From: Alphaproteobacteria bacterium
GTDB lineage: Bacteria > Pseudomonadota > Alphaproteobacteria > Bin95
Assembly: GCA_964291285.2 (NCBI GenBank)
Contig: OZ219786.1
Coordinates: 1,369,675-1,433,674 of the forward strand
DNA: 64,000 nucleotides
Direction of reading: 5' to 3'
Part shown: piece after piece, positions 1 through 64,000 of the stretch
Layout of the letters: each line of letters starts with the position of its first letter
Position numbering within the stretch: position 1 is the stretch's first letter
Notes under the pieces: model-generated
What the model was told of the DNA's origin: nothing
The model's database searches: none
The model's input: only the letters and a program-made list of their open reading frames with translations
Position numbers and translations under genes: made by a program

Positions 1-530
1 GTGAAGAAGCCGGTAATGTCGGCGACGGTGAAGTCCGGCCCGGCGACGAATTCGTTCCTCGCCATATGCGGCTCGGCGCGGTCGAAGAGCACGCCGGCCA
101 TCTCCCTGCCCCGGCCGACCATGGCCTCCGACTGCGGGAGGTCCGTGCGGGTGCCCGGCACGACCTTGCCGGCGAAGTTCGGCAGCCGGTTGCGCAGCGC
201 GTGCAGGAGCGGGATGAAGGCGTCCAGCTCGAAGCGCCGCATCCACATGTCGATAACGGCGCGCTCGGCCGGCGTGCGTCCGAACAGCGGCGGCTCCGGG
301 TGCAGCTCTTCCAGATAGCTGCAGATCGACATGGATTCGGCGATCACCGTGCCGTCGTCCAGCGCCAGGAACGGCACGCAGTGGAAGGGGTTCATCGAGG
401 TGAAGGGCTCGGCGAACTGCTCGTCCTCGCGCACGTTCAACTGCTCGGTCGGCAGCTCCAGCCCCTTCTCGGCCAGATAGACGCGGACGCGCTGGGAGCT
501 GGGCGCCGGCGTGAAATCGTAGAACTTCAT
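1..530 (-). CDS. Glutathione S-transferase family protein (3' end outside window)
   Basis: Manual minus-strand translation from ATG at 530: MKFYDFTPAPSSQRVRVYLAEKG...NPFHCVPFLALDDGTVIAESMSICSYLEELHPEPPLFG, typical GST N-terminal motifs; not in the ORF track because it runs off the window. Confidence 0.9.
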   Translation of the reverse strand, partial: MKFYDFTPAPSSQRVRVYLAEKGLELPTEQLNVREDEQFAEPFTSMNPFHCVPFLALDDGTVIAESMSICSYLEELHPEPPLFGRTPAERAVIDMWMRRFELDAFIPLLHALRNRLPNFAGKVVPGTRTDLPQSEAMVGRGREMAGVLFDRAEPHMARNEFVAGPDFTVADITGFF

Positions 531-731
531 GGGTCGTTTCCTCTTGCCCCGGCGGCTAAACCATAGACGAGCCGGGTCCCGCCTCCAAACCGCGCCCCGG
601 CTCCGAAGCGCCCTCAGGGCTCCCCCACCCTGACAGGCGCATCCCCCGCCGCCTCGATGAAGCGCCGGTCGAAAGTCAGCATGGCCTCGCAATCCCCTGC
701 GGCGCCGAGATGCAGCGCAAAGGCCCTGCCG

Positions 732-1679
732 TTACTCCGCCGCCAGGTCCTTCTGGTCGTCCGCGTTGTAGTTGGCGTCGTACCACCAGGCGAGGTGGTC
801 CTCGTAGATGACGGGCGGCCAGCGGGGCGGGTTGTCCGGGCCGGTGCAGGTCGGCGCGCAGCGGATTTCGGCGTCGAGGTTCGGGCCGAAGAAATAGGGG
901 ATGGCGTAGCGGTGCCGGTCCTGAGGCGGCTGGGCGCGGTGCGGGGTGGACTGGTAGCGCCCGTTGGTCCAGCGGTGCAGCATGTCGCCCGTGTTGACGA
1001 CGAAGCTGTCCTCGACGAACGGCACGTCCTCCCAGTCTCCGCCCTCCGGCCGGATCTGCAGGCCCGGCACGTCCGACTGCGCGAGGAAGGTGAGGAAGTT
1101 GGTGTCGGTGTGCGGCGCGATGCCGTAAAGGCCCGGCTCGCGCGCGGCGGGCGGGTAGTGCGAGAGCCGGAAGGAGAACTGGCTGCGGGTGAAATGCGGG
1201 TCGAACCAGTCCTCCGGCAGGCCGAGGGAGAGCGAGAGCGCCGGCAGCACGCCGAGCGCCAGCCGGTCGATCGTCCCGCAATAGTCGAGCACCGTCTCGC
1301 GGAAGCCCGGCAGGTTCTCCGGCCAGCGGTTCGGACCGGCGAAGCGCCGCCCGGCGAGCGGGTCGTCGGGCCCGCGCTCGCGCTTGATGAAGAAGGCCTC
1401 GTTCATGTCCGGTTTGGCTTCCGCCTCGCTCACGCGCGAGGTGCGCACATTGTAGCGCGCCATTGCCATGTAGCCGTTATTGTGCTCGTTCATCAGCACG
1501 GCGTGCTTGGCTTCGTCCGGCTGGGCGTGGAAGCGCCGGGCCTCCGCGAACATGGCGGCGATCTTCTCCTGCGGCACGCCGTGGTTCACGACGATGAAGA
1601 AGCCCACATGCTCCAGCGTGGCGGCGAGCGCGTCGGCGACTTCCTCCCGGCTCCGGGACAGGTCGATCAACGGAATCAT
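732..1679 (-). CDS. Isopenicillin N synthase-family 2-oxoglutarate/Fe(II) oxygenase
   Basis: IPLIDLS, GFFIVVNHGV, HTD...H facial triad (PHTDT, STPHR), VVNTGDMLHRWTNG. Confidence 0.9.
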   Translation of the reverse strand: MIPLIDLSRSREEVADALAATLEHVGFFIVVNHGVPQEKIAAMFAEARRFHAQPDEAKHAVLMNEHNNGYMAMARYNVRTSRVSEAEAKPDMNEAFFIKRERGPDDPLAGRRFAGPNRWPENLPGFRETVLDYCGTIDRLALGVLPALSLSLGLPEDWFDPHFTRSQFSFRLSHYPPAAREPGLYGIAPHTDTNFLTFLAQSDVPGLQIRPEGGDWEDVPFVEDSFVVNTGDMLHRWTNGRYQSTPHRAQPPQDRHRYAIPYFFGPNLDAEIRCAPTCTGPDNPPRWPPVIYEDHLAWWYDANYNADDQKDLAAE

Positions 1680-1709
1680 GGCGCCGTCTCCCTCCGTTGC
1701 TCCCCCAGT

Positions 1710-3101
1710 CTAGCCGATTACGACCGGCTCGACCGCCTCCAGCAGCCAGCGGGCGAAGCCGGTCATGCGCGCGTCCGCGCCGAAGGCCCCCATCACCTGC
1801 GCGCCGACCGGCAGGCCGCCCACCGCCATCAGCGGCATGGAGACCGCAGGCGCGAACAGGATCGAGGCGGGCGTGTTGAACACCGCATCGCCCGTCGGTC
1901 TGGCCAGCGGCGGCTCGCCCGGCCTGTCGCCGGCCCACACATGCGCCGGGCCCGGGCAGCTCAGCATCAGCGCGCCGTCTACCGCCTCCAGCGCGCGGGC
2001 CCACGCCGCCTGCGCCGCCTCGCGCCCGTCGAGCGCGGCATGGTAGTCCGCCACGCTCATCGCCTCGGCGGCCTCCAGCGACTGGCGGGCGCGGAAGCTG
2101 ATCGCGTCCGGGCCCATGTCCGCGAGCGCCCGGTGCAGCCAGCGGTTTTCCCAGCCGATGATCGCGTAGCAGATGGCCGACGCCCGCATGAGTTCCGCGT
2201 CGAGGGCCGCCAGCAAAGGGTCGTCCGCCGGGCGCAGCACCGTCACGCCCGCCGCCACCACGGCTTCCAGCAGGCGGCCGAACGCCTCTTTGGCCGCATC
2301 GTCGAGCATGGGCCAGCCCGTGCCCTCGATAGCCAGCAGGCGGCGCGGCTTTTCGGCCGGCGGCGGGTCGGACGGGCCGGCGAGGCCGCGATGGCCGGGG
2401 TCGCCGCCCGCGCGCTTCGCGATCTCGGCCGCCATCCGCCACATGTCCTCAATGGAATTGGCGTGGACGCCGTTGACGCTCTGGCTGCTCGCCTGGCGCT
2501 CGCCGCGGTTGATCGCGCCCTTGCTCGGCTTCAGCGCGATGTTGCCGCAATAGCCCGCCGGGCGGACGATGGAGCCGCCCACCTGGCTGCCGATGGCGGC
2601 CGGCAGCATCCCCGCCGCCACCGCCGCCGCCGAGCCCGAGGAGGAGCCGCCGGGCGTGCGCGCCGGGTCGAAGGGGTTGGTCGTCGGGCCCGGATGCGCG
2701 CCGCCGAGCTCCGAGGTCACGGTCTTGGCGAGCACGACCGCGCCGGCCTCGCGCAAGGCCGCCACCGCCGCATTGTCGCGCTTGGGGAAATTGCCCCGGT
2801 AGGCTTCGCAGCCCATCTGGGTCGGCATGGTGCGCGTTTCCAGCAGGTCCTTGATGCCGACCGGCATCCCGTCAACGGGCGAGAGGGCCCGGCCCGCCCG
2901 CCAGCGTGCGGCGCTCGCATCCGCCGCCTCGCGCGCGCCCTCGATGTCGGTCGCAACCAGCGCCTGCACCGCCGGCTCCCGCGCCTCGACGGTTTCGAGG
3001 CAACGCTCCAGGTAGGCGCGCGGCGTATCGCTGCCGTCGCGGAAGCCGGGCAGCGCGTCGTGGAAGGTGAGGCCGCGGAAGGTCTTCGGATCGTATCGCA
3101 T
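1710..3101 (-). CDS. Amidase signature family protein
   Basis: GMPVGIKD, TPGGSSSGSAAAVAAG, GSQVGGSIVRPAGYCG. Confidence 0.92.
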   Translation of the reverse strand: MRYDPKTFRGLTFHDALPGFRDGSDTPRAYLERCLETVEAREPAVQALVATDIEGAREAADASAARWRAGRALSPVDGMPVGIKDLLETRTMPTQMGCEAYRGNFPKRDNAAVAALREAGAVVLAKTVTSELGGAHPGPTTNPFDPARTPGGSSSGSAAAVAAGMLPAAIGSQVGGSIVRPAGYCGNIALKPSKGAINRGERQASSQSVNGVHANSIEDMWRMAAEIAKRAGGDPGHRGLAGPSDPPPAEKPRRLLAIEGTGWPMLDDAAKEAFGRLLEAVVAAGVTVLRPADDPLLAALDAELMRASAICYAIIGWENRWLHRALADMGPDAISFRARQSLEAAEAMSVADYHAALDGREAAQAAWARALEAVDGALMLSCPGPAHVWAGDRPGEPPLARPTGDAVFNTPASILFAPAVSMPLMAVGGLPVGAQVMGAFGADARMTGFARWLLEAVEPVVIG

Positions 3102-3242
3102 GGCGCGAGCCTAGCCCGGTTGCCTCCCGCTTGTCATGGCCGGCTCCCGCATTGCGCCCCGGCCCCCTGTATCGGGGACGCCGATGCCGCTAGGCTTCGG
3201 CCTTGCCCGGCGCGCCGGCCCCTGCCGGGCGGAGGACACGCC

Positions 3243-4415
3243 ATGCCGCGTTTCCGGACGGTCTGCCTTGCGCTCCTTCTGGTCCTGCCCGCTGCGGCCG
3301 ACGGGAAGGACCTGAAGCCGAAACTCGGGGATATCGGCGGGGCCTTCTATGCGGAGGTGTCGGAGAGCCGCGGGGTCTGCCGGAGCGCGGTCGAGGGCAG
3401 GATCGCGCTCTGCCGTCTGAACACGGGCTTCGAGGACGAGGCCGGGAACCGGGAATACGCAAGCTGCCTGCCGGTCTTCGAATGGCAGGCCGAGAGCTGC
3501 GCCGCCCATTTCCGGCGCCAGGCCGGCAAGTGCGAGGGCCGGGGCCCGGCGCGCATCGACGGCTTCGCCCGCTTCGGCTGCACGGTGGCGGCGAAGGCCG
3601 GGGAGGAGAGCGGCGGGCCGGTCGTCGCGCCGGTCGACCGGGCGATGCAGGCGCGGGTGCGGACCGGTATCCGCAGCGGGCCCGGACCCGGCCACGCCAG
3701 GACCGGGGTGCTGGAAGCCGGCCGGGAGGTGCGGGTGACGGGCGAGGCCGGGGCGTGGCTCAGGATCGAGGCGCCCGGCGGCGGCGCGGCCTTCGTCCAC
3801 GGCTCGCGGCTCGTCCCGCCCGGCCCGAAAGAGCGGGACCCGGCCGCCGGCCTCGCGCCGACATGCGTGGGCATGAGCCCGGGCGCGGCCTGCTGGCACG
3901 AACTCGCCGACCCGCCGGGCTGCCGCTTCTGGTACGACTACTACAATCCCGGGTTGAGCTGGGCCTGGTCGGGCGCGTGCAGGGCCGGCGTCGCCGAGGG
4001 GCAGGGCGCGCTGGCGGCGGCGTCCGCCGGCGGGTCGGTCCACCTCATCGGCGCGTTCGGCGGCGGCAGGATGCAGGGCCTGTGGGTCGTCCGCTACGCC
4101 GACGGCAGGATCGACCGCGGCCCCTACCTGGACGGCAGGCGGCACGGCCGCTGGGTGGACCGCTACGCCGACGGCAGGGTCGATGAAGGCGCCTACGCGC
4201 ACGGCAGGAAGCACGGCCGCTGGGTGGATCGCTACGCCAGCGGCAACCGCCTCGAATACGAATATCGCGACGGCTCGGTGGACGGGCTGCCGGGGGTCTA
4301 TATCGCCGCGGACGGGGAACGCCGTCCGGGGCGCTGGTCCGGCAACTGCTTCCTGGACGGCGAAGGCCGTCTGCTGGTCCAGCGCGGCGGCGGGGAGACA
4401 TGCCCGCCGGGATAG
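3243..4415 (+). CDS. Secreted protein with SH3-like domain, Cys-rich segments and C-terminal MORN-like repeats
   Basis: GGAGG RBS then ATG 3243; signal peptide MPRFRTVCLALLLVLPAAA; IRSGPG...GAWLRIE...AFVHGSRL (SH3_3-like); repeated G-x-W-V-x-R-Y-A-D-G units. Confidence 0.75.
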   Translation: MPRFRTVCLALLLVLPAAADGKDLKPKLGDIGGAFYAEVSESRGVCRSAVEGRIALCRLNTGFEDEAGNREYASCLPVFEWQAESCAAHFRRQAGKCEGRGPARIDGFARFGCTVAAKAGEESGGPVVAPVDRAMQARVRTGIRSGPGPGHARTGVLEAGREVRVTGEAGAWLRIEAPGGGAAFVHGSRLVPPGPKERDPAAGLAPTCVGMSPGAACWHELADPPGCRFWYDYYNPGLSWAWSGACRAGVAEGQGALAAASAGGSVHLIGAFGGGRMQGLWVVRYADGRIDRGPYLDGRRHGRWVDRYADGRVDEGAYAHGRKHGRWVDRYASGNRLEYEYRDGSVDGLPGVYIAADGERRPGRWSGNCFLDGEGRLLVQRGGGETCPPG

Positions 4416-4442
4416 CGGAAGGCGCTCCGGTTCGCGCGAACG

Positions 4443-4709
4443 TCACGCCGGAGGCAGGGCCAGCGGAACGAGTTTCGACTGTCCGATCACCCGGTTGCGG
4501 GTAAGCAGGGGAACGTTATGCACGGCGCTGGTCGCCGCGATGATCCCGTCGGCCGGGTCGGCGCGGAAGTCGAGCTGGACCGGCTTTGCAAGCTCCCACA
4601 GCACGATGGCCGAAATCGACCAGCCGTTCCGCTCCAGCAAGGCGCTCTCGGCAGGCCGAAGCCCGCCGGAGAGGGCGAAAACGAGGATGTGGGTGTCAGG
4701 ATTCGGCGC
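4443..4709 (-). pseudogene. Degenerate VapC/PIN toxin
   Basis: Frame reads (A)PNPDTHILVFAL...ISAIVLWELAK...DPADGIIAATS...LLTRN; no start codon before DTH and the central part appears deleted. Confidence 0.7.
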
Positions 4710-4920
4710 CGGCGTTCCACTCGAGGCCCGTGCTGAAGATGTCGCCCCGGACCTTCACCTTGTGGCTGAGGCTGCCGATGAGCCCGGCGTGCCGCCGCTC
4801 GTAGGGAAGCAGGCGCGCGACCGGTTTTCCACGCCTGGTGATGACCAGGCCGTCATCGCCGAGGTCGTCCAGCAGGGCCAGGCACCGCTCCTTGAATTTC
4901 GCGGCGTCGATGGTCTTCAT
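4696..4920 (-). CDS. Phd/YefM-family antitoxin
   Basis: MKTIDAAKFKERCLALLD...LVITRRGKPVARL; overlaps the PIN remnant. Confidence 0.85.
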   Translation of the reverse strand: MKTIDAAKFKERCLALLDDLGDDGLVITRRGKPVARLLPYERRHAGLIGSLSHKVKVRGDIFSTGLEWNAGAES

Positions 4921-5070
4921 CGTTCCGCCTCCCCGTAATGCGTCACAATTTTGCGGCCAGCCAATCAAAGTGTCCATATAGAAGCATGTGCGGCTGTGCC
5001 CGGTCCGCCTTGATTGCCCGGAGCGGAAATGCCATGCCTTGAGCCGGCGGCGGAACGCGGGGGACGCGGG

Positions 5071-6381
5071 ATGGCGGAATATCTGAAGCGGGGCCGGACG
5101 GCGGCCGAGCGCGCGGCGGCGGATGCGAAGGTGCGCGCGGCCGTCGAGGCGATCCTGGAGGACATAAGCGCGCGCGGCGACGAGGCGGTGCGGGCGCTCT
5201 CGGAGAAGTTCGACGACTGGTCGCCGGAGAGTTTCAGGCTTGGCGAGCAGGAGATCGAGCGGGCGCTCTCGCAGGTGGCGAAGCGCGACCTCGACGACAT
5301 CCGCTTCGCGCAGGCCCAGGTGCGCGGCTTCGCGGAGCACCAGCGCGCCGCGCTCCGGGACATCGAGGTGGAGACCCTGCCGGGCGTCGTGCTGGGGCAC
5401 CGCAACATCCCGGTGAACTCGGTCGGCTGCTATGCGCCCGGCGGGAAGTATCCCATCGTCGCCTCGGTGCATATGAGCGTGGTGACGGCCAAGGCCGCCG
5501 GCGTGCCGCGCATCGTAGCCGCCGCCCCGCCCGCGCAGGGCGGCGGGCCGCATCCGGCGACGGTCGCCGCCATGCATATGGGCGGGGCTGACGAAATCCT
5601 GGTGCTGGGCGGCGTGCAGGCCGTGGGCGCGATGGCGCTCGGCACGGAGACGGTCGCGCCGGTGGACATGCTGGTCGGCCCCGGCAACGCCTTCGTCGCC
5701 GAGGCCAAGCGCCAGCTCTTCGGCCGCGTCGGCATCGACCTGCTGGCGGGCCCGACCGAGACCCTGCTGATCGCCGACGACACGGTGGACGCCGAGCTCT
5801 GCGCGACCGACCTGCTGGGCCAGGCCGAGCACGGGCCGGACAGCCCGGCCATTCTGGTCACCAATTCGCGCGCGCTCGCCGAAGCCACCATGGCCGAGGT
5901 CGACCGGCTGCTGGCGATCCTGCCGACAGCCGCCAATGCGGGCGCCGCCTGGCGCGACTATGGCGAGGTGATCCTCTGCGCGGACCATGACGAGATGCTG
6001 GCGGAAGCCGAGCGCCTCGCCTCGGAGCATGTGCAGGTGATGACCGACCGCGACGAGTGGTATCTGGAGCACATGACCTGCTACGGCGCGCTGTTCCTCG
6101 GGCCGCGCACCAACGTCTCCTACGGCGACAAGGTCATCGGCACCAACCACACGCTGCCCACCCGCCGCGCGGCGCGCTACACGGGCGGCCTCTGGGTCGG
6201 CAAGTTCATCAAGACGCATACTTACCAGCGCATCCTGACCGACGAGGCCTCGGCGGTGCTCGGCGAGGTCTGCTCGCGGCTCTGCATGCTGGAGGGCTTC
6301 GTCGGCCATGCCGAGCAGGCCAATATCCGCGTCCGCCGCCTCGGCGGCCGCAACATCCCCTACGGCGCGGCGGCGGAGTGA
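5071..6381 (+). CDS. Histidinol dehydrogenase-family paralogue (HpsN-like NAD-dependent dehydrogenase)
   Basis: [46 protein letters not shown]; lies outside a his operon. Confidence 0.85.
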
Positions 6382-6394
6382 CGGGACAGGTGAA

Positions 6395-7925
6395 ATGGAC
6401 ACCGGATCGAAGAAGCCCATTTTAGCTTTCGCAGCGGCGGCGGCGCTGTTCTTGTGCGGCTGCGTCGCCACCCCGGGGGGCCAAGCCGCGCGCGACGCAG
6501 GCGGCGTGCCGATCAGCCTTTCGCAATGGACGCCGATGGACATAAAGGACTTCGCCATCGATACCCTTGACGTCGGGGTTCATTTCTATGCCGCCCCGGA
6601 ACGGCGCATCCGCAACAACAGCATGGAGCAGCAGCGCATAAGGTTCGACGGAGGGCAGCTCTATGTAGAAAGAGTCGGCAGGACCGGAGTCTACAGCTAC
6701 GGCACCACGTCGCGATTGATTTCCGAGGAGAATTTCAGAAGCGCAGCGGAACACTAGGCCCTGTGGACGTATTGACTCAGGAGCGTGTTCAGGGATTCCC
6801 GTGCGAGGATTTGTCTGAATCATGAGGCGTCGGCGATTCGGGGGTTTCGTTGATGTCGACGAAGATGACGAATGGAGACTGGGAGGTTGCGCTGGAGGTT
6901 TTCCGGCTTTGCCTTCCGAGGCGGGGTGCGAAGGCGAAGGACGACCGTCTGTTTCTGGAGGCGCTGCACTTCTTTGCGGTTCACAACATCACCTGGCGGG
7001 CGCTGCCGGAGCGGTTCGGGCACTGGAATACGGTATGGCGGCGTTTTCACCGTCTGAGCCGTTCAGGGGTGTTCGAGGACTTTTTCGCCACGCTGGCGGA
7101 TTTGAGCAGCACGGCGCACCTGGTTCAGATGTTCGATTCGACCGTGACCCGCGCGCATGTATCGGCGGCCGGCGCAAAAGGGGGCAGCAGGGTCAGGCGC
7201 TTGGACGCTCGCGGGGCGGTTTCAGCACCAAAATCCACCTGAAGACCGATTTCGACGGCCTGCCGATCGCCTTCGACCTGACCGGCGGCGAGGCAGCCGA
7301 CAGTCCGCATTTCGAGACCCTGATGGACATCGGCCCCGATGTCCGGCCCCGCGCCATCGTCGCCGACAAGGGCTATGACAGCGCCGGAAACCGCCAACTC
7401 GCCCGGAAAAGAGGCGCCCTGACCGTCATTCCCTACCGGAAGAACATCAAAAACAGGCCAAAGCGCTTCGCAAGCGCGCTCTACAGAGGACGGGCGCGCA
7501 TCGAACAGGCCGTCGGCAAGCTCAAACGCTTCAAACGCATCGCCCTGCGCTGCGAAAAGACCGCCACAAACTTCAGCTCCTTCGTCGCACTCGCCGCTGC
7601 CTTCATCTTGATCAAATCCGTCCACAGGACCTACTACAGGAAAAACAAAGGAGCTGCTGTGATCGGGAAAATCGAAACGATAAGGAAATACAACGAACGC
7701 GCCGGCCACGTGGCTACCGTGCTCCAGGGAAACGGACAAGCCTGCATCTATGGAAGAGTGGCCTTTCTGAGCGCGGGGAAGTCGAATCCGAGACCCGACG
7801 AGCGGTTCGATACCTATGTCGATCTCGGGAACTGCGCCAAAGGCTGGACACTGGAAAAGCTGGCCTCCTGGCTGCGGACCGTGAACATCCGCCCCGCAGC
7901 CGGCGGGAAGACCCCGGAAGCATGA
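6395..7925 (+). pseudogene. Lipoprotein gene interrupted by IS5
   Basis: Lipobox LCGC; removing 6757-7631 and one TA restores the frame ...AAEH-YYRKNKG... to the stop at 7925. Confidence 0.75.
6757..7631 (+). mobile_element. IS5-family element (IS427-like, two-ORF frameshifted transposase), complete copy
   Basis: Terminal IRs GGCCCTGTGGAC / GTCCACAGGACC, TA target duplication, orfA WRALPERFGHWNTV, orfB GRSRGGFSTKIH, ADKGYD, RARIEQ; AAAAGGGGG slip site near 7176. Confidence 0.93.
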
Positions 7926-7932
7926 GCGAATA

Positions 7933-9003
7933 ATGACGGCCCTGCCCCCCGGCGCGATAGATTGCGACCTGCATCCGGCGCCGCCTTCCGTCTCGGCACT
8001 GCTGCCCTGGCTGGAGCCGCACTGGGCGGATGCGGCGGGGCAGCGGGGGCTGCACGAGCTGGAGACCATTGCCTGGCCGCCCGATGCGCCGCTCTCCTGC
8101 CGCCCGGACTGGCGCGATGGCGCCGCGCGGCCCGGCAGCGACCCGGCGCGCCTCATCCGGGACGCGGTGGACGGGTTCGGCACGCGCTACGCCATTCTCA
8201 ACTGCCTCTACGGCGCGCCGATGCTCTATTCCGAGGACATGGCGGCCGGCTTCTGCCGCGCGCTGAACGACTGGCTCAGGGCCGAGTGGCTCGACCGCGA
8301 CCCGCGCCTGCGCGCCTCGATAACCGTGCCGCCCCATGCCCCGGAACTCGCGGCTGAGGAGATCGAACGCGCGGCGGAGGACCGGCGCTTCGTGCAGGTT
8401 CTGCTGCCGGTGATGGGTGAGACGCCGCCCGGCCGGCGGGTCAACTGGCCGGTCTACGCCGCGGCCGAGCGGGCGGGCCTGCCGGTCGCCTTCCACGCCG
8501 GCTCCGCCTACCGCCACCCGCCGACGCCGGTCGGCTGGCCCTCCTACCTCGCCGAGGACTATGCCGCGCAGGCGACCGCCTTCCAGGCTGCGCTCACCAG
8601 CCTGATTGCCGAGGGCGTGTTCCGGAAGTTTCCGGAGCTCACCGTCGTCTTTGCGGAATCGGGCGTCGCCTGGCTGCCGGCGCATCTCTGGCGGCTAACG
8701 AAATACTGGCGGGGGCTGCGCATGGAGATCCCTTGGGTGGACCGCAGCCCGGAGGAGATCGTGCGCGAGCGCGTGCGCTTCACCATCCAGCCTTTCGATG
8801 CGCCGGAGGAGCCCGACGCCGTCGCCCGCCTGCTCGACCATCTCGGCTCCGACGACATGCTGCTGTTCGCCACCGACTACCCGCACTGGCAGTTCGACGG
8901 CATGGGCGCGCTCCCGGAAGGCTTGCCGGAGGGCCTCGTTCGGCGTATTGCGGTGGACAACCCGCTCAGCACCTATCCGCGCCTTGGGGAGGGAGAGCCA
9001 TGA
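7933..9003 (+). CDS. Amidohydrolase_2-fold protein (candidate accessory subunit of a dinuclear oxygenase)
   Basis: IDCDLH, AFHAG, AESG, FATDYPHWQ. Confidence 0.85.
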   Translation: MTALPPGAIDCDLHPAPPSVSALLPWLEPHWADAAGQRGLHELETIAWPPDAPLSCRPDWRDGAARPGSDPARLIRDAVDGFGTRYAILNCLYGAPMLYSEDMAAGFCRALNDWLRAEWLDRDPRLRASITVPPHAPELAAEEIERAAEDRRFVQVLLPVMGETPPGRRVNWPVYAAAERAGLPVAFHAGSAYRHPPTPVGWPSYLAEDYAAQATAFQAALTSLIAEGVFRKFPELTVVFAESGVAWLPAHLWRLTKYWRGLRMEIPWVDRSPEEIVRERVRFTIQPFDAPEEPDAVARLLDHLGSDDMLLFATDYPHWQFDGMGALPEGLPEGLVRRIAVDNPLSTYPRLGEGEP

Positions 9004-10118
9004 CGGTAGAGGTCCTGGACCGCCCGGCCGGCGAGAACGCCGCAGAGGCCGACACGCGGATCGCCGACTGCGACATCCATCCGAGCCCGAAATCGCTGGA
9101 GCGCGAGATCTACCCCTTCCTGGAGAAGCGCTGGCAGCGCCATATGGAGCGCTACGGCGCGCGGCCCCGCCAGCCTTTCCTGAACGGCCCGGCCTATCCG
9201 AAGGGCCAGCCCGACGCCGCCCGGCGCGACGCCTACCCGCCCGCCGGCGGCAGGCCCGGCAGCGACCTCGCCTTCATGCGCGAACAGCATCTCGACCCGC
9301 ACGATATCGGCTTCGGCGTGCTGAACCCGCTCAAGTCCGGCCAGGGCCTCCAGAACCTCGACTTCGCGGACGCCTATTGCCGCGCGATCAACGACTGGCA
9401 ACTCGCCTTCTGGACCCGCGAGGAGCCGCGCCTCAAGGCCTCGATCGTCGTTCCCTACGAGGACGCGGCGGCGTCGGTGCGCGAGATCGAGCGCTGCGCA
9501 GGCGAGGAGGACTATGTCCAGGTCTTCATGCTGAACCGCACGGCCGAGCCGATGGGCCAGCGCCGCTACTGGCCGATCTACGACGCCGCGGCGGCGGCCG
9601 GCCTGCCGCTCGCCGTCCACGCCTTCGGCTTCGGCGGCGCGCCGATCACCGGCGGCGGCTGGCCCTCCTACTATATCGAGGACATGACCGGCCACGCCCA
9701 GTCCAGCCAGGCGGTGCTCACCAGCATGGTCTTCGAGGGCGTGTTCGACCGGCTGCCGGGCCTCAGGATGGTGCTGATCGAGAGCGGCTTCGCCTGGCTG
9801 CCGGCGCTCTGCTGGCGGCTGGACCGGGTGTGGATGCGGATGCGCGACGAACTGCACCGCTGCAAGCGCCGGCCGAGCGAGATCGTCCGCGAGCAGGTGT
9901 TCCTCACCACCCAGCCGATGGAAGAGCCGGGCCGCCCGCGCCAGCTGGTCGAGTGCATCGACTGGATCGGCTGGGACAGGCTGCTCTTCGCGACCGACTA
10001 CCCGCACTGGGACTTCGACCAGCCGGATCGGGTGCTCCCCTCCTGGGTGGACGCAGGGAAGCGCCGGGCCTTCTTCACGGACAACGCGCTCAGGGTTTAC
10101 GGCCGGCAGATGCCGTGA
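9000..10118 (+). CDS. Amidohydrolase_2-fold protein (candidate catalytic subunit of a dinuclear oxygenase)
   Basis: ATGA overlap with the previous gene; IADCDIH, AVHAF, IESG, FATDYPHWD. Confidence 0.85.
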   Translation: MTVEVLDRPAGENAAEADTRIADCDIHPSPKSLEREIYPFLEKRWQRHMERYGARPRQPFLNGPAYPKGQPDAARRDAYPPAGGRPGSDLAFMREQHLDPHDIGFGVLNPLKSGQGLQNLDFADAYCRAINDWQLAFWTREEPRLKASIVVPYEDAAASVREIERCAGEEDYVQVFMLNRTAEPMGQRRYWPIYDAAAAAGLPLAVHAFGFGGAPITGGGWPSYYIEDMTGHAQSSQAVLTSMVFEGVFDRLPGLRMVLIESGFAWLPALCWRLDRVWMRMRDELHRCKRRPSEIVREQVFLTTQPMEEPGRPRQLVECIDWIGWDRLLFATDYPHWDFDQPDRVLPSWVDAGKRRAFFTDNALRVYGRQMP

Positions 10119-10513
10119 CCCGGCATGTCGTCGGCCCGGTGTCCGGGTTCCCGCCGGGCACGCGGCGTTGCGTGGTGCTGGAGGGCCGGCGGATCGCGCT
10201 CTTCAACGTCGGCGGGCGCTATTTCGGCCTGCTGGACCGCTGCCCGCACCAGGGCGGCCCGCTCTCCGAAGGGGTGCTGACGGGGCTGGTCGAGGCGGGC
10301 GCGCCCGGCGACTACCGCTTCTCGCGGCCGGGCGAAATCCTGCGCTGCCCCTGGCACGGCTGGGAGTTCGACCTCGCGACGGGCGAAAGCCGCTTCGACC
10401 CCCGCCGCCACCGCACCCGCGCCTTCCGCGTCACCGCCGAACCGGCCGAGGACCTCCGCGCCGAAACCGTCCCCGTCCGCGTCGAGGAGGACTATGTGGT
10501 CGTGGAGACGTGA
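10115..10513 (+). CDS. Rieske [2Fe-2S] ferredoxin
   Basis: GTGA overlap; CPHQG and CPWHGWEFD motifs. Confidence 0.9.
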   Translation: MTRHVVGPVSGFPPGTRRCVVLEGRRIALFNVGGRYFGLLDRCPHQGGPLSEGVLTGLVEAGAPGDYRFSRPGEILRCPWHGWEFDLATGESRFDPRRHRTRAFRVTAEPAEDLRAETVPVRVEEDYVVVET

Positions 10514-10606
10514 GGCGGGCTAAGCCGACAAGATAGGCACAAGCACCACTCACGGTATTATGTAATCCCAAGTTCACTACTCTCTATCCGCCTGCCGCGG
10601 ATCCTA

Positions 10607-11378
10607 GGCCCTGTGGACGTATTGACTCAGGAGCGTGTTCAGGGATTCCCGTGCGAGGATTTGTCTGAATCATGAGGCGTCGGCGATTCGGGGGTTTCTT
10701 TGATGTCGACGAAGATGACGAATGGAGACTGGGAGGTTGCGCTGGAGGTTTTCCGGCTTTGCCTTCCGAGGCGGGGTGCGAAGGCGAAGGACGACCGTCT
10801 GTTTCTGGAGGCGCTGCACTTCTTTGCGGTTCACAACATCACCTGGCGGGCGCTGCCGGAGCGGTTCGGGCACTGGAATACGGTATGGCGGCGTTTTCAC
10901 CGTCTGAGCCGTTCAGGGGTGTTCGAGGACTTTTTCGCCACGCTGGCGGATTTGAGCAGCACGGCGCACCTGGTTCAGATGTTCGATTCGACCGTGACCC
11001 GCGCGCATGTATCGGCGGCCGGCGCAAAAGGGGGCAGCAGGGTCAGGCGCTTGGACGCTCGCGGGGCGGTTTCAGCACCAAAATCCACCTGAAGACCGAT
11101 TTCGACGGCCTGCCGATCGCCTTCGACCTGACCGGCGGCGAGGCAGCCGACAGTCCGCATTTCGAGACCCTGATGGACATCGGCCCCGATGTCCGGCCCC
11201 GCGCCATCGTCGCCGACAAGGGCTATGACAGCGCCGGAAACCGCCAACTCGCCCGGAAAAGAGGCGCCCTGACCGTCATTCCCTACCGGAAGAACATCAA
11301 AAACAGGCCAAAGCGCTTCGCAAGCGCGCTCTACAGAGGACGGGCGCGCATCGAACAGGCCGTCGGCAAGCTCAAACG
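10607..11378 (+). mobile_element. IS5 copy 2, left part (interrupted by integrative element)
   Basis: Near-identical to 6757-7528; identity breaks after CTCAAACG at 11378; remainder at 50704-50813. Confidence 0.92.
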
Positions 11379-11556
11379 TTTCAGTATTCCACCGTACGCC
11401 TGTCTGTTCGTGGCAACTGATGTCAAAGGAAATCGTTGTGTATCAATGAAGTATTGGTTTTCCCGGTGGACAAGGCGCGCCAGGACTACGCCCCGGTTGA
11501 CTTTCATGTGTTGACCTGTATGGTGATATTCAGGGCTGTTTCGAAGGAATATCACT

Positions 11557-12825
11557 ATGTCAACACAGACCGGCAAGCGCACTGCAAACCTCAAGCTCAC
11601 CCTCAACAAGCGAAACGTCGAAGCCCTCAAGCCCCGGCACAAACCCTTCATCGCATGGGACGACCGCCTCACCGGATTCGGCATCCGCGTCCAGCCCTCG
11701 GGCATGCGCTCCTACATCGTCAACTACCGCGCCGGCGACGGCGGGCGCAAGGCCGCCAACCGGCGCCTCGTCCTCGGCCGCCACGGCCGCATCACCCCCG
11801 AACAGGCCAGGCGCCTCGCCCGGGAGACGCTGGGCCGCGTCGCCGCCGGCGAGGACCCCGCCGCCGGGCGCACCCGCGCCCGCGCCATGCCGACGGTGCG
11901 GGACGCCTTCGAGGACTATCTCGCCGCCGGGCCGGCGCGCAAGGACAGTACCGTTGCGGTATACCGCAGCACCGTCCACAAGGACCTCGGTGACTGGCTC
12001 GACCGCCCTCTCGACACCATCGGGCGCCGCGATGTCGAGCAGCGCTTCCGGCGCCTGAGCGAGAATGCCGGGTGGGTGCAGGCCAACAATGCGATGAAGA
12101 TGCTGCGCGCCCTCTACCGCCGCCAGTGCCTCGACCATGAGGGGCTGCACAATCCGGTGGACCAGTGGCGCGTCGCGGGCGGGCGGCCCCATCGCCCGAA
12201 ACGGCGCATCATCCAGCCGCCGGCCGAGGTGCTGCCGCGCTGGCACCGCGGCATCGAGGCGGCGGTGCGTAACCCGGTCGCCCGCGACGCCTTGCACTTC
12301 GGCCTCTATACCGGCATGCGCCGGGCCGAAGTATTCGGCCTCGCATGGGCGCGGGTGGACAGGGCGGCGATGGTGTTCCGGGTCGAGGACACCAAGACCG
12401 GCGCGCCGTTGGCGCTTCCCGTCACCCGGCAGCTCGCGGCCATTCTCGAACGCCGCCTGGCCGAACGCGACCGTGTCCCCGAGGCGAACCGGGGCTGGGT
12501 GTTCCCGTCCGAAACCAGCAGGTCCGGGCGTCTCACCGGCATGCAGCACATGAATGCGCGCATCGGCGAGGCGGGCGGCGCGAAATTCTGGTTCCATGCC
12601 CTGCGCAACTGCTTCATCACCGTCGCCGACCGCGACCTGATGCTGCCGGCCAGCCTGACCAAGCGGCTGGTCAACCACGCCCGGCCCCGGGACGTGACCG
12701 AGGGCTATGCCGCCGACTGGACCATGGAGCAACTCCGCGACGCCGCCCAGCGCATCTCTGACAGGATCGACGCATTGATCCGCGAAGGCATTCCCGCGCC
12801 ACCGGCCTTGCCGCCGACAGCATGA
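11557..12825 (+). CDS. Tyrosine integrase with N-terminal arm-binding domain
   Basis: WDDRLTGFGIRV arm domain; TGMRRAE, DTKTG, FHALRN, LVNH, TEGY catalytic residues. Confidence 0.93.
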   Translation: MSTQTGKRTANLKLTLNKRNVEALKPRHKPFIAWDDRLTGFGIRVQPSGMRSYIVNYRAGDGGRKAANRRLVLGRHGRITPEQARRLARETLGRVAAGEDPAAGRTRARAMPTVRDAFEDYLAAGPARKDSTVAVYRSTVHKDLGDWLDRPLDTIGRRDVEQRFRRLSENAGWVQANNAMKMLRALYRRQCLDHEGLHNPVDQWRVAGGRPHRPKRRIIQPPAEVLPRWHRGIEAAVRNPVARDALHFGLYTGMRRAEVFGLAWARVDRAAMVFRVEDTKTGAPLALPVTRQLAAILERRLAERDRVPEANRGWVFPSETSRSGRLTGMQHMNARIGEAGGAKFWFHALRNCFITVADRDLMLPASLTKRLVNHARPRDVTEGYAADWTMEQLRDAAQRISDRIDALIREGIPAPPALPPTA

Positions 12826-12839
12826 CGCGTGGACCTTTT

Positions 12840-13260
12840 CCGGGCCCTCGACATGGGTGCGGGTGGTGATGCGCTTGCCGTGCTTCTCGATGGTGGCCTC
12901 TTGCAGGAGGTCGAGGTCGCGGATCAGGTCGTGCCATTCGATGCTGACGCCAGCGGCGGCGCATCGGTCGGCCAGTTCCTTCTGGAGGACCAGCGCGAGG
13001 AAGGAGCAGAAGACGTGGCCGCGGATCGCGGCGTTGCAGGAGTGGTAGATCGGTCGGGTGCGCAACTGGGCCTTCGCCCGGCGGAACAGGTCTTCCACCG
13101 TGAGCAGCTCCCGGTAGCGGAGCACGGCGTTGAGCGGCGTCATGCCGGCGTTGGTGCGCCGGCCTATCTGGGGATATACCGGTGCGAGCCTCGCAAGGCG
13201 ACGATGTAGAGGTCCATCGGGTCGCGGGTGCGGGAGACCGGGCGGCGGATGGCGTCGTGG
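12840..13260 (-). pseudogene. IS1634-family transposase C-terminal fragment
   Basis: YRELLTVEDLFRRAK...RPIYH...IRGHVFCSFLALVL; no N-terminus or IRs. Confidence 0.75.
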
Positions 13261-13275
13261 CCGTGAGCCTCCCGC

Positions 13276-13689
13276 TCACCGGCGGCCTTGTCCGGTGCCG
13301 GCCAGCACGCCGTCGACCCGGGCGCGCGAGAGGCGGAACCGGCCCGAAGCTGTCCCCGTAGACAGCGCGTCGCGTCGACCCGGGCGCGCGAGACGCGGAA
13401 CTCCCGCGCGATCGCCGCCGGCCTGAGGCCGGCCTCGAAGGCGGCGAGGATCGGCCTTTTCCTGCCCCTGCGTCACCGGCCTGGCGCGCGCCCTTCCTCC
13501 GGATGTCTTGCCGGCCTGCCGCCCGCGCCTGCGGGCCTCGGCTGTCGCCGCTTCGACCGGCCGGTCGAGGTCCGCGTCGTCGAGATGGCGGAGCAAACGG
13601 TCGAGGCTCCCGCCGCGCTTTCCCGTCCCGCCACCCGAGCGCGCCGTCCTTCCTGCGCGTTGCCCCGTTTTCGTGGTCCTTCCTGTCAC
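13276..13689 (-). pseudogene. Small putative HTH protein, probably frameshifted
   Basis: Alternate frame gives ILAAFEAGLRPAAIAREFRVSRARVD (HTH-like); internal ~28-bp duplication at ~13312 and ~13374. Confidence 0.4.
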
Positions 13690-13940
13690 CTACAACCGGT
13701 GAGCGCATCGCGTGTGCGCTGGTCGATTGCAGCCCGAACGTGCCGGTGTGGCCATGGCCAGGGTGCTCTCCAGCTACCGGTCACCCGTGCCGCCGGCCCG
13801 CCGCCCGCCGTCGGGAACGCCGCCTCCCCCGCTCCGCGCCGGCAGGAGGGAAGGTCTGGCCGTGAGCGGGGCGGCGGTCGGCGCTTCGGAGAGCGGGGCG
13901 CTGCCGCCGGGTTCCACCACGGCACGATGGAGACGGCAGC

Positions 13941-14273
13941 ATGACGGCAGCAACGATGGCGATGCCCGGCAATACGGCAAGCACGTTCCTGGTCCACTAT
14001 TTCGGCGGCGGCCTCGACGGCGACGACCGCTTCGTGGTCGAGCGGTTCCGCGCCCTGGCCTGCGGCGACATTCGTCCGGTCCGGGACGGCGAGGAGAACG
14101 CGAAGGGGCGGCGCAAGGTCAGGCGCACCGTGGTCTCGCGCAAGGAGGCCGAGGCGATGCGCCCGGAGCGCACCGAGATCATCATCTGCACCGGCCTTCG
14201 CACCCGCGGCGGGAAACAGGCCTGGGGTTCGGTTGCGGCGGGCCTCCTGTGCGACCGCAAGCAGCGCGGCTGA
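13941..14273 (+). CDS. Hypothetical protein (leading region)
   Basis: GGAG RBS; co-oriented with the downstream leading-region genes. Confidence 0.5.
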   Translation: MTAATMAMPGNTASTFLVHYFGGGLDGDDRFVVERFRALACGDIRPVRDGEENAKGRRKVRRTVVSRKEAEAMRPERTEIIICTGLRTRGGKQAWGSVAAGLLCDRKQRG

Positions 14274-14360
14274 GCGCTTTCCCGAGGGACGTCCCGCCGG
14301 CCCGGCCGGGTCGGCGGGACGATCCTCTTCCGTTTTCCCCACGGCAAGGAGAACGCTCCC

Positions 14361-15383
14361 ATGTGCGAGCAGCAGGACATCGGGGCCCGGCGCGCGCGGA
14401 ACCTGGAGCGCTGGCGTCGTCGGGTTGCCGACCGGCGCGCGCGCGGCAAGTGCATCGGGTGCGGCAAGCGCGAACCCGAGCCCGCGCGGACCCTGTGCGC
14501 GCCCTGCGGCGAGAAGCGGAACCGGGCGAGCCGGGCCAGGGACGCAAGGCTGCGCACCGCCGGCCTCCCCCGGAGAGACCCCGACAAGGCCCGCGCCCAG
14601 GAGCGCGACCGGTCCCGCCGCGAGGCTGAAATGCGCCGCGACGCCGGGCTCTGCATCCGGTGCGGCAAGCAGCCGGCCGCCGATGGCCGTGCGTCCTGCC
14701 AGCCGTGCCTGGAGAAGCGCCGGGCAGCGGACCGCGCGAAATACGCCGCCGGGAAAGCCGCCGGCCTCAGGTATGGCGGGGCCGATGCCGAGGCCAAAAG
14801 GCGCGCCGCCCGGGCGAAGAGCAAGCGCCGCCAGAAAGCCCGGATCGAGGCGGGACTCTGTATCCGCTGCGGCAGGCAGCCCCCTGCCGGGGGCGGAACC
14901 ACCTGCCAGCCCTGCCGGGACAGGAGGCAGGCGGCGGAACGCCGGAAATACCGGGACCGGCGCCAGGCCGGGCTCTGCACCCGGTGCGGCGCCGCCGTCC
15001 ATGACGGTCTGTCGCGCTGCGCGCCGTGTGCCGCCATCGAGGAGGCCAGCCACAACCCGGAGCGCAAGAACGCACGCTCGCGGCAGTTGTACGCCCGGCG
15101 CCGGGCCGCCGGCCTGTGCACGGCCTGCGGGGCGCCGTCACAGGGGGCGGCGCGCTGTGCGCCCTGTGCCGAGAGGTCGTATCAAGGGTCGGGGCATTTC
15201 AGGGGCATCCCGGTCCACGAGCCGGTCTGGACCGTGATCGAACTGGAGACCGGCCGCGAGCACGGTCCGTTCGACGATCCGGCCGATGTCGCCCTCTGCC
15301 TCGCCTTCGGGAAGCTCGACCGCAACCGCGTCGAGATCGTCGCCGACGCCCCCGTCACCGCCTCCTTCACCGCCTGGACCTGA
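14361..15383 (+). CDS. Protein with five tandem CxxC-x(9-11)-CxxC zinc-finger-like repeats
   Basis: AAGGAG RBS; units such as GLCIRCGKQPAADGRASCQPC separated by Arg-rich helices. Confidence 0.8.
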   Translation: MCEQQDIGARRARNLERWRRRVADRRARGKCIGCGKREPEPARTLCAPCGEKRNRASRARDARLRTAGLPRRDPDKARAQERDRSRREAEMRRDAGLCIRCGKQPAADGRASCQPCLEKRRAADRAKYAAGKAAGLRYGGADAEAKRRAARAKSKRRQKARIEAGLCIRCGRQPPAGGGTTCQPCRDRRQAAERRKYRDRRQAGLCTRCGAAVHDGLSRCAPCAAIEEASHNPERKNARSRQLYARRRAAGLCTACGAPSQGAARCAPCAERSYQGSGHFRGIPVHEPVWTVIELETGREHGPFDDPADVALCLAFGKLDRNRVEIVADAPVTASFTAWT

Positions 15384-15573
15384 CATGCTGTCCCGGGCGG
15401 CGATGGCGGCGCTCGCCTGGCCGCGGTCCGCCGCGCCGTCCCTGTGTCGTGGAGAGGAGTAAAGCGCCTGCCGGGCGAGTGTCCGGCAGGGCGGAGGAGA
15501 GGACTCCCCGCCGATGCCGGATCGATGTCCGGCACAGGTCGCCGGGCAGGACAACGGCAGAGGAGTTCCCGCC

Positions 15574-15780
15574 ATGTTTCATCCCGATACATCCCTCGAC
15601 CTCCCGACCGGCTGCGACCTGCTCGCCGAACTCGGCGTCGACCGTCGCACCGTCCGCGAGATCGCCGAGGACGAGCGCGCCATCCGCTGTCCCGACCGGG
15701 GCGCGGCCTGTCCGGTGCACGGCTTCGCGAGCCTCTTCCCGGAACCGGCGTCGTCGTTCTCTCCGGGCGGTCAGGGGTAG
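15574..15780 (+). CDS. Small hypothetical protein
   Basis: AGAGGAG RBS, 68 codons, CxxxxxxCPVH tail. Confidence 0.5.
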   Translation: MFHPDTSLDLPTGCDLLAELGVDRRTVREIAEDERAIRCPDRGAACPVHGFASLFPEPASSFSPGGQG

Positions 15781-15884
15781 AGGAGGGCCTGAAGAGATTG
15801 AACGGGCAGGGGTTCGGGGGAGTGACCCCGGCCCCGGTCGTTCGCAACCCATCGTCATCAACACGAACCTGAAGGAGTATCGCA

Positions 15885-16313
15885 ATGAGCTTCGGATTGA
15901 ACAAGGTGCAGATCATCGGCCGCCTCGGCGCGGACGTCACCATCAACCACCTGCAGAACGGCGGCCGCGTGGCCAATCTGAGCGTTGCCACCGACGAGAG
16001 CTACATCGACCGGAACGGCAGCGGCGAGCGGATCGACAGGACCGAGTGGCACCGGGTCGTGACCTTCCAGGACGGGCTGATCGACATGCTCGCCAGGCAC
16101 GCCACGAAGGGCCGGCTGGTCTACATCGACGGCAAGCTCCAGACCCGGCGCTGGAAGAAGCCGGGCGAGGACTCCGACCGCTTCTCGACCGAGATCCTGC
16201 TGGTCCCGGGTGGGCGCGTCCAGTTCCTCGACAAGGCGAACGGCAACGCCGCGCAGCCCGGCCCGGACGCGGCGGGCGGCGACCCGATGGATGGGGATCA
16301 GATCCCGTTCTAG
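15885..16313 (+). CDS. ssb: Single-stranded DNA-binding protein
   Basis: LNKVQIIGRLGAD, SVATDES, TEWHRVV, YIDGKLQTRRW, C-terminal DQIPF. Confidence 0.95.
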   Translation: MSFGLNKVQIIGRLGADVTINHLQNGGRVANLSVATDESYIDRNGSGERIDRTEWHRVVTFQDGLIDMLARHATKGRLVYIDGKLQTRRWKKPGEDSDRFSTEILLVPGGRVQFLDKANGNAAQPGPDAAGGDPMDGDQIPF

Positions 16314-16343
16314 AGCTTCCCGTTCTTCCCCCCCCCCCCCCAC

Positions 16344-16373
16344 AGGGCCGGCGCCTCGCGCGTCGGCCCTTTT
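16344..16373 (+). terminator. Intrinsic terminator after ssb
   Basis: Stem AGGGCCGGCGC...GCGTCGGCCCT followed by TTT; preceded by a C14 run. Confidence 0.55.
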
Positions 16374-16501
16374 CTCATGCGGGCAGGTTCAAGTCTCGCC
16401 GCGGCGCATACGGGAGTGGGAGCGAGGCTGGAAAGCGGGTGAACCGCGCGAGGAGGAGAGGGAGCCCGCTCGCGCACCCGTCACGCTACCCGGAGAACCC
16501 G

Positions 16502-16729
16502 ATGAGCACCATCTCCTTCCGCCGCATCGCCCCCGACGAATCCCGCATCTACCGGGACGGCGACCATGTCGGCGACGTCCACGCCTTCGACGACAGCATC
16601 CGGCCGGGGCGCAGGGTGTTCGCCATACATCTCGACGAGGACCCGCGCGGGCCCGTCTATCTCCACGACCGCACCCGCATCCGCGAGGTCGCCGGGCGCC
16701 TGGTCCTCTCCCATCCCCTGTGGGGTTGA
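16502..16729 (+). CDS. Small hypothetical protein
   Basis: GGAG RBS; MSTISFRRIAPDESRIYRDGDHVGDV... Confidence 0.55.
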   Translation: MSTISFRRIAPDESRIYRDGDHVGDVHAFDDSIRPGRRVFAIHLDEDPRGPVYLHDRTRIREVAGRLVLSHPLWG

Positions 16730-17101
16730 CGCAAGGGCGGGCAACGGCGCCTCCCGCTCCGGCGCCGTGCCGGCCGAACCGACGATGGGGTCCGTGCAGG
16801 GCGAGAGAAATACGCCACCCCGCTGTGATGTCCAATCGTGTCACACGGGCTCGCGACAGCAACCCCTGCGGGGTCCTCCGGTCGCTCCGCTCCCTGCGGC
16901 CCGGCCAAGAAGCTCCAAGGGCGGACCGTGAAAGTCGACGACCGTGAAGATCGCAGGGCGATCTTCCGCACCACTCGCCGACTTTCCGCACCACTCCGCC
17001 CAGGAGCTTCTACGCCCGGGTGCTTCTGCTGCGCGCGCGTGCCCCGACAGGACATCACAACGGGGATCGGCCCCGAACGTGAAAACCGAAAGGAAAACGA
17101 C

Positions 17102-18028
17102 ATGACCTTCCATACCGATACCACCGAAACCGCAGCACAGTCCGCAACCGCGATCGTCTGCGACAACGCCGCTCTCTTCGGCGCAACCCCCGAGCGCGAC
17201 GAGTTCGATACCCGCGAGATCTGGGACCAGGACGAGGCCATCACCGCCGTCACCGAAGCCTTCCGCATCCTCAGCCGGGGCGTCGCGCCCGACGGATACC
17301 AGATGGCAGACGAACGCGAGAGCCTGCTCTGGGGCTTCGTCAACATGCTCCACGCCCAGACACAGCGCCTCGACCGCAGCGTCGACAAGCTCACCCCCGA
17401 ACTCCAGGACCTCCAGCGCACACAGGACGGCTCCGAGATCAGGTCCCTGGAACTGGAACTCGTGACCGACCGCGCACAGTGCCTCACCGCACGCCGCGAC
17501 GCCTTCGAGACATTGCGCAACGAGGCCGCCGAAGCCTACCGCGCAGACACCGGCGACACATGGCGGCCCCGGCGCGGCAGCCACGCCAGCCAGACCGGAC
17601 ATCTGACCTCCGCTGCCATCGACGCCCGCGACTTCGTCCGCGCCCGAAAGGACCGCAAGACACAGGCCCACCTGCCCCAGGGAACCCTCGTCGCCATCGC
17701 CGGCGGAAAGGACATCGCAAACCCGGCAGCCGTCATCGAGCGCCTCGACAAGGTCCGCGCCAGGTATGCCGACCTCGTCCTCGTGCATGGCGGCGGTCCC
17801 GGCGTCGAGAAGATCGCGGCGCGCTGGGCCGAGCGCAACGGTGTCCACCAGGTCGTCTGCAAGCCCGACTGGGACCGCCACGGTCGCGCCGCACCCTTCC
17901 GCCGCAACGACGAACTGCTCAACCTCCTGCCGAAGGGCGTCATCGCCTTCCCCGGCTCCGGCATCACCGACAACCTCGTCGACAAGGCGAAGCAGCTCGG
18001 CATCCCGGTGATGAAGGTAGCAGCCTGA
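17102..18028 (+). CDS. DUF2493 / YspA-like SLOG-domain protein
   Basis: C-terminal VAIAGG...LVHGGG.G....AARWA...AAPFRRNDELL...VIAFPGSGIT; typical of alphaproteobacterial mobilizable elements. Confidence 0.8.
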   Translation: MTFHTDTTETAAQSATAIVCDNAALFGATPERDEFDTREIWDQDEAITAVTEAFRILSRGVAPDGYQMADERESLLWGFVNMLHAQTQRLDRSVDKLTPELQDLQRTQDGSEIRSLELELVTDRAQCLTARRDAFETLRNEAAEAYRADTGDTWRPRRGSHASQTGHLTSAAIDARDFVRARKDRKTQAHLPQGTLVAIAGGKDIANPAAVIERLDKVRARYADLVLVHGGGPGVEKIAARWAERNGVHQVVCKPDWDRHGRAAPFRRNDELLNLLPKGVIAFPGSGITDNLVDKAKQLGIPVMKVAA

Positions 18029-18463
18029 CCGCAACGCATCGCGGGCCGTGTCGTCGCTCCGGCGGCGGCACGGTCCGTTTCCTCTTTCGCACATCGATGA
18101 CGCGGCAACGCCAACCTCGCGCGCTTCGCGCCGCACTCGTGCTCCGGCTTCGCCGATCGCGCTTGCGTTCCGCGTCCGCGTCACGCGCCGCTGCACCATG
18201 CTTCGCCCGGGTGCATCGCCGTCCGCGCCGATCCCGGCGCACCGCCCGCCGCACTTCCGCCAGCGTGACTGTCGACGGCACTGCCGGCGCTGCCGCCCGT
18301 CCGCTCGGCACGGTGCTTCGCACCAGTGCCCGCGCTCGCGCCGGCGAGGCCGTCCGCTCACACGCCGCGGCGGCTCCCCTCCGCCGGGTTCCCCGGCGTC
18401 GATTTCCCCATCGTGTATGCTATCCCTTCCGGCTCTGTCTCGACGGCGGAGCCGCTATTTCGT

Positions 18464-18475
18464 CACACCCCACGC
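18464..18475 (-). other. Putative oriT nic site (MOBF type)
   Basis: Minus strand GCGTGGGGTGT^G, identical to the core of the F-plasmid nic sequence; lies between leading genes and an RHH gene. Confidence 0.7.
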
Positions 18476-18811
18476 GCCAGGGGCGCAGTCGGCGCATGCG
18501 TGGCCTGGAGAACCCTCCCGGTGCCACAAGGCGCCAGACGGGGCCTACAGTATGATGGGAACCTGTAGTGCGCTTTGTGTTACGGACAAACCTCTGGAAT
18601 CATTGTATGTGTTTCTATCGTGTTCGCCGTGTATGCTCACGGAATACCGTCCGCATTGCGTGCCATTGCGGCCAGGGACGGATGAAATACGGGATTGCCG
18701 CCCACGGGCAGGTAGGCCAATGGACCGGGAAACAGCTCCGTGGCCGTCCGAAACCACTCGACAACGGAGTGCGCGGCGACGCAGGTTCGGGCTCGAACAT
18801 GGGAGGTGACG

Positions 18812-19153
18812 ATGGCAAACAGGAGCTTCCAGCGCTCGATCCGGTTCACGAAAAACGAGTGGGATGCCGTGGTCGAGGCCGCCGAGAAGGCCGGAATTAC
18901 TCCCGGCTCGTTCGTGCGCAGGGCCGCCGCGCGCGCCGCGGCAGACGGTCTCCATCTCCATGGCGGCGGCCTGACGCCGGAATTGGCCGAGCTGATCGAG
19001 AGAACCTTCCGCGGCGTCCACCTGCTGGCGTACCTGAAGCAGGAGGAACTCGCCGGATCGGACAGGGAAACGCTCTTCGACAGGGCCGCCGAAGACGCCC
19101 GCGCCGCCCAGATCAAGGCGCTGGGGATGGACCGCTCAGGCGAAGAGCTGTAG
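18812..19153 (+). CDS. Ribbon-helix-helix relaxosome accessory protein (MobC/TrwA-like)
   Basis: GGAGG RBS; RSIRFTKNEWDAVVEAAEKAGITPGSFVR; next to the oriT. Confidence 0.75.
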   Translation: MANRSFQRSIRFTKNEWDAVVEAAEKAGITPGSFVRRAAARAAADGLHLHGGGLTPELAELIERTFRGVHLLAYLKQEELAGSDRETLFDRAAEDARAAQIKALGMDRSGEEL

Positions 19154-20230
19154 CGTCTGCCTTCCGAGACGCTGGCAAAAGCACACAAGGAGTCAGTCGT
19201 GGCCGGGGCTGTCGAAGCTTCAGATCGCATACCTGCCGCCGATCCAGGACAGCCACTCGCGCCAAGGGCCGCCTCGTCATGTGCCCATATCGGTCGATGA
19301 GACATTGATCTCGTACCACTCGACCTGGTGGCAAGTGATGAATTCGCGCCGGAAAAGCACGCTTTGGTTCGATCGTCGCGGACCGAATTCGGCAACATTC
19401 AGGCAAACTCGCGGCGGAGGGCAGAACTTGAAGGGACAGAGAATCGCGGCCAGGTGAACGTCCGAACCGGATTCCCGTAGAGTTCGAGGGCATGACCGTG
19501 TCCCATGCGGCGGCGTCAACGATGTCGGCCAGAATAGAGCGAACACTCGCGCACGAGCAGCAGGATGGCAGGCAGTCGGTCATTCGCCAGGACGGGATAC
19601 TCTCGTTCTGCGATCCTGTTGTGATCCTCGGCGATCCCGGCCTGGGGAAGACCGTGCTCACCAAGTGGCTCGGCGAGCAGCCCGGCATGAAGTTCTTTCC
19701 GGCGGGCACGTTCGTGCGCGCAGCCCTTCCAGCGAATTCGGCTTCCGGAAGCGAGCGCATCGTCGTCGACGGCCTCGACGAAATCGCCTCCGCTGCGCCG
19801 GGCGTTGCGGTCGACGAGGTGCTGAAGCAACTGTCGCTGATCGGCAAGCCGCCCTTCATCCTTTCCTGCCGCGCCGCCGACTGGCGGGGCGCCGCCGACC
19901 GGGTGAAGATCGAGGACGACTATGGTGCAGCACCCGTACTGCTTCATTTGCAGCCGTTCACGGAAGATGACGCCCGCGCTTTCCTCTCCGAGGAGTTTCC
20001 GGGGATCGATTCTACCGGGGTGCTGGAGCACCTGGCGCGCTGCGGGATCGAATCCCTGTACGAGAATCCTCTCACGCTGCGAATGCTTGGCGAGGTGGCG
20101 CAGGACGATGGTCCTCTTCCCGAGACCCGTGCTCAACTGTTCGACCGCGCCTGCCGCGTCATGCTCGAGGAGAAAAATCGGCGTCACCATCAGGGTTCCC
20201 ACGTTCGCAGAAGCGAGGAAGAACTGCTGG

Positions 20231-21446
20231 CAGGGGAATCGCTTTTGAAGATTAGCTTTTAGGAGTTTGCGTTTTCGATTCACACTCCCGTTTTCGTTTC
20301 TGTTGAGTTGGGGTGTGAGATGGAGGAGTTTTCGTCAGTATTCGAAGGAGTTACGGATCCGCGTCGCAGCAATGCGACGCGCCACTCTCTGCACGAGATG
20401 CTTATGATCGCGCTGCTCTCGACCTTGTGCGGCGGGGAGGGATGCGCGGACATGGAGCGTTTCGGTCGGGCGAAGGAAGGGTTTCTGCGCCGTTTCATGG
20501 AGTTGAAGCACGGCATCCCGAGCCACGATGCGTTTTCGGACCTGTTCAACGCCCTCGATCCCGACAGCCTGCAGAAAGTGCTGCTGCGGCTTCTGGAGGA
20601 CTGGGCGGCGGTTCTGGACGGCGATGTGATCGCGATTGACGGCAAGTCGCTGCGGCGTTCCTTCGCCGATGCCGCGGCGCGCTCGCCGGTGCATCTGGTG
20701 CAGGCCTTCGCCGCCGGGACCCGCCTGATGCTCGGCCAGGTGAAGGTCGATGACAAGTCCAACGAGATTGCGGCGATGCCGAAGCTGCTGGAGATGCTGG
20801 CGCTCAAGGGCCGGATCGTGACGGCGGACGCGATGCATACCCAGCGGGCGACGGCCGAGGCCGTTACCGCCAAGGGCGGGGACCATGTGCTGGCGCTCAA
20901 GGGCAATCAGGGCAGCCTGTATGAGGATGTGCGCCTGTATCTGGACGATCCCGCCCAGGCGGACAAACTCCAATCATGTCAGCATGTCGATGGCGATCAC
21001 GGGCGCATCGAGACGCGCCGCGCCTCGGTCTGCCACGAGATTGCATGGCTGCGCGAGCGCCATGACTGGCCGGGGCTGGCCGCCATCGGCAAGATCCAGG
21101 CCAGGCGCGAAACCGCAAGGAGCACCAAAACCGAAACCCGCTACTACATCATGAGCGCGCCGCTCGCGCCCGAGCGCTTCCAGCACGCCGCGCGCGCCCA
21201 TTGGACCATCGAAAACTGCCTGCACTGGGTGCTCGACGTGACCATGAACGAGGACCGACAGCGAAACCGCAAGGACCACGGACCCGAAAACCTCGCCCTG
21301 ATCCGACGCCTCGCCCTCAACATCGCACGCCGCGAACCCACAAAAGACGCCATGCGCGGAAAACTCAAGCGCGCCGCCTGGAACGACGACTTCCTCCTCA
21401 ACTTGATCCGGGCCGCAGCATGACAGGCCCAAAAGCGATTGCCCTG
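20231..21446 (+). mobile_element. ISAs1-family insertion sequence
   Basis: IRs CAGGGGAATCGCTTTTG / CAAAAGCGATTGCCCTG; 10-bp TSD GAACTGCTGG. Confidence 0.95.
20320..21423 (+). CDS. ISAs1 transposase
   Basis: GIPSHDAF, IAIDGK, KSNEI, VTADAMH, LKGNQ, HGRIETR, HWTIENCLHW. Confidence 0.95.
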   Translation: MEEFSSVFEGVTDPRRSNATRHSLHEMLMIALLSTLCGGEGCADMERFGRAKEGFLRRFMELKHGIPSHDAFSDLFNALDPDSLQKVLLRLLEDWAAVLDGDVIAIDGKSLRRSFADAAARSPVHLVQAFAAGTRLMLGQVKVDDKSNEIAAMPKLLEMLALKGRIVTADAMHTQRATAEAVTAKGGDHVLALKGNQGSLYEDVRLYLDDPAQADKLQSCQHVDGDHGRIETRRASVCHEIAWLRERHDWPGLAAIGKIQARRETARSTKTETRYYIMSAPLAPERFQHAARAHWTIENCLHWVLDVTMNEDRQRNRKDHGPENLALIRRLALNIARREPTKDAMRGKLKRAAWNDDFLLNLIRAAA

Positions 21447-22877
21447 GAACTGCTGGCAGGGGCCGGCGCCCTGTGCGCCGCACAACTGTTGTGCGGCCGC
21501 CTCGGAATATTCGACGGTCCGAACATGGAGACGCCGGATGGATACCTGAATGCGGTCGACGTTGAGGAGCTTCCGTGTGGCGGGGCGGCGAACGACGCGC
21601 TCAGGGTCCGTCTTTTCCATTCCGAAGGCGAAAGCCGTTTTACCCACGTCCATCGTGTGATCGCGGAGTATCTCGGCGCCAAATGGCTCGCCCGGTCCTT
21701 CGAAGCCGGCGTCTCCGAACAGAGAATATTCGCGTTGTTCCGCCAAGCCGAAAGGGTGCCGACCTCACTGCGCGGACTGCATGCATGGATGGCTCATTTC
21801 AGCGATGTGCTGGCCCGGCGCTGCATCGAAGCCGATCCTTATGCCGTCCTACGGTACGGCGACGCCGAGACCCTGAGCCTCGACCAGGCGCGATCCCTGC
21901 TTTCCGCCCTGAAGAATCTGTCCGAAAATGACCCGTTTTTCCGGGCCGAGGACTGGGGCCGCCATCCCGTATCCGGTCTGCTACGTATCGAACTCGAGGA
22001 CGACATTCGCGCCGTCATCGAGACGTCCCACAGCCACATACAGCTGGCGAGCCTGTTACTCGAAGCGATGGCTGGAAAGGATCTGGCGCATGCGCTTGCA
22101 CCGACGCTGGAAGCTATCGTTTACGACCGCAACCGATTTTACGATGCACGACATTCCGCCCTGCTGGCCTGGCGCGATGCCGATCCGCATCCTGGCCCCG
22201 AAGCAATCATTCGTCGCCTTCTGGAACTCAAGGATCCCGGTTCTGCGCGGCTGGCCTTCGATCTTCTGCTTCTCATCGGCGTTCCAAATCTCTCCGTCGC
22301 CGCCGCCGCCGATACTGTGCTGGCGCATCTGGGCTTCGCGGCAACGCCGGAAGAAGCATGGGAGTGCGTCGAGTCCCGATATGTTCCCGACTGCCTGTTC
22401 AGAGACATCGACGCGGTGACGCTTGGACCATTGCTCGATCGCCTGGCCGACGGCGCACGAACATTGACACACGGTAACGACCGGGACCCGAAATCCGACC
22501 TTGCAGACCTTGTCAGGCGTCTGGTTGTCCAGTTCCTGTCATCCGGCGTTGCGGTCGAACCGGCCCGATTATGGTCTTGGATCGGTTGGCTCGATGGGCG
22601 CCACGGCTACAGCGACACGAAAAAGGGGCAGCTGGCTGCGATCCTTCGCGACAACCGTACGCTACGCGCTGCATTGGTCGAACACGTGCTGCTTTCTCCC
22701 GGCGTCGATGGTGTCTTGATGGCTGGCCTTCGTCTCGCCCGAATCAAAGCCGGTCTGTATCCGACAGTCGACGATCTGGCGGGCATATTGCGGGGTTTGC
22801 CTGATCGAGCGGCTGCCGGCCCGATCGACCCGAAAATCTATCACGACCTGCTCTTGCTGGGGAGTACCGAGGAAGGC

Positions 22878-24816
22878 GAGAAATTTGCGCTGTGGGGTTT
22901 TTCCGGTCGGATGGGACGTTGGGTCCGGGTGTTGATGTTGTTTGTTCCGGCGTTCGAGGCGGTCGCCGCGGTTGCTTTTCGAACTTGAGCGGCCCAGCCC
23001 GGCAGCATCGCCGGCCTTCGGTCGCGTTTGTCCGTATGCCGGGGTCCGGCGGGTTGGGTCAGCGTTGTCGGCAGTCGGCTGAGGGGTCAGCCGGTATCGA
23101 GGTATGGCGCCGGGCCGACCAGGGAGCGCATGCGTGCGACGCGTCCGGCGCGGGCCTGTGCAAGCGCCATGGCCATCATGACCGCCAGGGCCAGCCCGAT
23201 GCGGGTCTTCATCTTCGCGCGTCCGCGGATGTAATGGGTCTCGAAGTTGAAGCTGCGGTCGAGGCGGGCGTTGATCCGCTCCATGGCGGTGCGCCGGTTG
23301 TATCCGCGCCGCCATGACGGGCTGCCCCAGGGCGTGGGCGTGAAGATACGCCGGTCATGGCTGTCGAGGTCGACGCGCAGGATGCGGCCGTATTCGCCGG
23401 ACTTCACCCCACCCGCCCGATGGCAGGCCCGGCGTCCCTTGCACTCGAAGCCGAAGGCGGCTGCGGGGCAGCGGTATTTGAGCGTGCCGCAGACGCCGCG
23501 CCCGACCTCGAACCCCTGGAAGGCCATGGCGCGGACCTCGCCGGTCTGCGGGCACACGCAGGACACCCGGCCGCGTTCGTCATGAACGATGACGTCGGCG
23601 CGCCCGGGGAACAGCGGTCGCGTGATCGGCCGGGCCGGGTCATGGCCCGGCTCCTTCTTCTCGACCCGCCACATCAGGCGCGTGTCGATCAGCGGGCGGA
23701 TATGCCACCTGTCCCACAGCCGCGCCTTCAGGCGGGCGTTGTCGAGACCGCGGTCGGCGCTGAAATCGGCGCAGCGCCCGGCCATCTCCGGCGCCTCGGC
23801 GAACAACTCCTCCAGCATCCCGGACAGCACCCCGGGTTCCGATGCCGACGCCCGCGTCACCTCGAAGGCCACAGGAACCTCGTGGTCCGTGTCGGCGATC
23901 AGGTGCAGCCCGTAGCCGAACCACGACTTCACCTTCTTCCACACCGCGCCGGTCTTCGCGTTCACCCCGCCCGTCTCGTGCCTGCCCCAGTCCGCATCGG
24001 GGTCCGAGGTCTGCCCCCTGGCCCCGGCAACCCGGCCCGTCGAGTGGCTCGCCACCGCCTTGCCGTCGTAGCCGAGATGGCGACCGAAGTCCGGCAACTC
24101 CTCGAACAGCGAGGCGCGCAGACGCCCGATCATCCCCGACACAAGGCCGCGCTCGTCCTCAAGGCGCACCACGCGCCCCAGGAACCGCGAGAAGTTCCAG
24201 GCGCCCGGCACCGTCGAGCGCAACGGCGCCGGACGCCTCACCGCGCGCCCTGCGCAAAGCGCCACCACCGGCGCACCCTGCAAGGGCAGCGCCTCGAACC
24301 CGCAAATCTCAAGCAATGCCGGGTTGCGGCCCAGCTCACGCAGCAGCGACTGCATCGAGGCATGCTGGAACACGATCCCCGCGATCAGAGCCCGCCACAT
24401 CGCCCGCACCGGGTAGTCGTTGCGACCCCGGCCTCGACCCGCCTCAAGCGCCGCCACAACCTTCTCGTCGGGAAGCGTGTCGAGCACCACACGCAGACGC
24501 TCAAGGTCCGCAAGGCCCTCCACAGACCACCACGAAAAGGCTAACTTCTCCGCTGTCGCCATCACGTTCTCCCAACCAGCGCCGGTGGATGGAACAAGGG
24601 CCGCAGGCCCGATGGCGACACCTTCTACTCAGTCCCGCGCCTCAACGCGACGCGCCCGAAAACCAGCCCGCGCACGGCCATGGGGTGGAAATCCACAAAA
24701 CCTTTCCCTCCAAACCGCAAAAACCCCGGAAATCAGCCATCCTGACGGGGTAAGAAAAATCCAGACCCTCCGCAATGCCTTGCTCAGAAAGCACTTCCAA
24801 ACAGCGCACACGCCTC
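22878..24816 (-). mobile_element. 1.94-kb IS (DUF772+DDE, IS1182/IS5-like), copy 1
   Basis: Imperfect IRs GAGAAATTTGCGCTGT / GAGGCGTGTGCGCTGT; flanked by AAGGC on both sides. Confidence 0.9.
23087..24565 (-). CDS. DDE transposase (492 aa)
   Basis: GRNDYPVRAM, YDGK, WFGYGLH, ADRGLD, RTAMERIN. Confidence 0.9.
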   Translation of the reverse strand: MMATAEKLAFSWWSVEGLADLERLRVVLDTLPDEKVVAALEAGRGRGRNDYPVRAMWRALIAGIVFQHASMQSLLRELGRNPALLEICGFEALPLQGAPVVALCAGRAVRRPAPLRSTVPGAWNFSRFLGRVVRLEDERGLVSGMIGRLRASLFEELPDFGRHLGYDGKAVASHSTGRVAGARGQTSDPDADWGRHETGGVNAKTGAVWKKVKSWFGYGLHLIADTDHEVPVAFEVTRASASEPGVLSGMLEELFAEAPEMAGRCADFSADRGLDNARLKARLWDRWHIRPLIDTRLMWRVEKKEPGHDPARPITRPLFPGRADVIVHDERGRVSCVCPQTGEVRAMAFQGFEVGRGVCGTLKYRCPAAAFGFECKGRRACHRAGGVKSGEYGRILRVDLDSHDRRIFTPTPWGSPSWRRGYNRRTAMERINARLDRSFNFETHYIRGRAKMKTRIGLALAVMMAMALAQARAGRVARMRSLVGPAPYLDTG

Positions 24817-26013
24817 AAGGCGAGAAATTTGCGCTGTGGGGTTTTTCCGGTCGGATGGGACGTTGGGTCCGGGTGGTGATGTTGTTTGTTCCGGCGTTCG
24901 AGGCGGTCGCCGCGGTTGATTTTCGAACTTGAGCGGCCCAGCCCGGCAGCATCGCCGGCCTTCGGTCGCGGGTGTCCGTATGCCGGGGTCCGGCGGGTTG
25001 GGTCAGCGTTGTCGGCAGTCGGCTGAGGGGTCAGCCGGTATCGAGGTATGGCGCCGGGCCGACCAGGGAGCGCATGCGTGCGACGCGTCCGGCGCGGGCC
25101 TGTGCAAGCGCCATGGCCATCATGACCGCCAGGGCCAGCCCGATGCGGGTCTTCATCTTCGCGCGTCCGCGGATGTAATGGGTCTCGAAGTTGAAGCTGC
25201 GGTCGAGGCGGGCGTTGATCCGCTCCATGGCGGTGCGCCGGTTGTATCCGCGCCGCCATGACGGGCTGCCCCAGGGCGTGGGCGTGAAGATACGCCGGTC
25301 ATGGCTGTCGAGGTCGACGCGCAGGATGCGGCCGTATTCGCCGGACTTCACCCCACCCGCCCGATGGCAGGCCCGGCGTCCCTTGCACTCGAAGCCGAAG
25401 GCGGCTGCGGGGCAGCGGTATTTGAGCGTGCCGCAGACGCCGCGCCCGACCTCGAACCCCTGGAAGGCCATGGCGCGGACCTCGCCGGTCTGCGGGCACA
25501 CGCAGGACACCCGGCCGCGTTCGTCATGAACGATGACGTCGGCGCGCCCGGGGAACAGCGGTCGCGTGATCGGCCGGGCCGGGTCATGGCCCGGCTCCTT
25601 CTTCTCCGCCCGCCACATCAGGCGCGTGTCGATCAGCGGGCGGATATGCCACCTGTCCCACAACCGCGCCTTCAGGCGGGCGTTGTCGAGACCGCGGTCG
25701 GCGCTGAAATCGGCGCAGCGCCCGGCCATCTCCGGCGCCTCGGCGAACAACTCCTCCAGCATCCCGGACAGCACCCCGGGTTCCGATGCCGACGCCCGCG
25801 TCACCTCGAAGGCCACAGGAACCTCGTGGTCCGTGTCGGCGATCAGGTGCAGCCCGTAGCCGAACCACGACTTCACCTTCTTCCACACCGCGCCCGCACC
25901 GGTGGGTGCTAACTACCTGACATAGCGTCGTTTTTTCTCCCGAAATGTAGCGGTCGGGGAAGCGGGTCGCAAGGGCCCGTTCCCCGGCTGCAACCGGAGC
26001 CGGGAGAAACGCA

Positions 26014-27138
26014 ATGGCGAAGACTACCCTCACCGAGGTCCGCGTGAAGGCGCTCAAGCCCCGCAGGTCCGTCCGCGAGGTCCGCGACGGCAGGCTCAGG
26101 GGGTTCGGCGTCCGTGTGTCGCCCTCGGGCCGCAAGCAGTTCTTCATCCACTGCCAGCATCGCGGCGTGCGCATCTGGAAGATCGTCGGCGACGCCGGGT
26201 CCATGAGCATCGGCGAGGCGCGGGCCGTGGCTGCGGACATGCTTGCCGCCATCAGGCGCGGCGGGGAGGCGCCGCCTGCGCCGGACGAGACGCTCTTCGA
26301 GGCCATCGCCGGGACGGTCTTCCGGCGGTATGAGCGCCTCTGGAAGGCCGGAACGCTCGCTGTCAACTGCAGCTATCTTCGCTGCCAGATCCTGCCGCAT
26401 TTCGCGGGACGGCAGGTCGCGGACATCGACCGGCAGGAGGTGCGCAACTGGTTCGCCCGTCTGCACGCGACGCCGGTGGCGGCGGACCGGTCCATGCCGG
26501 TGCTGTCCGTCATCATGAGGGAAGCGGAGGCCATGGGCCTGCGCCCGGAGGGTTCCAACCCCTGCCGGGGGATAAAGCGTTACCGCCGCAAGGGCCGCGA
26601 GCGGTTCCTCCCGGACGAGGAAATCCGCCGCCTGTCCGGGAGGCTCAAGGCGCATGAGGCCCGCTGGCCGCAGCATGTCGCCGTCATCCGCCTGCTGCTG
26701 CTGACCGGCTGCCGCAAGGGCGAGATCCTCACCCTGCAATGGTCCGACTACCGGGAAGGCCGCCTGTTTCTCCGCGACTCCAAGACGGGCCCCCGGACGG
26801 TCTGGCTCTCCGAACCGGCCCGGGCGGTGCTTGATCGTCTCGAGCGGAAGGGGCGGTGGATATTCCCCGCATCTCGGGGCGACCGGCCCCGGAGCGGAAG
26901 CTGGCTGGACCACTTCTGGCGCAGGGTCCGCGCCGAGGCGGACCTGGAGGACGCCCGCCTTCACGATTTGCGTCATACGCATGCGAGCCTTGCCCTCCGG
27001 CAGGGCGTGACGGTGCTCGCCATCGGCCGGCTGCTGGGCCACCGCAGGCCGGAAACCACGCTGAAATATACCCATGTCGCCGACGCCATGGTGCAGGACG
27101 CAGCCGAGACGGTCGGCGCCGTGCTGGAGGCAGACTGA
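26014..27138 (+). CDS. Tyrosine integrase A
   Basis: Arm domain RDGRLRGFGVRV; TGCRKGE, DSKTG, HDLRH, LLGH, TLKY. Confidence 0.93.
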   Translation: MAKTTLTEVRVKALKPRRSVREVRDGRLRGFGVRVSPSGRKQFFIHCQHRGVRIWKIVGDAGSMSIGEARAVAADMLAAIRRGGEAPPAPDETLFEAIAGTVFRRYERLWKAGTLAVNCSYLRCQILPHFAGRQVADIDRQEVRNWFARLHATPVAADRSMPVLSVIMREAEAMGLRPEGSNPCRGIKRYRRKGRERFLPDEEIRRLSGRLKAHEARWPQHVAVIRLLLLTGCRKGEILTLQWSDYREGRLFLRDSKTGPRTVWLSEPARAVLDRLERKGRWIFPASRGDRPRSGSWLDHFWRRVRAEADLEDARLHDLRHTHASLALRQGVTVLAIGRLLGHRRPETTLKYTHVADAMVQDAAETVGAVLEAD

Positions 27139-28283
27139 TGGCGGGCCGGGAACGGATGAAATTCACCGACGCCGCCGTCGCCCGTCTCCGCCCCCGCGAG
27201 CGGGAATATACGGTCTGGGACACGCGCATCGCCGGCCTCGGCGTCCGGGTGCGGCCCACCGGCGGGCGCAGCTGGGTGCTGCTGCTCGACAGCGGCGGGC
27301 GCACCAGGCGCGTCTCGCTCGGCCCGGTTGGCGTGAAGAGCGCCGCCGAAGCCCGCCGGGAGGCTCTCGAGCGCCAGGCGGCCCCGCAGCCGGAGGAGAC
27401 AGCCGCGCCGCCCGGCGCGGCCCCGCTGTTCCGGGATTTCGTCGCGGGTTCGTGGAAGCAGGCACACTTCGACCGCTACAAGCCGTCGGGCCAGCAAACC
27501 GCGTCCGGAATACTCCGGCGACAATTGCTTCCCGCATTCGGTCCGAAGCCGCTCGACCGCATTACGCCGGGCCATGTCCGGCAGTGGTTCGACCGCTACA
27601 GCCGGACCGCACCCGGCGGCGCCAACCGCGCTTTCACCCTCCTTCACCAGATCATGAACTTCGCCCTCGCCTGCGGTCATGTCGAGGTCAATCCGGCCAG
27701 GCACATGAGAAGGAACCGCCGCCCGGCACTCACACGGTTCCTGTCCCGGGAGGAACTTGCCCGCCTTCATGCCGCCCTGAACGCGCAGACCCGGCAGGGT
27801 GCGCGGCGGCAGGCCGACATTATCCGCCTCCTGCTGCTGACCGGCTGCCGCAGAAGCGAGATCACGGGCCTCGGCTGGTCGGAAGTCCGCGAGGACGGGC
27901 TGGCGCTCACCGATGCCAAGACCGGACCGAGAACGGTTCCACTCAACAGACAGGCCCGCGCTATCCTCTACCGGCAGACGCGCACGGGCAGCGCGTTCGT
28001 GTTTCCCTCGCCGCGCGACCCCGCCCGCCCGCGCAGCCCGGACCTGCCCCTCTGGTACCGCGTCAGACGCGAAGCCGGGATCGGGGATGTCCGCCTCCAC
28101 GACCTGCGCCATACCATGGCCAGCCATGCCGTCATGAACGGCGTGCCCGTCCCGGTGGTCTCCCGCCTGCTCGGACATTCCGATGTGCGCATGACGCTGC
28201 GCTACGCCCATATCGCCGACCGCGACATCGAGGCCGCCGCGGAACGCGTCGGGCAGGCCATGAACGCCGTGCTGGAGACCTGA
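27138..28283 (+). CDS. Tyrosine integrase B
   Basis: TGATG overlap with integrase A; WDTRIAGLGVRV; TGCRRSE, DAKTG, HDLRH, LLGH, TLRY. Confidence 0.93.
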   Translation: MAGRERMKFTDAAVARLRPREREYTVWDTRIAGLGVRVRPTGGRSWVLLLDSGGRTRRVSLGPVGVKSAAEARREALERQAAPQPEETAAPPGAAPLFRDFVAGSWKQAHFDRYKPSGQQTASGILRRQLLPAFGPKPLDRITPGHVRQWFDRYSRTAPGGANRAFTLLHQIMNFALACGHVEVNPARHMRRNRRPALTRFLSREELARLHAALNAQTRQGARRQADIIRLLLLTGCRRSEITGLGWSEVREDGLALTDAKTGPRTVPLNRQARAILYRQTRTGSAFVFPSPRDPARPRSPDLPLWYRVRREAGIGDVRLHDLRHTMASHAVMNGVPVPVVSRLLGHSDVRMTLRYAHIADRDIEAAAERVGQAMNAVLET

Positions 28284-28297
28284 CGCGCCACTACCGG

Positions 28298-28399
28298 GCG
28301 TTCTCCTGCCATCGCAGCGCGCCGTGCAACACGGGGCTGTCTCGGGAGCCGGACCCGGCCGGTGCACGCCCTCGAGGCCGAGGGAGAGCCCCGCGCCCA
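28298..28399. repeat. Degenerate ~100-bp copy of the autotransporter 3' end (29284-29386)
   Basis: Manual alignment shows about 9 substitutions and 1 indel. Confidence 0.85.
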
Positions 28400-28450
28400 G
28401 ATGGTGCGAATGGCGCGCAACGGCGCTCTCGATGTAGCAGTCCAGCAGAC

Positions 28451-29260
28451 TCAATTCCTGTTGAAGCCGAATTCCCCGCGCGATTGCAGAACCCGCTTCC
28501 AGTGCGTTTCGCGTTCGACAATCATGGCGTCGGCAATACGGGCGGTATGGCTTTCCAGAAGCAAAAACCGGAAATGCTTCCGGCAATGGTCCAGACCGCG
28601 ATTCCCGAGCAATTCCTTCAGGTCGGCATTGTTGCCATGTCCGGTCGCGCTGTATTCGCGCCAACGAGACCAGACGCCGCCGTCGCCGTAGGCCGCCCCG
28701 ACATACAGCCGCCCCGTTCCCGTATCGGTGATCAGATAAACGCCCTTTGCGTTCTCCAGGGCGCCGCGCCAATCGGGCCGGTCGTTGCGGATGAGCGATC
28801 CGAGCTCGCCGAAACCGATGTCGATCCGGTCATGGCCCGGAAAATCGATCCCGGAATACTCCTCCTTGAGAATTTCGCTTACCGTGAATTCGTCCAGGCG
28901 TTTCTCGAAATCCACGCGGGTTGCCCGTTGGCGCCAGGGAGAATGCAGTTTGAGGCGTCCGATGAAGCTGCGGCCCTGTTCGGTCAGGGATACGGCGTAT
29001 CTGTCCGGCAGCCGCTCCACGACTTCCCACACACCGCCGAACAACCAGATGTCAGGCTCCCGATGGAAATCGATCACCGAGAAGATATACCGGCGGTTGA
29101 AATCGTTGTTTTTCGGTCGATGCTCCTGCCAGCCTTGCCATTCTTCCCGGCTGCGAACGAAAACGTCGAGCGGTTGATTGCGCTTGTTGTAGCGGGCGAA
29201 GTGCAGCTTGTAGAGAGCCGGCTCCCGTATCGGCCAAATGTCGGTGAGATGAATCACCAT
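28451..29260 (-). CDS. GIY-YIG nuclease family protein
   Basis: GVYLITD...LYVGAAYG.GG.WSRW.EY...ERETHWK...FNRN. Confidence 0.85.
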   Translation of the reverse strand: MVIHLTDIWPIREPALYKLHFARYNKRNQPLDVFVRSREEWQGWQEHRPKNNDFNRRYIFSVIDFHREPDIWLFGGVWEVVERLPDRYAVSLTEQGRSFIGRLKLHSPWRQRATRVDFEKRLDEFTVSEILKEEYSGIDFPGHDRIDIGFGELGSLIRNDRPDWRGALENAKGVYLITDTGTGRLYVGAAYGDGGVWSRWREYSATGHGNNADLKELLGNRGLDHCRKHFRFLLLESHTARIADAMIVERETHWKRVLQSRGEFGFNRN

Positions 29261-29291
29261 ACGCCCTCAGCCGAGCCGGGCCTGCGTTCTT

Positions 29292-32200
29292 CTACCATCG
29301 CAGCGCGCCGCGCAGCATGAGGCTGTCTTCGGGAGCCGGGCCCGGACGGTGCGCGCCCTCGAGGCCGAGGGAGAGCCCCGCGCCCATGCGGTAGCGCGCG
29401 CCGAGCCGCAGGGTGCGCCCGCCCGTCTCCGCCAGGCTGAGGCCCGCCCAGGGGGTGAGCACCGCCAGCGGCCCCGGACCGGGCAGGCCGAACCCGTGGC
29501 CCACCTCCGCCTCCAGGCGGCTCTCCGCCCCTTCCGGCGCCGTGCTGTCCGCCGCCGCGGGCAGGCCGTGGTCGAACAGCCGGTCCAGGCCGCTCTCAGT
29601 GCGCCCGTGCGCGGGACCGAAGGCGAGGAACGTCCCGCGCCCGTCCGCTCCGGGATCGAGGCGCACCAGCGCGCTCACGCCCCATTCGTCGCGGTCCGCC
29701 TCATGCGCCGCCAGGAGCCGCGCGCGCAACTCCGCCGTCAGGCCCGCCGCCGGGTCATGCCATGTCACGCCCGCCCCGGCCTCGAGGCCCGCCCCTTCGC
29801 CAACGTCGCCGCCGTCATGGCGCACCCCCGCCTCCAGAGCCGGCGTCAGCGTCGCGCCGCCCGCCAGCGCGTGCTCGTACGATCCCTCCAGCAGCAGCCG
29901 CAGCCGCGTCGTCCTCGCCGTCAGCCCCGCCAGGCCGTCATCGGACCCCGTGCGCAGGCGCGCCGCCGAACCCTCGCCCTTCACCGCAAGGCGCGTCATC
30001 CCGCCCGCGATGAGCTCCGCATCCTCGACCAGGACGCTGCGCCCGCCCGCCGCCGCGCTCCACTGCGTCAGGTCCGCACTGCGCGAAGGCGCGCCCTCCT
30101 CGGCAATCCGCACCTCGCCGGTCCCGTAGCCGAGGCTCGCCCACAGGGTCGAGCCGTCCGGCAGCAGCCACGCCGCATAGGGGTGCACCGACGTGATCGT
30201 GGTCTCGTGCACGCCCTTCACCCGGCCGGCGGCGCCGGTCGTCCGCGTGTCCAGCTCGCCCCGCGCATGGGAGAGCGCCGCCCCCGCCAGAAGGTCCGGG
30301 CGCACCCGCACATCCGCCCCCAGCTGCGCCGACCACAGGCCGCCGTCCCAGGTGACATCCTTCTCCGAACCCGACAGCGACAGCCACTCGCCCCGGCCCC
30401 ATACCGCCAACGGCGGCGCCTCGTCCTCTCCGGCGCCCGCCGCCAGCGTGAAGGACGCCCCGTCCAGTATCTCGCTCAGCGTCGGACCGGGTTCCTCCGG
30501 GCGCGGCGGCACGGCCCGGGCGGACCGGGCATACCCGACCGGCGACGACGGCAGGGCGCCGAACCGCAGCGAACTGCCCGGCCTGCCGGACGCCGCCGCC
30601 TCGATGCGGTCCGTCACCGCCCCCAGCGTCCGCGACATCGCCGCCGCCGCCACATGCGGCAGCACCGCCGCATTCACCCGGTTCGCCCGTGACACGGACC
30701 CCGCCGCCCGGTCGCGCAGCACGCCCGCAGCCGTCGCGTCGCTCCCCACCGCGTAGCCCGCACCATCGTTCAGCGTGATGCGGTAGGCTTCCGCCCCTTC
30801 CGTATCCGCATCGGCCGCCGTCGGGATCGTCACCACCCCCGTGGTGCGCCCCGCGGCGCCGAACACCGCGTCGAACGAACGCGGCCCCAGCCCGCCCGGA
30901 ACGTCCCCGGCATCGAAGCCGCTCGCGTTGCGCGCCGACAGCGTCAGGCTGACCGTCAGGCTGCCCGTCAGCGCCCGGTCGGCGGTCACCGCGAGGCGGA
31001 TGTCGTCGCCCTCGGTCACCGCCGCAGGATCCTGCGCCAGCGTCAGCACCGGCAACAGCGTCGTGTCCGTCACCGTCACCGCCACCGGATCGATCGACAC
31101 CGGACCGTAGCCGCCGCCCGAGGCGCCGTGCGTCAGCGTCGCCGTGTCGTCGGTCGTGTCCTCGTCACGGGCCGCGCGCACCGTCACCGTCTGCGCCGTG
31201 TCCCAGTCGGTCGTGGTGAAGGTCAGGCTGGCCGGTTCCACCGTCACGTCGCCCGAGGCGCCGCCCACCGTCACCGTGACATCGCCCGAGGGTTCGGTGT
31301 CCAGCACCACCGTGTAGGCGGCGCTGCTGCCCTCCGCGACCGTCAGCGCGGTCGGCGTCACCGTCACGCTTCCGTCTGAAGCAGGGGTCGTACTGCCGCC
31401 GCCTCCGGAAGCCGCCGCCACCGTCACCCGCGCCGGCGCATCCGGGCCGGCGCCGGGGCCGGCCGCGTTCACCGCGCGTACCTCGAACTGGTACGTGCCG
31501 CCGGCCAGCCCGCTCACCTCGTGGCGGGTGGTGCCCGCACCGGAGCCGGGAATGTCCTCCCACTCGCCCCAAGCGGCGCTGCCGGTCTTCCGCCGCACCT
31601 GCCACTTCGTGACCGTGGGGTTCGCCAGGTCGGTCCAGGTCAGCGTCACCGAACCGGCGCCCGCCGCGCCGGCAAGACCGGTCGGCTTCGCCGGCGCCAC
31701 GCCGCTGTCCACCACGCTCACCACCACATCGGCGATGCTCACCGAGCCGTAACCGCCGCCAGACGCGCCGTGCGTCAGCGTCGCCGTGTCGTCGGTCGTG
31801 TCCGTGTCCGTGCCCGCGTTCACCGTCACCGTCTGCGGGACGGTCCAGTTCGAAGTCGTGAAGGTCAGCGGCGAGCCTGTCACCGTCACGTCGCCCGACG
31901 CGCCGCCCACCGTCACCGTCACATCGGCCGACGGCACCGTGTCCAGCCGCACCGTGTAGCTGCCGGAGCCGCCCTCAGCCACCCGCAGCGCCGCCGTCGA
32001 TACCGTCACGCCGGGCACCGTCGGCGCCAGCGGCGTCGCCGTCGCCCAGCCCGTCCCGGCACCATCGCCCGCAGGGTTCACCGCGCGCAGCCGGAAGCTG
32101 TATTCGCTGCCGTTCTCCAGGCCCGTCACCGTGTGGGTCGTCGTGGTGGCGCCCGCACCCGGAATCGCCGTCCAGGCCGCGCTTGCCCTGACGCCCGTCT

Positions 32201-35200
32201 TGCCGTGGCCCAGCTCGTAGCCGGTGATGCTCGCATTGTCCGGGTCGGTCCAGGTCAGCACCACCTGCCCGTTACCCGCCGCCGCGGCCAGTCCCGTCGG
32301 CGCCGCCGGCAGCGAAACCGACTCGGTCACGCTCACCACCACGTTGCCGATCGAAACCGGGCCGTAGCCCCCGCCCGACGCGCTGTGCGTCAGCGTCACG
32401 TCGGGGTCCGTGTCCGCGTCCGGGTCCAGGGCGGCGTTCACCGTCACCGTCTGCGCCGTGCTCCAGTTGTTCACCGCAAACCGCAACTGCGAATCCGGCA
32501 CCGTCACGTCGCCCGACGCGCCGCCCACCGTCACCACCACCTCTCCCGAAGGCTGCGTGTCCAGCTTCACCGTGTAGGTCCCGGTCCCCCCTTCATCCAC
32601 CGTCAGCGTGCCGGACGACACCGTAACCCCCTTCGTGTCGTCCTCCGTCACCGTCACCACCACACTGTCGACCGAAACCGAGCCGTAGCCCCCGCCCGAC
32701 GCGCTGTGGGTCAGCGTCACATCGGGGTCCGTGTCCCCGTCCGGGTCCTGCGCCGCGCTCACCGTCACCGTCTGCGCCGTGCCGTAGCTGGTTGTCGTGA
32801 AGGTCAGGCTCGGCGGGCTCACCGTCACGTCGCCCGACGCGCCGCCCACCGTCACCGTCACGTCCGACGAAGGCGCCGTGCTCAGCTTCACCGTGTAGGT
32901 CCCGTTCGCTCCTTCCGCCACCGTCAGCGCCGACTTCGAAACCACCACCCCCACCGGCGTCGCCGTCACCTCGTCCGACCACACCGACTGAACGGCCGCC
33001 CCGCCGCTGCCGCGCCGGGCGAACAGCCGGAACGTGTAGGCCGTCCCGTTCGTCAGCCCCGTCACCGTCGCGCTCGTCGCACTGCCCGAGACCGTCCGGG
33101 TCGCGCCCCAGCTGCCGGCCCCGCTCTTGTACTGATAACCCCAGGTCGAGACATTCGCCTGCGCGCCCCAGCTCAGGGTGACCGAGCCGTCGCCCGCCGC
33201 CGCCGTGAGGACCGGCTTCGCCGGCTTCGCTGTCGTCGCCGAGGGCGTCGCCGTCTTCCAGTCGGTGGCGGCGCCGTCGCCGGCGGCGTTCACCGCGCGC
33301 AGCTTGAAGCTGTATTCGGCATCGTTGTCCAGACCCGTCACCGTGTGGGTCACGGTGGTAGCGCCCGAATCCGGTATGGCGACCCACGCCGCGCTTGCCC
33401 TGACGCCCGTCTTGGCGTGGCGCAGCTTGTAGCCGGTGATGCTCGCATTGTTCGGGTCGGTCCACGACAGTACCGCCTGACCGTTGCCCGCCGACGCCGT
33501 CAATCCCGCCGGCTTCGGCGGAACCTGACCCCCGCCCGAACCCACCGTCACCGACACCGTCCCCGCATCCGGGATGAACGTCTTCGAGGCCCCCGTCAGC
33601 GTGAACGCATGGTTGATCACCGCCGTCCCCGCCGCCACCCCGGTCACCGTCACCGCCTGCGCCACGTTGTAGTCGCTCGTCGTGAACGTCAGGCTCGACG
33701 GACTTACCCTCGCCTTGTCCGCCGCCGAACTCGACAGCGCAAGAGTGCCCGCAAATGCCCGGTTCAGCTTCACCGTGTATGTCGCCGTCGCTCCCGGCGA
33801 AACCGTCACCGGCGCATCCGCGAACGTCAGCGCCGGCCTGTCCGGCCTGTTGGTCGTCAACTCGATCACATTGGAATCCGGGCCGTTCAGGCTGAAGAGG
33901 CCGCCGCCGACAAACCGAGACCCGATCGGCTGGACGTAATATTCATATACCTCGCCGTGCAACGACCCCGAACCTGACCATTGCCGGGTACCGGCGCCGC
34001 CCGTGTGGCTCGGCCCGCGCCATGATGTACTCCCCCTGTTCCGGTAATACGCGTACCAAAAGCCGATGACATCGGCGTTGATGACGATCCTGTGCGGGCC
34101 GCCGGAGGTCGTCGTCCAGGTGAGATTATGCGCGCCGTTGGCGCCCGCCGCGCCCGTCAGCACCGCCGCAACCGCAGCCCCCGGCGTGGCCGTCTGTTCC
34201 GCCGACGCCGTACCGTTGCCGGCATCGCTCACCGCCCGAAGCTTGAACGCATAGGCCGTGTCGTTGGTCAGACCCGTCACTTCGGCGTATGCCTTCGCCG
34301 CTGTGGAACCCGGAATCGCCGTCCACGAGCCGTAACTTCCGGCCCCCGCCTTCCGCTGATACTCCCAGCCGGTGATGCTGGCGTCGTCCGGGTCGGTCCA
34401 GGTCAGCCATACCTTCGTGTTGCCCGGAGACACCGCGAACCCCGCCGGCGCAGCCGGCACGGGAGACGCCTCGGTGGTCGCGCTCCGCTCCCCGGAGGCC
34501 GCGCCGGCGCCGGCCGCATTCCTCGCCCGGATCCGGAACGTGTAGGCCGTGCCGGCCTTCAGGCCCGTCACCACATGGCCGATGGTTGTCGCCGTCGAAC
34601 CCGGAACCGCCCTCCACGCGCCGTAACTCCCGGTGCCCTCCTTGTACTGGTATTCCCAACCGGTGATGCTGGCGTCGTTCGGATTGGCCCACGCAAGCGT
34701 GACCCGATCCGAGGCCGGCAGGGCGGCAGTCAGGGTCGGCTGGCCCGGAACCTGCACGACGGTATAGGTGGTCTCCGTCTGCGCTTCCGTCGCCGCCGTG
34801 CCGTCATGGCCCTTCCAGTGCCAGCGGACAGTATGGACGCCGACGCCCAGCGAGGCGCAGGGATACAGGTTCTGGCCGCGTCCCGTCCGCACGCCGGCGA
34901 TATTGCTCGAGACCCGGACACCGTGGGTGCCGTGCGACAGCGCCGAATGCGCGGCCTTGGGCGTCCTGCCGGGGCGCGACTCCAGATAGGTCGAGGTGGC
35001 CGTCGTGACCGCAAGAAGGTTGAAACACGCCTGCACCGTCCCGCCGGACGGCACGGCCAGGGTCCGGCTCGGCGTGGAGACCAGCGTCGGGGTCTCCGCC
35101 CGCGGCGTGGCTTCGGCCCAGCCCCTGTTGGCGATGACGTTGGTATGCTGATTGCCGGTGTTCGATTCGTGGGCCACAAGCTGGTAGGAGTACTTCTTGC

Positions 35201-35963
35201 CGTTGGTCGTCGACAGGCTGAAACTGGCCGTGTGCTGGTTGGCGTCGTGCTTTATCGAACCGACCACTCCCGGGGTACCGCTGCCCAATGTGTACCAACC
35301 ATAGGTAATACCGTCCACGACCCACCGGATGGACCAGCGCACGACAGGATTGCCCAAGCCGCTGACCGAGGCGCTGATATCCACCCAGCCGTCGTTCGCA
35401 GTCGCCGTGACGCTGACCGTGCCGGGGGTGACCGCCGTGGGCGTCGCGGTGACTGCGTTGGAAATGAAGACGATATCCGGTGTGCCCGGGATCGGGTTGT
35501 CGTAGTGGATAGCGACCTGGAAGGTGTATTCGCTGCCGTTGTCCAGACCCGTCACGGTGTGCGTTCGAATGGTCCCCGCGCCAGAAATCCTCTGCCAATT
35601 ACCGTAGCTTCCCGTACCCTTCTTCTGCCGATACCGCCAAGGATTCGGATCCAAGTCAGAGTCCAAAGTCAAGGCCCAGTTCAGCGTCACCTGCCCGTTG
35701 CCCGGCGTGGCGGTCAGGGTGGTGCCTGATTGCGCTTGCGCGTCCTGGGGCGCGAGGGCGGCGGCCAGCGTGATGAGGAAGAGGGCAGCGAGTCCCGCCT
35801 TCAGGCGGCGGGCGGTTCTCCCGGGGGCGCCCACCGGCTCAGCCCCGCGCCCTGACTCTTGAGGGGGGGGGGGTACAACGAGTTCGGGTTCGCGCGCGCG
35901 TGAGGCGCCCCGCCCGAAGAGCCGCAGGTCATGCATCCCGATATCGCCCGGCATCCGCGTCAT
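29292..35963 (-). CDS. Large autotransporter adhesin with fibronectin type III and Ig/Calx-like repeats
   Basis: GGAGG RBS; extended signal peptide ending AQA; multiple Fn3 units (LTWTDP..ASITG..Y..AY.FKLRAVN); C-terminal beta-barrel ending LRW. Confidence 0.9.
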   Translation of the reverse strand: MTRMPGDIGMHDLRLFGRGASRAREPELVVPPPPQESGRGAEPVGAPGRTARRLKAGLAALFLITLAAALAPQDAQAQSGTTLTATPGNGQVTLNWALTLDSDLDPNPWRYRQKKGTGSYGNWQRISGAGTIRTHTVTGLDNGSEYTFQVAIHYDNPIPGTPDIVFISNAVTATPTAVTPGTVSVTATANDGWVDISASVSGLGNPVVRWSIRWVVDGITYGWYTLGSGTPGVVGSIKHDANQHTASFSLSTTNGKKYSYQLVAHESNTGNQHTNVIANRGWAEATPRAETPTLVSTPSRTLAVPSGGTVQACFNLLAVTTATSTYLESRPGRTPKAAHSALSHGTHGVRVSSNIAGVRTGRGQNLYPCASLGVGVHTVRWHWKGHDGTAATEAQTETTYTVVQVPGQPTLTAALPASDRVTLAWANPNDASITGWEYQYKEGTGSYGAWRAVPGSTATTIGHVVTGLKAGTAYTFRIRARNAAGAGAASGERSATTEASPVPAAPAGFAVSPGNTKVWLTWTDPDDASITGWEYQRKAGAGSYGSWTAIPGSTAAKAYAEVTGLTNDTAYAFKLRAVSDAGNGTASAEQTATPGAAVAAVLTGAAGANGAHNLTWTTTSGGPHRIVINADVIGFWYAYYRNRGSTSWRGPSHTGGAGTRQWSGSGSLHGEVYEYYVQPIGSRFVGGGLFSLNGPDSNVIELTTNRPDRPALTFADAPVTVSPGATATYTVKLNRAFAGTLALSSSAADKARVSPSSLTFTTSDYNVAQAVTVTGVAAGTAVINHAFTLTGASKTFIPDAGTVSVTVGSGGGQVPPKPAGLTASAGNGQAVLSWTDPNNASITGYKLRHAKTGVRASAAWVAIPDSGATTVTHTVTGLDNDAEYSFKLRAVNAAGDGAATDWKTATPSATTAKPAKPVLTAAAGDGSVTLSWGAQANVSTWGYQYKSGAGSWGATRTVSGSATSATVTGLTNGTAYTFRLFARRGSGGAAVQSVWSDEVTATPVGVVVSKSALTVAEGANGTYTVKLSTAPSSDVTVTVGGASGDVTVSPPSLTFTTTSYGTAQTVTVSAAQDPDGDTDPDVTLTHSASGGGYGSVSVDSVVVTVTEDDTKGVTVSSGTLTVDEGGTGTYTVKLDTQPSGEVVVTVGGASGDVTVPDSQLRFAVNNWSTAQTVTVNAALDPDADTDPDVTLTHSASGGGYGPVSIGNVVVSVTESVSLPAAPTGLAAAAGNGQVVLTWTDPDNASITGYELGHGKTGVRASAAWTAIPGAGATTTTHTVTGLENGSEYSFRLRAVNPAGDGAGTGWATATPLAPTVPGVTVSTAALRVAEGGSGSYTVRLDTVPSADVTVTVGGASGDVTVTGSPLTFTTSNWTVPQTVTVNAGTDTDTTDDTATLTHGASGGGYGSVSIADVVVSVVDSGVAPAKPTGLAGAAGAGSVTLTWTDLANPTVTKWQVRRKTGSAAWGEWEDIPGSGAGTTRHEVSGLAGGTYQFEVRAVNAAGPGAGPDAPARVTVAAASGGGGSTTPASDGSVTVTPTALTVAEGSSAAYTVVLDTEPSGDVTVTVGGASGDVTVEPASLTFTTTDWDTAQTVTVRAARDEDTTDDTATLTHGASGGGYGPVSIDPVAVTVTDTTLLPVLTLAQDPAAVTEGDDIRLAVTADRALTGSLTVSLTLSARNASGFDAGDVPGGLGPRSFDAVFGAAGRTTGVVTIPTAADADTEGAEAYRITLNDGAGYAVGSDATAAGVLRDRAAGSVSRANRVNAAVLPHVAAAAMSRTLGAVTDRIEAAASGRPGSSLRFGALPSSPVGYARSARAVPPRPEEPGPTLSEILDGASFTLAAGAGEDEAPPLAVWGRGEWLSLSGSEKDVTWDGGLWSAQLGADVRVRPDLLAGAALSHARGELDTRTTGAAGRVKGVHETTITSVHPYAAWLLPDGSTLWASLGYGTGEVRIAEEGAPSRSADLTQWSAAAGGRSVLVEDAELIAGGMTRLAVKGEGSAARLRTGSDDGLAGLTARTTRLRLLLEGSYEHALAGGATLTPALEAGVRHDGGDVGEGAGLEAGAGVTWHDPAAGLTAELRARLLAAHEADRDEWGVSALVRLDPGADGRGTFLAFGPAHGRTESGLDRLFDHGLPAAADSTAPEGAESRLEAEVGHGFGLPGPGPLAVLTPWAGLSLAETGGRTLRLGARYRMGAGLSLGLEGAHRPGPAPEDSLMLRGALRW
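35863..35873 (-). repeat. C11 homopolymer tract in the autotransporter 5' coding region
   Basis: G11 on the + strand, encodes VPPPPQ. Confidence 0.85.
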
Positions 35964-36175
35964 GACCTCATCCTCCCGTCCCTGATTCCAAGCCCGCGCC
36001 GCGCCCGCACGGCCGCAGCGAACCCGCCGGTGCAACCCATAACCCGTCCGCAGGCCGGTTTCAACACGCGCCGCGCCCGACAGCCCGGCAGCCGGACATC
36101 CTGCCATCGGCAAGCGCTTCCGGAACCGACCGGCGTGCAGCGCAGGGTGGGCGAACCAGCCTTGCCATGACCGCC

Positions 36176-36559
36176 TCAGGGCTGCGGCGCGGGGCCGCCC
36201 TCCGGATCGGCGCTGACCGAGACCGCCTGCCAGCGCGCCGCCGCGCCGGGATCGGTCAGACGGTCCAGGTCGCCCTCACGGGAGAGCCAAGCATCGACAG
36301 CATCGCCGAGAGCGGTCCAGCGGTCCCCAAGGTCGAGGTCCTCCATGCGCTCCTGCTCGATCTTTGCCAGCACCAGCAGTTCGCGCACCGCGCGCCGCAT
36401 GACGACGGCCGGCACCGCCTCCGCCATGATGGCCCGGTGAACGATGTAGCGCGATATTTCCATGCCCGCCTCGTCGGCAAGCTCCCTGATGCGCGCCCAC
36501 TCGTTCGCGGTCGCCATCACCGCATGCTGCGTGCGGCGGCCCCCCGGAGCCCGGCTCAT
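36176..36559 (-). CDS. RHH/MobC-like small DNA-binding protein
   Basis: QHAVMATANEWARIRELADEAGMEISRYI. Confidence 0.65.
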   Translation of the reverse strand: MSRAPGGRRTQHAVMATANEWARIRELADEAGMEISRYIVHRAIMAEAVPAVVMRRAVRELLVLAKIEQERMEDLDLGDRWTALGDAVDAWLSREGDLDRLTDPGAAARWQAVSVSADPEGGPAPQP

Positions 36560-39500
36560 GACAACGCCGCCGGACCTGCCGCAGCCATCAGAATTCCGTG
36601 CTTTACCAGCAAAGGTGCTTGCATTTCTCCCATATCAATTATCATATTCATCCTCTCACAGGTTGATTTGGTGCATCACCACGATGGTCGTGACTTTTTT
36701 CGTGCCAGAAACGCATTCATGCATCAGGCTACCCTCAATGCCCCCCGGAAACAATGCGTTGTCACTGTTTTACTTCCCCCAGTGCCACTATCGCGTTCAT
36801 GACCTTCCTGTAAGTCAGTCGGATTTCGTGCCAATGCCTCTTGCCATGCCCGGAAATATACTGTATTCAAGCCCCCTTCATGGGAGGAATGCGACCCTCT
36901 GTCAGATAGTGCCCTAACTCGAAAAATTACGTTCGGATTTTACACCGCGCCGGTCTTCGCGTTCACCCCGCCCGTCTCGTGCCTGCCCCAGTCCGCATCG
37001 GGGTCCGAGGTCTGCCCCCTGGCCCCGGCAACCCGGCCCGTCGAGTGGCTCGCCACCGCCTTGCCGTCGTAGCCGAGATGGCGACCGAAGTCCGGCAACT
37101 CCTCGAACAGCGAGGCGCGCAGACGCCCGATCATCCCCGACACAAGGCCGCGCTCGTCCTCAAGGCGCACCACGCGCCCCAGGAACCGCGAGAAGTTCCA
37201 GGCGCCCGGCACCGTCGAGCGCAACGGCGCCGGACGCCTCACCGCGCGCCCTGCGCAAAGCGCCACCACCGGCGCACCCTGCAAGGGCAGCGCCTCGAAC
37301 CCGCAAATCTCAAGCAATGCCGGGTTGCGGCCCAGCTCACGCAGCAGCGACTGCATCGAGGCATGCTGGAACACGATCCCCGCGATCAGAGCCCGCCACA
37401 TCGCCCGCACCGGGTAGTCGTTGCGACCCCGGCCTCGACCCGCCTCAAGCGCCGCCACAACCTTCTCGTCGGGAAGCGTGTCGAGCACCACACGCAGACG
37501 CTCAAGGTCCGCAAGGCCCTCCACAGACCACCACGAAAAGGCTAACTTCTCCGCTGTCGCCATCACGTTCTCCCAACCAGCGCCGGTGGATGGAACAAGG
37601 GCCGCAGGCCCGATGGCGACACCTTCTACTCAGTCCCGCGCCTCAACGCGACGCGCCCGAAAACCAGCCCGCGCACGGCCATGGGGTGGAAATCCACAAA
37701 ACCTTTCCCTCCAAACCGCAAAAACCCCGGAAATCAGCCATCCTGACGGGGTAAGAAAAATCCAGACCCTCCGCAATGCCTTGCTCAGAAAGAACTTCCA
37801 AACAGCGCACACGCCTCAAGGCGTCCCGCCCGACTTGCGCAAAGCGGCCCTCGAAGTTGCCGGTTGCGATTCGGAGTTGTTGGCCATTGTTGATCAGCTA
37901 TCGGACCCGCCCCAACCGGAATGGAAGATCGAGGAGGAAAGGAACCGGGTAGAGTGCGAAGCCGAACGGCAACGGATGTTCCAGTCTCACCGCGACGCCC
38001 TTGCGAAGTGGGCCGGGGAAATCTCGGCGGGGGCTATCGGCGTCCTGGTGGAGCCGGCCAACGTCTATCTCGGTCGAAGACGCATCCATGTTCGGCAGCA
38101 CGCTTCGGATGGCGAGCCGTCTACCCAGGATATGATGCGTGAATATCTGGGCGGAGATCTGGCGGAACGGGTCATGGCCGGCTTCATCGCTGCCCTCGGT
38201 CGCGGCGACCTTCCGACAGCCTCGTCGATCGCGGAAGTCCACTGCGAGAGCAAGCATTGGCCAGCCGAAGCCGTGATGATCTGCGGTGTCCAGGAATTGC
38301 TTCGCCGCGGACAACCGATCCGCGCCATAGACCGGAACACCCTTGCGGCCGTCTACATGGCCTGGCAACGAGCGCCGGTGAACGGGCGAAGAGACGGGAG
38401 CGACCTCGGTACGGCGCTCGAAGGGGTGCTGTTCGAGAGCGATGCCGATTGGGAAGACCATTTCCAGACGAGCATCGAACCCCAACTGGCCGCAGATCTG
38501 TACCATGTCCACGAACTGGACCGCCTGACAACCGATTCCGATCTTGCCGGCCTGGCGGGCCGGCTCGCCGTGGACTGGCTGTGCCGATATCCGGCATTGC
38601 ATTATTCGACGCAGAAGAAGCTGCTCGCCTGCGCACTTGATTGCGCCGAAAAGCTTGATTGCGCCGAAAAGAAAGCCCTGCACGCGCTGATCCTCGATCG
38701 GCAGTCTGCCGTTTATCCCGACCGCCAAACGACGCTGCTGTGGCTGTCTGCGGACTATGCCGTCGACTTCGAAAGCCGCCGCGACACGCTTCTTGAGGTT
38801 GCGGCGAATGAACCGAAGCTGATCTGGCTCATCCGGGACCGTATCGCCCCGGAGCGGCATGGCTGGTCCGAGTTTTCCCTTTCCCAGCTCTCCTACATCG
38901 TCGAGGCCTTCGGCCAGCAATGGCCCTGGAGGGAACCTCCCGTCTCATACATGGGCCTTGAGAACCCATGGGACGCGACCGGGTTCATCCAATACGCCAT
39001 CGAAACAATCGGCGGCCGACCGACCCCCGAAGCCACCGAGGTCTTGCACATGCTGATTGCGGAGGACCACGCGCCGACCTATGCCGACAGGATGAAGCAC
39101 ATGCTTCACCTGCAGCGCCGCGCCCGGCGCGACTCCGAATATTCCGCGCCCACCATCGCCGAGTTCCGTGCGGTGGTGTCCCGGGCCCCGCCGGAGAATG
39201 TCGACGACATGCGCGCCTGGTTCGCAGATCGCCTCGAAAAATTCCGGAGCGGAATTCGTGGCAGCGACACAAACATGTGGGAAGCGTACTGGAATGACAC
39301 CGGCGAACCCAGGGTCGAGACATTCTGCCGGGACCGACTGATCGAACACGTCTCCAGGCTGTTGCCGGAGTCGATCCGCTTCGGACCGGAAGCGCTCATG
39401 CCCGGCCGGAAGCGTGCAGACATCGCGCTAACCCGAAACGCGATGAAGCTGCCAATCGAAATCAAGGGGCAGTGGGAAAGGAATGTGTGGAATGCTGTCA

Positions 39501-39758
39501 ACGACCAGCTCAGCACCAAGTATACCGTCGATTGGCAGGCCGACGGCCGCGGCGTTTATATCGTGCTTTGGTTCGGCGACGTTCCCGGCAAGAACTTGCC
39601 GAAGCATCCCGACGACCTTCCTCGTCCCGGGACGCCCGGGGAACTGGAAGGGATGCTGAAGGATCGATTGCCGGAGGCCCGACGCTCGTTGATCGATATC
39701 TTCGTCATCGACCTCAGCCGGCCCGCCCGGACGGCCTGATCCCGAGTCCGGGGTCGCA

Positions 39759-42746
39759 CTACATCTCCATCTCGAAGCCGCGCGATCCCCGGGACTTGTC
39801 CAGTTCGGCGACTCGTTCAGGCTCTGGCGCCTTGTCAGGCTCGGGCTCGCGGCCCTTGTCTTGCGACTCGCCCCGGGTTCCGGCAGGCCGCTCCGGCACT
39901 GCCCCCGGTCCGCGCCCACGCTCCTTCTCGTCGCCGCGCGCCTTCTCTTCGGCGAGCGCCTTCTCCGCCGCGCCGATTCCTTCGAGCGCGGAGACCCGCT
40001 CGCCGGTAGCGGCCTCCAGGGTCTCGCGGAGCGTTTTCGCATCGTCCGTGACCAGCGTCGCATTGTGGCGGGCGCGGCTGATCTCGACGTAGAAGCTTTT
40101 CTGCGTCGACAGTTTCGGGTGTTTCGCCTCCATCACCGCGATCACGTTGTCGACGGTGCGCCCCTGGAAGGCATGCACGGTCGAGGCCCAGGCATGGTCG
40201 AGATGGCGCAGTTGCGGGTCGCTCTTGCCGAGTTCCAGCGTCCGGCCGTCGCCGAGCCGGAAGGTAACCCGGTCGCCCCCGACCGCCGCCACTTCCGCCG
40301 TGTCGCTGTTGACCAGCCCGAGGCCGGTGTCGTTGCGCGTCCAGCGGATGCGGTCGCCGGCGCGGAGCTCCATGCTCTCGGTGCGGTAGACCTCGACCCC
40401 GCCGCGCTTCGCACCGACCCGGCGCGGCCGCCAGGGGACGGATTGTCCGTCCGGCCCCTCCAGCATCACCGTGCCCCTGGCCCCGTCGACACCTGCGACG
40501 CGGCGCTCGTCGCCCTTCGCGACGCCGAGGCTGCGATAGTCCCGGTGGAAGGCGACGACATCGCCGGGGACATAGTTCGCGGCAATCATCTTCTCGGCAC
40601 TTGTATAACCGTGGGAGACCAGCCGCTCAGCCTGATAAGCGGGGCCGCGGATGACGCCGTCGCGGGCGAGGCGCTCGCGGATGCGGCCGTTGATCCCGGT
40701 GCGGAGCGCATGGCTCGGCGCCATCAGCCCGGTGTTCTCGCGTTCGCGTGCGGAGAGCTTCAGCCAGCGCGCGGCGGCCGCGCCAGCGAGATTGTCCGGT
40801 TTCACCTCGGCAATGCGGTCGCCGAGCTTTCCGAAGGCCCTGCCGATCTCGCCGGCGAGGCTGGCGCGCACCGCCTCCTTCAGGTCGGCGTCCTTCTGGC
40901 GCATGATCTCGTCCATCACTGCCGTCTTCATGCCCGCCGCCTGCAACTGCGCGAAGGGCTTGCCCGCATCCACGGCATCAAGCTGCTTCCGGTCGCCCAC
41001 CAGCACCAGACGGGGGATGCGGATGGCGGCGGCGATCCGCAGCAGGTCGCGGGCCTGGACGGTCGAGGCGAGCGAGCCCTCGTCGACCACCAGCACGGTC
41101 TTGCGGAAGGCTGCACGCATTTCCCTGGCGCCCTTGCGGGTCAGCCGCCCCTCGGCGATGCCGGCATTGCGGGCAAGAAAGCGCTGCAGGGTCTCGGTCT
41201 CGATCCCGGCTTCGGCAGCCAATGTGCGCGCCGCCGAGGCGGACGGCGCGACGCCGATCGTGCGGTAGCCGCTCTTCGCGGCAAGCTGTCGGGCGCGGTC
41301 GAGCATGGTGGTCTTGCCGGTGCCGGCATAGCCCTGCACGCCGACCACCCGGTCCTTCGACGACAGGATGGTCCTGACCGCCTCCGTCTGGCCCACGGTG
41401 AGGCGGCCGTTGTGCAGGAGCGGCCCCGCGATCCAGCTGCGCATCACGGGGCGCGAGGCGCCCTGGCCGCGTTCCATCAGCGCGATGGTCTCCTTCTCGT
41501 CCGCCACCGCCTTGTCGGTGGTGAGCGACTCGCCCCATTGCGGAAGGCCGCAGGCGTGCAGCGTGCCCGCCTTCTCCAGTCGCGCGACGGCGGCCTCTGC
41601 CTCTCCGATGGCGACCGATCCCGGTTTCCAGGCCAGCGCGGCGGCGAGCAGGTCGGTCTTCGCGAACACCGCCTCGCGCTCGGACAGGTGCTCCACCGCC
41701 CAGGCCATCGCGGCGTCCGCCGGGGATTGCGGCGGGGGATCGAACAGGTCGCCCTGGCGAACCGCCGCGCCGTCCGGTTCCGGCCCCCGACCGGACGCGC
41801 GATCCTTACCCGGAACGTCCCGGCTCCACGCCACCGCGTCGGCCGTCAGCGCCTTCGCGTCGAAGCCCGGCCCCTCCGCCTGGCGCTGCCACATCTCCCG
41901 CAGTTCGGCGCGGTCGACATCGCGCTTCGCCGCCCGGGTCATCAGCGCCGCGCGCTGGGCGGCGCGCTGGTTTTCCGCCGGCGTGCCCAGGCCGCGCCCG
42001 TCCAGCGCCGCCTCGATCTCCGCGCGGCGGGTGGAGAAGGTATCGATCACCTCCCGCGAGACGCCGGCGATCTCGAACCGCCCGTCGGCATGGGTCTTCT
42101 CCAGGCGATAGCCGAGCGAGGCAAGTTCCCGCGCGAGCTCGCCCCGGTAGAGCGCGCCGACCAGCATCTTCGAGAAATACAGCTTCTCGTTGGCCATGGT
42201 GCGCCACTTGCCGTCCTCGCCCTGCACCATGTTGGCGATCACCGCATGGGTGTGGAGCTGCGGGTCGAGATTGCGCGAGGTCTCGTGGGTGAAGGTGGCG
42301 ATCACCGCCTTCTGGTCCCCGGCGCGGACCATTCCCCCGCCGTTCGGCGCCTTCATCCGGGTCTCGATCACGTTCCTTTCGACCCAGGCAAGAGTCCGCT
42401 TCACCGCCCGGCCGTGCGCCTCGGCGACGCGGGCGTCGCCGCCCACCAGCGCGGCGAGGGAGACCGATTTCGGGGCCGAGAGGGTGAGGTCGCGGCCGGG
42501 CCGGTGGACGATATCGCCGTCCTTGCCGGGGCGGCCCAGTTGCGGGCCGTCCGGCACCCGGCCTTCAAGGATCGCGGTGAAGGCGTCCGGATCGACCGGG
42601 CCGGAAAGGCCCAGCGCCTTCGCACCCTTGCCGGCCCAGGCGCTGGCATCGCGGTGCTCGGCGGAATCCTTCGCGTAATAGCCGTCCCTCTCGTAGTAGC
42701 TCACGCCCTGGGACGGCGCGGCGACGGCGCCGATCGAGGCGACCAT
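39759..42746 (-). CDS. MOBF (TrwC/TraI-like) relaxase-helicase
   Basis: SYYERDGYY catalytic tyrosines, DLTLSAPKSVS, HETSRNLDPQLHTH, QGYAGTGKT, VVDEGS, STVHAFQG. Confidence 0.95.
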   Translation of the reverse strand: MVASIGAVAAPSQGVSYYERDGYYAKDSAEHRDASAWAGKGAKALGLSGPVDPDAFTAILEGRVPDGPQLGRPGKDGDIVHRPGRDLTLSAPKSVSLAALVGGDARVAEAHGRAVKRTLAWVERNVIETRMKAPNGGGMVRAGDQKAVIATFTHETSRNLDPQLHTHAVIANMVQGEDGKWRTMANEKLYFSKMLVGALYRGELARELASLGYRLEKTHADGRFEIAGVSREVIDTFSTRRAEIEAALDGRGLGTPAENQRAAQRAALMTRAAKRDVDRAELREMWQRQAEGPGFDAKALTADAVAWSRDVPGKDRASGRGPEPDGAAVRQGDLFDPPPQSPADAAMAWAVEHLSEREAVFAKTDLLAAALAWKPGSVAIGEAEAAVARLEKAGTLHACGLPQWGESLTTDKAVADEKETIALMERGQGASRPVMRSWIAGPLLHNGRLTVGQTEAVRTILSSKDRVVGVQGYAGTGKTTMLDRARQLAAKSGYRTIGVAPSASAARTLAAEAGIETETLQRFLARNAGIAEGRLTRKGAREMRAAFRKTVLVVDEGSLASTVQARDLLRIAAAIRIPRLVLVGDRKQLDAVDAGKPFAQLQAAGMKTAVMDEIMRQKDADLKEAVRASLAGEIGRAFGKLGDRIAEVKPDNLAGAAAARWLKLSARERENTGLMAPSHALRTGINGRIRERLARDGVIRGPAYQAERLVSHGYTSAEKMIAANYVPGDVVAFHRDYRSLGVAKGDERRVAGVDGARGTVMLEGPDGQSVPWRPRRVGAKRGGVEVYRTESMELRAGDRIRWTRNDTGLGLVNSDTAEVAAVGGDRVTFRLGDGRTLELGKSDPQLRHLDHAWASTVHAFQGRTVDNVIAVMEAKHPKLSTQKSFYVEISRARHNATLVTDDAKTLRETLEAATGERVSALEGIGAAEKALAEEKARGDEKERGRGPGAVPERPAGTRGESQDKGREPEPDKAPEPERVAELDKSRGSRGFEMEM

Positions 42747-43531
42747 CAGTAGAATTGCTCGCCCGGCTCGCGCCTGCGCACAACTGCCTTGCCGCCGGGC
42801 GCCTTGTCCGTCTTCGTCCTGTCCGGGCGGCTTTCGGGATCGGCGGGGGCCGTTTTGGCCGGGACTGCGGCATCGCCGGCCGGTTCCGCGCTCTCCGGCG
42901 ACGGCAGGCCCGGCGCCCGTGCCGGCGGCAACGATTCCCGATGCATTGCGGACCGCCCGGCGTCGCCGCCGCCCCCCGACAGCCGCTCGACCTCGGCAGG
43001 GGACACCAACAGCACGCCGACCCTGCCGCTCCGGCGGGCGAGCGCCGCGATCAGTTCGCCGTCGCTCCACCCGTCCGGGTGCTCCGTCCGGCCCGCGTAT
43101 CCGGGCCGGGCCCGCGGCGCCGGCTCCACGACCGTCCCGCGCCCGCCCACGAACCGCCGCAGGCGCACCGCGACCCCCACCCCTATCCACATCCCGAACA
43201 GGGCAAGCCCGGTGCACGCGCCCAGCACCGCGCGATCCGCCGTCAGGGAGAGTATCTTTCGGCGGGCCCACCACGCCTCGTCCATGACATGGGCGAGTGT
43301 ATAACGTTCTACAGTAACGGCTTCGCCGGCCGCCGTGCGGTAATCGACAACCCCGTAGTCGCTGAAGCCGGCGGTCAGCATGGCTTCGACAAGCGTGAAC
43401 TTCCAGGCCGCGTACCAGTCGTGCCCGGTCGTGCCGAGCGCAAGCGCGAGACCGGCGACCAGCACCGCCATGCCGGCGGCGCAGACCCCGGCCACCGCCA
43501 GCGGCATCAGCCATATGTCTCTGTCAGGCAT
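42746..43531 (-). CDS. Two-TM membrane protein resembling a coupling-protein (TraD/TrwB) N-terminus, without ATPase domain
   Basis: Two hydrophobic segments; occupies the trwB position, TGATG-coupled to the relaxase; no Walker A. Confidence 0.5.
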   Translation of the reverse strand: MPDRDIWLMPLAVAGVCAAGMAVLVAGLALALGTTGHDWYAAWKFTLVEAMLTAGFSDYGVVDYRTAAGEAVTVERYTLAHVMDEAWWARRKILSLTADRAVLGACTGLALFGMWIGVGVAVRLRRFVGGRGTVVEPAPRARPGYAGRTEHPDGWSDGELIAALARRSGRVGVLLVSPAEVERLSGGGGDAGRSAMHRESLPPARAPGLPSPESAEPAGDAAVPAKTAPADPESRPDRTKTDKAPGGKAVVRRREPGEQFY

Positions 43532-43564
43532 GACGGACATCCCCGCGTCCGGGGACGCCCGGGT

Positions 43565-44320
43565 TCACGGCGATGTCCGCCGCGCGGCCCCGCCCCCGGC
43601 GCCGACGCCTCCGTTCCGGCGTCCCCTGCGGCCGGCATCCCATGCCTCCAGGTCGGTCTCCGTGTAGCGCACGCAGCCCCCGAAGCGGTAATACCAGGGA
43701 CCCGCCCCGGTAATCCGGTACCGGGCCAGCGTGCACGGGGACAGCCCCAGCCGCGCCGCCGCCTCGCGGGTGTCCACATAGCCCCGGTCCTCGCGGCGCC
43801 GGGCCAATGGCTCCGGTTCAGGGTCACGGTCTTCGCGCCGGGCGGGCGGCTCCGGAGACGGCAGCGGGGCGCCGGTCAGGATCGCCGGCATCGCGCCGGC
43901 GCGGGCACGTATCTCGCGCCACTCGGCAGGGCTGGCGTGCGACTTCATCGCCGCGCGCACCGCTTCGACCGTTGCCAGCTTCGGCGACACGCCCCCGAGC
44001 AGCTGCGCTACGAAGGTAGGGTTGCCCGTCGCTTCCCGTCCCAGCAGCGAGCGCTTGACCCCCGTCACCGCGAGAAAGGCATCCACTTCCCGGCGAAAGG
44101 CGGGACCGGCCGGCGGTTCGCCCATCACGGCGAGCGCCCGGTCCACCGTCCCGAGACGCGGACTGCGGCCGTCGCGCAGCGAGGCGACAAAGCCGCGGTC
44201 GCGGTACACGGCGGCGCCGAACATCCCCGCGCTTGTTCCGTTCCCGGCGCACCAGGCCTCTATCGCCCGCAGAAACCGGGCCGCCAAGCCACCGGCCGAT
44301 CCTGTCTCCGATCCCTTCAT
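43565..44320 (-). CDS. Regulator/excisionase-like protein with duplicated N-terminal HTH and C-terminal HTH_17/AlpA domain
   Basis: YVDTREAAARLGLSPCTLARYRITGAGP...VRYTETDLEAW. Confidence 0.7.
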   Translation of the reverse strand: MKGSETGSAGGLAARFLRAIEAWCAGNGTSAGMFGAAVYRDRGFVASLRDGRSPRLGTVDRALAVMGEPPAGPAFRREVDAFLAVTGVKRSLLGREATGNPTFVAQLLGGVSPKLATVEAVRAAMKSHASPAEWREIRARAGAMPAILTGAPLPSPEPPARREDRDPEPEPLARRREDRGYVDTREAAARLGLSPCTLARYRITGAGPWYYRFGGCVRYTETDLEAWDAGRRGRRNGGVGAGGGAARRTSP

Positions 44321-44716
44321 GCGGAGACAGATAGGGGCAGCGGAGGGGTACGCAAACCGCTTTCGGTATGGCAATTCCTGCGTTTCATACCCCTGGCGCC
44401 GCATGGTGCCGCATGCCGCATCAGGGCGATGAAAAAAACTGGACCGGCGCCCCGAACGGTCCGGTGTGTCGATAGGGAAACTGGTTCGCCGCCTGAAACC
44501 GCCCGAAGTCTCTGCGCGGCATTCCGGGGATAAGCACGGCATCAAGCTTCCACCCCCGCAGCGTGGCGGCTACAGGCCGCCGACAGGCGCCGCGCGGAGT
44601 GCCGGGCATTTCGCCGGGTGCGGAACAGCAGGCGTTGACCCGCCGATGAGATGTGCCAAGCTGCAACGCACCCCTCGGCGACGAGTGGACGGCGGCCGGG
44701 AAAGAGAAGAGCATCC

Positions 44717-45157
44717 GTGAACATTCAGGCGCACGACGAACTCAAGGCCAGTATCTGGGAAATCGCGAACCGGCTCAGGGGGCCGTACCGGCCCCCGCAA
44801 TATCGGCTGGTCATGCTGCCCCTGGTCGTCCTGCGCCGGCTCGACTGTGTCCTGGAGCCGACCAGGGAGGCCGTTCTCAAGAAGCACAGGGAGCTTGAAG
44901 CGCAACAGATGCCCGCAGCGGCGATGGACCGCCTGCTTGGGAAGGCCGCCGACCCGAACCGGAAACACCCCCTCTACAACACCAGCCCCTACACCAGCCC
45001 CTATACCTTCGCCCGACTGCTCGGCGATGCCGAGAACATCGCGCCGAATCTCGGCTCGTTCATCAGCGGCTTTTCCCCGACCGCACGACGTATCTTCGAA
45101 CGCTTCAAGTTCGCCGACCAGATCGAGAAGCTCGACGCCAGCAACCGGCTCTTCGCA
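44717..45157 (+). pseudogene. hsdM: Type I RM methyltransferase N-terminal fragment
   Basis: SIWEIANRLRGPY...LPLVVLRRLDCVLEPT; truncated at NRLFA. Confidence 0.85.
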
Positions 45158-45175
45158 ATGGGGATTATATGCAAT

Positions 45176-47114
45176 GAGGCGTGTGCGCTGTTTGGAAGTG
45201 CTTTCTGAGCAAGGCATTGCGGAGGGTCTGGATTTTTCTTACCCCGTCAGGATGGCTGATTTCCGGGGTTTTTGCGGTTTGGAGGGAAAGGTTTTGTGGA
45301 TTTCCACCCCATGGCCGTGCGCGGGCTGGTTTTCGGGCGCGTCGCGTTGAGGCGCGGGACTGAGTAGAAGGTGTCGCCATCGGGCCTGCGGCCCTTGTTC
45401 CATCCACCGGCGCTGGTTGGGAGAACGTGATGGCGACAGCGGAGAAGTTAGCCTTTTCGTGGTGGTCTGTGGAGGGCCTTGCGGACCTTGAGCGTCTGCG
45501 TGTGGTGCTCGACACGCTTCCCGACGAGAAGGTTGTGGCGGCGCTTGAGGCGGGTCGAGGCCGGGGTCGCAACGACTACCCGGTGCGGGCGATGTGGCGG
45601 GCTCTGATCGCGGGGATCGTGTTCCAGCATGCCTCGATGCAGTCGCTGCTGCGTGAGCTGGGCCGCAACCCGGCATTGCTTGAGATTTGCGGGTTCGAGG
45701 CGCTGCCCTTGCAGGGTGCGCCGGTGGTGGCGCTTTGCGCAGGGCGCGCGGTGAGGCGTCCGGCGCCGTTGCGCTCGACGGTGCCGGGCGCCTGGAACTT
45801 CTCGCGGTTCCTGGGGCGCGTGGTGCGCCTTGAGGACGAGCGCGGCCTTGTGTCGGGGATGATCGGGCGTCTGCGCGCCTCGCTGTTCGAGGAGTTGCCG
45901 GACTTCGGTCGCCATCTCGGCTACGACGGCAAGGCGGTGGCGAGCCACTCGACGGGCCGGGTTGCCGGGGCCAGGGGGCAGACCTCGGACCCCGATGCGG
46001 ACTGGGGCAGGCACGAGACGGGCGGGGTGAACGCGAAGACCGGCGCGGTGTGGAAGAAGGTGAAGTCGTGGTTCGGCTACGGGCTGCACCTGATCGCCGA
46101 CACGGACCACGAGGTTCCTGTGGCCTTCGAGGTGACGCGGGCGTCGGCATCGGAACCCGGGGTGCTGTCCGGGATGCTGGAGGAGTTGTTCGCCGAGGCG
46201 CCGGAGATGGCCGGGCGCTGCGCCGATTTCAGCGCCGACCGCGGTCTCGACAACGCCCGCCTGAAGGCGCGGTTGTGGGACAGGTGGCATATCCGCCCGC
46301 TGATCGACACGCGCCTGATGTGGCGGGTCGAGAAGAAGGAGCCGGGCCATGACCCGGCCCGGCCGATCACGCGACCGCTGTTCCCCGGGCGCGCCGACGT
46401 CATCGTTCATGACGAACGCGGCCGGGTGTCCTGCGTGTGCCCGCAGACCGGCGAGGTCCGCGCCATGGCCTTCCAGGGGTTCGAGGTCGGGCGCGGCGTC
46501 TGCGGCACGCTCAAATACCGCTGCCCCGCAGCCGCCTTCGGCTTCGAGTGCAAGGGACGCCGGGCCTGCCATCGGGCGGGTGGGGTGAAGTCCGGCGAAT
46601 ACGGCCGCATCCTGCGCGTCGACCTCGACAGCCATGACCGGCGTATCTTCACGCCCACGCCCTGGGGCAGCCCGTCATGGCGGCGCGGATACAACCGGCG
46701 CACCGCCATGGAGCGGATCAACGCCCGCCTCGACCGCAGCTTCAACTTCGAGACCCATTACATCCGCGGACGCGCGAAGATGAAGACCCGCATCGGGCTG
46801 GCCCTGGCGGTCATGATGGCCATGGCGCTTGCACAGGCCCGCGCCGGACGCGTCGCACGCATGCGCTCCCTGGTCGGCCCGGCGCCATACCTCGATACCG
46901 GCTGACCCCTCAGCCGACTGCCGACAACGCTGACCCAACCCGCCGGACCCCGGCATACGGACAAACGCGACCGAAGGCCGGCGATGCTGCCGGGCTGGGC
47001 CGCTCAAGTTCGAAAAGCAACCGCGGCGACCGCCTCGAACGCCGGAACAAACAACATCAACACCCGGACCCAACGTCCCATCCGACCGGAAAAACCCCAC
47101 AGCGCAAATTTCTC
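45176..47114 (+). mobile_element. 1.94-kb IS copy 3 (intact, opposite orientation)
   Basis: Same IRs; 7-bp TSD ATGCAAT. Confidence 0.92.
45427..46905 (+). CDS. DDE transposase (492 aa)
   Basis: Same translation as 23087-24565. Confidence 0.9.
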   Translation: MMATAEKLAFSWWSVEGLADLERLRVVLDTLPDEKVVAALEAGRGRGRNDYPVRAMWRALIAGIVFQHASMQSLLRELGRNPALLEICGFEALPLQGAPVVALCAGRAVRRPAPLRSTVPGAWNFSRFLGRVVRLEDERGLVSGMIGRLRASLFEELPDFGRHLGYDGKAVASHSTGRVAGARGQTSDPDADWGRHETGGVNAKTGAVWKKVKSWFGYGLHLIADTDHEVPVAFEVTRASASEPGVLSGMLEELFAEAPEMAGRCADFSADRGLDNARLKARLWDRWHIRPLIDTRLMWRVEKKEPGHDPARPITRPLFPGRADVIVHDERGRVSCVCPQTGEVRAMAFQGFEVGRGVCGTLKYRCPAAAFGFECKGRRACHRAGGVKSGEYGRILRVDLDSHDRRIFTPTPWGSPSWRRGYNRRTAMERINARLDRSFNFETHYIRGRAKMKTRIGLALAVMMAMALAQARAGRVARMRSLVGPAPYLDTG

Positions 47115-47163
47115 ATGCAATCCTTGACATTTTCTTCGTTCCCGAGGCGTGTGCGCTGTGGGG

Positions 47164-47566
47164 ACTTTTGATCGCGCGCGGCTGAATTTTGGCGCCCGGC
47201 TATCGCCTGCCCTGCCGCCACGTGGTTGCAGACTGCCGTGATCCGGCGCGAGGCAGGTACATTCGCCTCTCGAGTTACAATCTTCGAGCGCTTGACGCAC
47301 TGCTTCGGTCGGTCGTAGCTGAATCGACCTTCCACGCTCCGGTATACCAGCGCGGCAGGCGCCTGCCCGCCCGGAATGCGCAGGCTGTACAGTATGCACC
47401 CCTGCGGGCCAAGGTTTGCAGGAGTGTAGATGACGCCGTCTTCCACCACCGCCGCCACAATGCGCGGATCGATCGAAGTGGGCGTCCTGTCCGTCTCGCC
47501 CGGCCCCGCGCATGCGGTGCCCAGGGCCATTACGGGTCCCAGGGTGAAGAAAAACGCGCGGATCAA
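47164..47566 (-). CDS. Small putative lipoprotein downstream of the S8 peptidase (3' end uncertain)
   Basis: TTG start, hydrophobic leader with GTAC lipobox-like motif, Cys pair; frame runs into IS sequence. Confidence 0.4.
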
Positions 47567-47570
47567 CGGA

Positions 47571-50026
47571 TCACCACCTGATTCGGTATGCGAACCCGAT
47601 ACCGCTCTCCGATGCTCCGGGGACATGACCGGTATTCATCGAATGGCTGATCTCGACCGCGACGTTGCCACCGGGGGCTTCGCGCTCGTGAGACAGGGCG
47701 AAGCGCACCGCTCTCGCATCGGGCCGCAGCGGAATACGGTACTCGTCACGAAGTCTTCTGCCGCTCTCCATGCGCCCGTTCTCGACACGAAACGTTCCGG
47801 TTCCCGACTCTGCCCGCAGTGGCTGCTCGACCGTCAGTCCCGTGCTTGCGGTACCTATTCGCATCGACGCCGCTGACATTACCGAGGGCGAAGCCGAGAA
47901 TATCGCGTCATCCTCGTACCGCGGCCTGCTCCAGGCCAAGGTGCCTTCGGCATGCAGCGTCCAGCCACTACCCAGCTCCTGCCCGAATGCACGCGACATC
48001 CAGATCATGCCGGAGCGAAGGTCCGAGCCGAATGCGCCCCCGGTTTCGGAGCCAAGATATCCCGCACCATCGAAGCCGAGGCCGTAGCCCCACCCACTGG
48101 CATGCGGTCGGCGCGCGAGGCTCACCGAGGTCCGGCCAAGCCCCAGAACCCACTCCTGTTCGCCCGGAAAAGCGCGCCCTGCCGCGCCCTTCAGCACTGC
48201 CCAATTCAGACCGAGTGCGCCCAGGCCGGCGGCTGGCATATCGACCTGTTCCGTGTCCGTGCTCGCGAATTCGGGGATCGTCGAGCGGCTGTCCGACCGC
48301 GCGGAGACCAGCCCTGAGAGGGGCACCCAGAACGGGAAACCCTGCTGATCGAACGCCGCCAGTTCGACGTGGGCGACCCGCTGCGCGACCGAGCCATACG
48401 CGGCAGGGGGGCGAAGCCTCGTCAGGCCGAGCGACCGCGCCGACTGACCCGTATTGAGAGGGCCAATCGGCGAGAGCGCGGCGGCAATGTCCAGATGCCC
48501 CGCGCCATAGGTCTCGGCGTCCGCATAGATCCCGCTCCGATCGGCGGTATCGATCATCCGCCTCACAATCTGCGTGTTTCCGCGCGTCCCCCGGAAGTGC
48601 TCCTTGAGCAGCGCCAGTGCGCCGGAAACGATGGGTGCCGCAAAGCTCGTGCCGTTCAATCCTTCTCTTGCAGCGCCGCGTCCGGGCCGGTTCGGGTCCG
48701 GAACGAGGCCGCGCACCGTGCCCGGGGCGACCAGGCAGTAGTGCCTTCCATGGCGTATGGCACTCCAGTCGGGCGGAAGAGGTCCGCACCGGTTGGAATA
48801 GCTCGCGATACGCCTCGTTTGCGGGTCCGTTGCCGCCACGGCGATGGTGTGCCCGCGCAGCTCCGGGTAAACGAAGGGCAGGAGGGCTCCGAGGCCCGGC
48901 TGCGGTGCACTCTCATTGCCCGCGGCGTATACGATGATGGTCTTGTCAGCGTCGCGTCTGTCGGTTTGCAATTCGGCCCTGAGGGTATCCGGCATATTTG
49001 CACGGTACCACTCCACCAAAGCATCGGTGGCGCGCACGTTGTCGAAAAGCGTGAGAAGGTTTGTATTCGGTATTCCATAGGACCGGTTGATGATGTCGAA
49101 TTTTGCGTATTGAGTCCGCACCACATCCGCGGTCTCCCGGTCGAGCCGCCGACGCTCTGCCAACGGCAGCCTTCCTATCTGGCGTTGCAGTTGCGTATTC
49201 GCAACGGCCTCCGCGGACTGATCATTCGTCAGGTTCGTCGCAACCGGAATGATGGTGGCTTCCGGGGCGACACCGAGGTTGGTGCCCGCGGCGACGGAAG
49301 CCACGATGGTTCCGTGCTCCCCTTGGCCATACGGTGTCGGGAGTTCGTGCCACCGGAGCCATTCGCGGATGGTGCCGTCCCGGCTGTAATACTCATCAAG
49401 AAAGAAAGCGCTGTCGTCGCGCGTGGACCAGCCGTCTTCACGGACAATTTGCTGTACCCACCGGTTGTGCGCTTCCTCGTCGCCCTGGCTGTTGCCTCGC
49501 CGAATGCGGCATGTGCCGCTTGTGCGGCAACGCCAGACATCGCTGAACGGCTCATCCCCGAACGGATGCTGAAGGACAGTTTCGCGCCATCCATATCGCG
49601 CAGCCGGACCCTGCTCCCGAACTCGGCACTCTGCGTATAGTCAACGATGCTGTCCTCAATCCCGATGCGTACGCCACGGCCGGTCAGGCCCCTGGCGTAG
49701 GCATGGTGAGCGCCGATCTGCTCCAGCACGACGGGCTGATCCGTCGTGAAACGGGCCGTGCCAAGATGATACGTCGGGTCGGCTGTCGCCGACGGGGGCG
49801 GAGACTGACGATCGGGAGGCAACAGTGGCGTGCCCGGACTCGGCTGCTTCCCTCCTCCCCCGCCGCCGCAGGCGGCGAGCAGAAAACCGCTGATGACCAG
49901 TGTGACCGTCGTGATGCGTCCGATGCCGCTCAACGTGTCGCTGCCCTGGCCGCTGAACAGACGGTCGTTGTCTGAACCGCCCTCGACCGCGTCATCTCCG
50001 TTGCAGCCAGTACGCTCGATAGCCAT
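47571..50026 (-). pseudogene. S8 subtilisin-like outer-membrane peptidase with a frameshift near 49570
   Basis: LAAC lipobox, GVRIGIEDS (Asp), EHGTIVASVAAG (His), AAGN, GTSFAAP (Ser), C-terminal barrel ending YRIRW; Asp and His lie in different frames. Confidence 0.82.
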
Positions 50027-50259
50027 CGCCCCCTCCTGATCCCTTCACGGACGAAGACTTATCCCCCCCCCCCGCCGTCAAGCAAGTCTGCCTCGATTCC
50101 CTGATACGCGCGGAAGGTGTGCCGGATTGAGGCTGGCGATGCGGATTTTCGTGCCCAGCGATGGCGTCGTCGGAGCGTCGAGAAGTCGGGTGATGTTCGT
50201 TCGCCTGTCAGCGCCGGCTGGACGGCGCGTTTGGCGGTTCGGCGGACGAGCGGTCTGCC

Positions 50260-50519
50260 CCGGGCCTGCCGGTTTCGAGCGGGGACGGAGCAGGGTGCGC
50301 CGGGGCCTGGAGTTCCGCGCGGTAGCCGTCGTCGCCTGTGACGATGACATTCTGCCTCTCCAGTCGTGCATCGAGAGCGTCGCCGGCCCGGCCGATCTGG
50401 AGGACGCCTACGGCATGGAACGGCACCTGCTCTATGTCGCCTGCACCCGCGCCCACCTCCTGATGACAGGCGTCAGCCCGGCGTCCGAGTTCCTCGACGA
50501 TCTGCGGTGCAACACATGA
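50260..50519 (+). pseudogene. UvrD-like helicase C-terminal fragment
   Basis: GLEFRAVAVV...ERHLLYVACTRA (motifs V and VI). Confidence 0.7.
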
Positions 50520-50703
50520 CGCCGCCTCTCGGAGCGGCAGCAGAGGCCGAGGCGGTGCGCGGTCCTCACGGCTCGCTTGCCGCGACGATCCGGCTGTCGT
50601 GCTGATATAGTGTTGATACGTTTCTGGAAATATCCTGTGTTTTCACTGTAATGGATTGTAATTGCTGTATTAATTCAGCCCATCATCCGTCATGCCATTC
50701 AAA

Positions 50704-50813
50704 TCAAACGCTTCAAACGCATCGCCCTGCGCTGCGAAAAGACCGCCACAAACTTCAGCTCCTTCGTCGCACTCGCCGCTGCCTTCATCTTGATCAAATC
50801 CGTCCACAGGACC
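50704..50813 (+). mobile_element. IS5 copy 2, right part
   Basis: Matches 7522-7631; ends GTCCACAGGACC then TAG. Confidence 0.92.
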
Positions 50814-51407
50814 TAGGTTCCTGACATTCTCAAGCAGGAAGGCGGGGGGACGGTGGTAGTCGAGAATCCTCGCCAGATCGTAGAACAATGTTCCCTGGGT
50901 GTCGCACAGGAAGCCGTGCGGCTGGCCGAGAGCGTTCTTCTTCGATACGCCTGCAATCGAGAAGGGCTGGCACGGGAACCCGGCCAGCAGGACGTCATGG
51001 GCCGGTATGGTTTCCGGCTTCGCTGCCGGCGGCCGTATGTCGCCGATGAATTCGTGATCGCTGTCAGCCGACTCCGGGAAATTGGCGGTATAGGTTTCCC
51101 GGCAGAAGCGGTCCCATTCGGATGTGAACACACAGCGCCCACCGATCTCTTCGAACGGCCGGCGCAGGCCGCCAATGCCGGCGAACAGGTCGATGAAACG
51201 GAAGCCGTCCGGTCTGTCGCCAGGAGAGCGGGCGTTGGCGATCTCGCGAAGCCTGTCGACCTTTAGCGGGTCGATCCGCCGGGCCTCGCCGTTGATATAG
51301 CGCCGCACGGTCCTGGGACTGACGCCCAGCAGGCCGGCCGTCTCACCGATGCCCAGCCCCGCCCGGGTCACCAGTCCGGAGAATTCGGCAACGCTACCCG
51401 TATCCAC
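50814..51407 (-). pseudogene. dcm: C5 DNA cytosine methyltransferase (Dcm/EcoRII-like) with N-terminal HTH, truncated by IS5
   Basis: FIDLFAGIGG, LLAGFPCQPFS, LLENVRNL; C-terminal half absent from the window. Confidence 0.88.
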
Positions 51408-51430
51408 AGCACCGTCCCTGTGTTAATTTT

Positions 51431-51443
51431 TGACAGTATGTCA
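51431..51443. promoter_or_regulatory. Palindromic operator candidate upstream of the methyltransferase
   Basis: TGACA-GTA-TGTCA about 24 bp before the GTG start. Confidence 0.45.
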
Positions 51444-51633
51444 CTGATCGACACAGCATGCAAGAGACCTTCATGATTTGTGCTCTGCAGGGGAAATTAT
51501 ATCCAAGACGAGACTGCGATTCAAGCTACTAAAATGGTGGACAGATTTAGGTGGCTGCAACGCTGCTTTTGTCTCAGAGAGCAGGAGTAGGAATGGATCA
51601 GGCCGGTGAATGCCAAACGTACCACGAACACTG

Positions 51634-51774
51634 TTACCCATCTATCCGGTCTGTACCACCGTGGTCCAGATTTGAGGTGACAAGATATCGCGCGTGACGT
51701 TTACCATCGGATGCCGCAGCGGCCGGCGCCGGACGCATGAGTTCGGAGGCCACATTCGTGTCGAGCACGAACAT
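51634..51774 (-). pseudogene. FitB/VapC PIN toxin N-terminal remnant
   Basis: MFVLDTNVASELMRPAP then unrelated low-GC sequence. Confidence 0.75.
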
Positions 51775-51786
51775 CCGGTGTGCGGC

Positions 51787-52032
51787 CTACGAGAAGTCCG
51801 GAGGCTCGCGCATGGGGCCGCGCGGCGGCAATTCGAGCTTGACCCCGCCAAGGGGCGCGAAGCAGTCGCGGGTGAACGCCGCCAGGTTCCGGGGGCCGGC
51901 CTCCCCTCGGTGCACGGCGTCGCGCAGGATGGTCCGCGCCTCCTCTTCCATGGAGCGGCCGCGCCCGGCGGCGCGCAGGCGAAGGCGCGTCTTCACATCG
52001 TCATCGAGGTTGCGGATCGTGATGCTCGCCAT
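51787..52032 (-). CDS. FitA-like RHH antitoxin
   Basis: MASITIRNLDDDVKTRLRLRAAGRGRSMEEEARTIL. Confidence 0.88.
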   Translation of the reverse strand: MASITIRNLDDDVKTRLRLRAAGRGRSMEEEARTILRDAVHRGEAGPRNLAAFTRDCFAPLGGVKLELPPRGPMREPPDFS

Positions 52033-52113
52033 GCCCGTCCCGGACCGCCTTCACGGAAGCGCCAGACTGCCGCACAATTGCGGTGCGGACAAGATTGTCC
52101 CGGCCGCCCGCCG

Positions 52114-52533
52114 TCAAGCGCGGCCGCCGGCCTTCGGGGCGCGCTTGCGGCGCCGTACGGGGCGGCGGCCGCACTGGACGCCGTGGCGTGCCAGGAAGCG
52201 TTGCAGCGAGCCCACGCCCAGGACCACGCCCCGGGCGGCAAGCGCCTGCTGCAGCGCGCGGATGGAGATGTTCGGGCGCCTCTCCAGGACGGCGAAAATC
52301 CGCTCCCGCTCCGGCTCCGTCCGCGACGGGCGGCCGGGCCTCGGGGCCTCGCACAGGTGGCCGTGCTGCCGGTAGCGCCGGACCCACCGCGCGACGCTGC
52401 TTTCGCTTACCTCGTAATGCAGGGCCGCGGCATGGCCGGTCATCCCCTTCTCCAGCACCGCGGCGACCACCCGGCGCCTGAGCTCCTCGCCGGCAGGCTT
52501 GCCGCGCCTGTGTCCCGTCAACTCTTTCACCAT
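52114..52533 (-). CDS. IS630-type HTH protein (transposase orfA-like, no catalytic ORF)
   Basis: ELRRRVVAAV...AAALHYEVSESSVARWVRRY...PGRPS. Confidence 0.6.
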   Translation of the reverse strand: MVKELTGHRRGKPAGEELRRRVVAAVLEKGMTGHAAALHYEVSESSVARWVRRYRQHGHLCEAPRPGRPSRTEPERERIFAVLERRPNISIRALQQALAARGVVLGVGSLQRFLARHGVQCGRRPVRRRKRAPKAGGRA

Positions 52534-52833
52534 ACGCTCTCCCCGGCCGCGCCCGGCCCTTGTGCCTTCTCCAATGGAACGCCCTCATGTCTTCTCTAAT
52601 GGAACGTTGCGTGTCCGCGCGCGCAGCTCCCCCGTCTGCGGCCTCATCCCCTTTCAGCCGCCGAAATCCCGTCTGATGGCCGCAATGCGGCTCGGTTCAC
52701 CAGGTCATCGTTCCTGCTTCATACCTGTATGGGCGGCTATTTAGGGCTTATTTTCCCGAATTGCAACCCCTGGGGAGGAAGTTATCCACAGGGCGCGGCG
52801 TCCCCCGCCCCTCTTCCCGCCGCGCGCCCCTAT

Positions 52834-53038
52834 CGTCACCCCGGACCCCGATCCGGGGTCCATCCCCGACACGCCCGGCAGGCATGGGCGGTCCGGCCCT
52901 GCTCCGACCGGCTGCGGCGGACGCAAACGGTCAGGGATGGATCCCCGCCTTCGCGGGGGTGACGGTGGTGGGGCGGCCCGCCGCAAATTCCCCTCTCCCC
53001 GCTTGCGGGGAGAGGATGGGAGAGGATGGGAGAGGGGG
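52834..53038. repeat. REP-like palindromic repeats
   Basis: Inverted pair GTCACCCCGGACCCCGATCCGGGGTCCATCCC / GGGATGGATCCCCGCCTTCGCGGGGGTGAC, plus hairpin CCTCTCCCCGCTTGCGGGGAGAGG. Confidence 0.65.
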
Positions 53039-53070
53039 CTTCCGCGCCAGCGGAAGCAGCGGCAGGCCCC

Positions 53071-53526
53071 CTACCCCGTTCCCGTCGAGCCGAAGCCGCC
53101 CTCTCCCCGCTCCGTCTCGTCCAGTTCCGCGCATTCGCGCCAGGCGACGCGGGGGGCGGGCTTGAGGACGAGCTGGGCGATCTTCATGCCGCGCTCGATG
53201 CGGACGGGCTCGGCGCCGGCGTTCATCACGATGACCTGCAGCTCGCCGCGATAGTCGGAATCGATGGTGCCGGGGCTGTTCGGCAGGGTCAGCCCGTGGC
53301 GGAGCGCGAGGCCGGAGCGGGGCCTTACCTGCGCCTCCCAGCCCTCCGGCACGGCGAGGCGCAGCCCCGTCGGCACCAGCGCGCGGGCGCCGGGGGCAAG
53401 CTCCAGCGGCTCGTCCGCCGCAACGGCCGCCGCGATGTCGAGGCCGGCGCTGCCGGCCGTCGCGTATTCCGGCAGGCCCGGCGCGTGGGGCAGGCGCTGG
53501 ATGCGGACCTCGATCCTCTCCGTCAT
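53071..53526 (-). CDS. dut: dUTP diphosphatase
   Basis: AGLD, RPRSGLA, NSPGTIDSDYRGE, RGEGGFGSTG. Confidence 0.97.
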   Translation of the reverse strand: MTERIEVRIQRLPHAPGLPEYATAGSAGLDIAAAVAADEPLELAPGARALVPTGLRLAVPEGWEAQVRPRSGLALRHGLTLPNSPGTIDSDYRGELQVIVMNAGAEPVRIERGMKIAQLVLKPAPRVAWRECAELDETERGEGGFGSTGTG

Positions 53527-54737
53527 GCGCCGGCGGCGAAGCGGTCCGCAATGCGCAGCGCGAGGCGTTCGGCCACCTCCGCCTTGGCGACCGGCGGCCA
53601 GTCCTCCACGCGGTCCTCCTCGTCGATGAGGTGGATCGTGTTGCGCTCGCCGCCGAAGGTGCCGGTGCCGGGCGACACGTCGTTGGCGAGGATCCAGTCG
53701 CAGCCCTTGCGCCGGCGCTTCTCGCGGGCGTGTGCCACCACATTCTCCGTCTCGGCCGCGAAGCCCACCACCAGCGGCGGGCGGCGGTTCTCCAGGCTGG
53801 CGAGCCGGTGGAGGATGTCGGGGTTCTCGGCGAGTTCGAGCGCGGGCAGGCCGCCGTTTTCCTTCTTGAGCTTTTCGCCCGCCGCCTCGCGCACCCGCCA
53901 GTCCGCGACCGCCGCCGCGCAGACCGCGATGTCCGCCGGCAGCGCGGCCATGCAGGCGTCCAGCATCTCGCGCGCCGTCTCGATGCACTCGATCCGCACA
54001 TGCGCCGGGTCGGGCTCATGCGTCGGGCCGGTGACCAGCACTACCTCCGCGCCGTGGCGGGCGAGCGCGCCTGCAATGGCGTGTCCCTGCTTGCCGGAGG
54101 AGCGGTTGGCGATGTAGCGCACCGGGTCTATCGGCTCCCAGGTGGGGCCGCTGGTGACGACCGCGCGCCGGCCCGCGAGCGCCCCAGATGCCCGGCCGGC
54201 GAGCGCGTTCTCTATGGCGATGACGATCTCTTCCGGCTCCGCCATGCGCCCGGCGCCGGTCTCGCCGCAGGCAAGGTCGCCCGCCCCCGGCCCGACGCGC
54301 AGCACGCCGCGGCGCTCCAGCAGCGCCATGTTGGCCTGCGTCGCGGCGTGGCCCCACATCTCGACATTCATGGCGGGCGCGACCAGCACCGGCTTGTCGG
54401 TGGCGATGAGCGCGGTGGAGGCGAGGTCGTCGGCGAGGCCCGCGGCCATCTTCGCCATCAGGTCGGCCGTGGCCGGCGCGACCACCACGAGGTCGGCTTC
54501 GCGGGAGAGGCGGATATGGCCCATCTCGCTCTCGTCGGTCAGCGAGAACAGCTCCTGATAGACCCTGTCCTCGGTGAGCGCGGCGAGCGAGAGGGGGGTG
54601 ACGAACTCCGCCCCGCCGGCCGTCAGCACCGCGCGCACCGCCGCGCCGCGCTCGCGCAGGCGGCGCACGAGGATCAGGCTCTTGTAGGCGGCGACGCCGC
54701 CCGCGACGATCAGCAGAATGCGTTTGCCGTCCAGCAT
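53523..54737 (-). CDS. coaBC: Phosphopantothenoylcysteine decarboxylase/ligase
   Basis: GGVAAYK, PAMNVEM, LACGE.G.GRM, DPVRYIANRSSGKQG, VGFAAET. Confidence 0.97.
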   Translation of the reverse strand: MLDGKRILLIVAGGVAAYKSLILVRRLRERGAAVRAVLTAGGAEFVTPLSLAALTEDRVYQELFSLTDESEMGHIRLSREADLVVVAPATADLMAKMAAGLADDLASTALIATDKPVLVAPAMNVEMWGHAATQANMALLERRGVLRVGPGAGDLACGETGAGRMAEPEEIVIAIENALAGRASGALAGRRAVVTSGPTWEPIDPVRYIANRSSGKQGHAIAGALARHGAEVVLVTGPTHEPDPAHVRIECIETAREMLDACMAALPADIAVCAAAVADWRVREAAGEKLKKENGGLPALELAENPDILHRLASLENRRPPLVVGFAAETENVVAHAREKRRRKGCDWILANDVSPGTGTFGGERNTIHLIDEEDRVEDWPPVAKAEVAERLALRIADRFAAGA

Positions 54738-54785
54738 GGAACCCGCTTTTAGTCCTGTTCGGCGCGGGGGGGAAGCGTTGCCGCT

Positions 54786-56294
54786 TCAGTCGAACAGGAT
54801 CGCCGCCAGCAGGATCAGCAGCGCGAGGCCGCCGAGAAGGCCCTGGATCTGGACCGGGATGCCGCGCCTCTGCGTCGACTCGCTCTCCGCGATGCGCTCC
54901 AGCGCCAGGTCGATCCGGTCCATGGTGACGAAGAAGCGGTCGACGCGCCCGCGCAGCTCGGACGCCGCATGCCGGGCGCGGTTGACCGGGTGGAGCCGGT
55001 CCAGCATCCATTCCTCGATCAGCGGCCGCGCCATCTCCCAGATGTTGACATTCGGGTTGAGCCGCCGGCCCATGCCCTCCGCCATCAGCATGGTCTTCTG
55101 CAACAGCAGCAATTGCGGCTGGGTCTCCATGCGGAACTGCGCCGTTACGTGGAACAGCTGACGAAGCAGGCGGGCGACGGAAATCTCGTTCAGCGGCCGT
55201 TCGAGGATCGGCTCGCCGATGGAGCGCGCCGCCTGGGCGAAGAGCGCCTGCGACTGGTCGGCGGGGACGTAGCCGGCGCGGAAATGCACGGCCGCCACCC
55301 GCTCATAGTCGCGTGAGAGGAAACCCAGCAGCATTTCCGCCAGATATTCGCGCGTCGGGCGGTCGAGCCGGCCCATGATGCCGAAATCGACCGGCACGAT
55401 GGCCCCGTCGGGGGCCACGAAGATATTGCCGGCATGCATGTCGGCGTGGAAGAAGCCGTCGCGGAAGACCTGCTTGAAGAACACTTCCGCCGCGGTCGCC
55501 ATGATGGCGTCCGGGTCGTGCCCGGCGGCCTGGAGCGCGTCCACCTCGTCCACGGGCAGGCCCTCCACCCGCTCCAGGGTCAGCACGCGGCGCGCGGTGC
55601 GCCGCCAGTCCACCGACGGCACCCTGAAATGCGCCTCGTCGCCGAAATTCCCCGCAAGCTCGGTCGCCGCGGCCGCCTCCAGCCGGAGGTCCATCTCGAT
55701 GCGGACGCTCTCGGCGAAGGTCTGCACGACATCGACGGGGTGCAGCCGCCGCGAGAACGGCGCGAGCCGCTCCAGCCAGCGCGCCACCCAGAGGAACAGG
55801 CGCAGGTCGTTGGCGACGGCCTGCTCAATCCCCGGGCGCAATATCTTGACGGCCACCGGCGCGCCCTCGGGCGTCCTCGCGAGGTGGACCTGCGCGATCG
55901 AGGCGGCGGCGACGGCCTCGGTGTCGAAATCCGAGAACAGCTCGGCGAGCGGCGTCTCGAACTGCTCCTCGATGCTCCTGCGCATGGTCTCGAACGGCAG
56001 CGCCGGGAGGTGGTCCTGGAGGTCGGCGAGGTCGTCCGCCACGTCCTCGCCCAGCAGGTCGGCGCGGGTCGAAAGCGCCTGGCCGAACTTGACGAAGGTC
56101 GGCCCGAGGGCCTGCAGGGCGGCGGCGAGCCGCTCGCCCCGGCGCCGTTCCGGGCGCCTCCGGCTGACGAGGCGGGCCAGCATGGCGGCCGTCTCCAGCC
56201 CCTGGGCGAGCTCCAGCGGCCAGAGCGCGTCGTGGCGGGCCAGGGTCCAGCCGATCCGTCCGAGGCGCAGGACGTGGCGCGCGAAATCCAGCAC
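54786..56294 (-). CDS. ubiB: Ubiquinone biosynthesis ABC1 kinase-like protein
   Basis: LGPTFVKFGQ, AASIAQVH, VAVK, FFHADMHAGN, DFGIMG. Confidence 0.95.
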   Translation of the reverse strand: MLDFARHVLRLGRIGWTLARHDALWPLELAQGLETAAMLARLVSRRRPERRRGERLAAALQALGPTFVKFGQALSTRADLLGEDVADDLADLQDHLPALPFETMRRSIEEQFETPLAELFSDFDTEAVAAASIAQVHLARTPEGAPVAVKILRPGIEQAVANDLRLFLWVARWLERLAPFSRRLHPVDVVQTFAESVRIEMDLRLEAAAATELAGNFGDEAHFRVPSVDWRRTARRVLTLERVEGLPVDEVDALQAAGHDPDAIMATAAEVFFKQVFRDGFFHADMHAGNIFVAPDGAIVPVDFGIMGRLDRPTREYLAEMLLGFLSRDYERVAAVHFRAGYVPADQSQALFAQAARSIGEPILERPLNEISVARLLRQLFHVTAQFRMETQPQLLLLQKTMLMAEGMGRRLNPNVNIWEMARPLIEEWMLDRLHPVNRARHAASELRGRVDRFFVTMDRIDLALERIAESESTQRRGIPVQIQGLLGGLALLILLAAILFD

Positions 56295-56295
56295 G

Positions 56296-57039
56296 TCAGA
56301 GGCGCCAGCCGCGATGCAGCGCGACGACGCCGCCCGAGAGGATGCTCCAGCGCACCCGGCCGAAGCCGGCGGCGCGCATGGACGCTGCGAGCGCCTCCCG
56401 GTCGGGGAACCGGGCGATGCTCTCGGCCAGGTAGCGGTAGGCGTCCGCGTCGCCGGCCACCAGCGCGCCGAGGCGCGGCAGCACGCCGAAGGCGTAGCGC
56501 TCATAGAGGGCCCTCAGCGCCGGCGCCGCCACCTGGGAGAACTCCATGCAGAAGAACCGCCCGCCCGGCTTCAGCACCCGGCGCATCTCCGAGAGCGCCT
56601 TTTCGCGGCCGGTGACATTGCGCAGGCCGAAGGCGATGGTCACCGCGTCCTGGCTCATGTCCGGGAAGGGCAGCGCCTCGGCGTCGGCGACGGCCCAGCC
56701 GACCTCCATGCAGCCCCGGTCGAACGCCCGGTCGCGCCCGGCGGACGCCATGTCCTCGTTGATATCGACGACGACGGCGCGCGCCCCTTCGGCCGCGGCG
56801 GCAACGGCGATGTCCCCCGTGCCGCCCGCGACATCGAGCAGCGCCATGCCGGGCCGCGGCCGTAGCGCGCGGACCAGCGCCGCCTTCCACAGCCTGTGGA
56901 CGCCGAAACTCATCAGGTCGTTCATCAGGTCGTAGCGGGGCGCCACGCTGTCGAACACGCCGCGCACGAGCCGGGCCTTGTCCCCCCTCGGCACATCCCG
57001 AAAGCCGAAATCGACCGAATCTCTGTTCGCCCCGCTCAT
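56296..57039 (-). CDS. ubiE: Ubiquinone/menaquinone C-methyltransferase
   Basis: YDLMNDLMSFGVHRLWK, LDVAGGTGD, AYRYLAESI. Confidence 0.96.
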   Translation of the reverse strand: MSGANRDSVDFGFRDVPRGDKARLVRGVFDSVAPRYDLMNDLMSFGVHRLWKAALVRALRPRPGMALLDVAGGTGDIAVAAAAEGARAVVVDINEDMASAGRDRAFDRGCMEVGWAVADAEALPFPDMSQDAVTIAFGLRNVTGREKALSEMRRVLKPGGRFFCMEFSQVAAPALRALYERYAFGVLPRLGALVAGDADAYRYLAESIARFPDREALAASMRAAGFGRVRWSILSGGVVALHRGWRL

Positions 57040-57116
57040 CGGCCGAACCATAATCCACCCCCGCCGCCGCCGATAGGCTGTGCGCCGCCCCCCGAAACGC
57101 ACTAGCCTTGCCGCCC

Positions 57117-57947
57117 ATGCCCGAATTGCCGGAAGTCGAGACCGTGATGCGGGGGCTGGCGAAGGCGCTTGCCGGCCGGCGGCTCGCGCGCGTCGAGCAG
57201 CGCCGGGCGGACCTGCGCTTCCCCCTGCCGGAGCGGTTCGCGGCCCGGTTGCAGGGGCGGCGCATCGAGGGCTTCGACCGGCGGGCGAAATACATCCTCG
57301 CGGCGCTGGACGACGGCGCGACATGGCTCTCCCATCTCGGCATGTCCGGGAGGATGATGCTGGGCGAGGGCCCGGCGCCCGAGCCCGACCGCCACGACCA
57401 CCTGATCGTCGAGACCGACGACGGGCAGCACCTGATCTACCGCGACGCGCGGCGCTTCGGCTACATGGACCTGATCGCGCCCGGCGCGCTGGCGGACCAT
57501 CCCCGGCTCGCCGGCCTCGGCATCGAGCCGCTCGGGCCGGAGCTCACCGGCCGCCGGCTGCGGGCGCTGTTCGCCGGCCGGCGCGCGCCGCTCAAGGCCG
57601 CCCTGCTCGACCAGCGGCGCATCGCCGGGCTCGGCAACATCTATGTCTGCGAGGCGCTGAACCGGGCGCGGCTCCACCCCGACCGGCCTTCCGGCGACCT
57701 TTCGGCGGCCGAAGCGCGCGCGCTCGCCAGGGCCGTCCGGGGGACGCTGGAGCAGGCCGTGGCGGCCGGCGGCTCCTCGCTGCGCGACTATGTGCAGGCC
57801 TCGGGCGAACTCGGCTATTTCCAGCACAGCTGGCGGGTTTACGGGCGCGAGGGCAGCCCCTGTCCCTGCGGGCGCAAGGGCGCCACCGTCCGGCGCAGCG
57901 TCCGGTCGGGCCGGTCCACCTTCTTCTGCCCGGTCTGCCAGAAATAG
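57117..57947 (+). CDS. mutM: Formamidopyrimidine-DNA glycosylase
   Basis: MPELPEVE, HLGMSG, GLGNIY, C-terminal zinc finger. Confidence 0.97.
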   Translation: MPELPEVETVMRGLAKALAGRRLARVEQRRADLRFPLPERFAARLQGRRIEGFDRRAKYILAALDDGATWLSHLGMSGRMMLGEGPAPEPDRHDHLIVETDDGQHLIYRDARRFGYMDLIAPGALADHPRLAGLGIEPLGPELTGRRLRALFAGRRAPLKAALLDQRRIAGLGNIYVCEALNRARLHPDRPSGDLSAAEARALARAVRGTLEQAVAAGGSSLRDYVQASGELGYFQHSWRVYGREGSPCPCGRKGATVRRSVRSGRSTFFCPVCQK

Positions 57948-57966
57948 CCCGGTGGGCCCCGAGACC

Positions 57967-59547
57967 GTGACCGGCCTTCCCGCGCACGCCTCGGTCGTCG
58001 TCATCGGCGGCGGCGTCATGGGCTGCTCCACCCTCTACCATCTCGCGGTGATGGGCGTCGGCGACGCGATCCTGCTGGAGCGGGACAAGCTCGCCTCCGG
58101 CACGACATGGCATTCGGCGGCGCAGGTCCGCGCGCTCCGCCATTCGCGCAACCTGACGCGCATGATCCGCTATTCCATCGACCTCTATTCCCGGCTCGAG
58201 CGCGAAACCGGCCAGAGCACCGGCTGGATCGGCAAGGGCTCGCTGTCGATCGCCACGACGCCGGACCGGCTGACCCACATCCGCCGACAGGAGGCGCTCG
58301 CCCATGCCTTCGGCGTCGAGGCGGAGTCGATAAGCCCCGGCGAGGCGAAGGAGCGCTGGCCGCTGATGAACGCGGATGACGTGCTGGGCGCGGTCTGGTC
58401 GCCGGGGGACGGGCGGGTCGGCCCCACCGATGTCTCGGCGGCGCTGGCCAGAGGGGCGCGGGCGCGCGGGGCCCGGCTGTTCGAGGATGTGCGCGTGACG
58501 GGCATCCTCACCGGAAACGGGCGGGTGCGCGGCGTCGAGACGAGCGCGGGCGCGGTGATGTGCGACGCCGTTGCGGTCTGCGCGGGGCTCTGGTCGCGCG
58601 AGGTCGCCGCGATGGCCGGCGCGCGGGCGCCGCTGCTCGCCTGCGAGCATTTCTACCTGCTGACGGGGCCGGTGGAGGGCATCGACGGCAATGTGCCCAC
58701 CCTCTCCGACCATGACGGCCGCCTCTATATCCGCGACGACAGCGGCGGGCTGCTGATCGGCTGCTTCGAGCCGATGGGCAAACCGATACCGCCCGGCGCG
58801 CTCGGCGAGGATTTCGCCTTCGGCCTCCTGCCGGAGGACTGGGACCATTTCGAGCCGATGATGGTGAATGCGCTGCACCGCCTGCCGGTGCTGGAGACCG
58901 CCGAGGCCCGGATGCTGCTGAACGGGCCGGAGAGCTTCACGCCGGACGGCATGTTCATGCTGGGCGAGACGGCGGAGACGCGGGGTCTCTTCCTCGGCTG
59001 CGGCATGAACTCGGTCGGCGTCGCCTCCGCCGGCGGCGCGGGCATGAACCTCGCCCACTGCATCGTCCACGGCCATACCGCCTACGACCTCTCGGAAGCC
59101 GACGCCATGCGCTTTGCGCCGGTCTTCGACAGGGTCGAGCACCTGATGGCCCGCGCCCCGGAAATCCTCGGCACCCATTACGAGATCGCGTATCCGGGAC
59201 GGCAACCCGCCACCGCTCGGGACCTGCGCCACCTGCCGCTCGACGCCGAGCACCACGCCGCCGGGGCCCATTTGGGACAGTTCTACGGCTGGGAGCGGCC
59301 GCTCTGGTTCGGCAAGACCGCTGAGCCCGCGCTCAGCTTCGACCGGCCGGACTGGTTCGAGGCCGTGCGCGGGGAGGTCATGGCCGCCCACGAGCGAGCC
59401 GCCGTCTTCGACCTCAGCCCCTTCGGCAAGATCGAGGTGGAGGGACCGGGAGCGGAGGCCTTCCTGCAGCATGTCTGCGCCTCGGACATGGCGCGGGAGC
59501 CCGGTGCGGCGATCTACACGGCAGTCCTTAACGCGCGCGGGACCTAT
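57967..59547 (+). pseudogene. GcvT-family FAD oxidoreductase (dimethylglycine/sarcosine dehydrogenase-like), truncated by IS1634
   Basis: IGGGVMG, SGTTWHSA, NGPESFTPD, GWERP, FDLSPFGK; stops at LNARGTY where the IS begins. Confidence 0.88.
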
Positions 59548-61561
59548 CCCGACTTCCGCAACTCGGCTTGAGAATCGACTGATTTGACGGTTTTCCGGCG
59601 CGAGAAGTGTCGGATTTCGGTGCAGTACCTCTCGGGACCGGCTTGTAGTGCCGACCTACCCCCTTGATCGGGCTGGCGAAGATCCGGACGCTGCGCTGAT
59701 GTTCGTGCGCTGCAAGAGACGCTTCAAGGACGGCAAGGAGCACCGCTACTGGAGCGTTGTGGAGAACGTCCGGGTCCACGGCGGTCGGGTTGTTCAGCGT
59801 CAGGTGCTCTATCTCGGGGAGATCAACGACAGCCAGCGAGCGGCGTGGTGCCGCTCGATCGAGGTGGTGGAGGGCAAGTCGCGATCACGGCAGATGGCGC
59901 TGTTTCCCGAGGACCGGGAGGCGCCGGCGCTGACTTGCGAAGTGGTGAAGATCGACCTCTCGCAGGTGGCGCTTCACGACCCGCGCCAGTGGGGGGCGTG
60001 CTGGCTGGCGCTGTCCTTGTGGGACCGCCTGGACCTGGACCGCTTCTGGGAAGAGCGGCTGCCGGCGAGCCGGCAAGGCACGCGGTGGCTGGACATCCTG
60101 AAGATCCAGGTCTGCTACCGGCTGATCGACCCGGGCAGCGAGTGGCGCCTTCACCGTCACTGGTATGAGCACAGCGCGCTTCGCGATCTTCTGGGTGGCG
60201 AGCGGGCGATCGCCGACGACACACTCTATCGCTGTCTCGACAAGCTGCTGGCGCACAAGCAGGGCTTCTTCTCGTTTCTGCGCGACCGCTGGGCGACGCT
60301 GTTCGAGGCGCGCTTCGACGTGCTGCTCTACGACCTGACCTCGACCTACTTCGAGAGCGATCCGCCGTTCGATGACAAGCGCCGCTTCGGCTACAGCCGG
60401 GACAAGCGGCCCGACTGCGTGCAGGTGGTGATCGCCCTGATCGTTACGCCGCAGGGCTTTCCGCTGGCCTATGAGGTGATGCCGGGCAACACCTCCGACG
60501 ACACCACGCTGGCGGCGTTCCTCAAGAAGATCGAGGATCAGTATGGCCGCTCCGAGCGGGTGTGGATCATGGACCGCGGCATCCCCACCGAGGAGACGCT
60601 GGCCGCGATGCGCGAGGGCGAGGCGCCGGTGCGCTACCTGGTGGGCACGCCCAAGGGCCGGCTGACGCGGCTCGAGAAGGTGTTCCTGGGCCTGCCCTGG
60701 CAGGAGGTGCGCCAGTCCGTGACTGTCAAGCTTCTGGTCGAGGATGGCGAGCTCTACGTCCTGGTGCGCAGCGAGGGGCGGCAGGTGAAGGAACGCGGCA
60801 TGCGCCGGCGCCGGCTGAAGAGGCTGTGGCGTCGATTGGCCGAGTTGCAAGGGCAGTCGAACAGCCGGGATCAGTTGTTGCTCAAGCTCGGCGCCGCCAG
60901 GAAGGAGGCCGGCCGGGCCTGGAGCCTGGTCGACATCACCGTGCCCGGGACCGACAGCGAACTCGCCGCCAACGGCTTCTCATTCCGCCTGCAGCGCGAC
61001 CGGCTGCGCCAGGTCCGCCGCCGCGAGGGCCGTTACCTGCTGCGATCCAACATGGTCGCCGAAGACCCCGCCACGCTGTGGCATCTGTACATGCAGCTCG
61101 TCGAGATCGAGCAGGCGTTCAAGGAACTCAAGCACGACCTCGCGATCCGCCCCATCTTCCATCAGCGCCAAGAGCGCATCGAGGCGCATATCTTCGTCTC
61201 GTTCATCGCCTACTGCCTGCTGGTGACCCTGAAGAACCTCGCCCGGCCGCGCGCCCCGGGCCTCACCCCACGCGCCATCCTTGAGGCCTTCGCCACCATC
61301 CAGATGGTGGACGTCCATCTGCCAACCACCGACGGCCGGCACCTCGTCCTGCCGCGCCACACCCGGCCGAACAAGGAGCACGAGCTACTGCTGCAACAGC
61401 TCGGCATGACCTGGCCGCAGCAACCCGCACCCCGGATCTCCGCCTGACGGCACACGGCGCCGCCTCTCCGTTCGCCGCCTTGTAGTGCCGACCCTCGGGG
61501 AGACGATCAAGGCTATTCAATGAGTTAGCATCCTCATGACCCCCGAGTTGCGGAAGTCGGG
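59548..61561 (+). mobile_element. IS1634-family insertion sequence
   Basis: Perfect 19-bp IR CCCGACTTCCGCAACTCGG; internal direct repeat CTTGTAGTGCCGACC near both ends; no TSD. Confidence 0.93.
59699..61447 (+). CDS. IS1634 transposase
   Basis: YDLTSTYFE, GYSRDKRPD, IMDRGI, IEQAFKELK, RPIFHQ...AHIFVSF. Confidence 0.95.
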   Translation: MFVRCKRRFKDGKEHRYWSVVENVRVHGGRVVQRQVLYLGEINDSQRAAWCRSIEVVEGKSRSRQMALFPEDREAPALTCEVVKIDLSQVALHDPRQWGACWLALSLWDRLDLDRFWEERLPASRQGTRWLDILKIQVCYRLIDPGSEWRLHRHWYEHSALRDLLGGERAIADDTLYRCLDKLLAHKQGFFSFLRDRWATLFEARFDVLLYDLTSTYFESDPPFDDKRRFGYSRDKRPDCVQVVIALIVTPQGFPLAYEVMPGNTSDDTTLAAFLKKIEDQYGRSERVWIMDRGIPTEETLAAMREGEAPVRYLVGTPKGRLTRLEKVFLGLPWQEVRQSVTVKLLVEDGELYVLVRSEGRQVKERGMRRRRLKRLWRRLAELQGQSNSRDQLLLKLGAARKEAGRAWSLVDITVPGTDSELAANGFSFRLQRDRLRQVRRREGRYLLRSNMVAEDPATLWHLYMQLVEIEQAFKELKHDLAIRPIFHQRQERIEAHIFVSFIAYCLLVTLKNLARPRAPGLTPRAILEAFATIQMVDVHLPTTDGRHLVLPRHTRPNKEHELLLQQLGMTWPQQPAPRISA

Positions 61562-61814
61562 TTAGGACGAAATGGTTGAGTGTTGTCAAATCGGGGCGGA
61601 AACATGCGCGCCCCGGGCAAGGCGTCCGCGCACCCACCTGAAGCGCTTCGGTCCGGCAGACCGGGCTTCCGTCGATGTCGCGGGCGGCCGGGATGAGACA
61701 ATGGCGCCTCGTCTTCGGCGGCCACGGCAGCGTCTCCTTTGGCCTGCCGCGGCGCAAGCTGCTCAGTCGGGTATTCGTCTCGCTCGTGATCGCGGCGCGA
61801 TGCAATTCGGTCAT

Positions 61815-61891
61815 TGGCGCGCCCTGGAGGACTCGAACCTCCGACCTGCGGATTAGAAGTCCGCTGCTCTATCCAGCTGAGCTAAGGGCGC
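61815..61891 (-). tRNA. tRNA-Arg (anticodon TCT)
   Basis: GCGCCCTTAGCTCAGCTGGATAGAGCAGCGGACTTCTAATCCGCAGGTCGGAGGTTCGAGTCCTCCAGGGCGCGCCA, 77 nt cloverleaf with encoded CCA. Confidence 0.97.
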
Positions 61892-61901
61892 GCATGTCCG
61901 C

Positions 61902-62198
61902 TTACCCGGAGACCCGGTTCCAGCGGAAATTGTCCGCGTAGGCCTTCGGTCTCACGCGGCGCTGCTGCGGGGCGCGCAGGCTGTATTCGAGGCCGCGCTT
62001 CTCGCAATAGGCGAGGGCCGCCTCCTGCGTCGCGAATTCCAGCCGCACCTGCTGGCGGGTGTCGCGGGAGCTGGTCCAGCCCATGAGCGGATCAAGCTGT
62101 CGGGCCGATTCCTGCTCGAACTCGACCACCCACATGCCGGTCCGTCCCCGGCCCTGCTGCATCGCCGTGCGGGTCGGGCTGAAGATGCATGCTCGCAT
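61902..62198 (-). CDS. ETC complex I subunit (NDUFS4-like)
   Basis: TAMQQG, DPLMGWTSS.DT..QV.L.F, YADNF. Confidence 0.9.
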   Translation of the reverse strand: MRACIFSPTRTAMQQGRGRTGMWVVEFEQESARQLDPLMGWTSSRDTRQQVRLEFATQEAALAYCEKRGLEYSLRAPQQRRVRPKAYADNFRWNRVSG

Positions 62199-62262
62199 GG
62201 CCTCGTTCGCGCTCCATCGCCTCGCTGCAACGGGGTCCTTATCCGCCCGGAGCGCCCGCGGG

Positions 62263-64000
<1,738 letters not shown>

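Follow-up and report, generated by a model that had tools for sequence, protein, structure and literature searches.

Two kinds of integrase islands were found repeatedly at one exact spot in transposase genes of multicopy insertion sequences (IS), and on this basis we read these jumping genes as many spare docking sites that would serve larger mobile elements in this genome. The favoured explanation, for which a probability of about 0.75 is estimated, is site-specific, homology-dependent integration by two distinct families of tyrosine integrases, the attachment sites of which lie inside multicopy IS. The anatomy of the elements, their junctions, the repeated use of identical sites, an ACACC rule that holds across genomes, and the catalytic residues were observed directly, and from structure alone we infer that the integrase systems are active.

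The nesting of elements is real and reaches well beyond the window, i.e. the whole stretch of 64,000 nucleotides that was analysed, and each structural claim could be located at a defined position. From outside to inside, the order is an IS5-family IS, a 39.3-kb mobilizable island, a NACHT-like gene, an IS dimer, and an 11-kb twin-integrase element. This order, which an earlier note on the same DNA had proposed, was borne out, the label NACHT being based on sub-threshold scores. Exact att repeats bound both insertions, and unoccupied copies of both sites are present in the window. Chance was excluded as an explanation, because the IS halves join exactly once the repeated core is set aside, and because identical junctions recur across the genome. 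The features of the window are as follows:

6757-7631, + strand: intact IS-A copy, 875 bp, TA flanks; NCBIfam IS5_3, Pfam DDE_Tnp_1
10607-11378, + strand: IS-A copy 2, left part; its 3′ end is the attL core TCAAACG (11372-11378)
11379-50703, + strand: integrative mobilizable element (IME), 39.3 kb, with P4-type integrase, SSB, YAcAr/SLOG protein, NikA-like proteins and MOBF relaxase
11557-12825, + strand: intA, tyrosine integrase of 422 aa with Arm-DNA-bind_3 and Phage_integrase domains
12843-13159: fragment of an IS1634-family IS, 317 bp, just behind intA; common to all seven sibling IMEs
18464-18475, + strand: unoccupied attB CACACCCCACGC belonging to a third integrase system, within the IME
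19492-20229, + strand: NACHT-like gene, piece 1, followed by the ISAs1-family IS
about 20282-21446: ISAs1-family IS, transposase at 20308-21423
21447-22877, + strand: NACHT-like gene, piece 2; ends in the 5-bp AAGGC that is duplicated by the IS-B dimer
22878-24816: IS-B copy 1, intact, 1.94 kb; empty core ACACCGCGCC at 23941-23950
23087-24565, − strand: IS-B transposase of copy 1, 492 aa, DUF772 and DDE_Tnp_1
24822-25894: IS-B copy 2, left part; ends in the core ACACCGCGCC (25885-25894)
25895-36941, + strand: twin-integrase element, 11,047 bp; left end CGCACCGGTGGGTGCTAAC, right end ...GTTCGGATTTT
26014-27138, + strand: intB1, tyrosine integrase with the full catalytic set
27141-28283, + strand: intB2, second tyrosine integrase with the full catalytic set; starts 3 bases past the intB1 stop
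29292-36113, − strand: cargo protein with fibronectin type III repeats, 2273 aa
36176-36559, − strand: NikA-like ribbon-helix-helix protein; part of the conserved right-end module
36942-37817: IS-B copy 2, right part; starts with the core ACACCGCGCC (36942-36951) and is followed by AAGGC (37818-37822)
37823-39736/39739, + strand: NACHT-like gene, piece 3
39759-43514, − strand: TrwC/MOBF relaxase-helicase of the IME (Pfam/NCBIfam)
45176-47114: IS-B copy 3, inverted; empty core at 46042-46051
50704-50813, + strand: IS-A copy 2, right part; starts with the attR core TCAAACG (50704-50710)

The outer IS, IS-A, belongs to the IS5 family: its transposase scored 138 bits against NCBIfam IS5_3 (cutoff 110), and it has the terminal inverted repeats GGCCCTGTGGACG and CGTCCACAGGACC with TA on the flanks. 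The second copy spans 10607-50813 and is split into 10607-11378/83 and 50704-50813, and the identity between its junctions extends beyond the 7-bp TCAAACG to 12 bp with one mismatch. The unoccupied attB core of the intact copy is found at 7522-7528 (12-mer 7522-7533), and ACACCGCGCC, the target of the inner element, is uninterrupted in IS-B copies 1 and 3, so that the empty targets named in the earlier note are indeed in the window. Its statement that each integrase system had landed in a transposase ORF held as well. Both att sites lie inside IS transposase genes; the only tRNA of the window is at 61815-61891. The intact IS-A copy contains a second empty site (7061-7073), which elsewhere in the genome is used by a twin-integrase element.

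The earlier note had proposed to check the occupancy of the other IS copies of the genome, and this revealed occupation at the same base for both IS: seven attL and nine attR against 18 empty sites for IS-A, and four sites (four attL) against 24 empty ones for IS-B. One IS-A attR may have been counted twice, given that the last 13.4 kb of the window (50575-64000) are duplicated at 99.98% on another contig. Three attL and five attR are unpaired, showing that the record is blurred by rearrangements. The gene intA is present in seven genomic copies with 100% amino acid identity, each behind an IS copy that is interrupted at one and the same base, and all seven start 174 bp after an IS-A left part that terminates at IS position 777. 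At the other side, nine right ends adjoin IS-A position 766. The IS-A junction sequences are all identical, with different outer flanks of the IS. Of the 7-mer core the genome has 266 occurrences, yet IS-A harbours 16 of 16 junctions; among 28 occurrences of the 12-mer, 27 are in IS-A context. Among 40 related genomes searched, no IS-A relative was occupied by such an IME.

The features observed for the IME are an integrase, att repeats, a TrwC/MOBF relaxase (290.8 bits against NCBIfam MobF, threshold 100) and NikA-like proteins, and no T4SS was seen in Pfam scans of 41 chosen ORFs. The sibling IMEs are alike at 97-99.7% in their left 7.9-8.4 kb, and their relaxases differ (64-93% amino acid identity); a single insertion that was copied can therefore not account for them. 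In four siblings the CACACCCCACGC site is occupied by a distant family of twin-integrase elements, the int1 of which is 42% identical. The IS1634 fragment had been noticed before directly behind the integrase of the IME, and the 317 bp at 12843-13159 were identified as such. It was also considered as an older att site, and this was dropped, as the fragment lies within the IS rather than at the end of the element. The closest relatives of intA (86 and 82% identity) adjoin an ssb gene at its 5′ end, this gene being part of another mobile element, homologs with 61-63% identity adjoin the 3′ half (45 nt) of a tRNA-Met, and none of the nearest relatives examined adjoins an IS. The assignment to tRNA-Met means that the 45 nt matched the one whole tRNA that was found: ARAGORN detected a whole tRNA at only one of 12 loci, and an Rfam scan for partial tRNAs at four loci (L005, L006, L007, L014) gave no match at E≤0.1.

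The inner element is bounded by the exact 10-mer ACACCGCGCC on both sides and splits IS-B copy 2. Copies 1 and 2 form a dimer with the layout AAGGC-IS-AAGGC-IS-AAGGC inside the NACHT-like gene. IS-B reached 70.5 bits with an IS1182-family model (cutoff 270), and it is best called an IS5/IS1182-like element. The conserved module ends at 28262, and the next ORF, which is encoded on the other strand, has no family match. The 10-bp repeat was also considered as a target duplication of the transposase type, and this was dropped, as the element is devoid of a DDE gene and tyrosine recombinases do not synthesise DNA. In the genome the 10-mer is present at 85 sites, and it is occupied at 4 of 28 in IS-B versus 0 of 57 elsewhere (p = 0.010). 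When short contigs from three public runs of one study were aligned with 25600-37250, pieces of a few hundred bases were obtained, among which neither an excised circle nor a repaired site could be seen, and their loose ends at 25894 and 36942 run on into IS-B, as the 24 empty copies would give.

Altogether 44 twin-integrase pairs are encoded in this genome. Both ends could be located for 9 of 13 elements tried, and they revealed direct repeats of 10-13 bp, seven exact and two with one mismatch. The target rule is ACACC followed by about six variable bases, repeated at both element ends. In this genome ACACC was found 11-14 bases ahead of GCACC at 21 of 25 left ends, and in other genomes 11-13 bases ahead of it at 45 of 48, the intervening bases being variable in both cases. 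ACACC plus N6 with direct repeats is also present at unique sites that are not in IS, and the variable bases differ between close relatives. Of the main-family elements in this genome that could be classified, 10 of 23 are in IS: four in IS-B, four in IS5-family IS, one in IS1634, and one at an IS256 end (a 24-copy repeat beside C2:434480 was identified as an IS256-family IS). The same nucleotide position was reused four times in IS-B and three times in IS-C, and in other genomes four times in IS3 orfA (three of them in one genome) and three times in IS1595.

All three integrases match Pfam Phage_integrase and carry an Arm-DNA-bind_3 (DUF4102) domain at the N-terminus, as P4-type integrases do (E = 2.6e-15 for intA, 1.7e-9 for intB1, and 2.3e-8 for intB2). 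In an alignment TG(C/M)R, (S/A/T)KTG, H(D/A)LR(H/N), (G/N)H and Y were present in all three, and we take the R, K, H-x-x-R, H/W and Y motifs of intA, intB1 and intB2 to have the respective catalytic roles. R, K, H-x-x-R, H and Y are kept in both intB1 and intB2, which are 40% identical, and all three integrases belong to the tyrosine recombinases. The two integrase systems had been called unrelated, and this has to be revised: both consist of Arm-DNA-bind_3 tyrosine integrases, with about 27% identity between them.

The comparison of insertion sites across genomes gave a divided result. On the one hand, roughly 20 other genomes have twin-integrase elements, and of the 43 insertions considered there, 15 hit IS or transposon sequences (IS3, IS1595, IS66, DUF772-type, IS256 or Mu-like transposase sequences). 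On the other hand, the relatives of intA are at ssb or tRNA-Met and 19 of the 43 twin insertions are in ordinary genes, and therefore IS targeting is not a trait of the integrase families. Counted by distinct targets, the excess in IS in this genome (5 of 17) was not significant against a multicopy baseline of 16% (p = 0.12), and with the looser baseline of 29.6% even 10 of 23 elements were not (p = 0.11). The IS preference is thus weak after the removal of multiple occupancy. The idea of the earlier note that IS genes are landing pads stands insofar as both systems have a fixed site in a multicopy IS; it does not stand as a property of the integrase families, nor as an excess of distinct targets.

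Instead of repeated integration, each element type might have integrated once, and the composite of IS and element might then have spread by IS transposition in trans, homologous recombination or gene conversion, without further integrase action. Both IS ends bracket the elements, and intact IS copies could supply the transposase. Where they adjoin different elements, IS-B halves have variants in common at −45 and −67, i.e. 45-67 bp from the junction, and also at −155, and the IS halves diverge by 2-3%, which is comparable with the 2-5% for the integrase regions; some co-inheritance of IS-B halves and elements may have taken place. Nevertheless, a spread of composites is improbable. Three of the four occupied IS-B halves were compared, and an intact copy is closer to each of them than another occupied half is. 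The half in the window has 0 differences in 854 positions from two intact copies, but 18-25 from two other occupied halves. In addition, the relaxase modules and cargo of the sibling IMEs differ, the composites would be 13-60 kb long and thus far above the 0.9-1.9 kb of the IS, and the ACACC plus N6 rule with direct repeats also applies to unique sites without IS homology.

Integration of low specificity, with survivors mainly in IS because insertion is harmless there, was the alternative offered in the earlier note. Only the five bases ACACC are conserved across targets, ordinary genes are hit in other genomes, and selection could also produce the lack of occupied 10-mers outside of IS-B. However, the reuse of one nucleotide position per IS speaks against it, as do the direct repeats of 10-13 bp, which match the target and which a tyrosine recombinase cannot make de novo, and the placement of all 16 IME junctions at one type of site among the 266 occurrences of the 7-mer. 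It is thus regarded as quite improbable. An artefact of a repeat-rich, metagenome-type assembly was also considered: 29.6% of the genome is repeated, i.e. has at least one other copy, the contamination figure is 4.77%, and the window stops at a contig end, with its last 13.4 kb being duplicated elsewhere. However, mis-joins would not yield exact core duplications at both ends, nor would they reproduce the ACACC rule at 48 left ends of other, independently assembled genomes, which makes such an artefact hardly credible.

Under site-specific integration, the attP of the IME, CATTCAAA-TCAAACG-TTTCAG, would recombine with the site in the 3′ coding part of the 875-bp IS5-family IS. Each IS-A copy would be a free attB, which would be the reason why related IMEs accumulated in at least seven copies. 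In the twin-integrase elements, the adjacent and catalytically complete intB1 and intB2 would act together as one machine. Their attP core would consist of a fixed ACACC anchor and about six freely variable bases, and the elements would enter any site with the same 10-13 bases, which then flank them as direct repeats. The variable bases may be the strand-exchange overlap that must match; as they differ between close relatives, the "address" would be heritable but changeable. With an address inside an IS, dozens of copies would be on offer, so that the element could multiply in the genome, and IS-borne addresses may be favoured as harmless and numerous.

The IME resembles P4-type (Arm-DNA-bind_3/DUF4102) tRNA-gene islands and IMEs in the integrase architecture, the catalytic residues, the short att core at both ends, the integrase gene beside attL, and a MOBF relaxase with T4SS unseen among the scanned ORFs. 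Whereas P4-type islands enter tRNA or tmRNA genes at the 3′ end, neither element of the window does so; the insertion splits an IS transposase gene, inside which attB is located, and there are 7-9 copies per genome. The element phiRv1 occupies different REP13E12 copies in different strains. This prophage-like element is similar in having its attB in a multicopy repeated sequence, REP13E12 of Mycobacterium tuberculosis, as far as described in PMC9317374. It differs by its serine integrase, one copy per genome, and a repeat not classified as IS, whereas the present elements have tyrosine integrases, occur in several copies at a time and reside in defined IS families. According to the passages of PMC5704250 that deal with IMEs, most of them are single-copy, and IME_oriT of Streptococcus agalactiae, which are IMEs with a tyrosine integrase, have the oriT nic site of ICEs as their integration site. 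As in the present case, a site-specific IME has its attB on another mobile element, which allows for more than one copy in a genome; however, the target is the oriT of a conjugative element with two copies reported, while here it is IS transposase (and IME) genes, with up to nine and four occupied sites.

In CTnDOT and Tn916 the variable bases at the crossover need not match, so that the two junctions differ. The integrases of the CTnDOT/NBU/Tn916 type likewise use a short fixed motif followed by a variable stretch, but in the present elements the variable bases match at both ends in seven of nine cases. Identity in the overlap is described as needed by most tyrosine recombinases (PMC2817482). 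Two adjacent tyrosine-recombinase genes at one end are also found in MTnPi1-3 ("Tyr duo"), Tn554, SEs, GInts and RITs, as outlined in sections of two papers (PMC5704250; PMC10214605). According to the same sections, MTnPi are of low specificity and prefer AT, whereas here direct repeats of 10-13 bp begin with ACACC; in SEs and GInts a third gene of the recombinase fold is present along with a small protein, and matching direct repeats are lacking; and RITs have three recombinases, in contrast to exactly two P4-like integrases 3 bases apart (PMC5704250; PMC10214605). Neither three recombinase-fold genes nor intA-tfp-intB-srap in one operon, which characterize SEs, GInts and RITs, were found in the twin-integrase element.

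Integrative elements are usually seen as having one chromosomal address that limits them to one copy, as stated for IMEs in the relevant part of PMC5704250. No description of an IS-borne attB for IMEs was found in the literature searched, which lay outside the subscription journals. If the address is on an IS, the number of docking sites would grow with the IS, the site would travel wherever the IS goes, and insertion would probably be harmless to the host. Such an address would offer a concrete and testable path by which nesting runs away and genomes with 30% repeated DNA arise. It is tempting, though doubtful at present, to speculate about a whole guild of tyrosine-integrase elements with a tiny fixed anchor and a rewritable overlap, which adopt IS and each other's genes as docking sites. 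Such docking sites would be self-copying and would move from one replicon or cell to another, and this might explain the presence of normally single-copy IMEs at 7-9, and of twin elements at 44, per genome, as well as a hierarchy of targeted elements inside elements; the flanking IS ends might also move cargo. The combination of ACACC and about six matching bases suggests that this natural pair of recombinases might be directed to other targets by altering those bases.

Two further genes of the window are interrupted. The three pieces of the NACHT-like gene (19492-20229, 21447-22877 and 37823-39736) align in order with an intact 1372-aa ORF of a related genome, and the NACHT domain scored below the Pfam gathering score of 26.7, with 26.2 bits for piece 1 and 17.5 bits for the intact homolog. 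IS-B copy 3, which is flanked by ATGCAAT, interrupts an HsdM gene.

The nesting was worked out from a self-comparison of the window, the end of which is also the end of the contig (G000:C2:1369675-1433674; G000 is the source genome), and from the reading of junctions. The structural claims of the earlier note, i.e., the nesting order, the junctions, the empty target copies, and the IS1634 fragment, were all borne out. The outermost layer was formed by IS-A, which was assigned to the IS5 family with NCBIfam (138 bits versus a cutoff of 110). The halves of its second copy were separated by 39.3 kb, an integrative mobilizable element (IME, 11379-50703), and had TCAAACG in common (11372-11378 and 50704-50710; 12 bp if one mismatch is allowed). 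A large gene of the IME was interrupted twice, by an ISAs1-family IS and then by a tandem dimer of IS-B, a 1.94-kb IS with a DUF772 and DDE_Tnp_1 transposase. The three pieces of this gene aligned in order with a single 1372-aa ORF of a related genome, and its NACHT match was sub-threshold only. The dimer had the layout AAGGC-IS-AAGGC-IS-AAGGC, and its second copy was cut after position 1073 by 11,047 bp with exact ACACCGCGCC flanks, the twin-integrase element (25895-36941). The features are:

6757-7631: intact copy of IS-A, 875 bp, inverted repeats GGCCCTGTGGACG / CGTCCACAGGACC, TA on either side
10607-50813: second copy of IS-A, interrupted after IS position 777
11557-12825: P4-type integrase gene intA of the IME
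317 bp behind intA: fragment of an IS1634-family IS
about 20282-21446: ISAs1-family IS, first break in the large IME gene
26014-27138 and about 27141-28283: integrase genes intB1 and intB2, 3 bases apart, at the start of the twin-integrase element
39759-43514, minus strand: TrwC/MOBF relaxase gene of the IME
45176-47114: third copy of IS-B, inverted, splitting HsdM
further IME genes: SSB, YAcAr/SLOG protein, two NikA-like proteins, HsdM fragment, subtilase
further genes of the twin-integrase element: 2273-aa fibronectin-III repeat protein (cargo), NikA-like gene (at the end)

IS-A was queried by BLAST against the five contigs of the source genome, which revealed 18 full-length copies, 7 left parts that end at 777, 9 right parts that begin at 766, and one copy split at position 304-316. 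All 7 left parts were followed by an identical 174 bp and then by an integrase 100% identical to intA, and a common IME end preceded 9/9 right parts. The outer flanks differed and the occupied copies therefore represent distinct loci, with one exception: the right flank of the window recurs on contig C3 in a 13.4-kb duplicate (99.98% identity), so that one right junction (attR) may be an assembly duplicate. The duplicate (window 50575-64000, at G000:C3:2199669-2186244) covers the final 129 bp of the IME, the right part of IS-A, and a housekeeping flank with coaBC and an ABC1 kinase gene; it represents a segmental duplication or else an assembly overlap that was not merged. Four pairs of left (attL) and right junctions lay on one contig with a spacing of 35-60 kb, while 3 attL and 5 attR were unpaired, which points to later rearrangement. 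The sibling IMEs had the left 7.9-8.4 kb in common (97-99.7% nucleotide identity). Despite these near-identical left ends their relaxases diverged from that of the window (64-69% identical at four loci, 93% at one), and thus they are related yet distinct elements rather than duplicates of a single insertion. The genome contains TCAAACG 266 times and all 16 junctions were in IS-A, therefore recognition extends past the 7-bp crossover core, as is expected for integrases; the IME 12-mer occurs 28 times, 27 of them in an IS-A context.

A translated search revealed 103 integrase loci in the source genome that are related to the three window integrases. They included 44 tandem pairs, invariably in the order int1 then int2, which fell into groups with int1 identities to that of the window of >89%, 72-82%, 58-64%, about 42%, and about 36%. 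IS-B was occupied at one identical base in four copies (window, C1:1146193, C4:518088, C5:343420) and empty in 24. The occupancy of IS copies that the earlier note had seen in the window thus extended through the genome, with 7 attL and 9 attR in IS-A and four occupied copies of IS-B, each at the same base. The far end was located within 200 kb for 9 of the 13 twin-integrase elements tried; these had sizes of 10-36 kb, and their direct repeats were exact in seven cases and had one mismatch in two.

Table. Direct repeats of twin-integrase elements and their targets, named with Pfam and NCBIfam
ACACCGCGCC: IS-B; two elements, of which one shows a mismatch
ACACCCCTGAACG: IS-A, position 304
ACACCACGGCCGC: another IS of the IS5 family; both ends located for two elements, attL alone for a third
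ACACCGCGCGC: IS1634-family IS; element of 21,826 bp
ACACCCG[A/G]GAG: YAcAr gene of the IME family
ACACAAGCGA: unnamed 600-aa ORF

Targets were classed for the 23 main-family elements of which the left end could be read. Ten were in IS (nine in transposase ORFs, one in the terminal 16 bp of an IS256-family IS), one was in an IME gene, and 12 were in unique or unnamed DNA. Docking of elements in elements is seen on several levels: IMEs enter IS-A, two kinds of twin-integrase elements enter IME genes, and five IS families serve as targets for twin-integrase elements. The window IME has an empty CACACCCCACGC site at 18464-18475, which in four sibling IMEs was filled by a 42%-family twin-integrase element.

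The source genome is extraordinarily repetitive; 29.6% of its 6.1 Mb has at least one other copy (>=90% identity), 16% at least four, and 14% at least seven. The enrichment in IS that the earlier note proposed to test held when elements were counted against the 14-16% baseline (10/23, p=0.0006-0.0017), and it was lost against the 29.6% baseline (p=0.11) or when distinct targets were counted (5/17, p=0.12), all p-values being rough because the elements are not independent events. As the excess was seen with elements and not with distinct targets, it stems mainly from the reuse of one IS site rather than from any strong preference for IS at the outset.

Repeated occupancy of one IS site could reflect separate integrations or the spread of one composite of IS and element. 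The IS-B halves were compared for three of the four occupied copies. The occupied half of the window had 0 differences from two intact copies over 854 bp, versus 18 and 23 from the two other occupied halves; those two were closer to intact copies (6 and 12 differences from the nearest) than to other occupied halves (18-25). Separate integrations are therefore favoured by the sequences. Occupied copies have some variants in common at 45-67 bp or less from the junction, which speaks for a spreading composite; such a spread is nevertheless considered unlikely. Among 85 ACACCGCGCC sites, unoccupied or attL-bearing, 4/28 in IS-B and 0/57 elsewhere were occupied (Fisher p=0.010). This fits both recognition beyond the 10-mer and selection that purges insertions elsewhere.

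The left ends of the twin-integrase elements followed the pattern target, ACACC, about 6 variable bases, CGCACC-N3-5-GGTGCTAAC. ACACC was 11-14 bases ahead of GCACC at 21/25 motif hits in the source genome, and 11-13 bases ahead at 45/48 hits in other genomes (38/41 distinct flanks). The positions in between had no favoured base (top frequency 0.32-0.5). Both intB1 and intB2 have kept the full catalytic set. A tyrosine recombinase synthesises no new DNA, and a 10-13-bp repeat is present at both ends, therefore the site on the element (attP) carried those bases. Judged from the known mechanism, the variable bases would act as strand-exchange overlap, for which a match would be needed and which would not themselves be recognised. 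At least a dozen different overlaps are found among close relatives (int1 about 90% identical); the address of these elements evidently shifts over evolutionary time and, for a twin recombinase pair, seems easily rewritten. The mechanism of both element types appears to be ordinary site-specific recombination. What is unusual is the location of the addresses and its consequences, namely multicopy IMEs and deep targeted nesting, and not the mechanism.

A scan of one genome per species yielded 52 loci with intB1 relatives (68-83% identity), from metagenome-assembled genomes labelled Alphaproteobacteria or Defluviicoccus plus two Chloroflexota/Dehalococcoidia. Three were dropped because the match began inside the protein, and Pfam analysis of up to three ORFs per flank was applied to 43 of the remaining 49, in which the junction was readable and the flank sufficient. 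IS or transposon sequences were found at 15/43 (a raw count): IS3 orfA four times, IS3 ends twice, IS1595 three times, IS66 once, DUF772-type twice, Mu-transposase-like twice, and an IS256 end once. Other mobile or small regulatory genes were found at 4/43, ordinary genes (dehydrogenases, transporters, hydrolases, a porin and others) at 19/43, and no hit at 5/43. Sites were reused within genomes, with three insertions in IS3 orfA and three in IS1595 in one chromosome. The search for intA homologs covered 40 relatives of the source genome. The 86% and 82% homologs adjoin an ssb gene (Pfam SSB, E=1.1e-12) at its first codons, and the neighbours of this gene (Toprim/DUF7146, IstB, and terminase genes) indicate that the target belongs to another mobile element. 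The last 45 nt of tRNA-Met lay beside three of the four homologs with 61-63% identity and a read upstream flank, with 0-2 mismatches to the tRNA called by ARAGORN in locus L008; the fourth (L007), with a flank of only 209 nt, was left unmatched. IS-A relatives were present in 18/40 genomes, and no split by such an IME was observed in them. Because of these homolog sites and unsplit IS-A relatives, IS targeting by intA appears to be a recent address change in a lineage that already used element-borne genes. The proposal that both systems target IS genes holds in the source genome and is not supported as a trait of the integrase families, given the intA homologs at ssb and tRNA-Met and the 19/43 twin-integrase insertions in ordinary genes as against 15/43 in IS or transposon sequences. 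At L003/L016 (G011:C1:4341835-4347897, a related genome), two intA-like integrase genes (82%, 58%) lie back to back around an ssb fragment of ~90 codons, indicating that ssb was hit at two positions by two related islands.

Other hunters of mobile elements are IS110/IS1111 elements (transposon ends) and Tn5053 (res sites). As described in PMC5704250, most IMEs are single-copy and multicopy status is reported for two site-specific IMEs only, one of them being IME_oriT, which integrates in oriT of ICEs; MTnPi elements have a "duo" of tyrosine integrases with low specificity. The two-gene, direct-repeat architecture of the twin-integrase elements is absent from all recombinase-driven transposon groups as they are characterized in a report on strand-biased circularizing elements (ICE/IME, SE, GInt, RIT, Tn554; PMC10214605). 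According to PMC9317374, phiRv1 is located in the multicopy REP13E12 repeat.

Several minor observations were made. On the minus strand at window 50816-51407, a gene for a C-5 cytosine methylase (N-terminal HTH) stops at profile position 114 of 324, precisely where IS-A ends. Its remainder was not seen in the left flank of IS-A copy 2, which by eye looked non-coding (low G+C); therefore this copy may have taken part in a rearrangement. In locus L084 of a related genome (G015:C1:1061500-1066500), a 1.9-kb IS1634-family IS with a TCAA duplication interrupts an IS-A relative at IS positions 766-769, where the IME core is located; the fragment behind intA is of the same IS family, which may be a coincidence or reflect a hot spot. 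An IS1634-family IS at window 59548-61527 (599-aa transposase, 59648-61447) has about 48 other copies (99.7-100% identity) and is the most abundant repeat seen. The window also has three tandem 69-nt repeats at 4049-4255, within a 1252-aa ORF (657-4415) with a bacterial SH3 domain. Three tandem IS dimers were seen in the source genome (window 22873-37822 and C3:1846806-1853221, IS-B; C2:371644-373297, IS-A), and in all three the first copy is intact and an insertion disrupts the second, perhaps because intact dimers are unstable and only disabled ones survive. In G010, a related genome, a tandem pair of IS-A-like variants (90% and 91% identical to IS-A, 2 bases between) occurs at C2:1251285-1253039, 2086478-2088232, and 2735647-2737401, as if the dimer itself were a repeated unit.

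Follow-up and report, generated by a model that had tools for sequence, protein, structure and literature searches.

Results

The insert and its junctions

The window, i.e., the whole 64,000-nucleotide stretch of alphaproteobacterial DNA that was analysed, harbors an insert of 11,047 bp (25895-36941) that lies between two copies of the direct repeat ACACCGCGCC and interrupts the second of three copies of a 1,940-bp insertion sequence (IS). The features that define the junctions are the following:

22878-24817, minus strand: intact IS copy 1, empty-site reference, in tandem with copy 2 with AGGC between them (IS alignment)
24822-25894, minus strand: left half of IS copy 2 (IS positions 1-1073), including the C-terminal portion of the interrupted transposase ORF (25031-25888); 99% identity to the intact copies
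25885-25894, plus strand: left direct repeat ACACCGCGCC, attL crossover region (repeat count, junction alignment)
36942-36951, plus strand: right direct repeat ACACCGCGCC, attR (repeat count, junction alignment)
36942-37818, minus strand: right half of IS copy 2 (IS positions 1064-1940), including the N-terminal portion of the interrupted transposase ORF (36940-37566; repeat and IS comparison)
45175-47114, plus strand: intact IS copy 3, inverted, second empty-site reference (IS alignment)

When unbroken, the transposase ORF encodes 492 aa (23087-24565, minus strand), contains the domains DDE_Tnp_1 and DUF772, and matches IS1182 weakly; the IS is present in about 30 copies in the genome. The match of IS copy 3 to the right half of copy 2 extends 27 bp outward, to 45148. 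The repeat ACACCGCGCC occurs four times in the window (23941, 25885, 36942 and, on the minus strand, 46042) against 0.53 occurrences expected; three of the four fall at one and the same position of the three IS copies (1064-1073), and the remaining occurrence is the duplicated copy on the other side of the insert. Alignment of attL and attR with the two intact IS copies of the window, in which the empty site is visible, showed that the junction is clean, with the IS copies colinear as far as ...TTCCACACCGCGCC and again from ACACCGCGCCGGTCTTCG onward. As the preliminary description had proposed, the insert is a separate mobile element whose ends are precise. Neither a circle junction nor an excision product was seen in the public runs, which yield short contigs only and in which the intact IS copies mask an empty site.

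Such short contigs, together with the 30 or so IS copies and the dozens of related elements in the genome, leave some room for the view that misassembly of this repeat-rich genome created the junctions. We regard this as extremely improbable: the assembly comprises five contigs, both junctions coincide exactly with the 10-bp repeat, and the same end architecture recurs in different flanks at 18 left ends of this genome and at 26 loci of other genomes.

A coupled pair of arm-type integrases

The left part of the insert encodes two integrases:

26014-27138, plus strand: IntA, arm-type tyrosine integrase of 374 aa (Pfam Arm-DNA-bind_3 and Phage_integrase)
27138-28283, plus strand: IntB, arm-type tyrosine integrase of 381 aa (Pfam Arm-DNA-bind_3 and Phage_integrase)

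The stop codon of IntA overlaps the start codon of IntB within TGATG, and the two proteins are 40% identical (E 4e-65). Residue alignment indicates that R234, K257, H317-x-x-R320, H343 and Y352 (IntA numbering) are all kept in both, so that each displays the domains and the catalytic R-K-HxxR-H-Y set of the arm-type (lambda/P4-like) integrases. The coupling, the paralogy and the catalytic completeness claimed for this pair at the outset thus hold. The preliminary description had also suggested looking for adjacent IntA/IntB pairs in other genomes. Such pairs were found in other genomes and on plasmids, and this genome alone contains 38 intact ones, 17 of which belong to the family of the 11-kb insert; the IntA type lies upstream in every one of the 38. 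Elsewhere, an IntA-like gene directly precedes IntB in 27 of the 29 other-genome loci with a full-length IntB relative. In a quick maximum-likelihood tree, upstream and downstream members fall into mirror-image groups, which take in the plasmid pairs of Shewanella, Photobacterium, Paracoccus and Tritonibacter, with IntA of the insert in the upstream clade and IntB in the downstream one. Pairwise identities of IntA and IntB are correlated (r = 0.988), and the median dN/dS is 0.27 for IntA and 0.30 for IntB. IntA and IntB are a conserved, co-inherited and translationally coupled pair under purifying selection on both members, and the pair itself is old and widespread.

We infer that IntA and IntB may act as a heteromer in which both proteins are required. 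Most integrative islands need one integrase and a small directionality factor, and the question arises as to whether one paralogue is the recombinase and the other an accessory, be it directional, architectural or regulatory, or an enzyme that acts at another site (e.g., in multimer resolution). In favor of this division of labor, a check of small ORFs found no Xis/AlpA-like gene in the insert, so one paralogue might take that role, and in the downstream member of Paracoccus pTAV1 the second catalytic Arg is replaced by Gly. Nevertheless, in the family of the insert catalytic residues and arm and core domains are complete in both proteins, purifying selection acts alike on the two, and gene order and coupling are kept across alpha- and gammaproteobacterial pairs, and we therefore consider the accessory role unlikely.

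Cargo and the right-end gene

Between the integrase pair and the right end, the insert contains:

28298-28399: about 100 bp that duplicate the 3' end of the autotransporter gene and lie upstream of the GIY-YIG-like gene (87-95% identity to 29284-29386; repeat families D16 and D18)
28451-29260, minus strand: cargo gene of 269 aa with a GIY-YIG-like C-terminal domain (Pfam, NCBIfam, ESM Atlas)
29292-36113, minus strand: cargo gene for a giant Fn3-repeat autotransporter, a putative adhesin (Fn3, beta-domain, internal repeats)
36176-36559, minus strand: NikA-like ribbon-helix-helix (RHH) protein of 127 aa (Pfam PF21983, ESM Atlas)

The cargo had been described as a GIY-YIG nuclease and a 2223-aa Fn3 autotransporter. 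The former assignment is the softer one, since the Pfam (E 0.013) and NCBIfam (E 0.0023) matches are both under the curated cut-offs; the protein matches ESM Atlas GIY-YIG clusters of 273-291 aa at 0.98, and a 75%-identical copy lies behind the integrase pair of another locus (L017). The autotransporter is better defined: six Fn3 stretches (Pfam) and internal repeats precede a C-terminal beta-barrel in the last 402 aa (Pfam Autotransporter PF03797, 42.5 bits vs a cut-off of 26), which is the arrangement of a type Va autotransporter, the signal peptide being judged by eye only. Its length is 2223 aa when counted from the ATG at 35963; counted from the first TTG, the ORF reaches 2273 aa.

The RHH gene that had been noted at the insert end is confirmed as NikA-like by Pfam (27.8 bits vs a cut-off of 27) and by its nearest ESM Atlas clusters (0.92). 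Copies adjoin the right ends of siblings at three loci (L056, L061 and L062), and the segment is 87-94% identical to eight further places in the genome; the gene is a conserved backbone component of the right end. With the Pfam and NCBIfam profiles, none of the five genes of the insert matched relaxase, replication or phage-structural proteins. The stated lack of these functions stands for the insert itself; the wider class is not relaxase-free, TrwC/MOBF relaxases being found in siblings. Outside the insert, 2.8 kb past the right junction, the window also contains a TrwC relaxase gene (39759-43514, minus strand) that is absent from the preliminary description.

Element ends and the target rule

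The two termini are non-coding and structured as follows:

25895-25927, plus strand: left terminus, consisting of C, the hairpin GCACC-GGTG-GGTGC (25896-25909) and then TAACTACCTGACATAGCG (motif search)
36560-36941: right-end non-coding arm, conserved in 14 right ends, that holds the inverted repeat TGTCAGATAGT at 36900-36910 and closes with a palindromic stretch (36919-36941)

The stretch ACTACCTGACA (25912-25922) of the left terminus is the inverted partner of TGTCAGATAGT, and the right arm (36560-36941) contains no credible small ORF. In the genome, ends of the family were matched 18 times on the left and 14 times on the right; the hairpin motif occurs 18 times, and 17 of these lie 93-119 bp upstream of an IntA gene. 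In other genomes the motif was recovered at 26 loci, with variable loops, and ACACC stands at the same offset in 26 of 28 left flanks.

The target consists of ACACC followed by a short overlap that varies between copies. Elements delimited by paired ends range from 8.2 to 38.7 kb, and their direct repeats are unlike one another (ACACCGCGCC, ACACCCCTGAA, ACACCACGGC, ACACCTTCCA and others). We accordingly rejected the idea that the IS is a special target; the element would enter wherever ACACC and a matching short overlap are present. Two copies on separate contigs are particularly instructive in this respect: they are 99.86% identical over 7,229 bp (10 mismatches) and are flanked by ACACCAG[C/A]GAG and ACACCCG[A/G]GAG, each with a single mismatch between its own two repeats, at a shared position. 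Since mutation is an unlikely source of these mismatches at 0.14% divergence, they point to a tolerated mismatch in the overlap, and hence to recent movement by recombination rather than by staggered-cut duplication. In one further paired copy (E8) the two repeats are unlike at several positions, and several left and right ends are without a partner, which makes rearrangement or assembly errors among copies possible.

It could be argued that the 11-kb copy is no longer self-moving and is a relic that travels with the IS or is redistributed through homologous recombination of one copy with another. The same junction at the same IS position is indeed found at three or four other places, some of them without the matching other end, which is a sign of recombination or rearrangement between copies, and the 11-kb copy has no relaxase. 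Still, the two integrase genes, the RHH gene and the two ends are all intact, the IS halves at the other junctions are only 93-99% identical to the reference IS, and the near-identical siblings occupy different sites, all of which makes a relic quite improbable.

Siblings and mobilization

The sibling E3 (C1:412420-448755) encodes a TrwC relaxase of 1,726 aa, 32% identical to TrwC of R388 over 935 aa (E 8e-110); two genes for NikA-like RHH proteins accompany it. A second TrwC match of identical score was located some 6 kb away from the right end at C4:305275, and this end occupies the identical position of another copy of the split IS. A pair of a second family (L065) combines the same GIY-like gene, an Fn3 autotransporter and TrwC. 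In total, TrwC-domain matches number 21 in the 6.1-Mb genome; at other places the genome encodes coupling proteins of the TrwB type and, below cut-off, VirB4-like ones, and Pfam VirB4 (PF03135) found no match in it. Among the cargo genes of the siblings are those for adhesins, for RTX proteins and a type I secretion system, for SLAM and a porin, for type I restriction-modification and for ARPP-1, besides IS elements; this variety speaks against the earlier proposal that the elements are dedicated to surface-protein genes.

The left terminus resembles the oriT of R388 (GCGCACC-GAAA-GGTGCG, then TATTGTCTATAGCC), with which it shares a CGCACC-N4-GGTGC stem followed by ATAGC (...TCT ATAGC in R388); the likeness amounts to 12 identical stem bases and the five bases of ATAGC, with a spacer of 12 nt here vs 8 nt in R388. 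The hairpin folds no better than shuffled sequence (z -0.68), a compensatory change in its stem was never seen, and the RHH protein has no sequence similarity to TrwA of R388. Part of the putative nic region forms the inverted repeat with the right end, and a site for the integrases fits equally well. The left terminus is thus a candidate oriT (R388 IR2/nic-like) and/or an integrase binding site.

The 11-kb insert has its own integration/excision module with defined ends; it is devoid of a relaxase, and possesses a NikA-like RHH gene and an R388-like hairpin. Because siblings encode a TrwC/MOBF relaxase and two NikA-like RHH proteins, the family falls under integrative mobilizable elements (IMEs), which is how we best read these sequences, with the 11-kb copy as a relaxase-less derivative.

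Discussion

A model for the element family

The insert is a reduced member of a very abundant island family that is presumably transferable. As a whole, the data are probably best explained by a large family of integrative elements that excise as circles through two integrases, find their sites through the overlap as an address, and carry an R388-type oriT, the relaxase having been lost from the present copy and the cargo genes being passengers. On the excised circle, the backbone would be contiguous: a TrwC-type relaxase (in some copies only), the NikA-like RHH gene or genes, the AT-rich arm, the crossover site ACACC-N5/6, the GCACC-N4-GGTGC hairpin, IntA and IntB, with the cargo inserted between IntB and the relaxase/RHH end. 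Conservative tyrosine recombination by IntA and IntB together would release the circle and integrate it anew. Protein would read the left half-site ACAC(C), and an overlap of about 7 bp would have to match that of the element, except near its center; such an overlap may behave as a short address that drifts in each lineage and enables transposon-like spread of the family. The hairpin and the ...TGAC/ATAGCG at the left end would constitute the R388-type oriT, which is joined to the RHH-side arm on the circle only, so that transfer would follow excision. The 11-kb copy has presumably lost its relaxase, and its movement from cell to cell would depend on the relaxase of a sibling together with a type IV secretion system resident in the cell. 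The Fn3 autotransporter and the GIY-YIG-like gene would travel as passengers.

It is tempting to go further and to imagine an obligate two-protein IntA/IntB recombinase that defines a widespread proteobacterial class of mobilizable islands, with targeting by a motif of 4-5 bp read by protein and a homology-checked, drifting overlap. Tolerated central mismatches would let the overlap drift and thereby permit transposon-like multiplication; the crossover site, with the RHH-bound arm on one side and the nick hairpin on the other, would cause the oriT to be assembled only on the circle; and in this lineage the class, expanded to dozens of copies per genome, would shuttle host-facing surface and defense genes. 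We hold this joint reading to be possible, although rather doubtful.

If the pair is one recombinase with a short drifting address, this would explain how an integrase-based island attains transposon-like copy numbers, and would name a cargo vehicle that is found on plasmids of cultured marine and soil Proteobacteria. The host bacterium is probably sponge-associated, and the cargo of this lineage (Fn3 autotransporters, RTX, SLAM/porin, restriction) consists of genes that shape contact with host and phage. A short programmable attachment site that is partly read by homology would, if true, also be of practical interest for integrase tools.

Comparison with known systems

Our literature search found no published description or name of this paired-integrase island family. 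The preliminary suggestion of an undescribed class survives to that extent, and is tempered by the assignment to IMEs. The statement that the build departs from Tn554, RIT elements and XerC/XerD withstands comparison of profile scores, gene content and the published parts lists. To our knowledge, the recombinases of Tn554, SE, GInt and RIT are without arm-binding domains. According to a published comparison, Tn554 (TnpA/B/C), SE (IntA/Tfp/IntB/Srap), GInt (GinA-D) and RIT (RitA-C) need a third or fourth protein, SEs and GInts are counted as putatively non-mobilizable, SE and Tn554 transport a short flank-derived footprint between sites, and Tn554 combines TnpA, a large TnpB and TnpC and makes no target duplication (PMC10214605). 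On this account, the present family shares with these elements a transposon-like behavior and more than one tyrosine recombinase, and differs in its two arm-type integrases, its RHH gene and its relaxase-bearing members. Tn554 was rejected on the equal size (374 and 381 aa) and arm-type nature of the integrases, the missing third gene and the 10-bp direct repeat; RIT, GInt and SE on the presence of two integrase genes only, the next gene being GIY-YIG-like and on the opposite strand; and XerC/XerD, which act at dif and are without an arm-binding domain, on scores of 42-77 bits vs cut-offs of about 330 and on Arm-DNA-bind_3 in both proteins.

Gamma-Mobile-Trio (GMT) islands carry a multi-protein tyrosine-recombinase module (GmtY, GmtZ of the Phage_Integr_2 type, and GmtX) at the 5' border and variable defensive and offensive cargo, and may occur as several islands per genome, on chromosomes and plasmids and within genes (10.1101/2023.03.28.534373). 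The border module, the variable cargo, the multiple islands and the intragenic insertion are thus shared as described there. Our family is unlike GMT in having an RHH gene at the far end and a MOBF relaxase in siblings; IntB reached 24.7 bits vs the GmtZ cut-off of 600, IntA gave no match, the pair is not followed by a GmtX-like gene, and the NCBIfam models found no GMT match for the plasmid-borne pairs, so GMT was set aside. In Pasteurellaceae, the published account of ICEPmu1 and ICEMh1 mentions adjacent "XerCD-like" tyrosine recombinases presumed to act jointly at a direct-repeat attachment site (PMC6861422); those are full conjugative elements in tRNA-Leu, and the pairs were compared by description only.

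With respect to R388 and the MOBF systems, the sibling relaxase is a TrwC homologue, and on the circle the RHH gene would face the hairpin as trwA faces oriT, with the differences that the spacer before ATAGC is longer and that the RHH protein is not detectably TrwA-like. Finally, IMEs and islands of the P4 type (Arm-DNA-bind_3/DUF4102) resemble the present family in the integrase module at one end, the short junction repeats, the variable cargo, the lack of mating-pore genes and, in some members, a relaxase and RHH accessory protein of their own. They use one integrase and Xis and target a tRNA or a single gene, whereas the present family has two coupled paralogous integrases, recognizes a 5-bp motif with a short variable overlap, and reaches dozens of copies per genome.

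The insert and its genes

The window contains four copies of the decamer ACACCGCGCC where 0.53 would be expected, and three of these four lie at the identical position in three copies of a 1,940-bp IS, the second of which is divided by the island carrying the integrases IntA and IntB.

Features of the IS copies and of the insert
22878-24817: IS copy 1, intact
24822-25894, resuming at 36942-37818: IS copy 2, split by the insert
25895-36941: insert, 11,047 bp
26014-27138: IntA, with arm-binding, core and catalytic domains
27138-28283: IntB, with arm-binding, core and catalytic domains
within the insert: 269-aa protein with a GIY-YIG-like C-terminus (below curated cut-offs; ESM Atlas 0.98 to GIY-YIG clusters)
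within the insert: 2,273-aa ORF with Fn3 repeats and a C-terminal autotransporter barrel
within the insert: 127-aa NikA-like RHH protein
45175-47114: IS copy 3, inverted, intact

Alignment of both junctions with the two intact IS copies delimits the insert precisely, leaves one decamer on each side and shows that a 492-aa DDE transposase ORF has been interrupted; the proposal of a real, precisely bounded element splitting an IS is thus borne out. The same holds for the claim of paired, coupled integrases with complete catalytic residues, since the IntA and IntB genes overlap in TGATG and their products, 40% identical to each other, have the expected domains and both retain R, K, HxxR, H and Y. 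Among the five genes of the insert we found no relaxase, replication or phage-structural match. The last ~100 bp of the autotransporter gene are duplicated (28298-28399 and 29284-29386, 87-95% identical) on either side of the GIY-YIG-like gene. This nuclease gene may have arrived together with, or next to, a duplicated gene end, or an autotransporter once present at this place may have been lost. In sibling copies, the related elements elsewhere in the same genome, the autotransporter is present but the nuclease gene is not.

IS copies 1 and 2 stand head to tail, with AGGC before, between and after both, and are a tandem IS dimer at a single insertion site. In two public runs there are contigs in which the IS end (37817/37818) is connected to the IS start (24830) across 12-13 other letters, consistent with additional tandem or circular forms of the IS. 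The read check covered one study with three runs, which contains about half of the words sampled from the element and gave only short contigs over 24830-37900. The loose contig ends at 25894 and 36942 run on into IS sequence, as expected because other intact IS copies exist; the circle junction was not among the joints displayed, and these contigs are uninformative on excision, either way. Exact direct repeats of 300 bp (6754-7053 and 10604-10903) and 112 bp (7522-7633 and 50704-50815) occur elsewhere in the window.

A family with general cargo

The element belongs to a large family in its own genome (6.1 Mb, five contigs), where IntB has 112 matches at E 1e-10 or better and where sorted tblastn hits of both integrases give 38 intact adjacent pairs and about seven broken ones. 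The pairs sort into four subfamilies, all with the IntA-like gene upstream. The subfamily of the element itself comprises 17 intact pairs, 18 left ends with a shared terminal motif and 14 right ends; elements bounded by matched ends measure 8.2, 8.2, 10.1, 10.1, 11.0, 21.6, 36.3 and 38.7 kb. TrwC-domain matches number 21, of which one lies in the window, and the IS is matched at 41 places (about 20 full-length copies); together with the pairs, this is an exceptional mobilome load for 6.1 Mb. At 11593-12780 on the forward strand lies a tyrosine integrase of a third type, which shares 28-29% identity with IntA and IntB; it has seven identical-scoring copies in the genome and in three other places stands 5.9 kb upstream of a subfamily-3 pair.

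A Pfam survey of 66 ORFs from ten sibling regions gave the following cargo.

Cargo of sibling elements
36-kb copy: 1,726-aa TrwC relaxase, two NikA-like RHH genes, ARPP-1, RTX proteins, Fn3 giant
10-kb copy, at the same IS site: two RHH genes, ARPP-1, IS; no adhesin
two 8.2-kb copies examined: SLAM, 596-aa protein, porin
39-kb copy: RTX proteins with ABC/HlyD exporter, type I restriction system
subfamily-2 pair: the same GIY-like gene as the element, Fn3 autotransporter, TrwC

The preliminary description had envisaged a relaxase-free class that moves surface-protein genes. Neither part survives the survey: restriction, SLAM/porin and RTX genes with their exporter make the cargo a general one, and the TrwC genes of sibling elements make the family mobilizable.

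Mobilisation

The relaxase of the 36-kb sibling is 32% identical to TrwC of R388 over 935 aa, and in the relaxase domain it shares 41-43% identity with the MobF relaxases of many plasmids. The window itself encodes a 1,251-aa TrwC/MOBF relaxase (39759-43514, reverse strand) between IS copies 2 and 3, 43% identical to the sibling relaxase and with an HTH_17 protein gene (43565-44545) upstream; the IS cluster probably sits within yet another mobilizable element.

It is tempting to compare the left end of the element, CGCACC-GGTG-GGTGC-TAACTACCTGAC-ATAGCG, with the oriT of R388, GCGCACC-GAAA-GGTGCG-TATTGTCTATAGCC. If the element were excised as a circle, its RHH gene would lie facing the left-end hairpin, in the way that trwA faces oriT in R388. 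By this analogy, we give about an even chance to the left end including an oriT that would be completed only on the circle, the relaxase-less copy then depending on its siblings for transfer. The likeness to the R388 oriT is short, with a spacer that differs by four bases; the left-end hairpin folds no better than shuffled sequences, and the RHH protein has no similarity to TrwA of R388. Pfam VirB4 matched nothing in the genome, and the VirB4-like model TIGR00929 gave two matches below cut-off. Junctions made by a relaxase are ruled out as the origin of the boundaries, which lie outside the nick-like site and occur in a copy without a relaxase.

Ends and target

From the flank inwards, the left end reads ACACC, five or six variable bases, C, GCACC-N4-GGTGC, TAACTATCTGACATAGCG and a T-run, with IntA following ~100 bp on. 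This layout recurs in 18 copies in the genome, in a second subfamily and at 26 loci of other genomes, among which the hairpin loops vary freely. Of 28 foreign flanks, 26 have ACACC at the corresponding offset, and the remaining two have TCACC and AAACC. Every right end closes with TGTCAGATAGT, the inverted partner of ACTATCTGACA in the left end, followed by a short palindrome, GATTT and then ACACC. Of the ends and target sites compared across genomes, the left end and ACACC recur at foreign loci, whereas the right-end pattern was unmatched there within 10 kb downstream of IntB, and complete elements are delimited in the window's own genome only. Two independent elements in tandem are ruled out by the single set of ends and by the conserved gene overlap and order.

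As ACACCGCGCC is part of the target in the window, we read ACACC as the target requirement and the repeat as the crossover region; the IS is an incidental target and not a special one. Two copies on separate contigs, 99.86% identical over 7.2 kb, have different repeats, and in each of them the repeat copies differ by one mismatch, both times at the third variable position. A duplication by staggered cuts would leave no such mismatches; we read them as a sign of conservative recombination, which would proceed through an overlap of ~7 bp with a mismatch tolerated at its centre. Lambda-type integrases are known to behave in this way. The variable bases tend to be common to close relatives (GCGCC in the four closest copies, ACGGC in another group), which suggests lineage-specific target addresses that drift.

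Spread and co-inheritance of the pair

Relatives of IntB are present in 15 of 16 other genomes of the same genus against one of eight genomes of two sister genera. Among 29 public-contig loci with a full-length IntB relative, 27 have an IntA relative directly upstream (exceptions: loci L032 and L034). These contigs are mostly alphaproteobacterial MAGs and look sponge-derived, judged from isolate names alone. Short IntB fragments, 78-79% identical, on contigs labelled Chloroflexi and Dehalococcoidia (loci L037 and L043) could have arisen by transfer between phyla of a common habitat or by mis-binning. Of 301 sampled genomes of the class, 39 have an IntA match with an E-value of 1e-45 or better, and adjacent pairs are visible in at least four genomes besides the window's own; with six candidates scored per genome, this search gives no pair frequency.

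IntB matched at two or more places in 28 of the 30 best plasmid records, and all five plasmids inspected (from Shewanella baltica, S. oneidensis MR-1, Photobacterium damselae, Paracoccus versutus and Tritonibacter) have two adjacent integrase genes, overlapping by 4 or 10 bp in four and annotated about 100 bp apart in S. baltica. The cargo after the pair is different in each. Two related Shewanella plasmids have in common the integrase pair and a 550-bp distal segment, with different cargo, and their comparison revealed no clear direct repeats. The downstream integrase of P. versutus pTAV1 (L054:11983-13164) reads LHDLGHT, against LHDLRHT in all others, and is without the second catalytic arginine. 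In a quick maximum-likelihood tree the upstream plasmid genes group with IntA and the downstream ones with IntB, and the two halves mirror each other except for one small subfamily of the window's genome. Across the 38 pairs, pairwise identities of IntA and IntB correlate at r = 0.988; the median dN/dS of IntA is 0.27 and that of IntB 0.30. Taken together, the sequences indicate that the integrase pair is old and co-inherited.

Comparison with known systems

Neither a full-text literature search nor the paper on tyrosine-recombinase classification, the supplements to it and to the GMT paper aside, gave a description of coupled arm-type integrase pairs with such architecture. To this extent the suggestion of an undescribed class of paired-integrase cargo element stands, but in a family that is mobilizable, carries general cargo and uses the IS incidentally. 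Paired integrases on an island are not unprecedented, since ICEPmu1 and ICEMh1 are reported with an 'XerCD-like pair' (PMC6861422). IntA and IntB stay below the cut-offs of the XerC/D models and both have arm domains, and the pair, falling outside the NCBIfam models for GMT, is not a GMT system. The gene content of the family also differs from that of Tn554, RIT, GInt and SE as these are summarised in PMC10214605. Judged by its component genes and sites, the family fits the description of integrative mobilizable elements.
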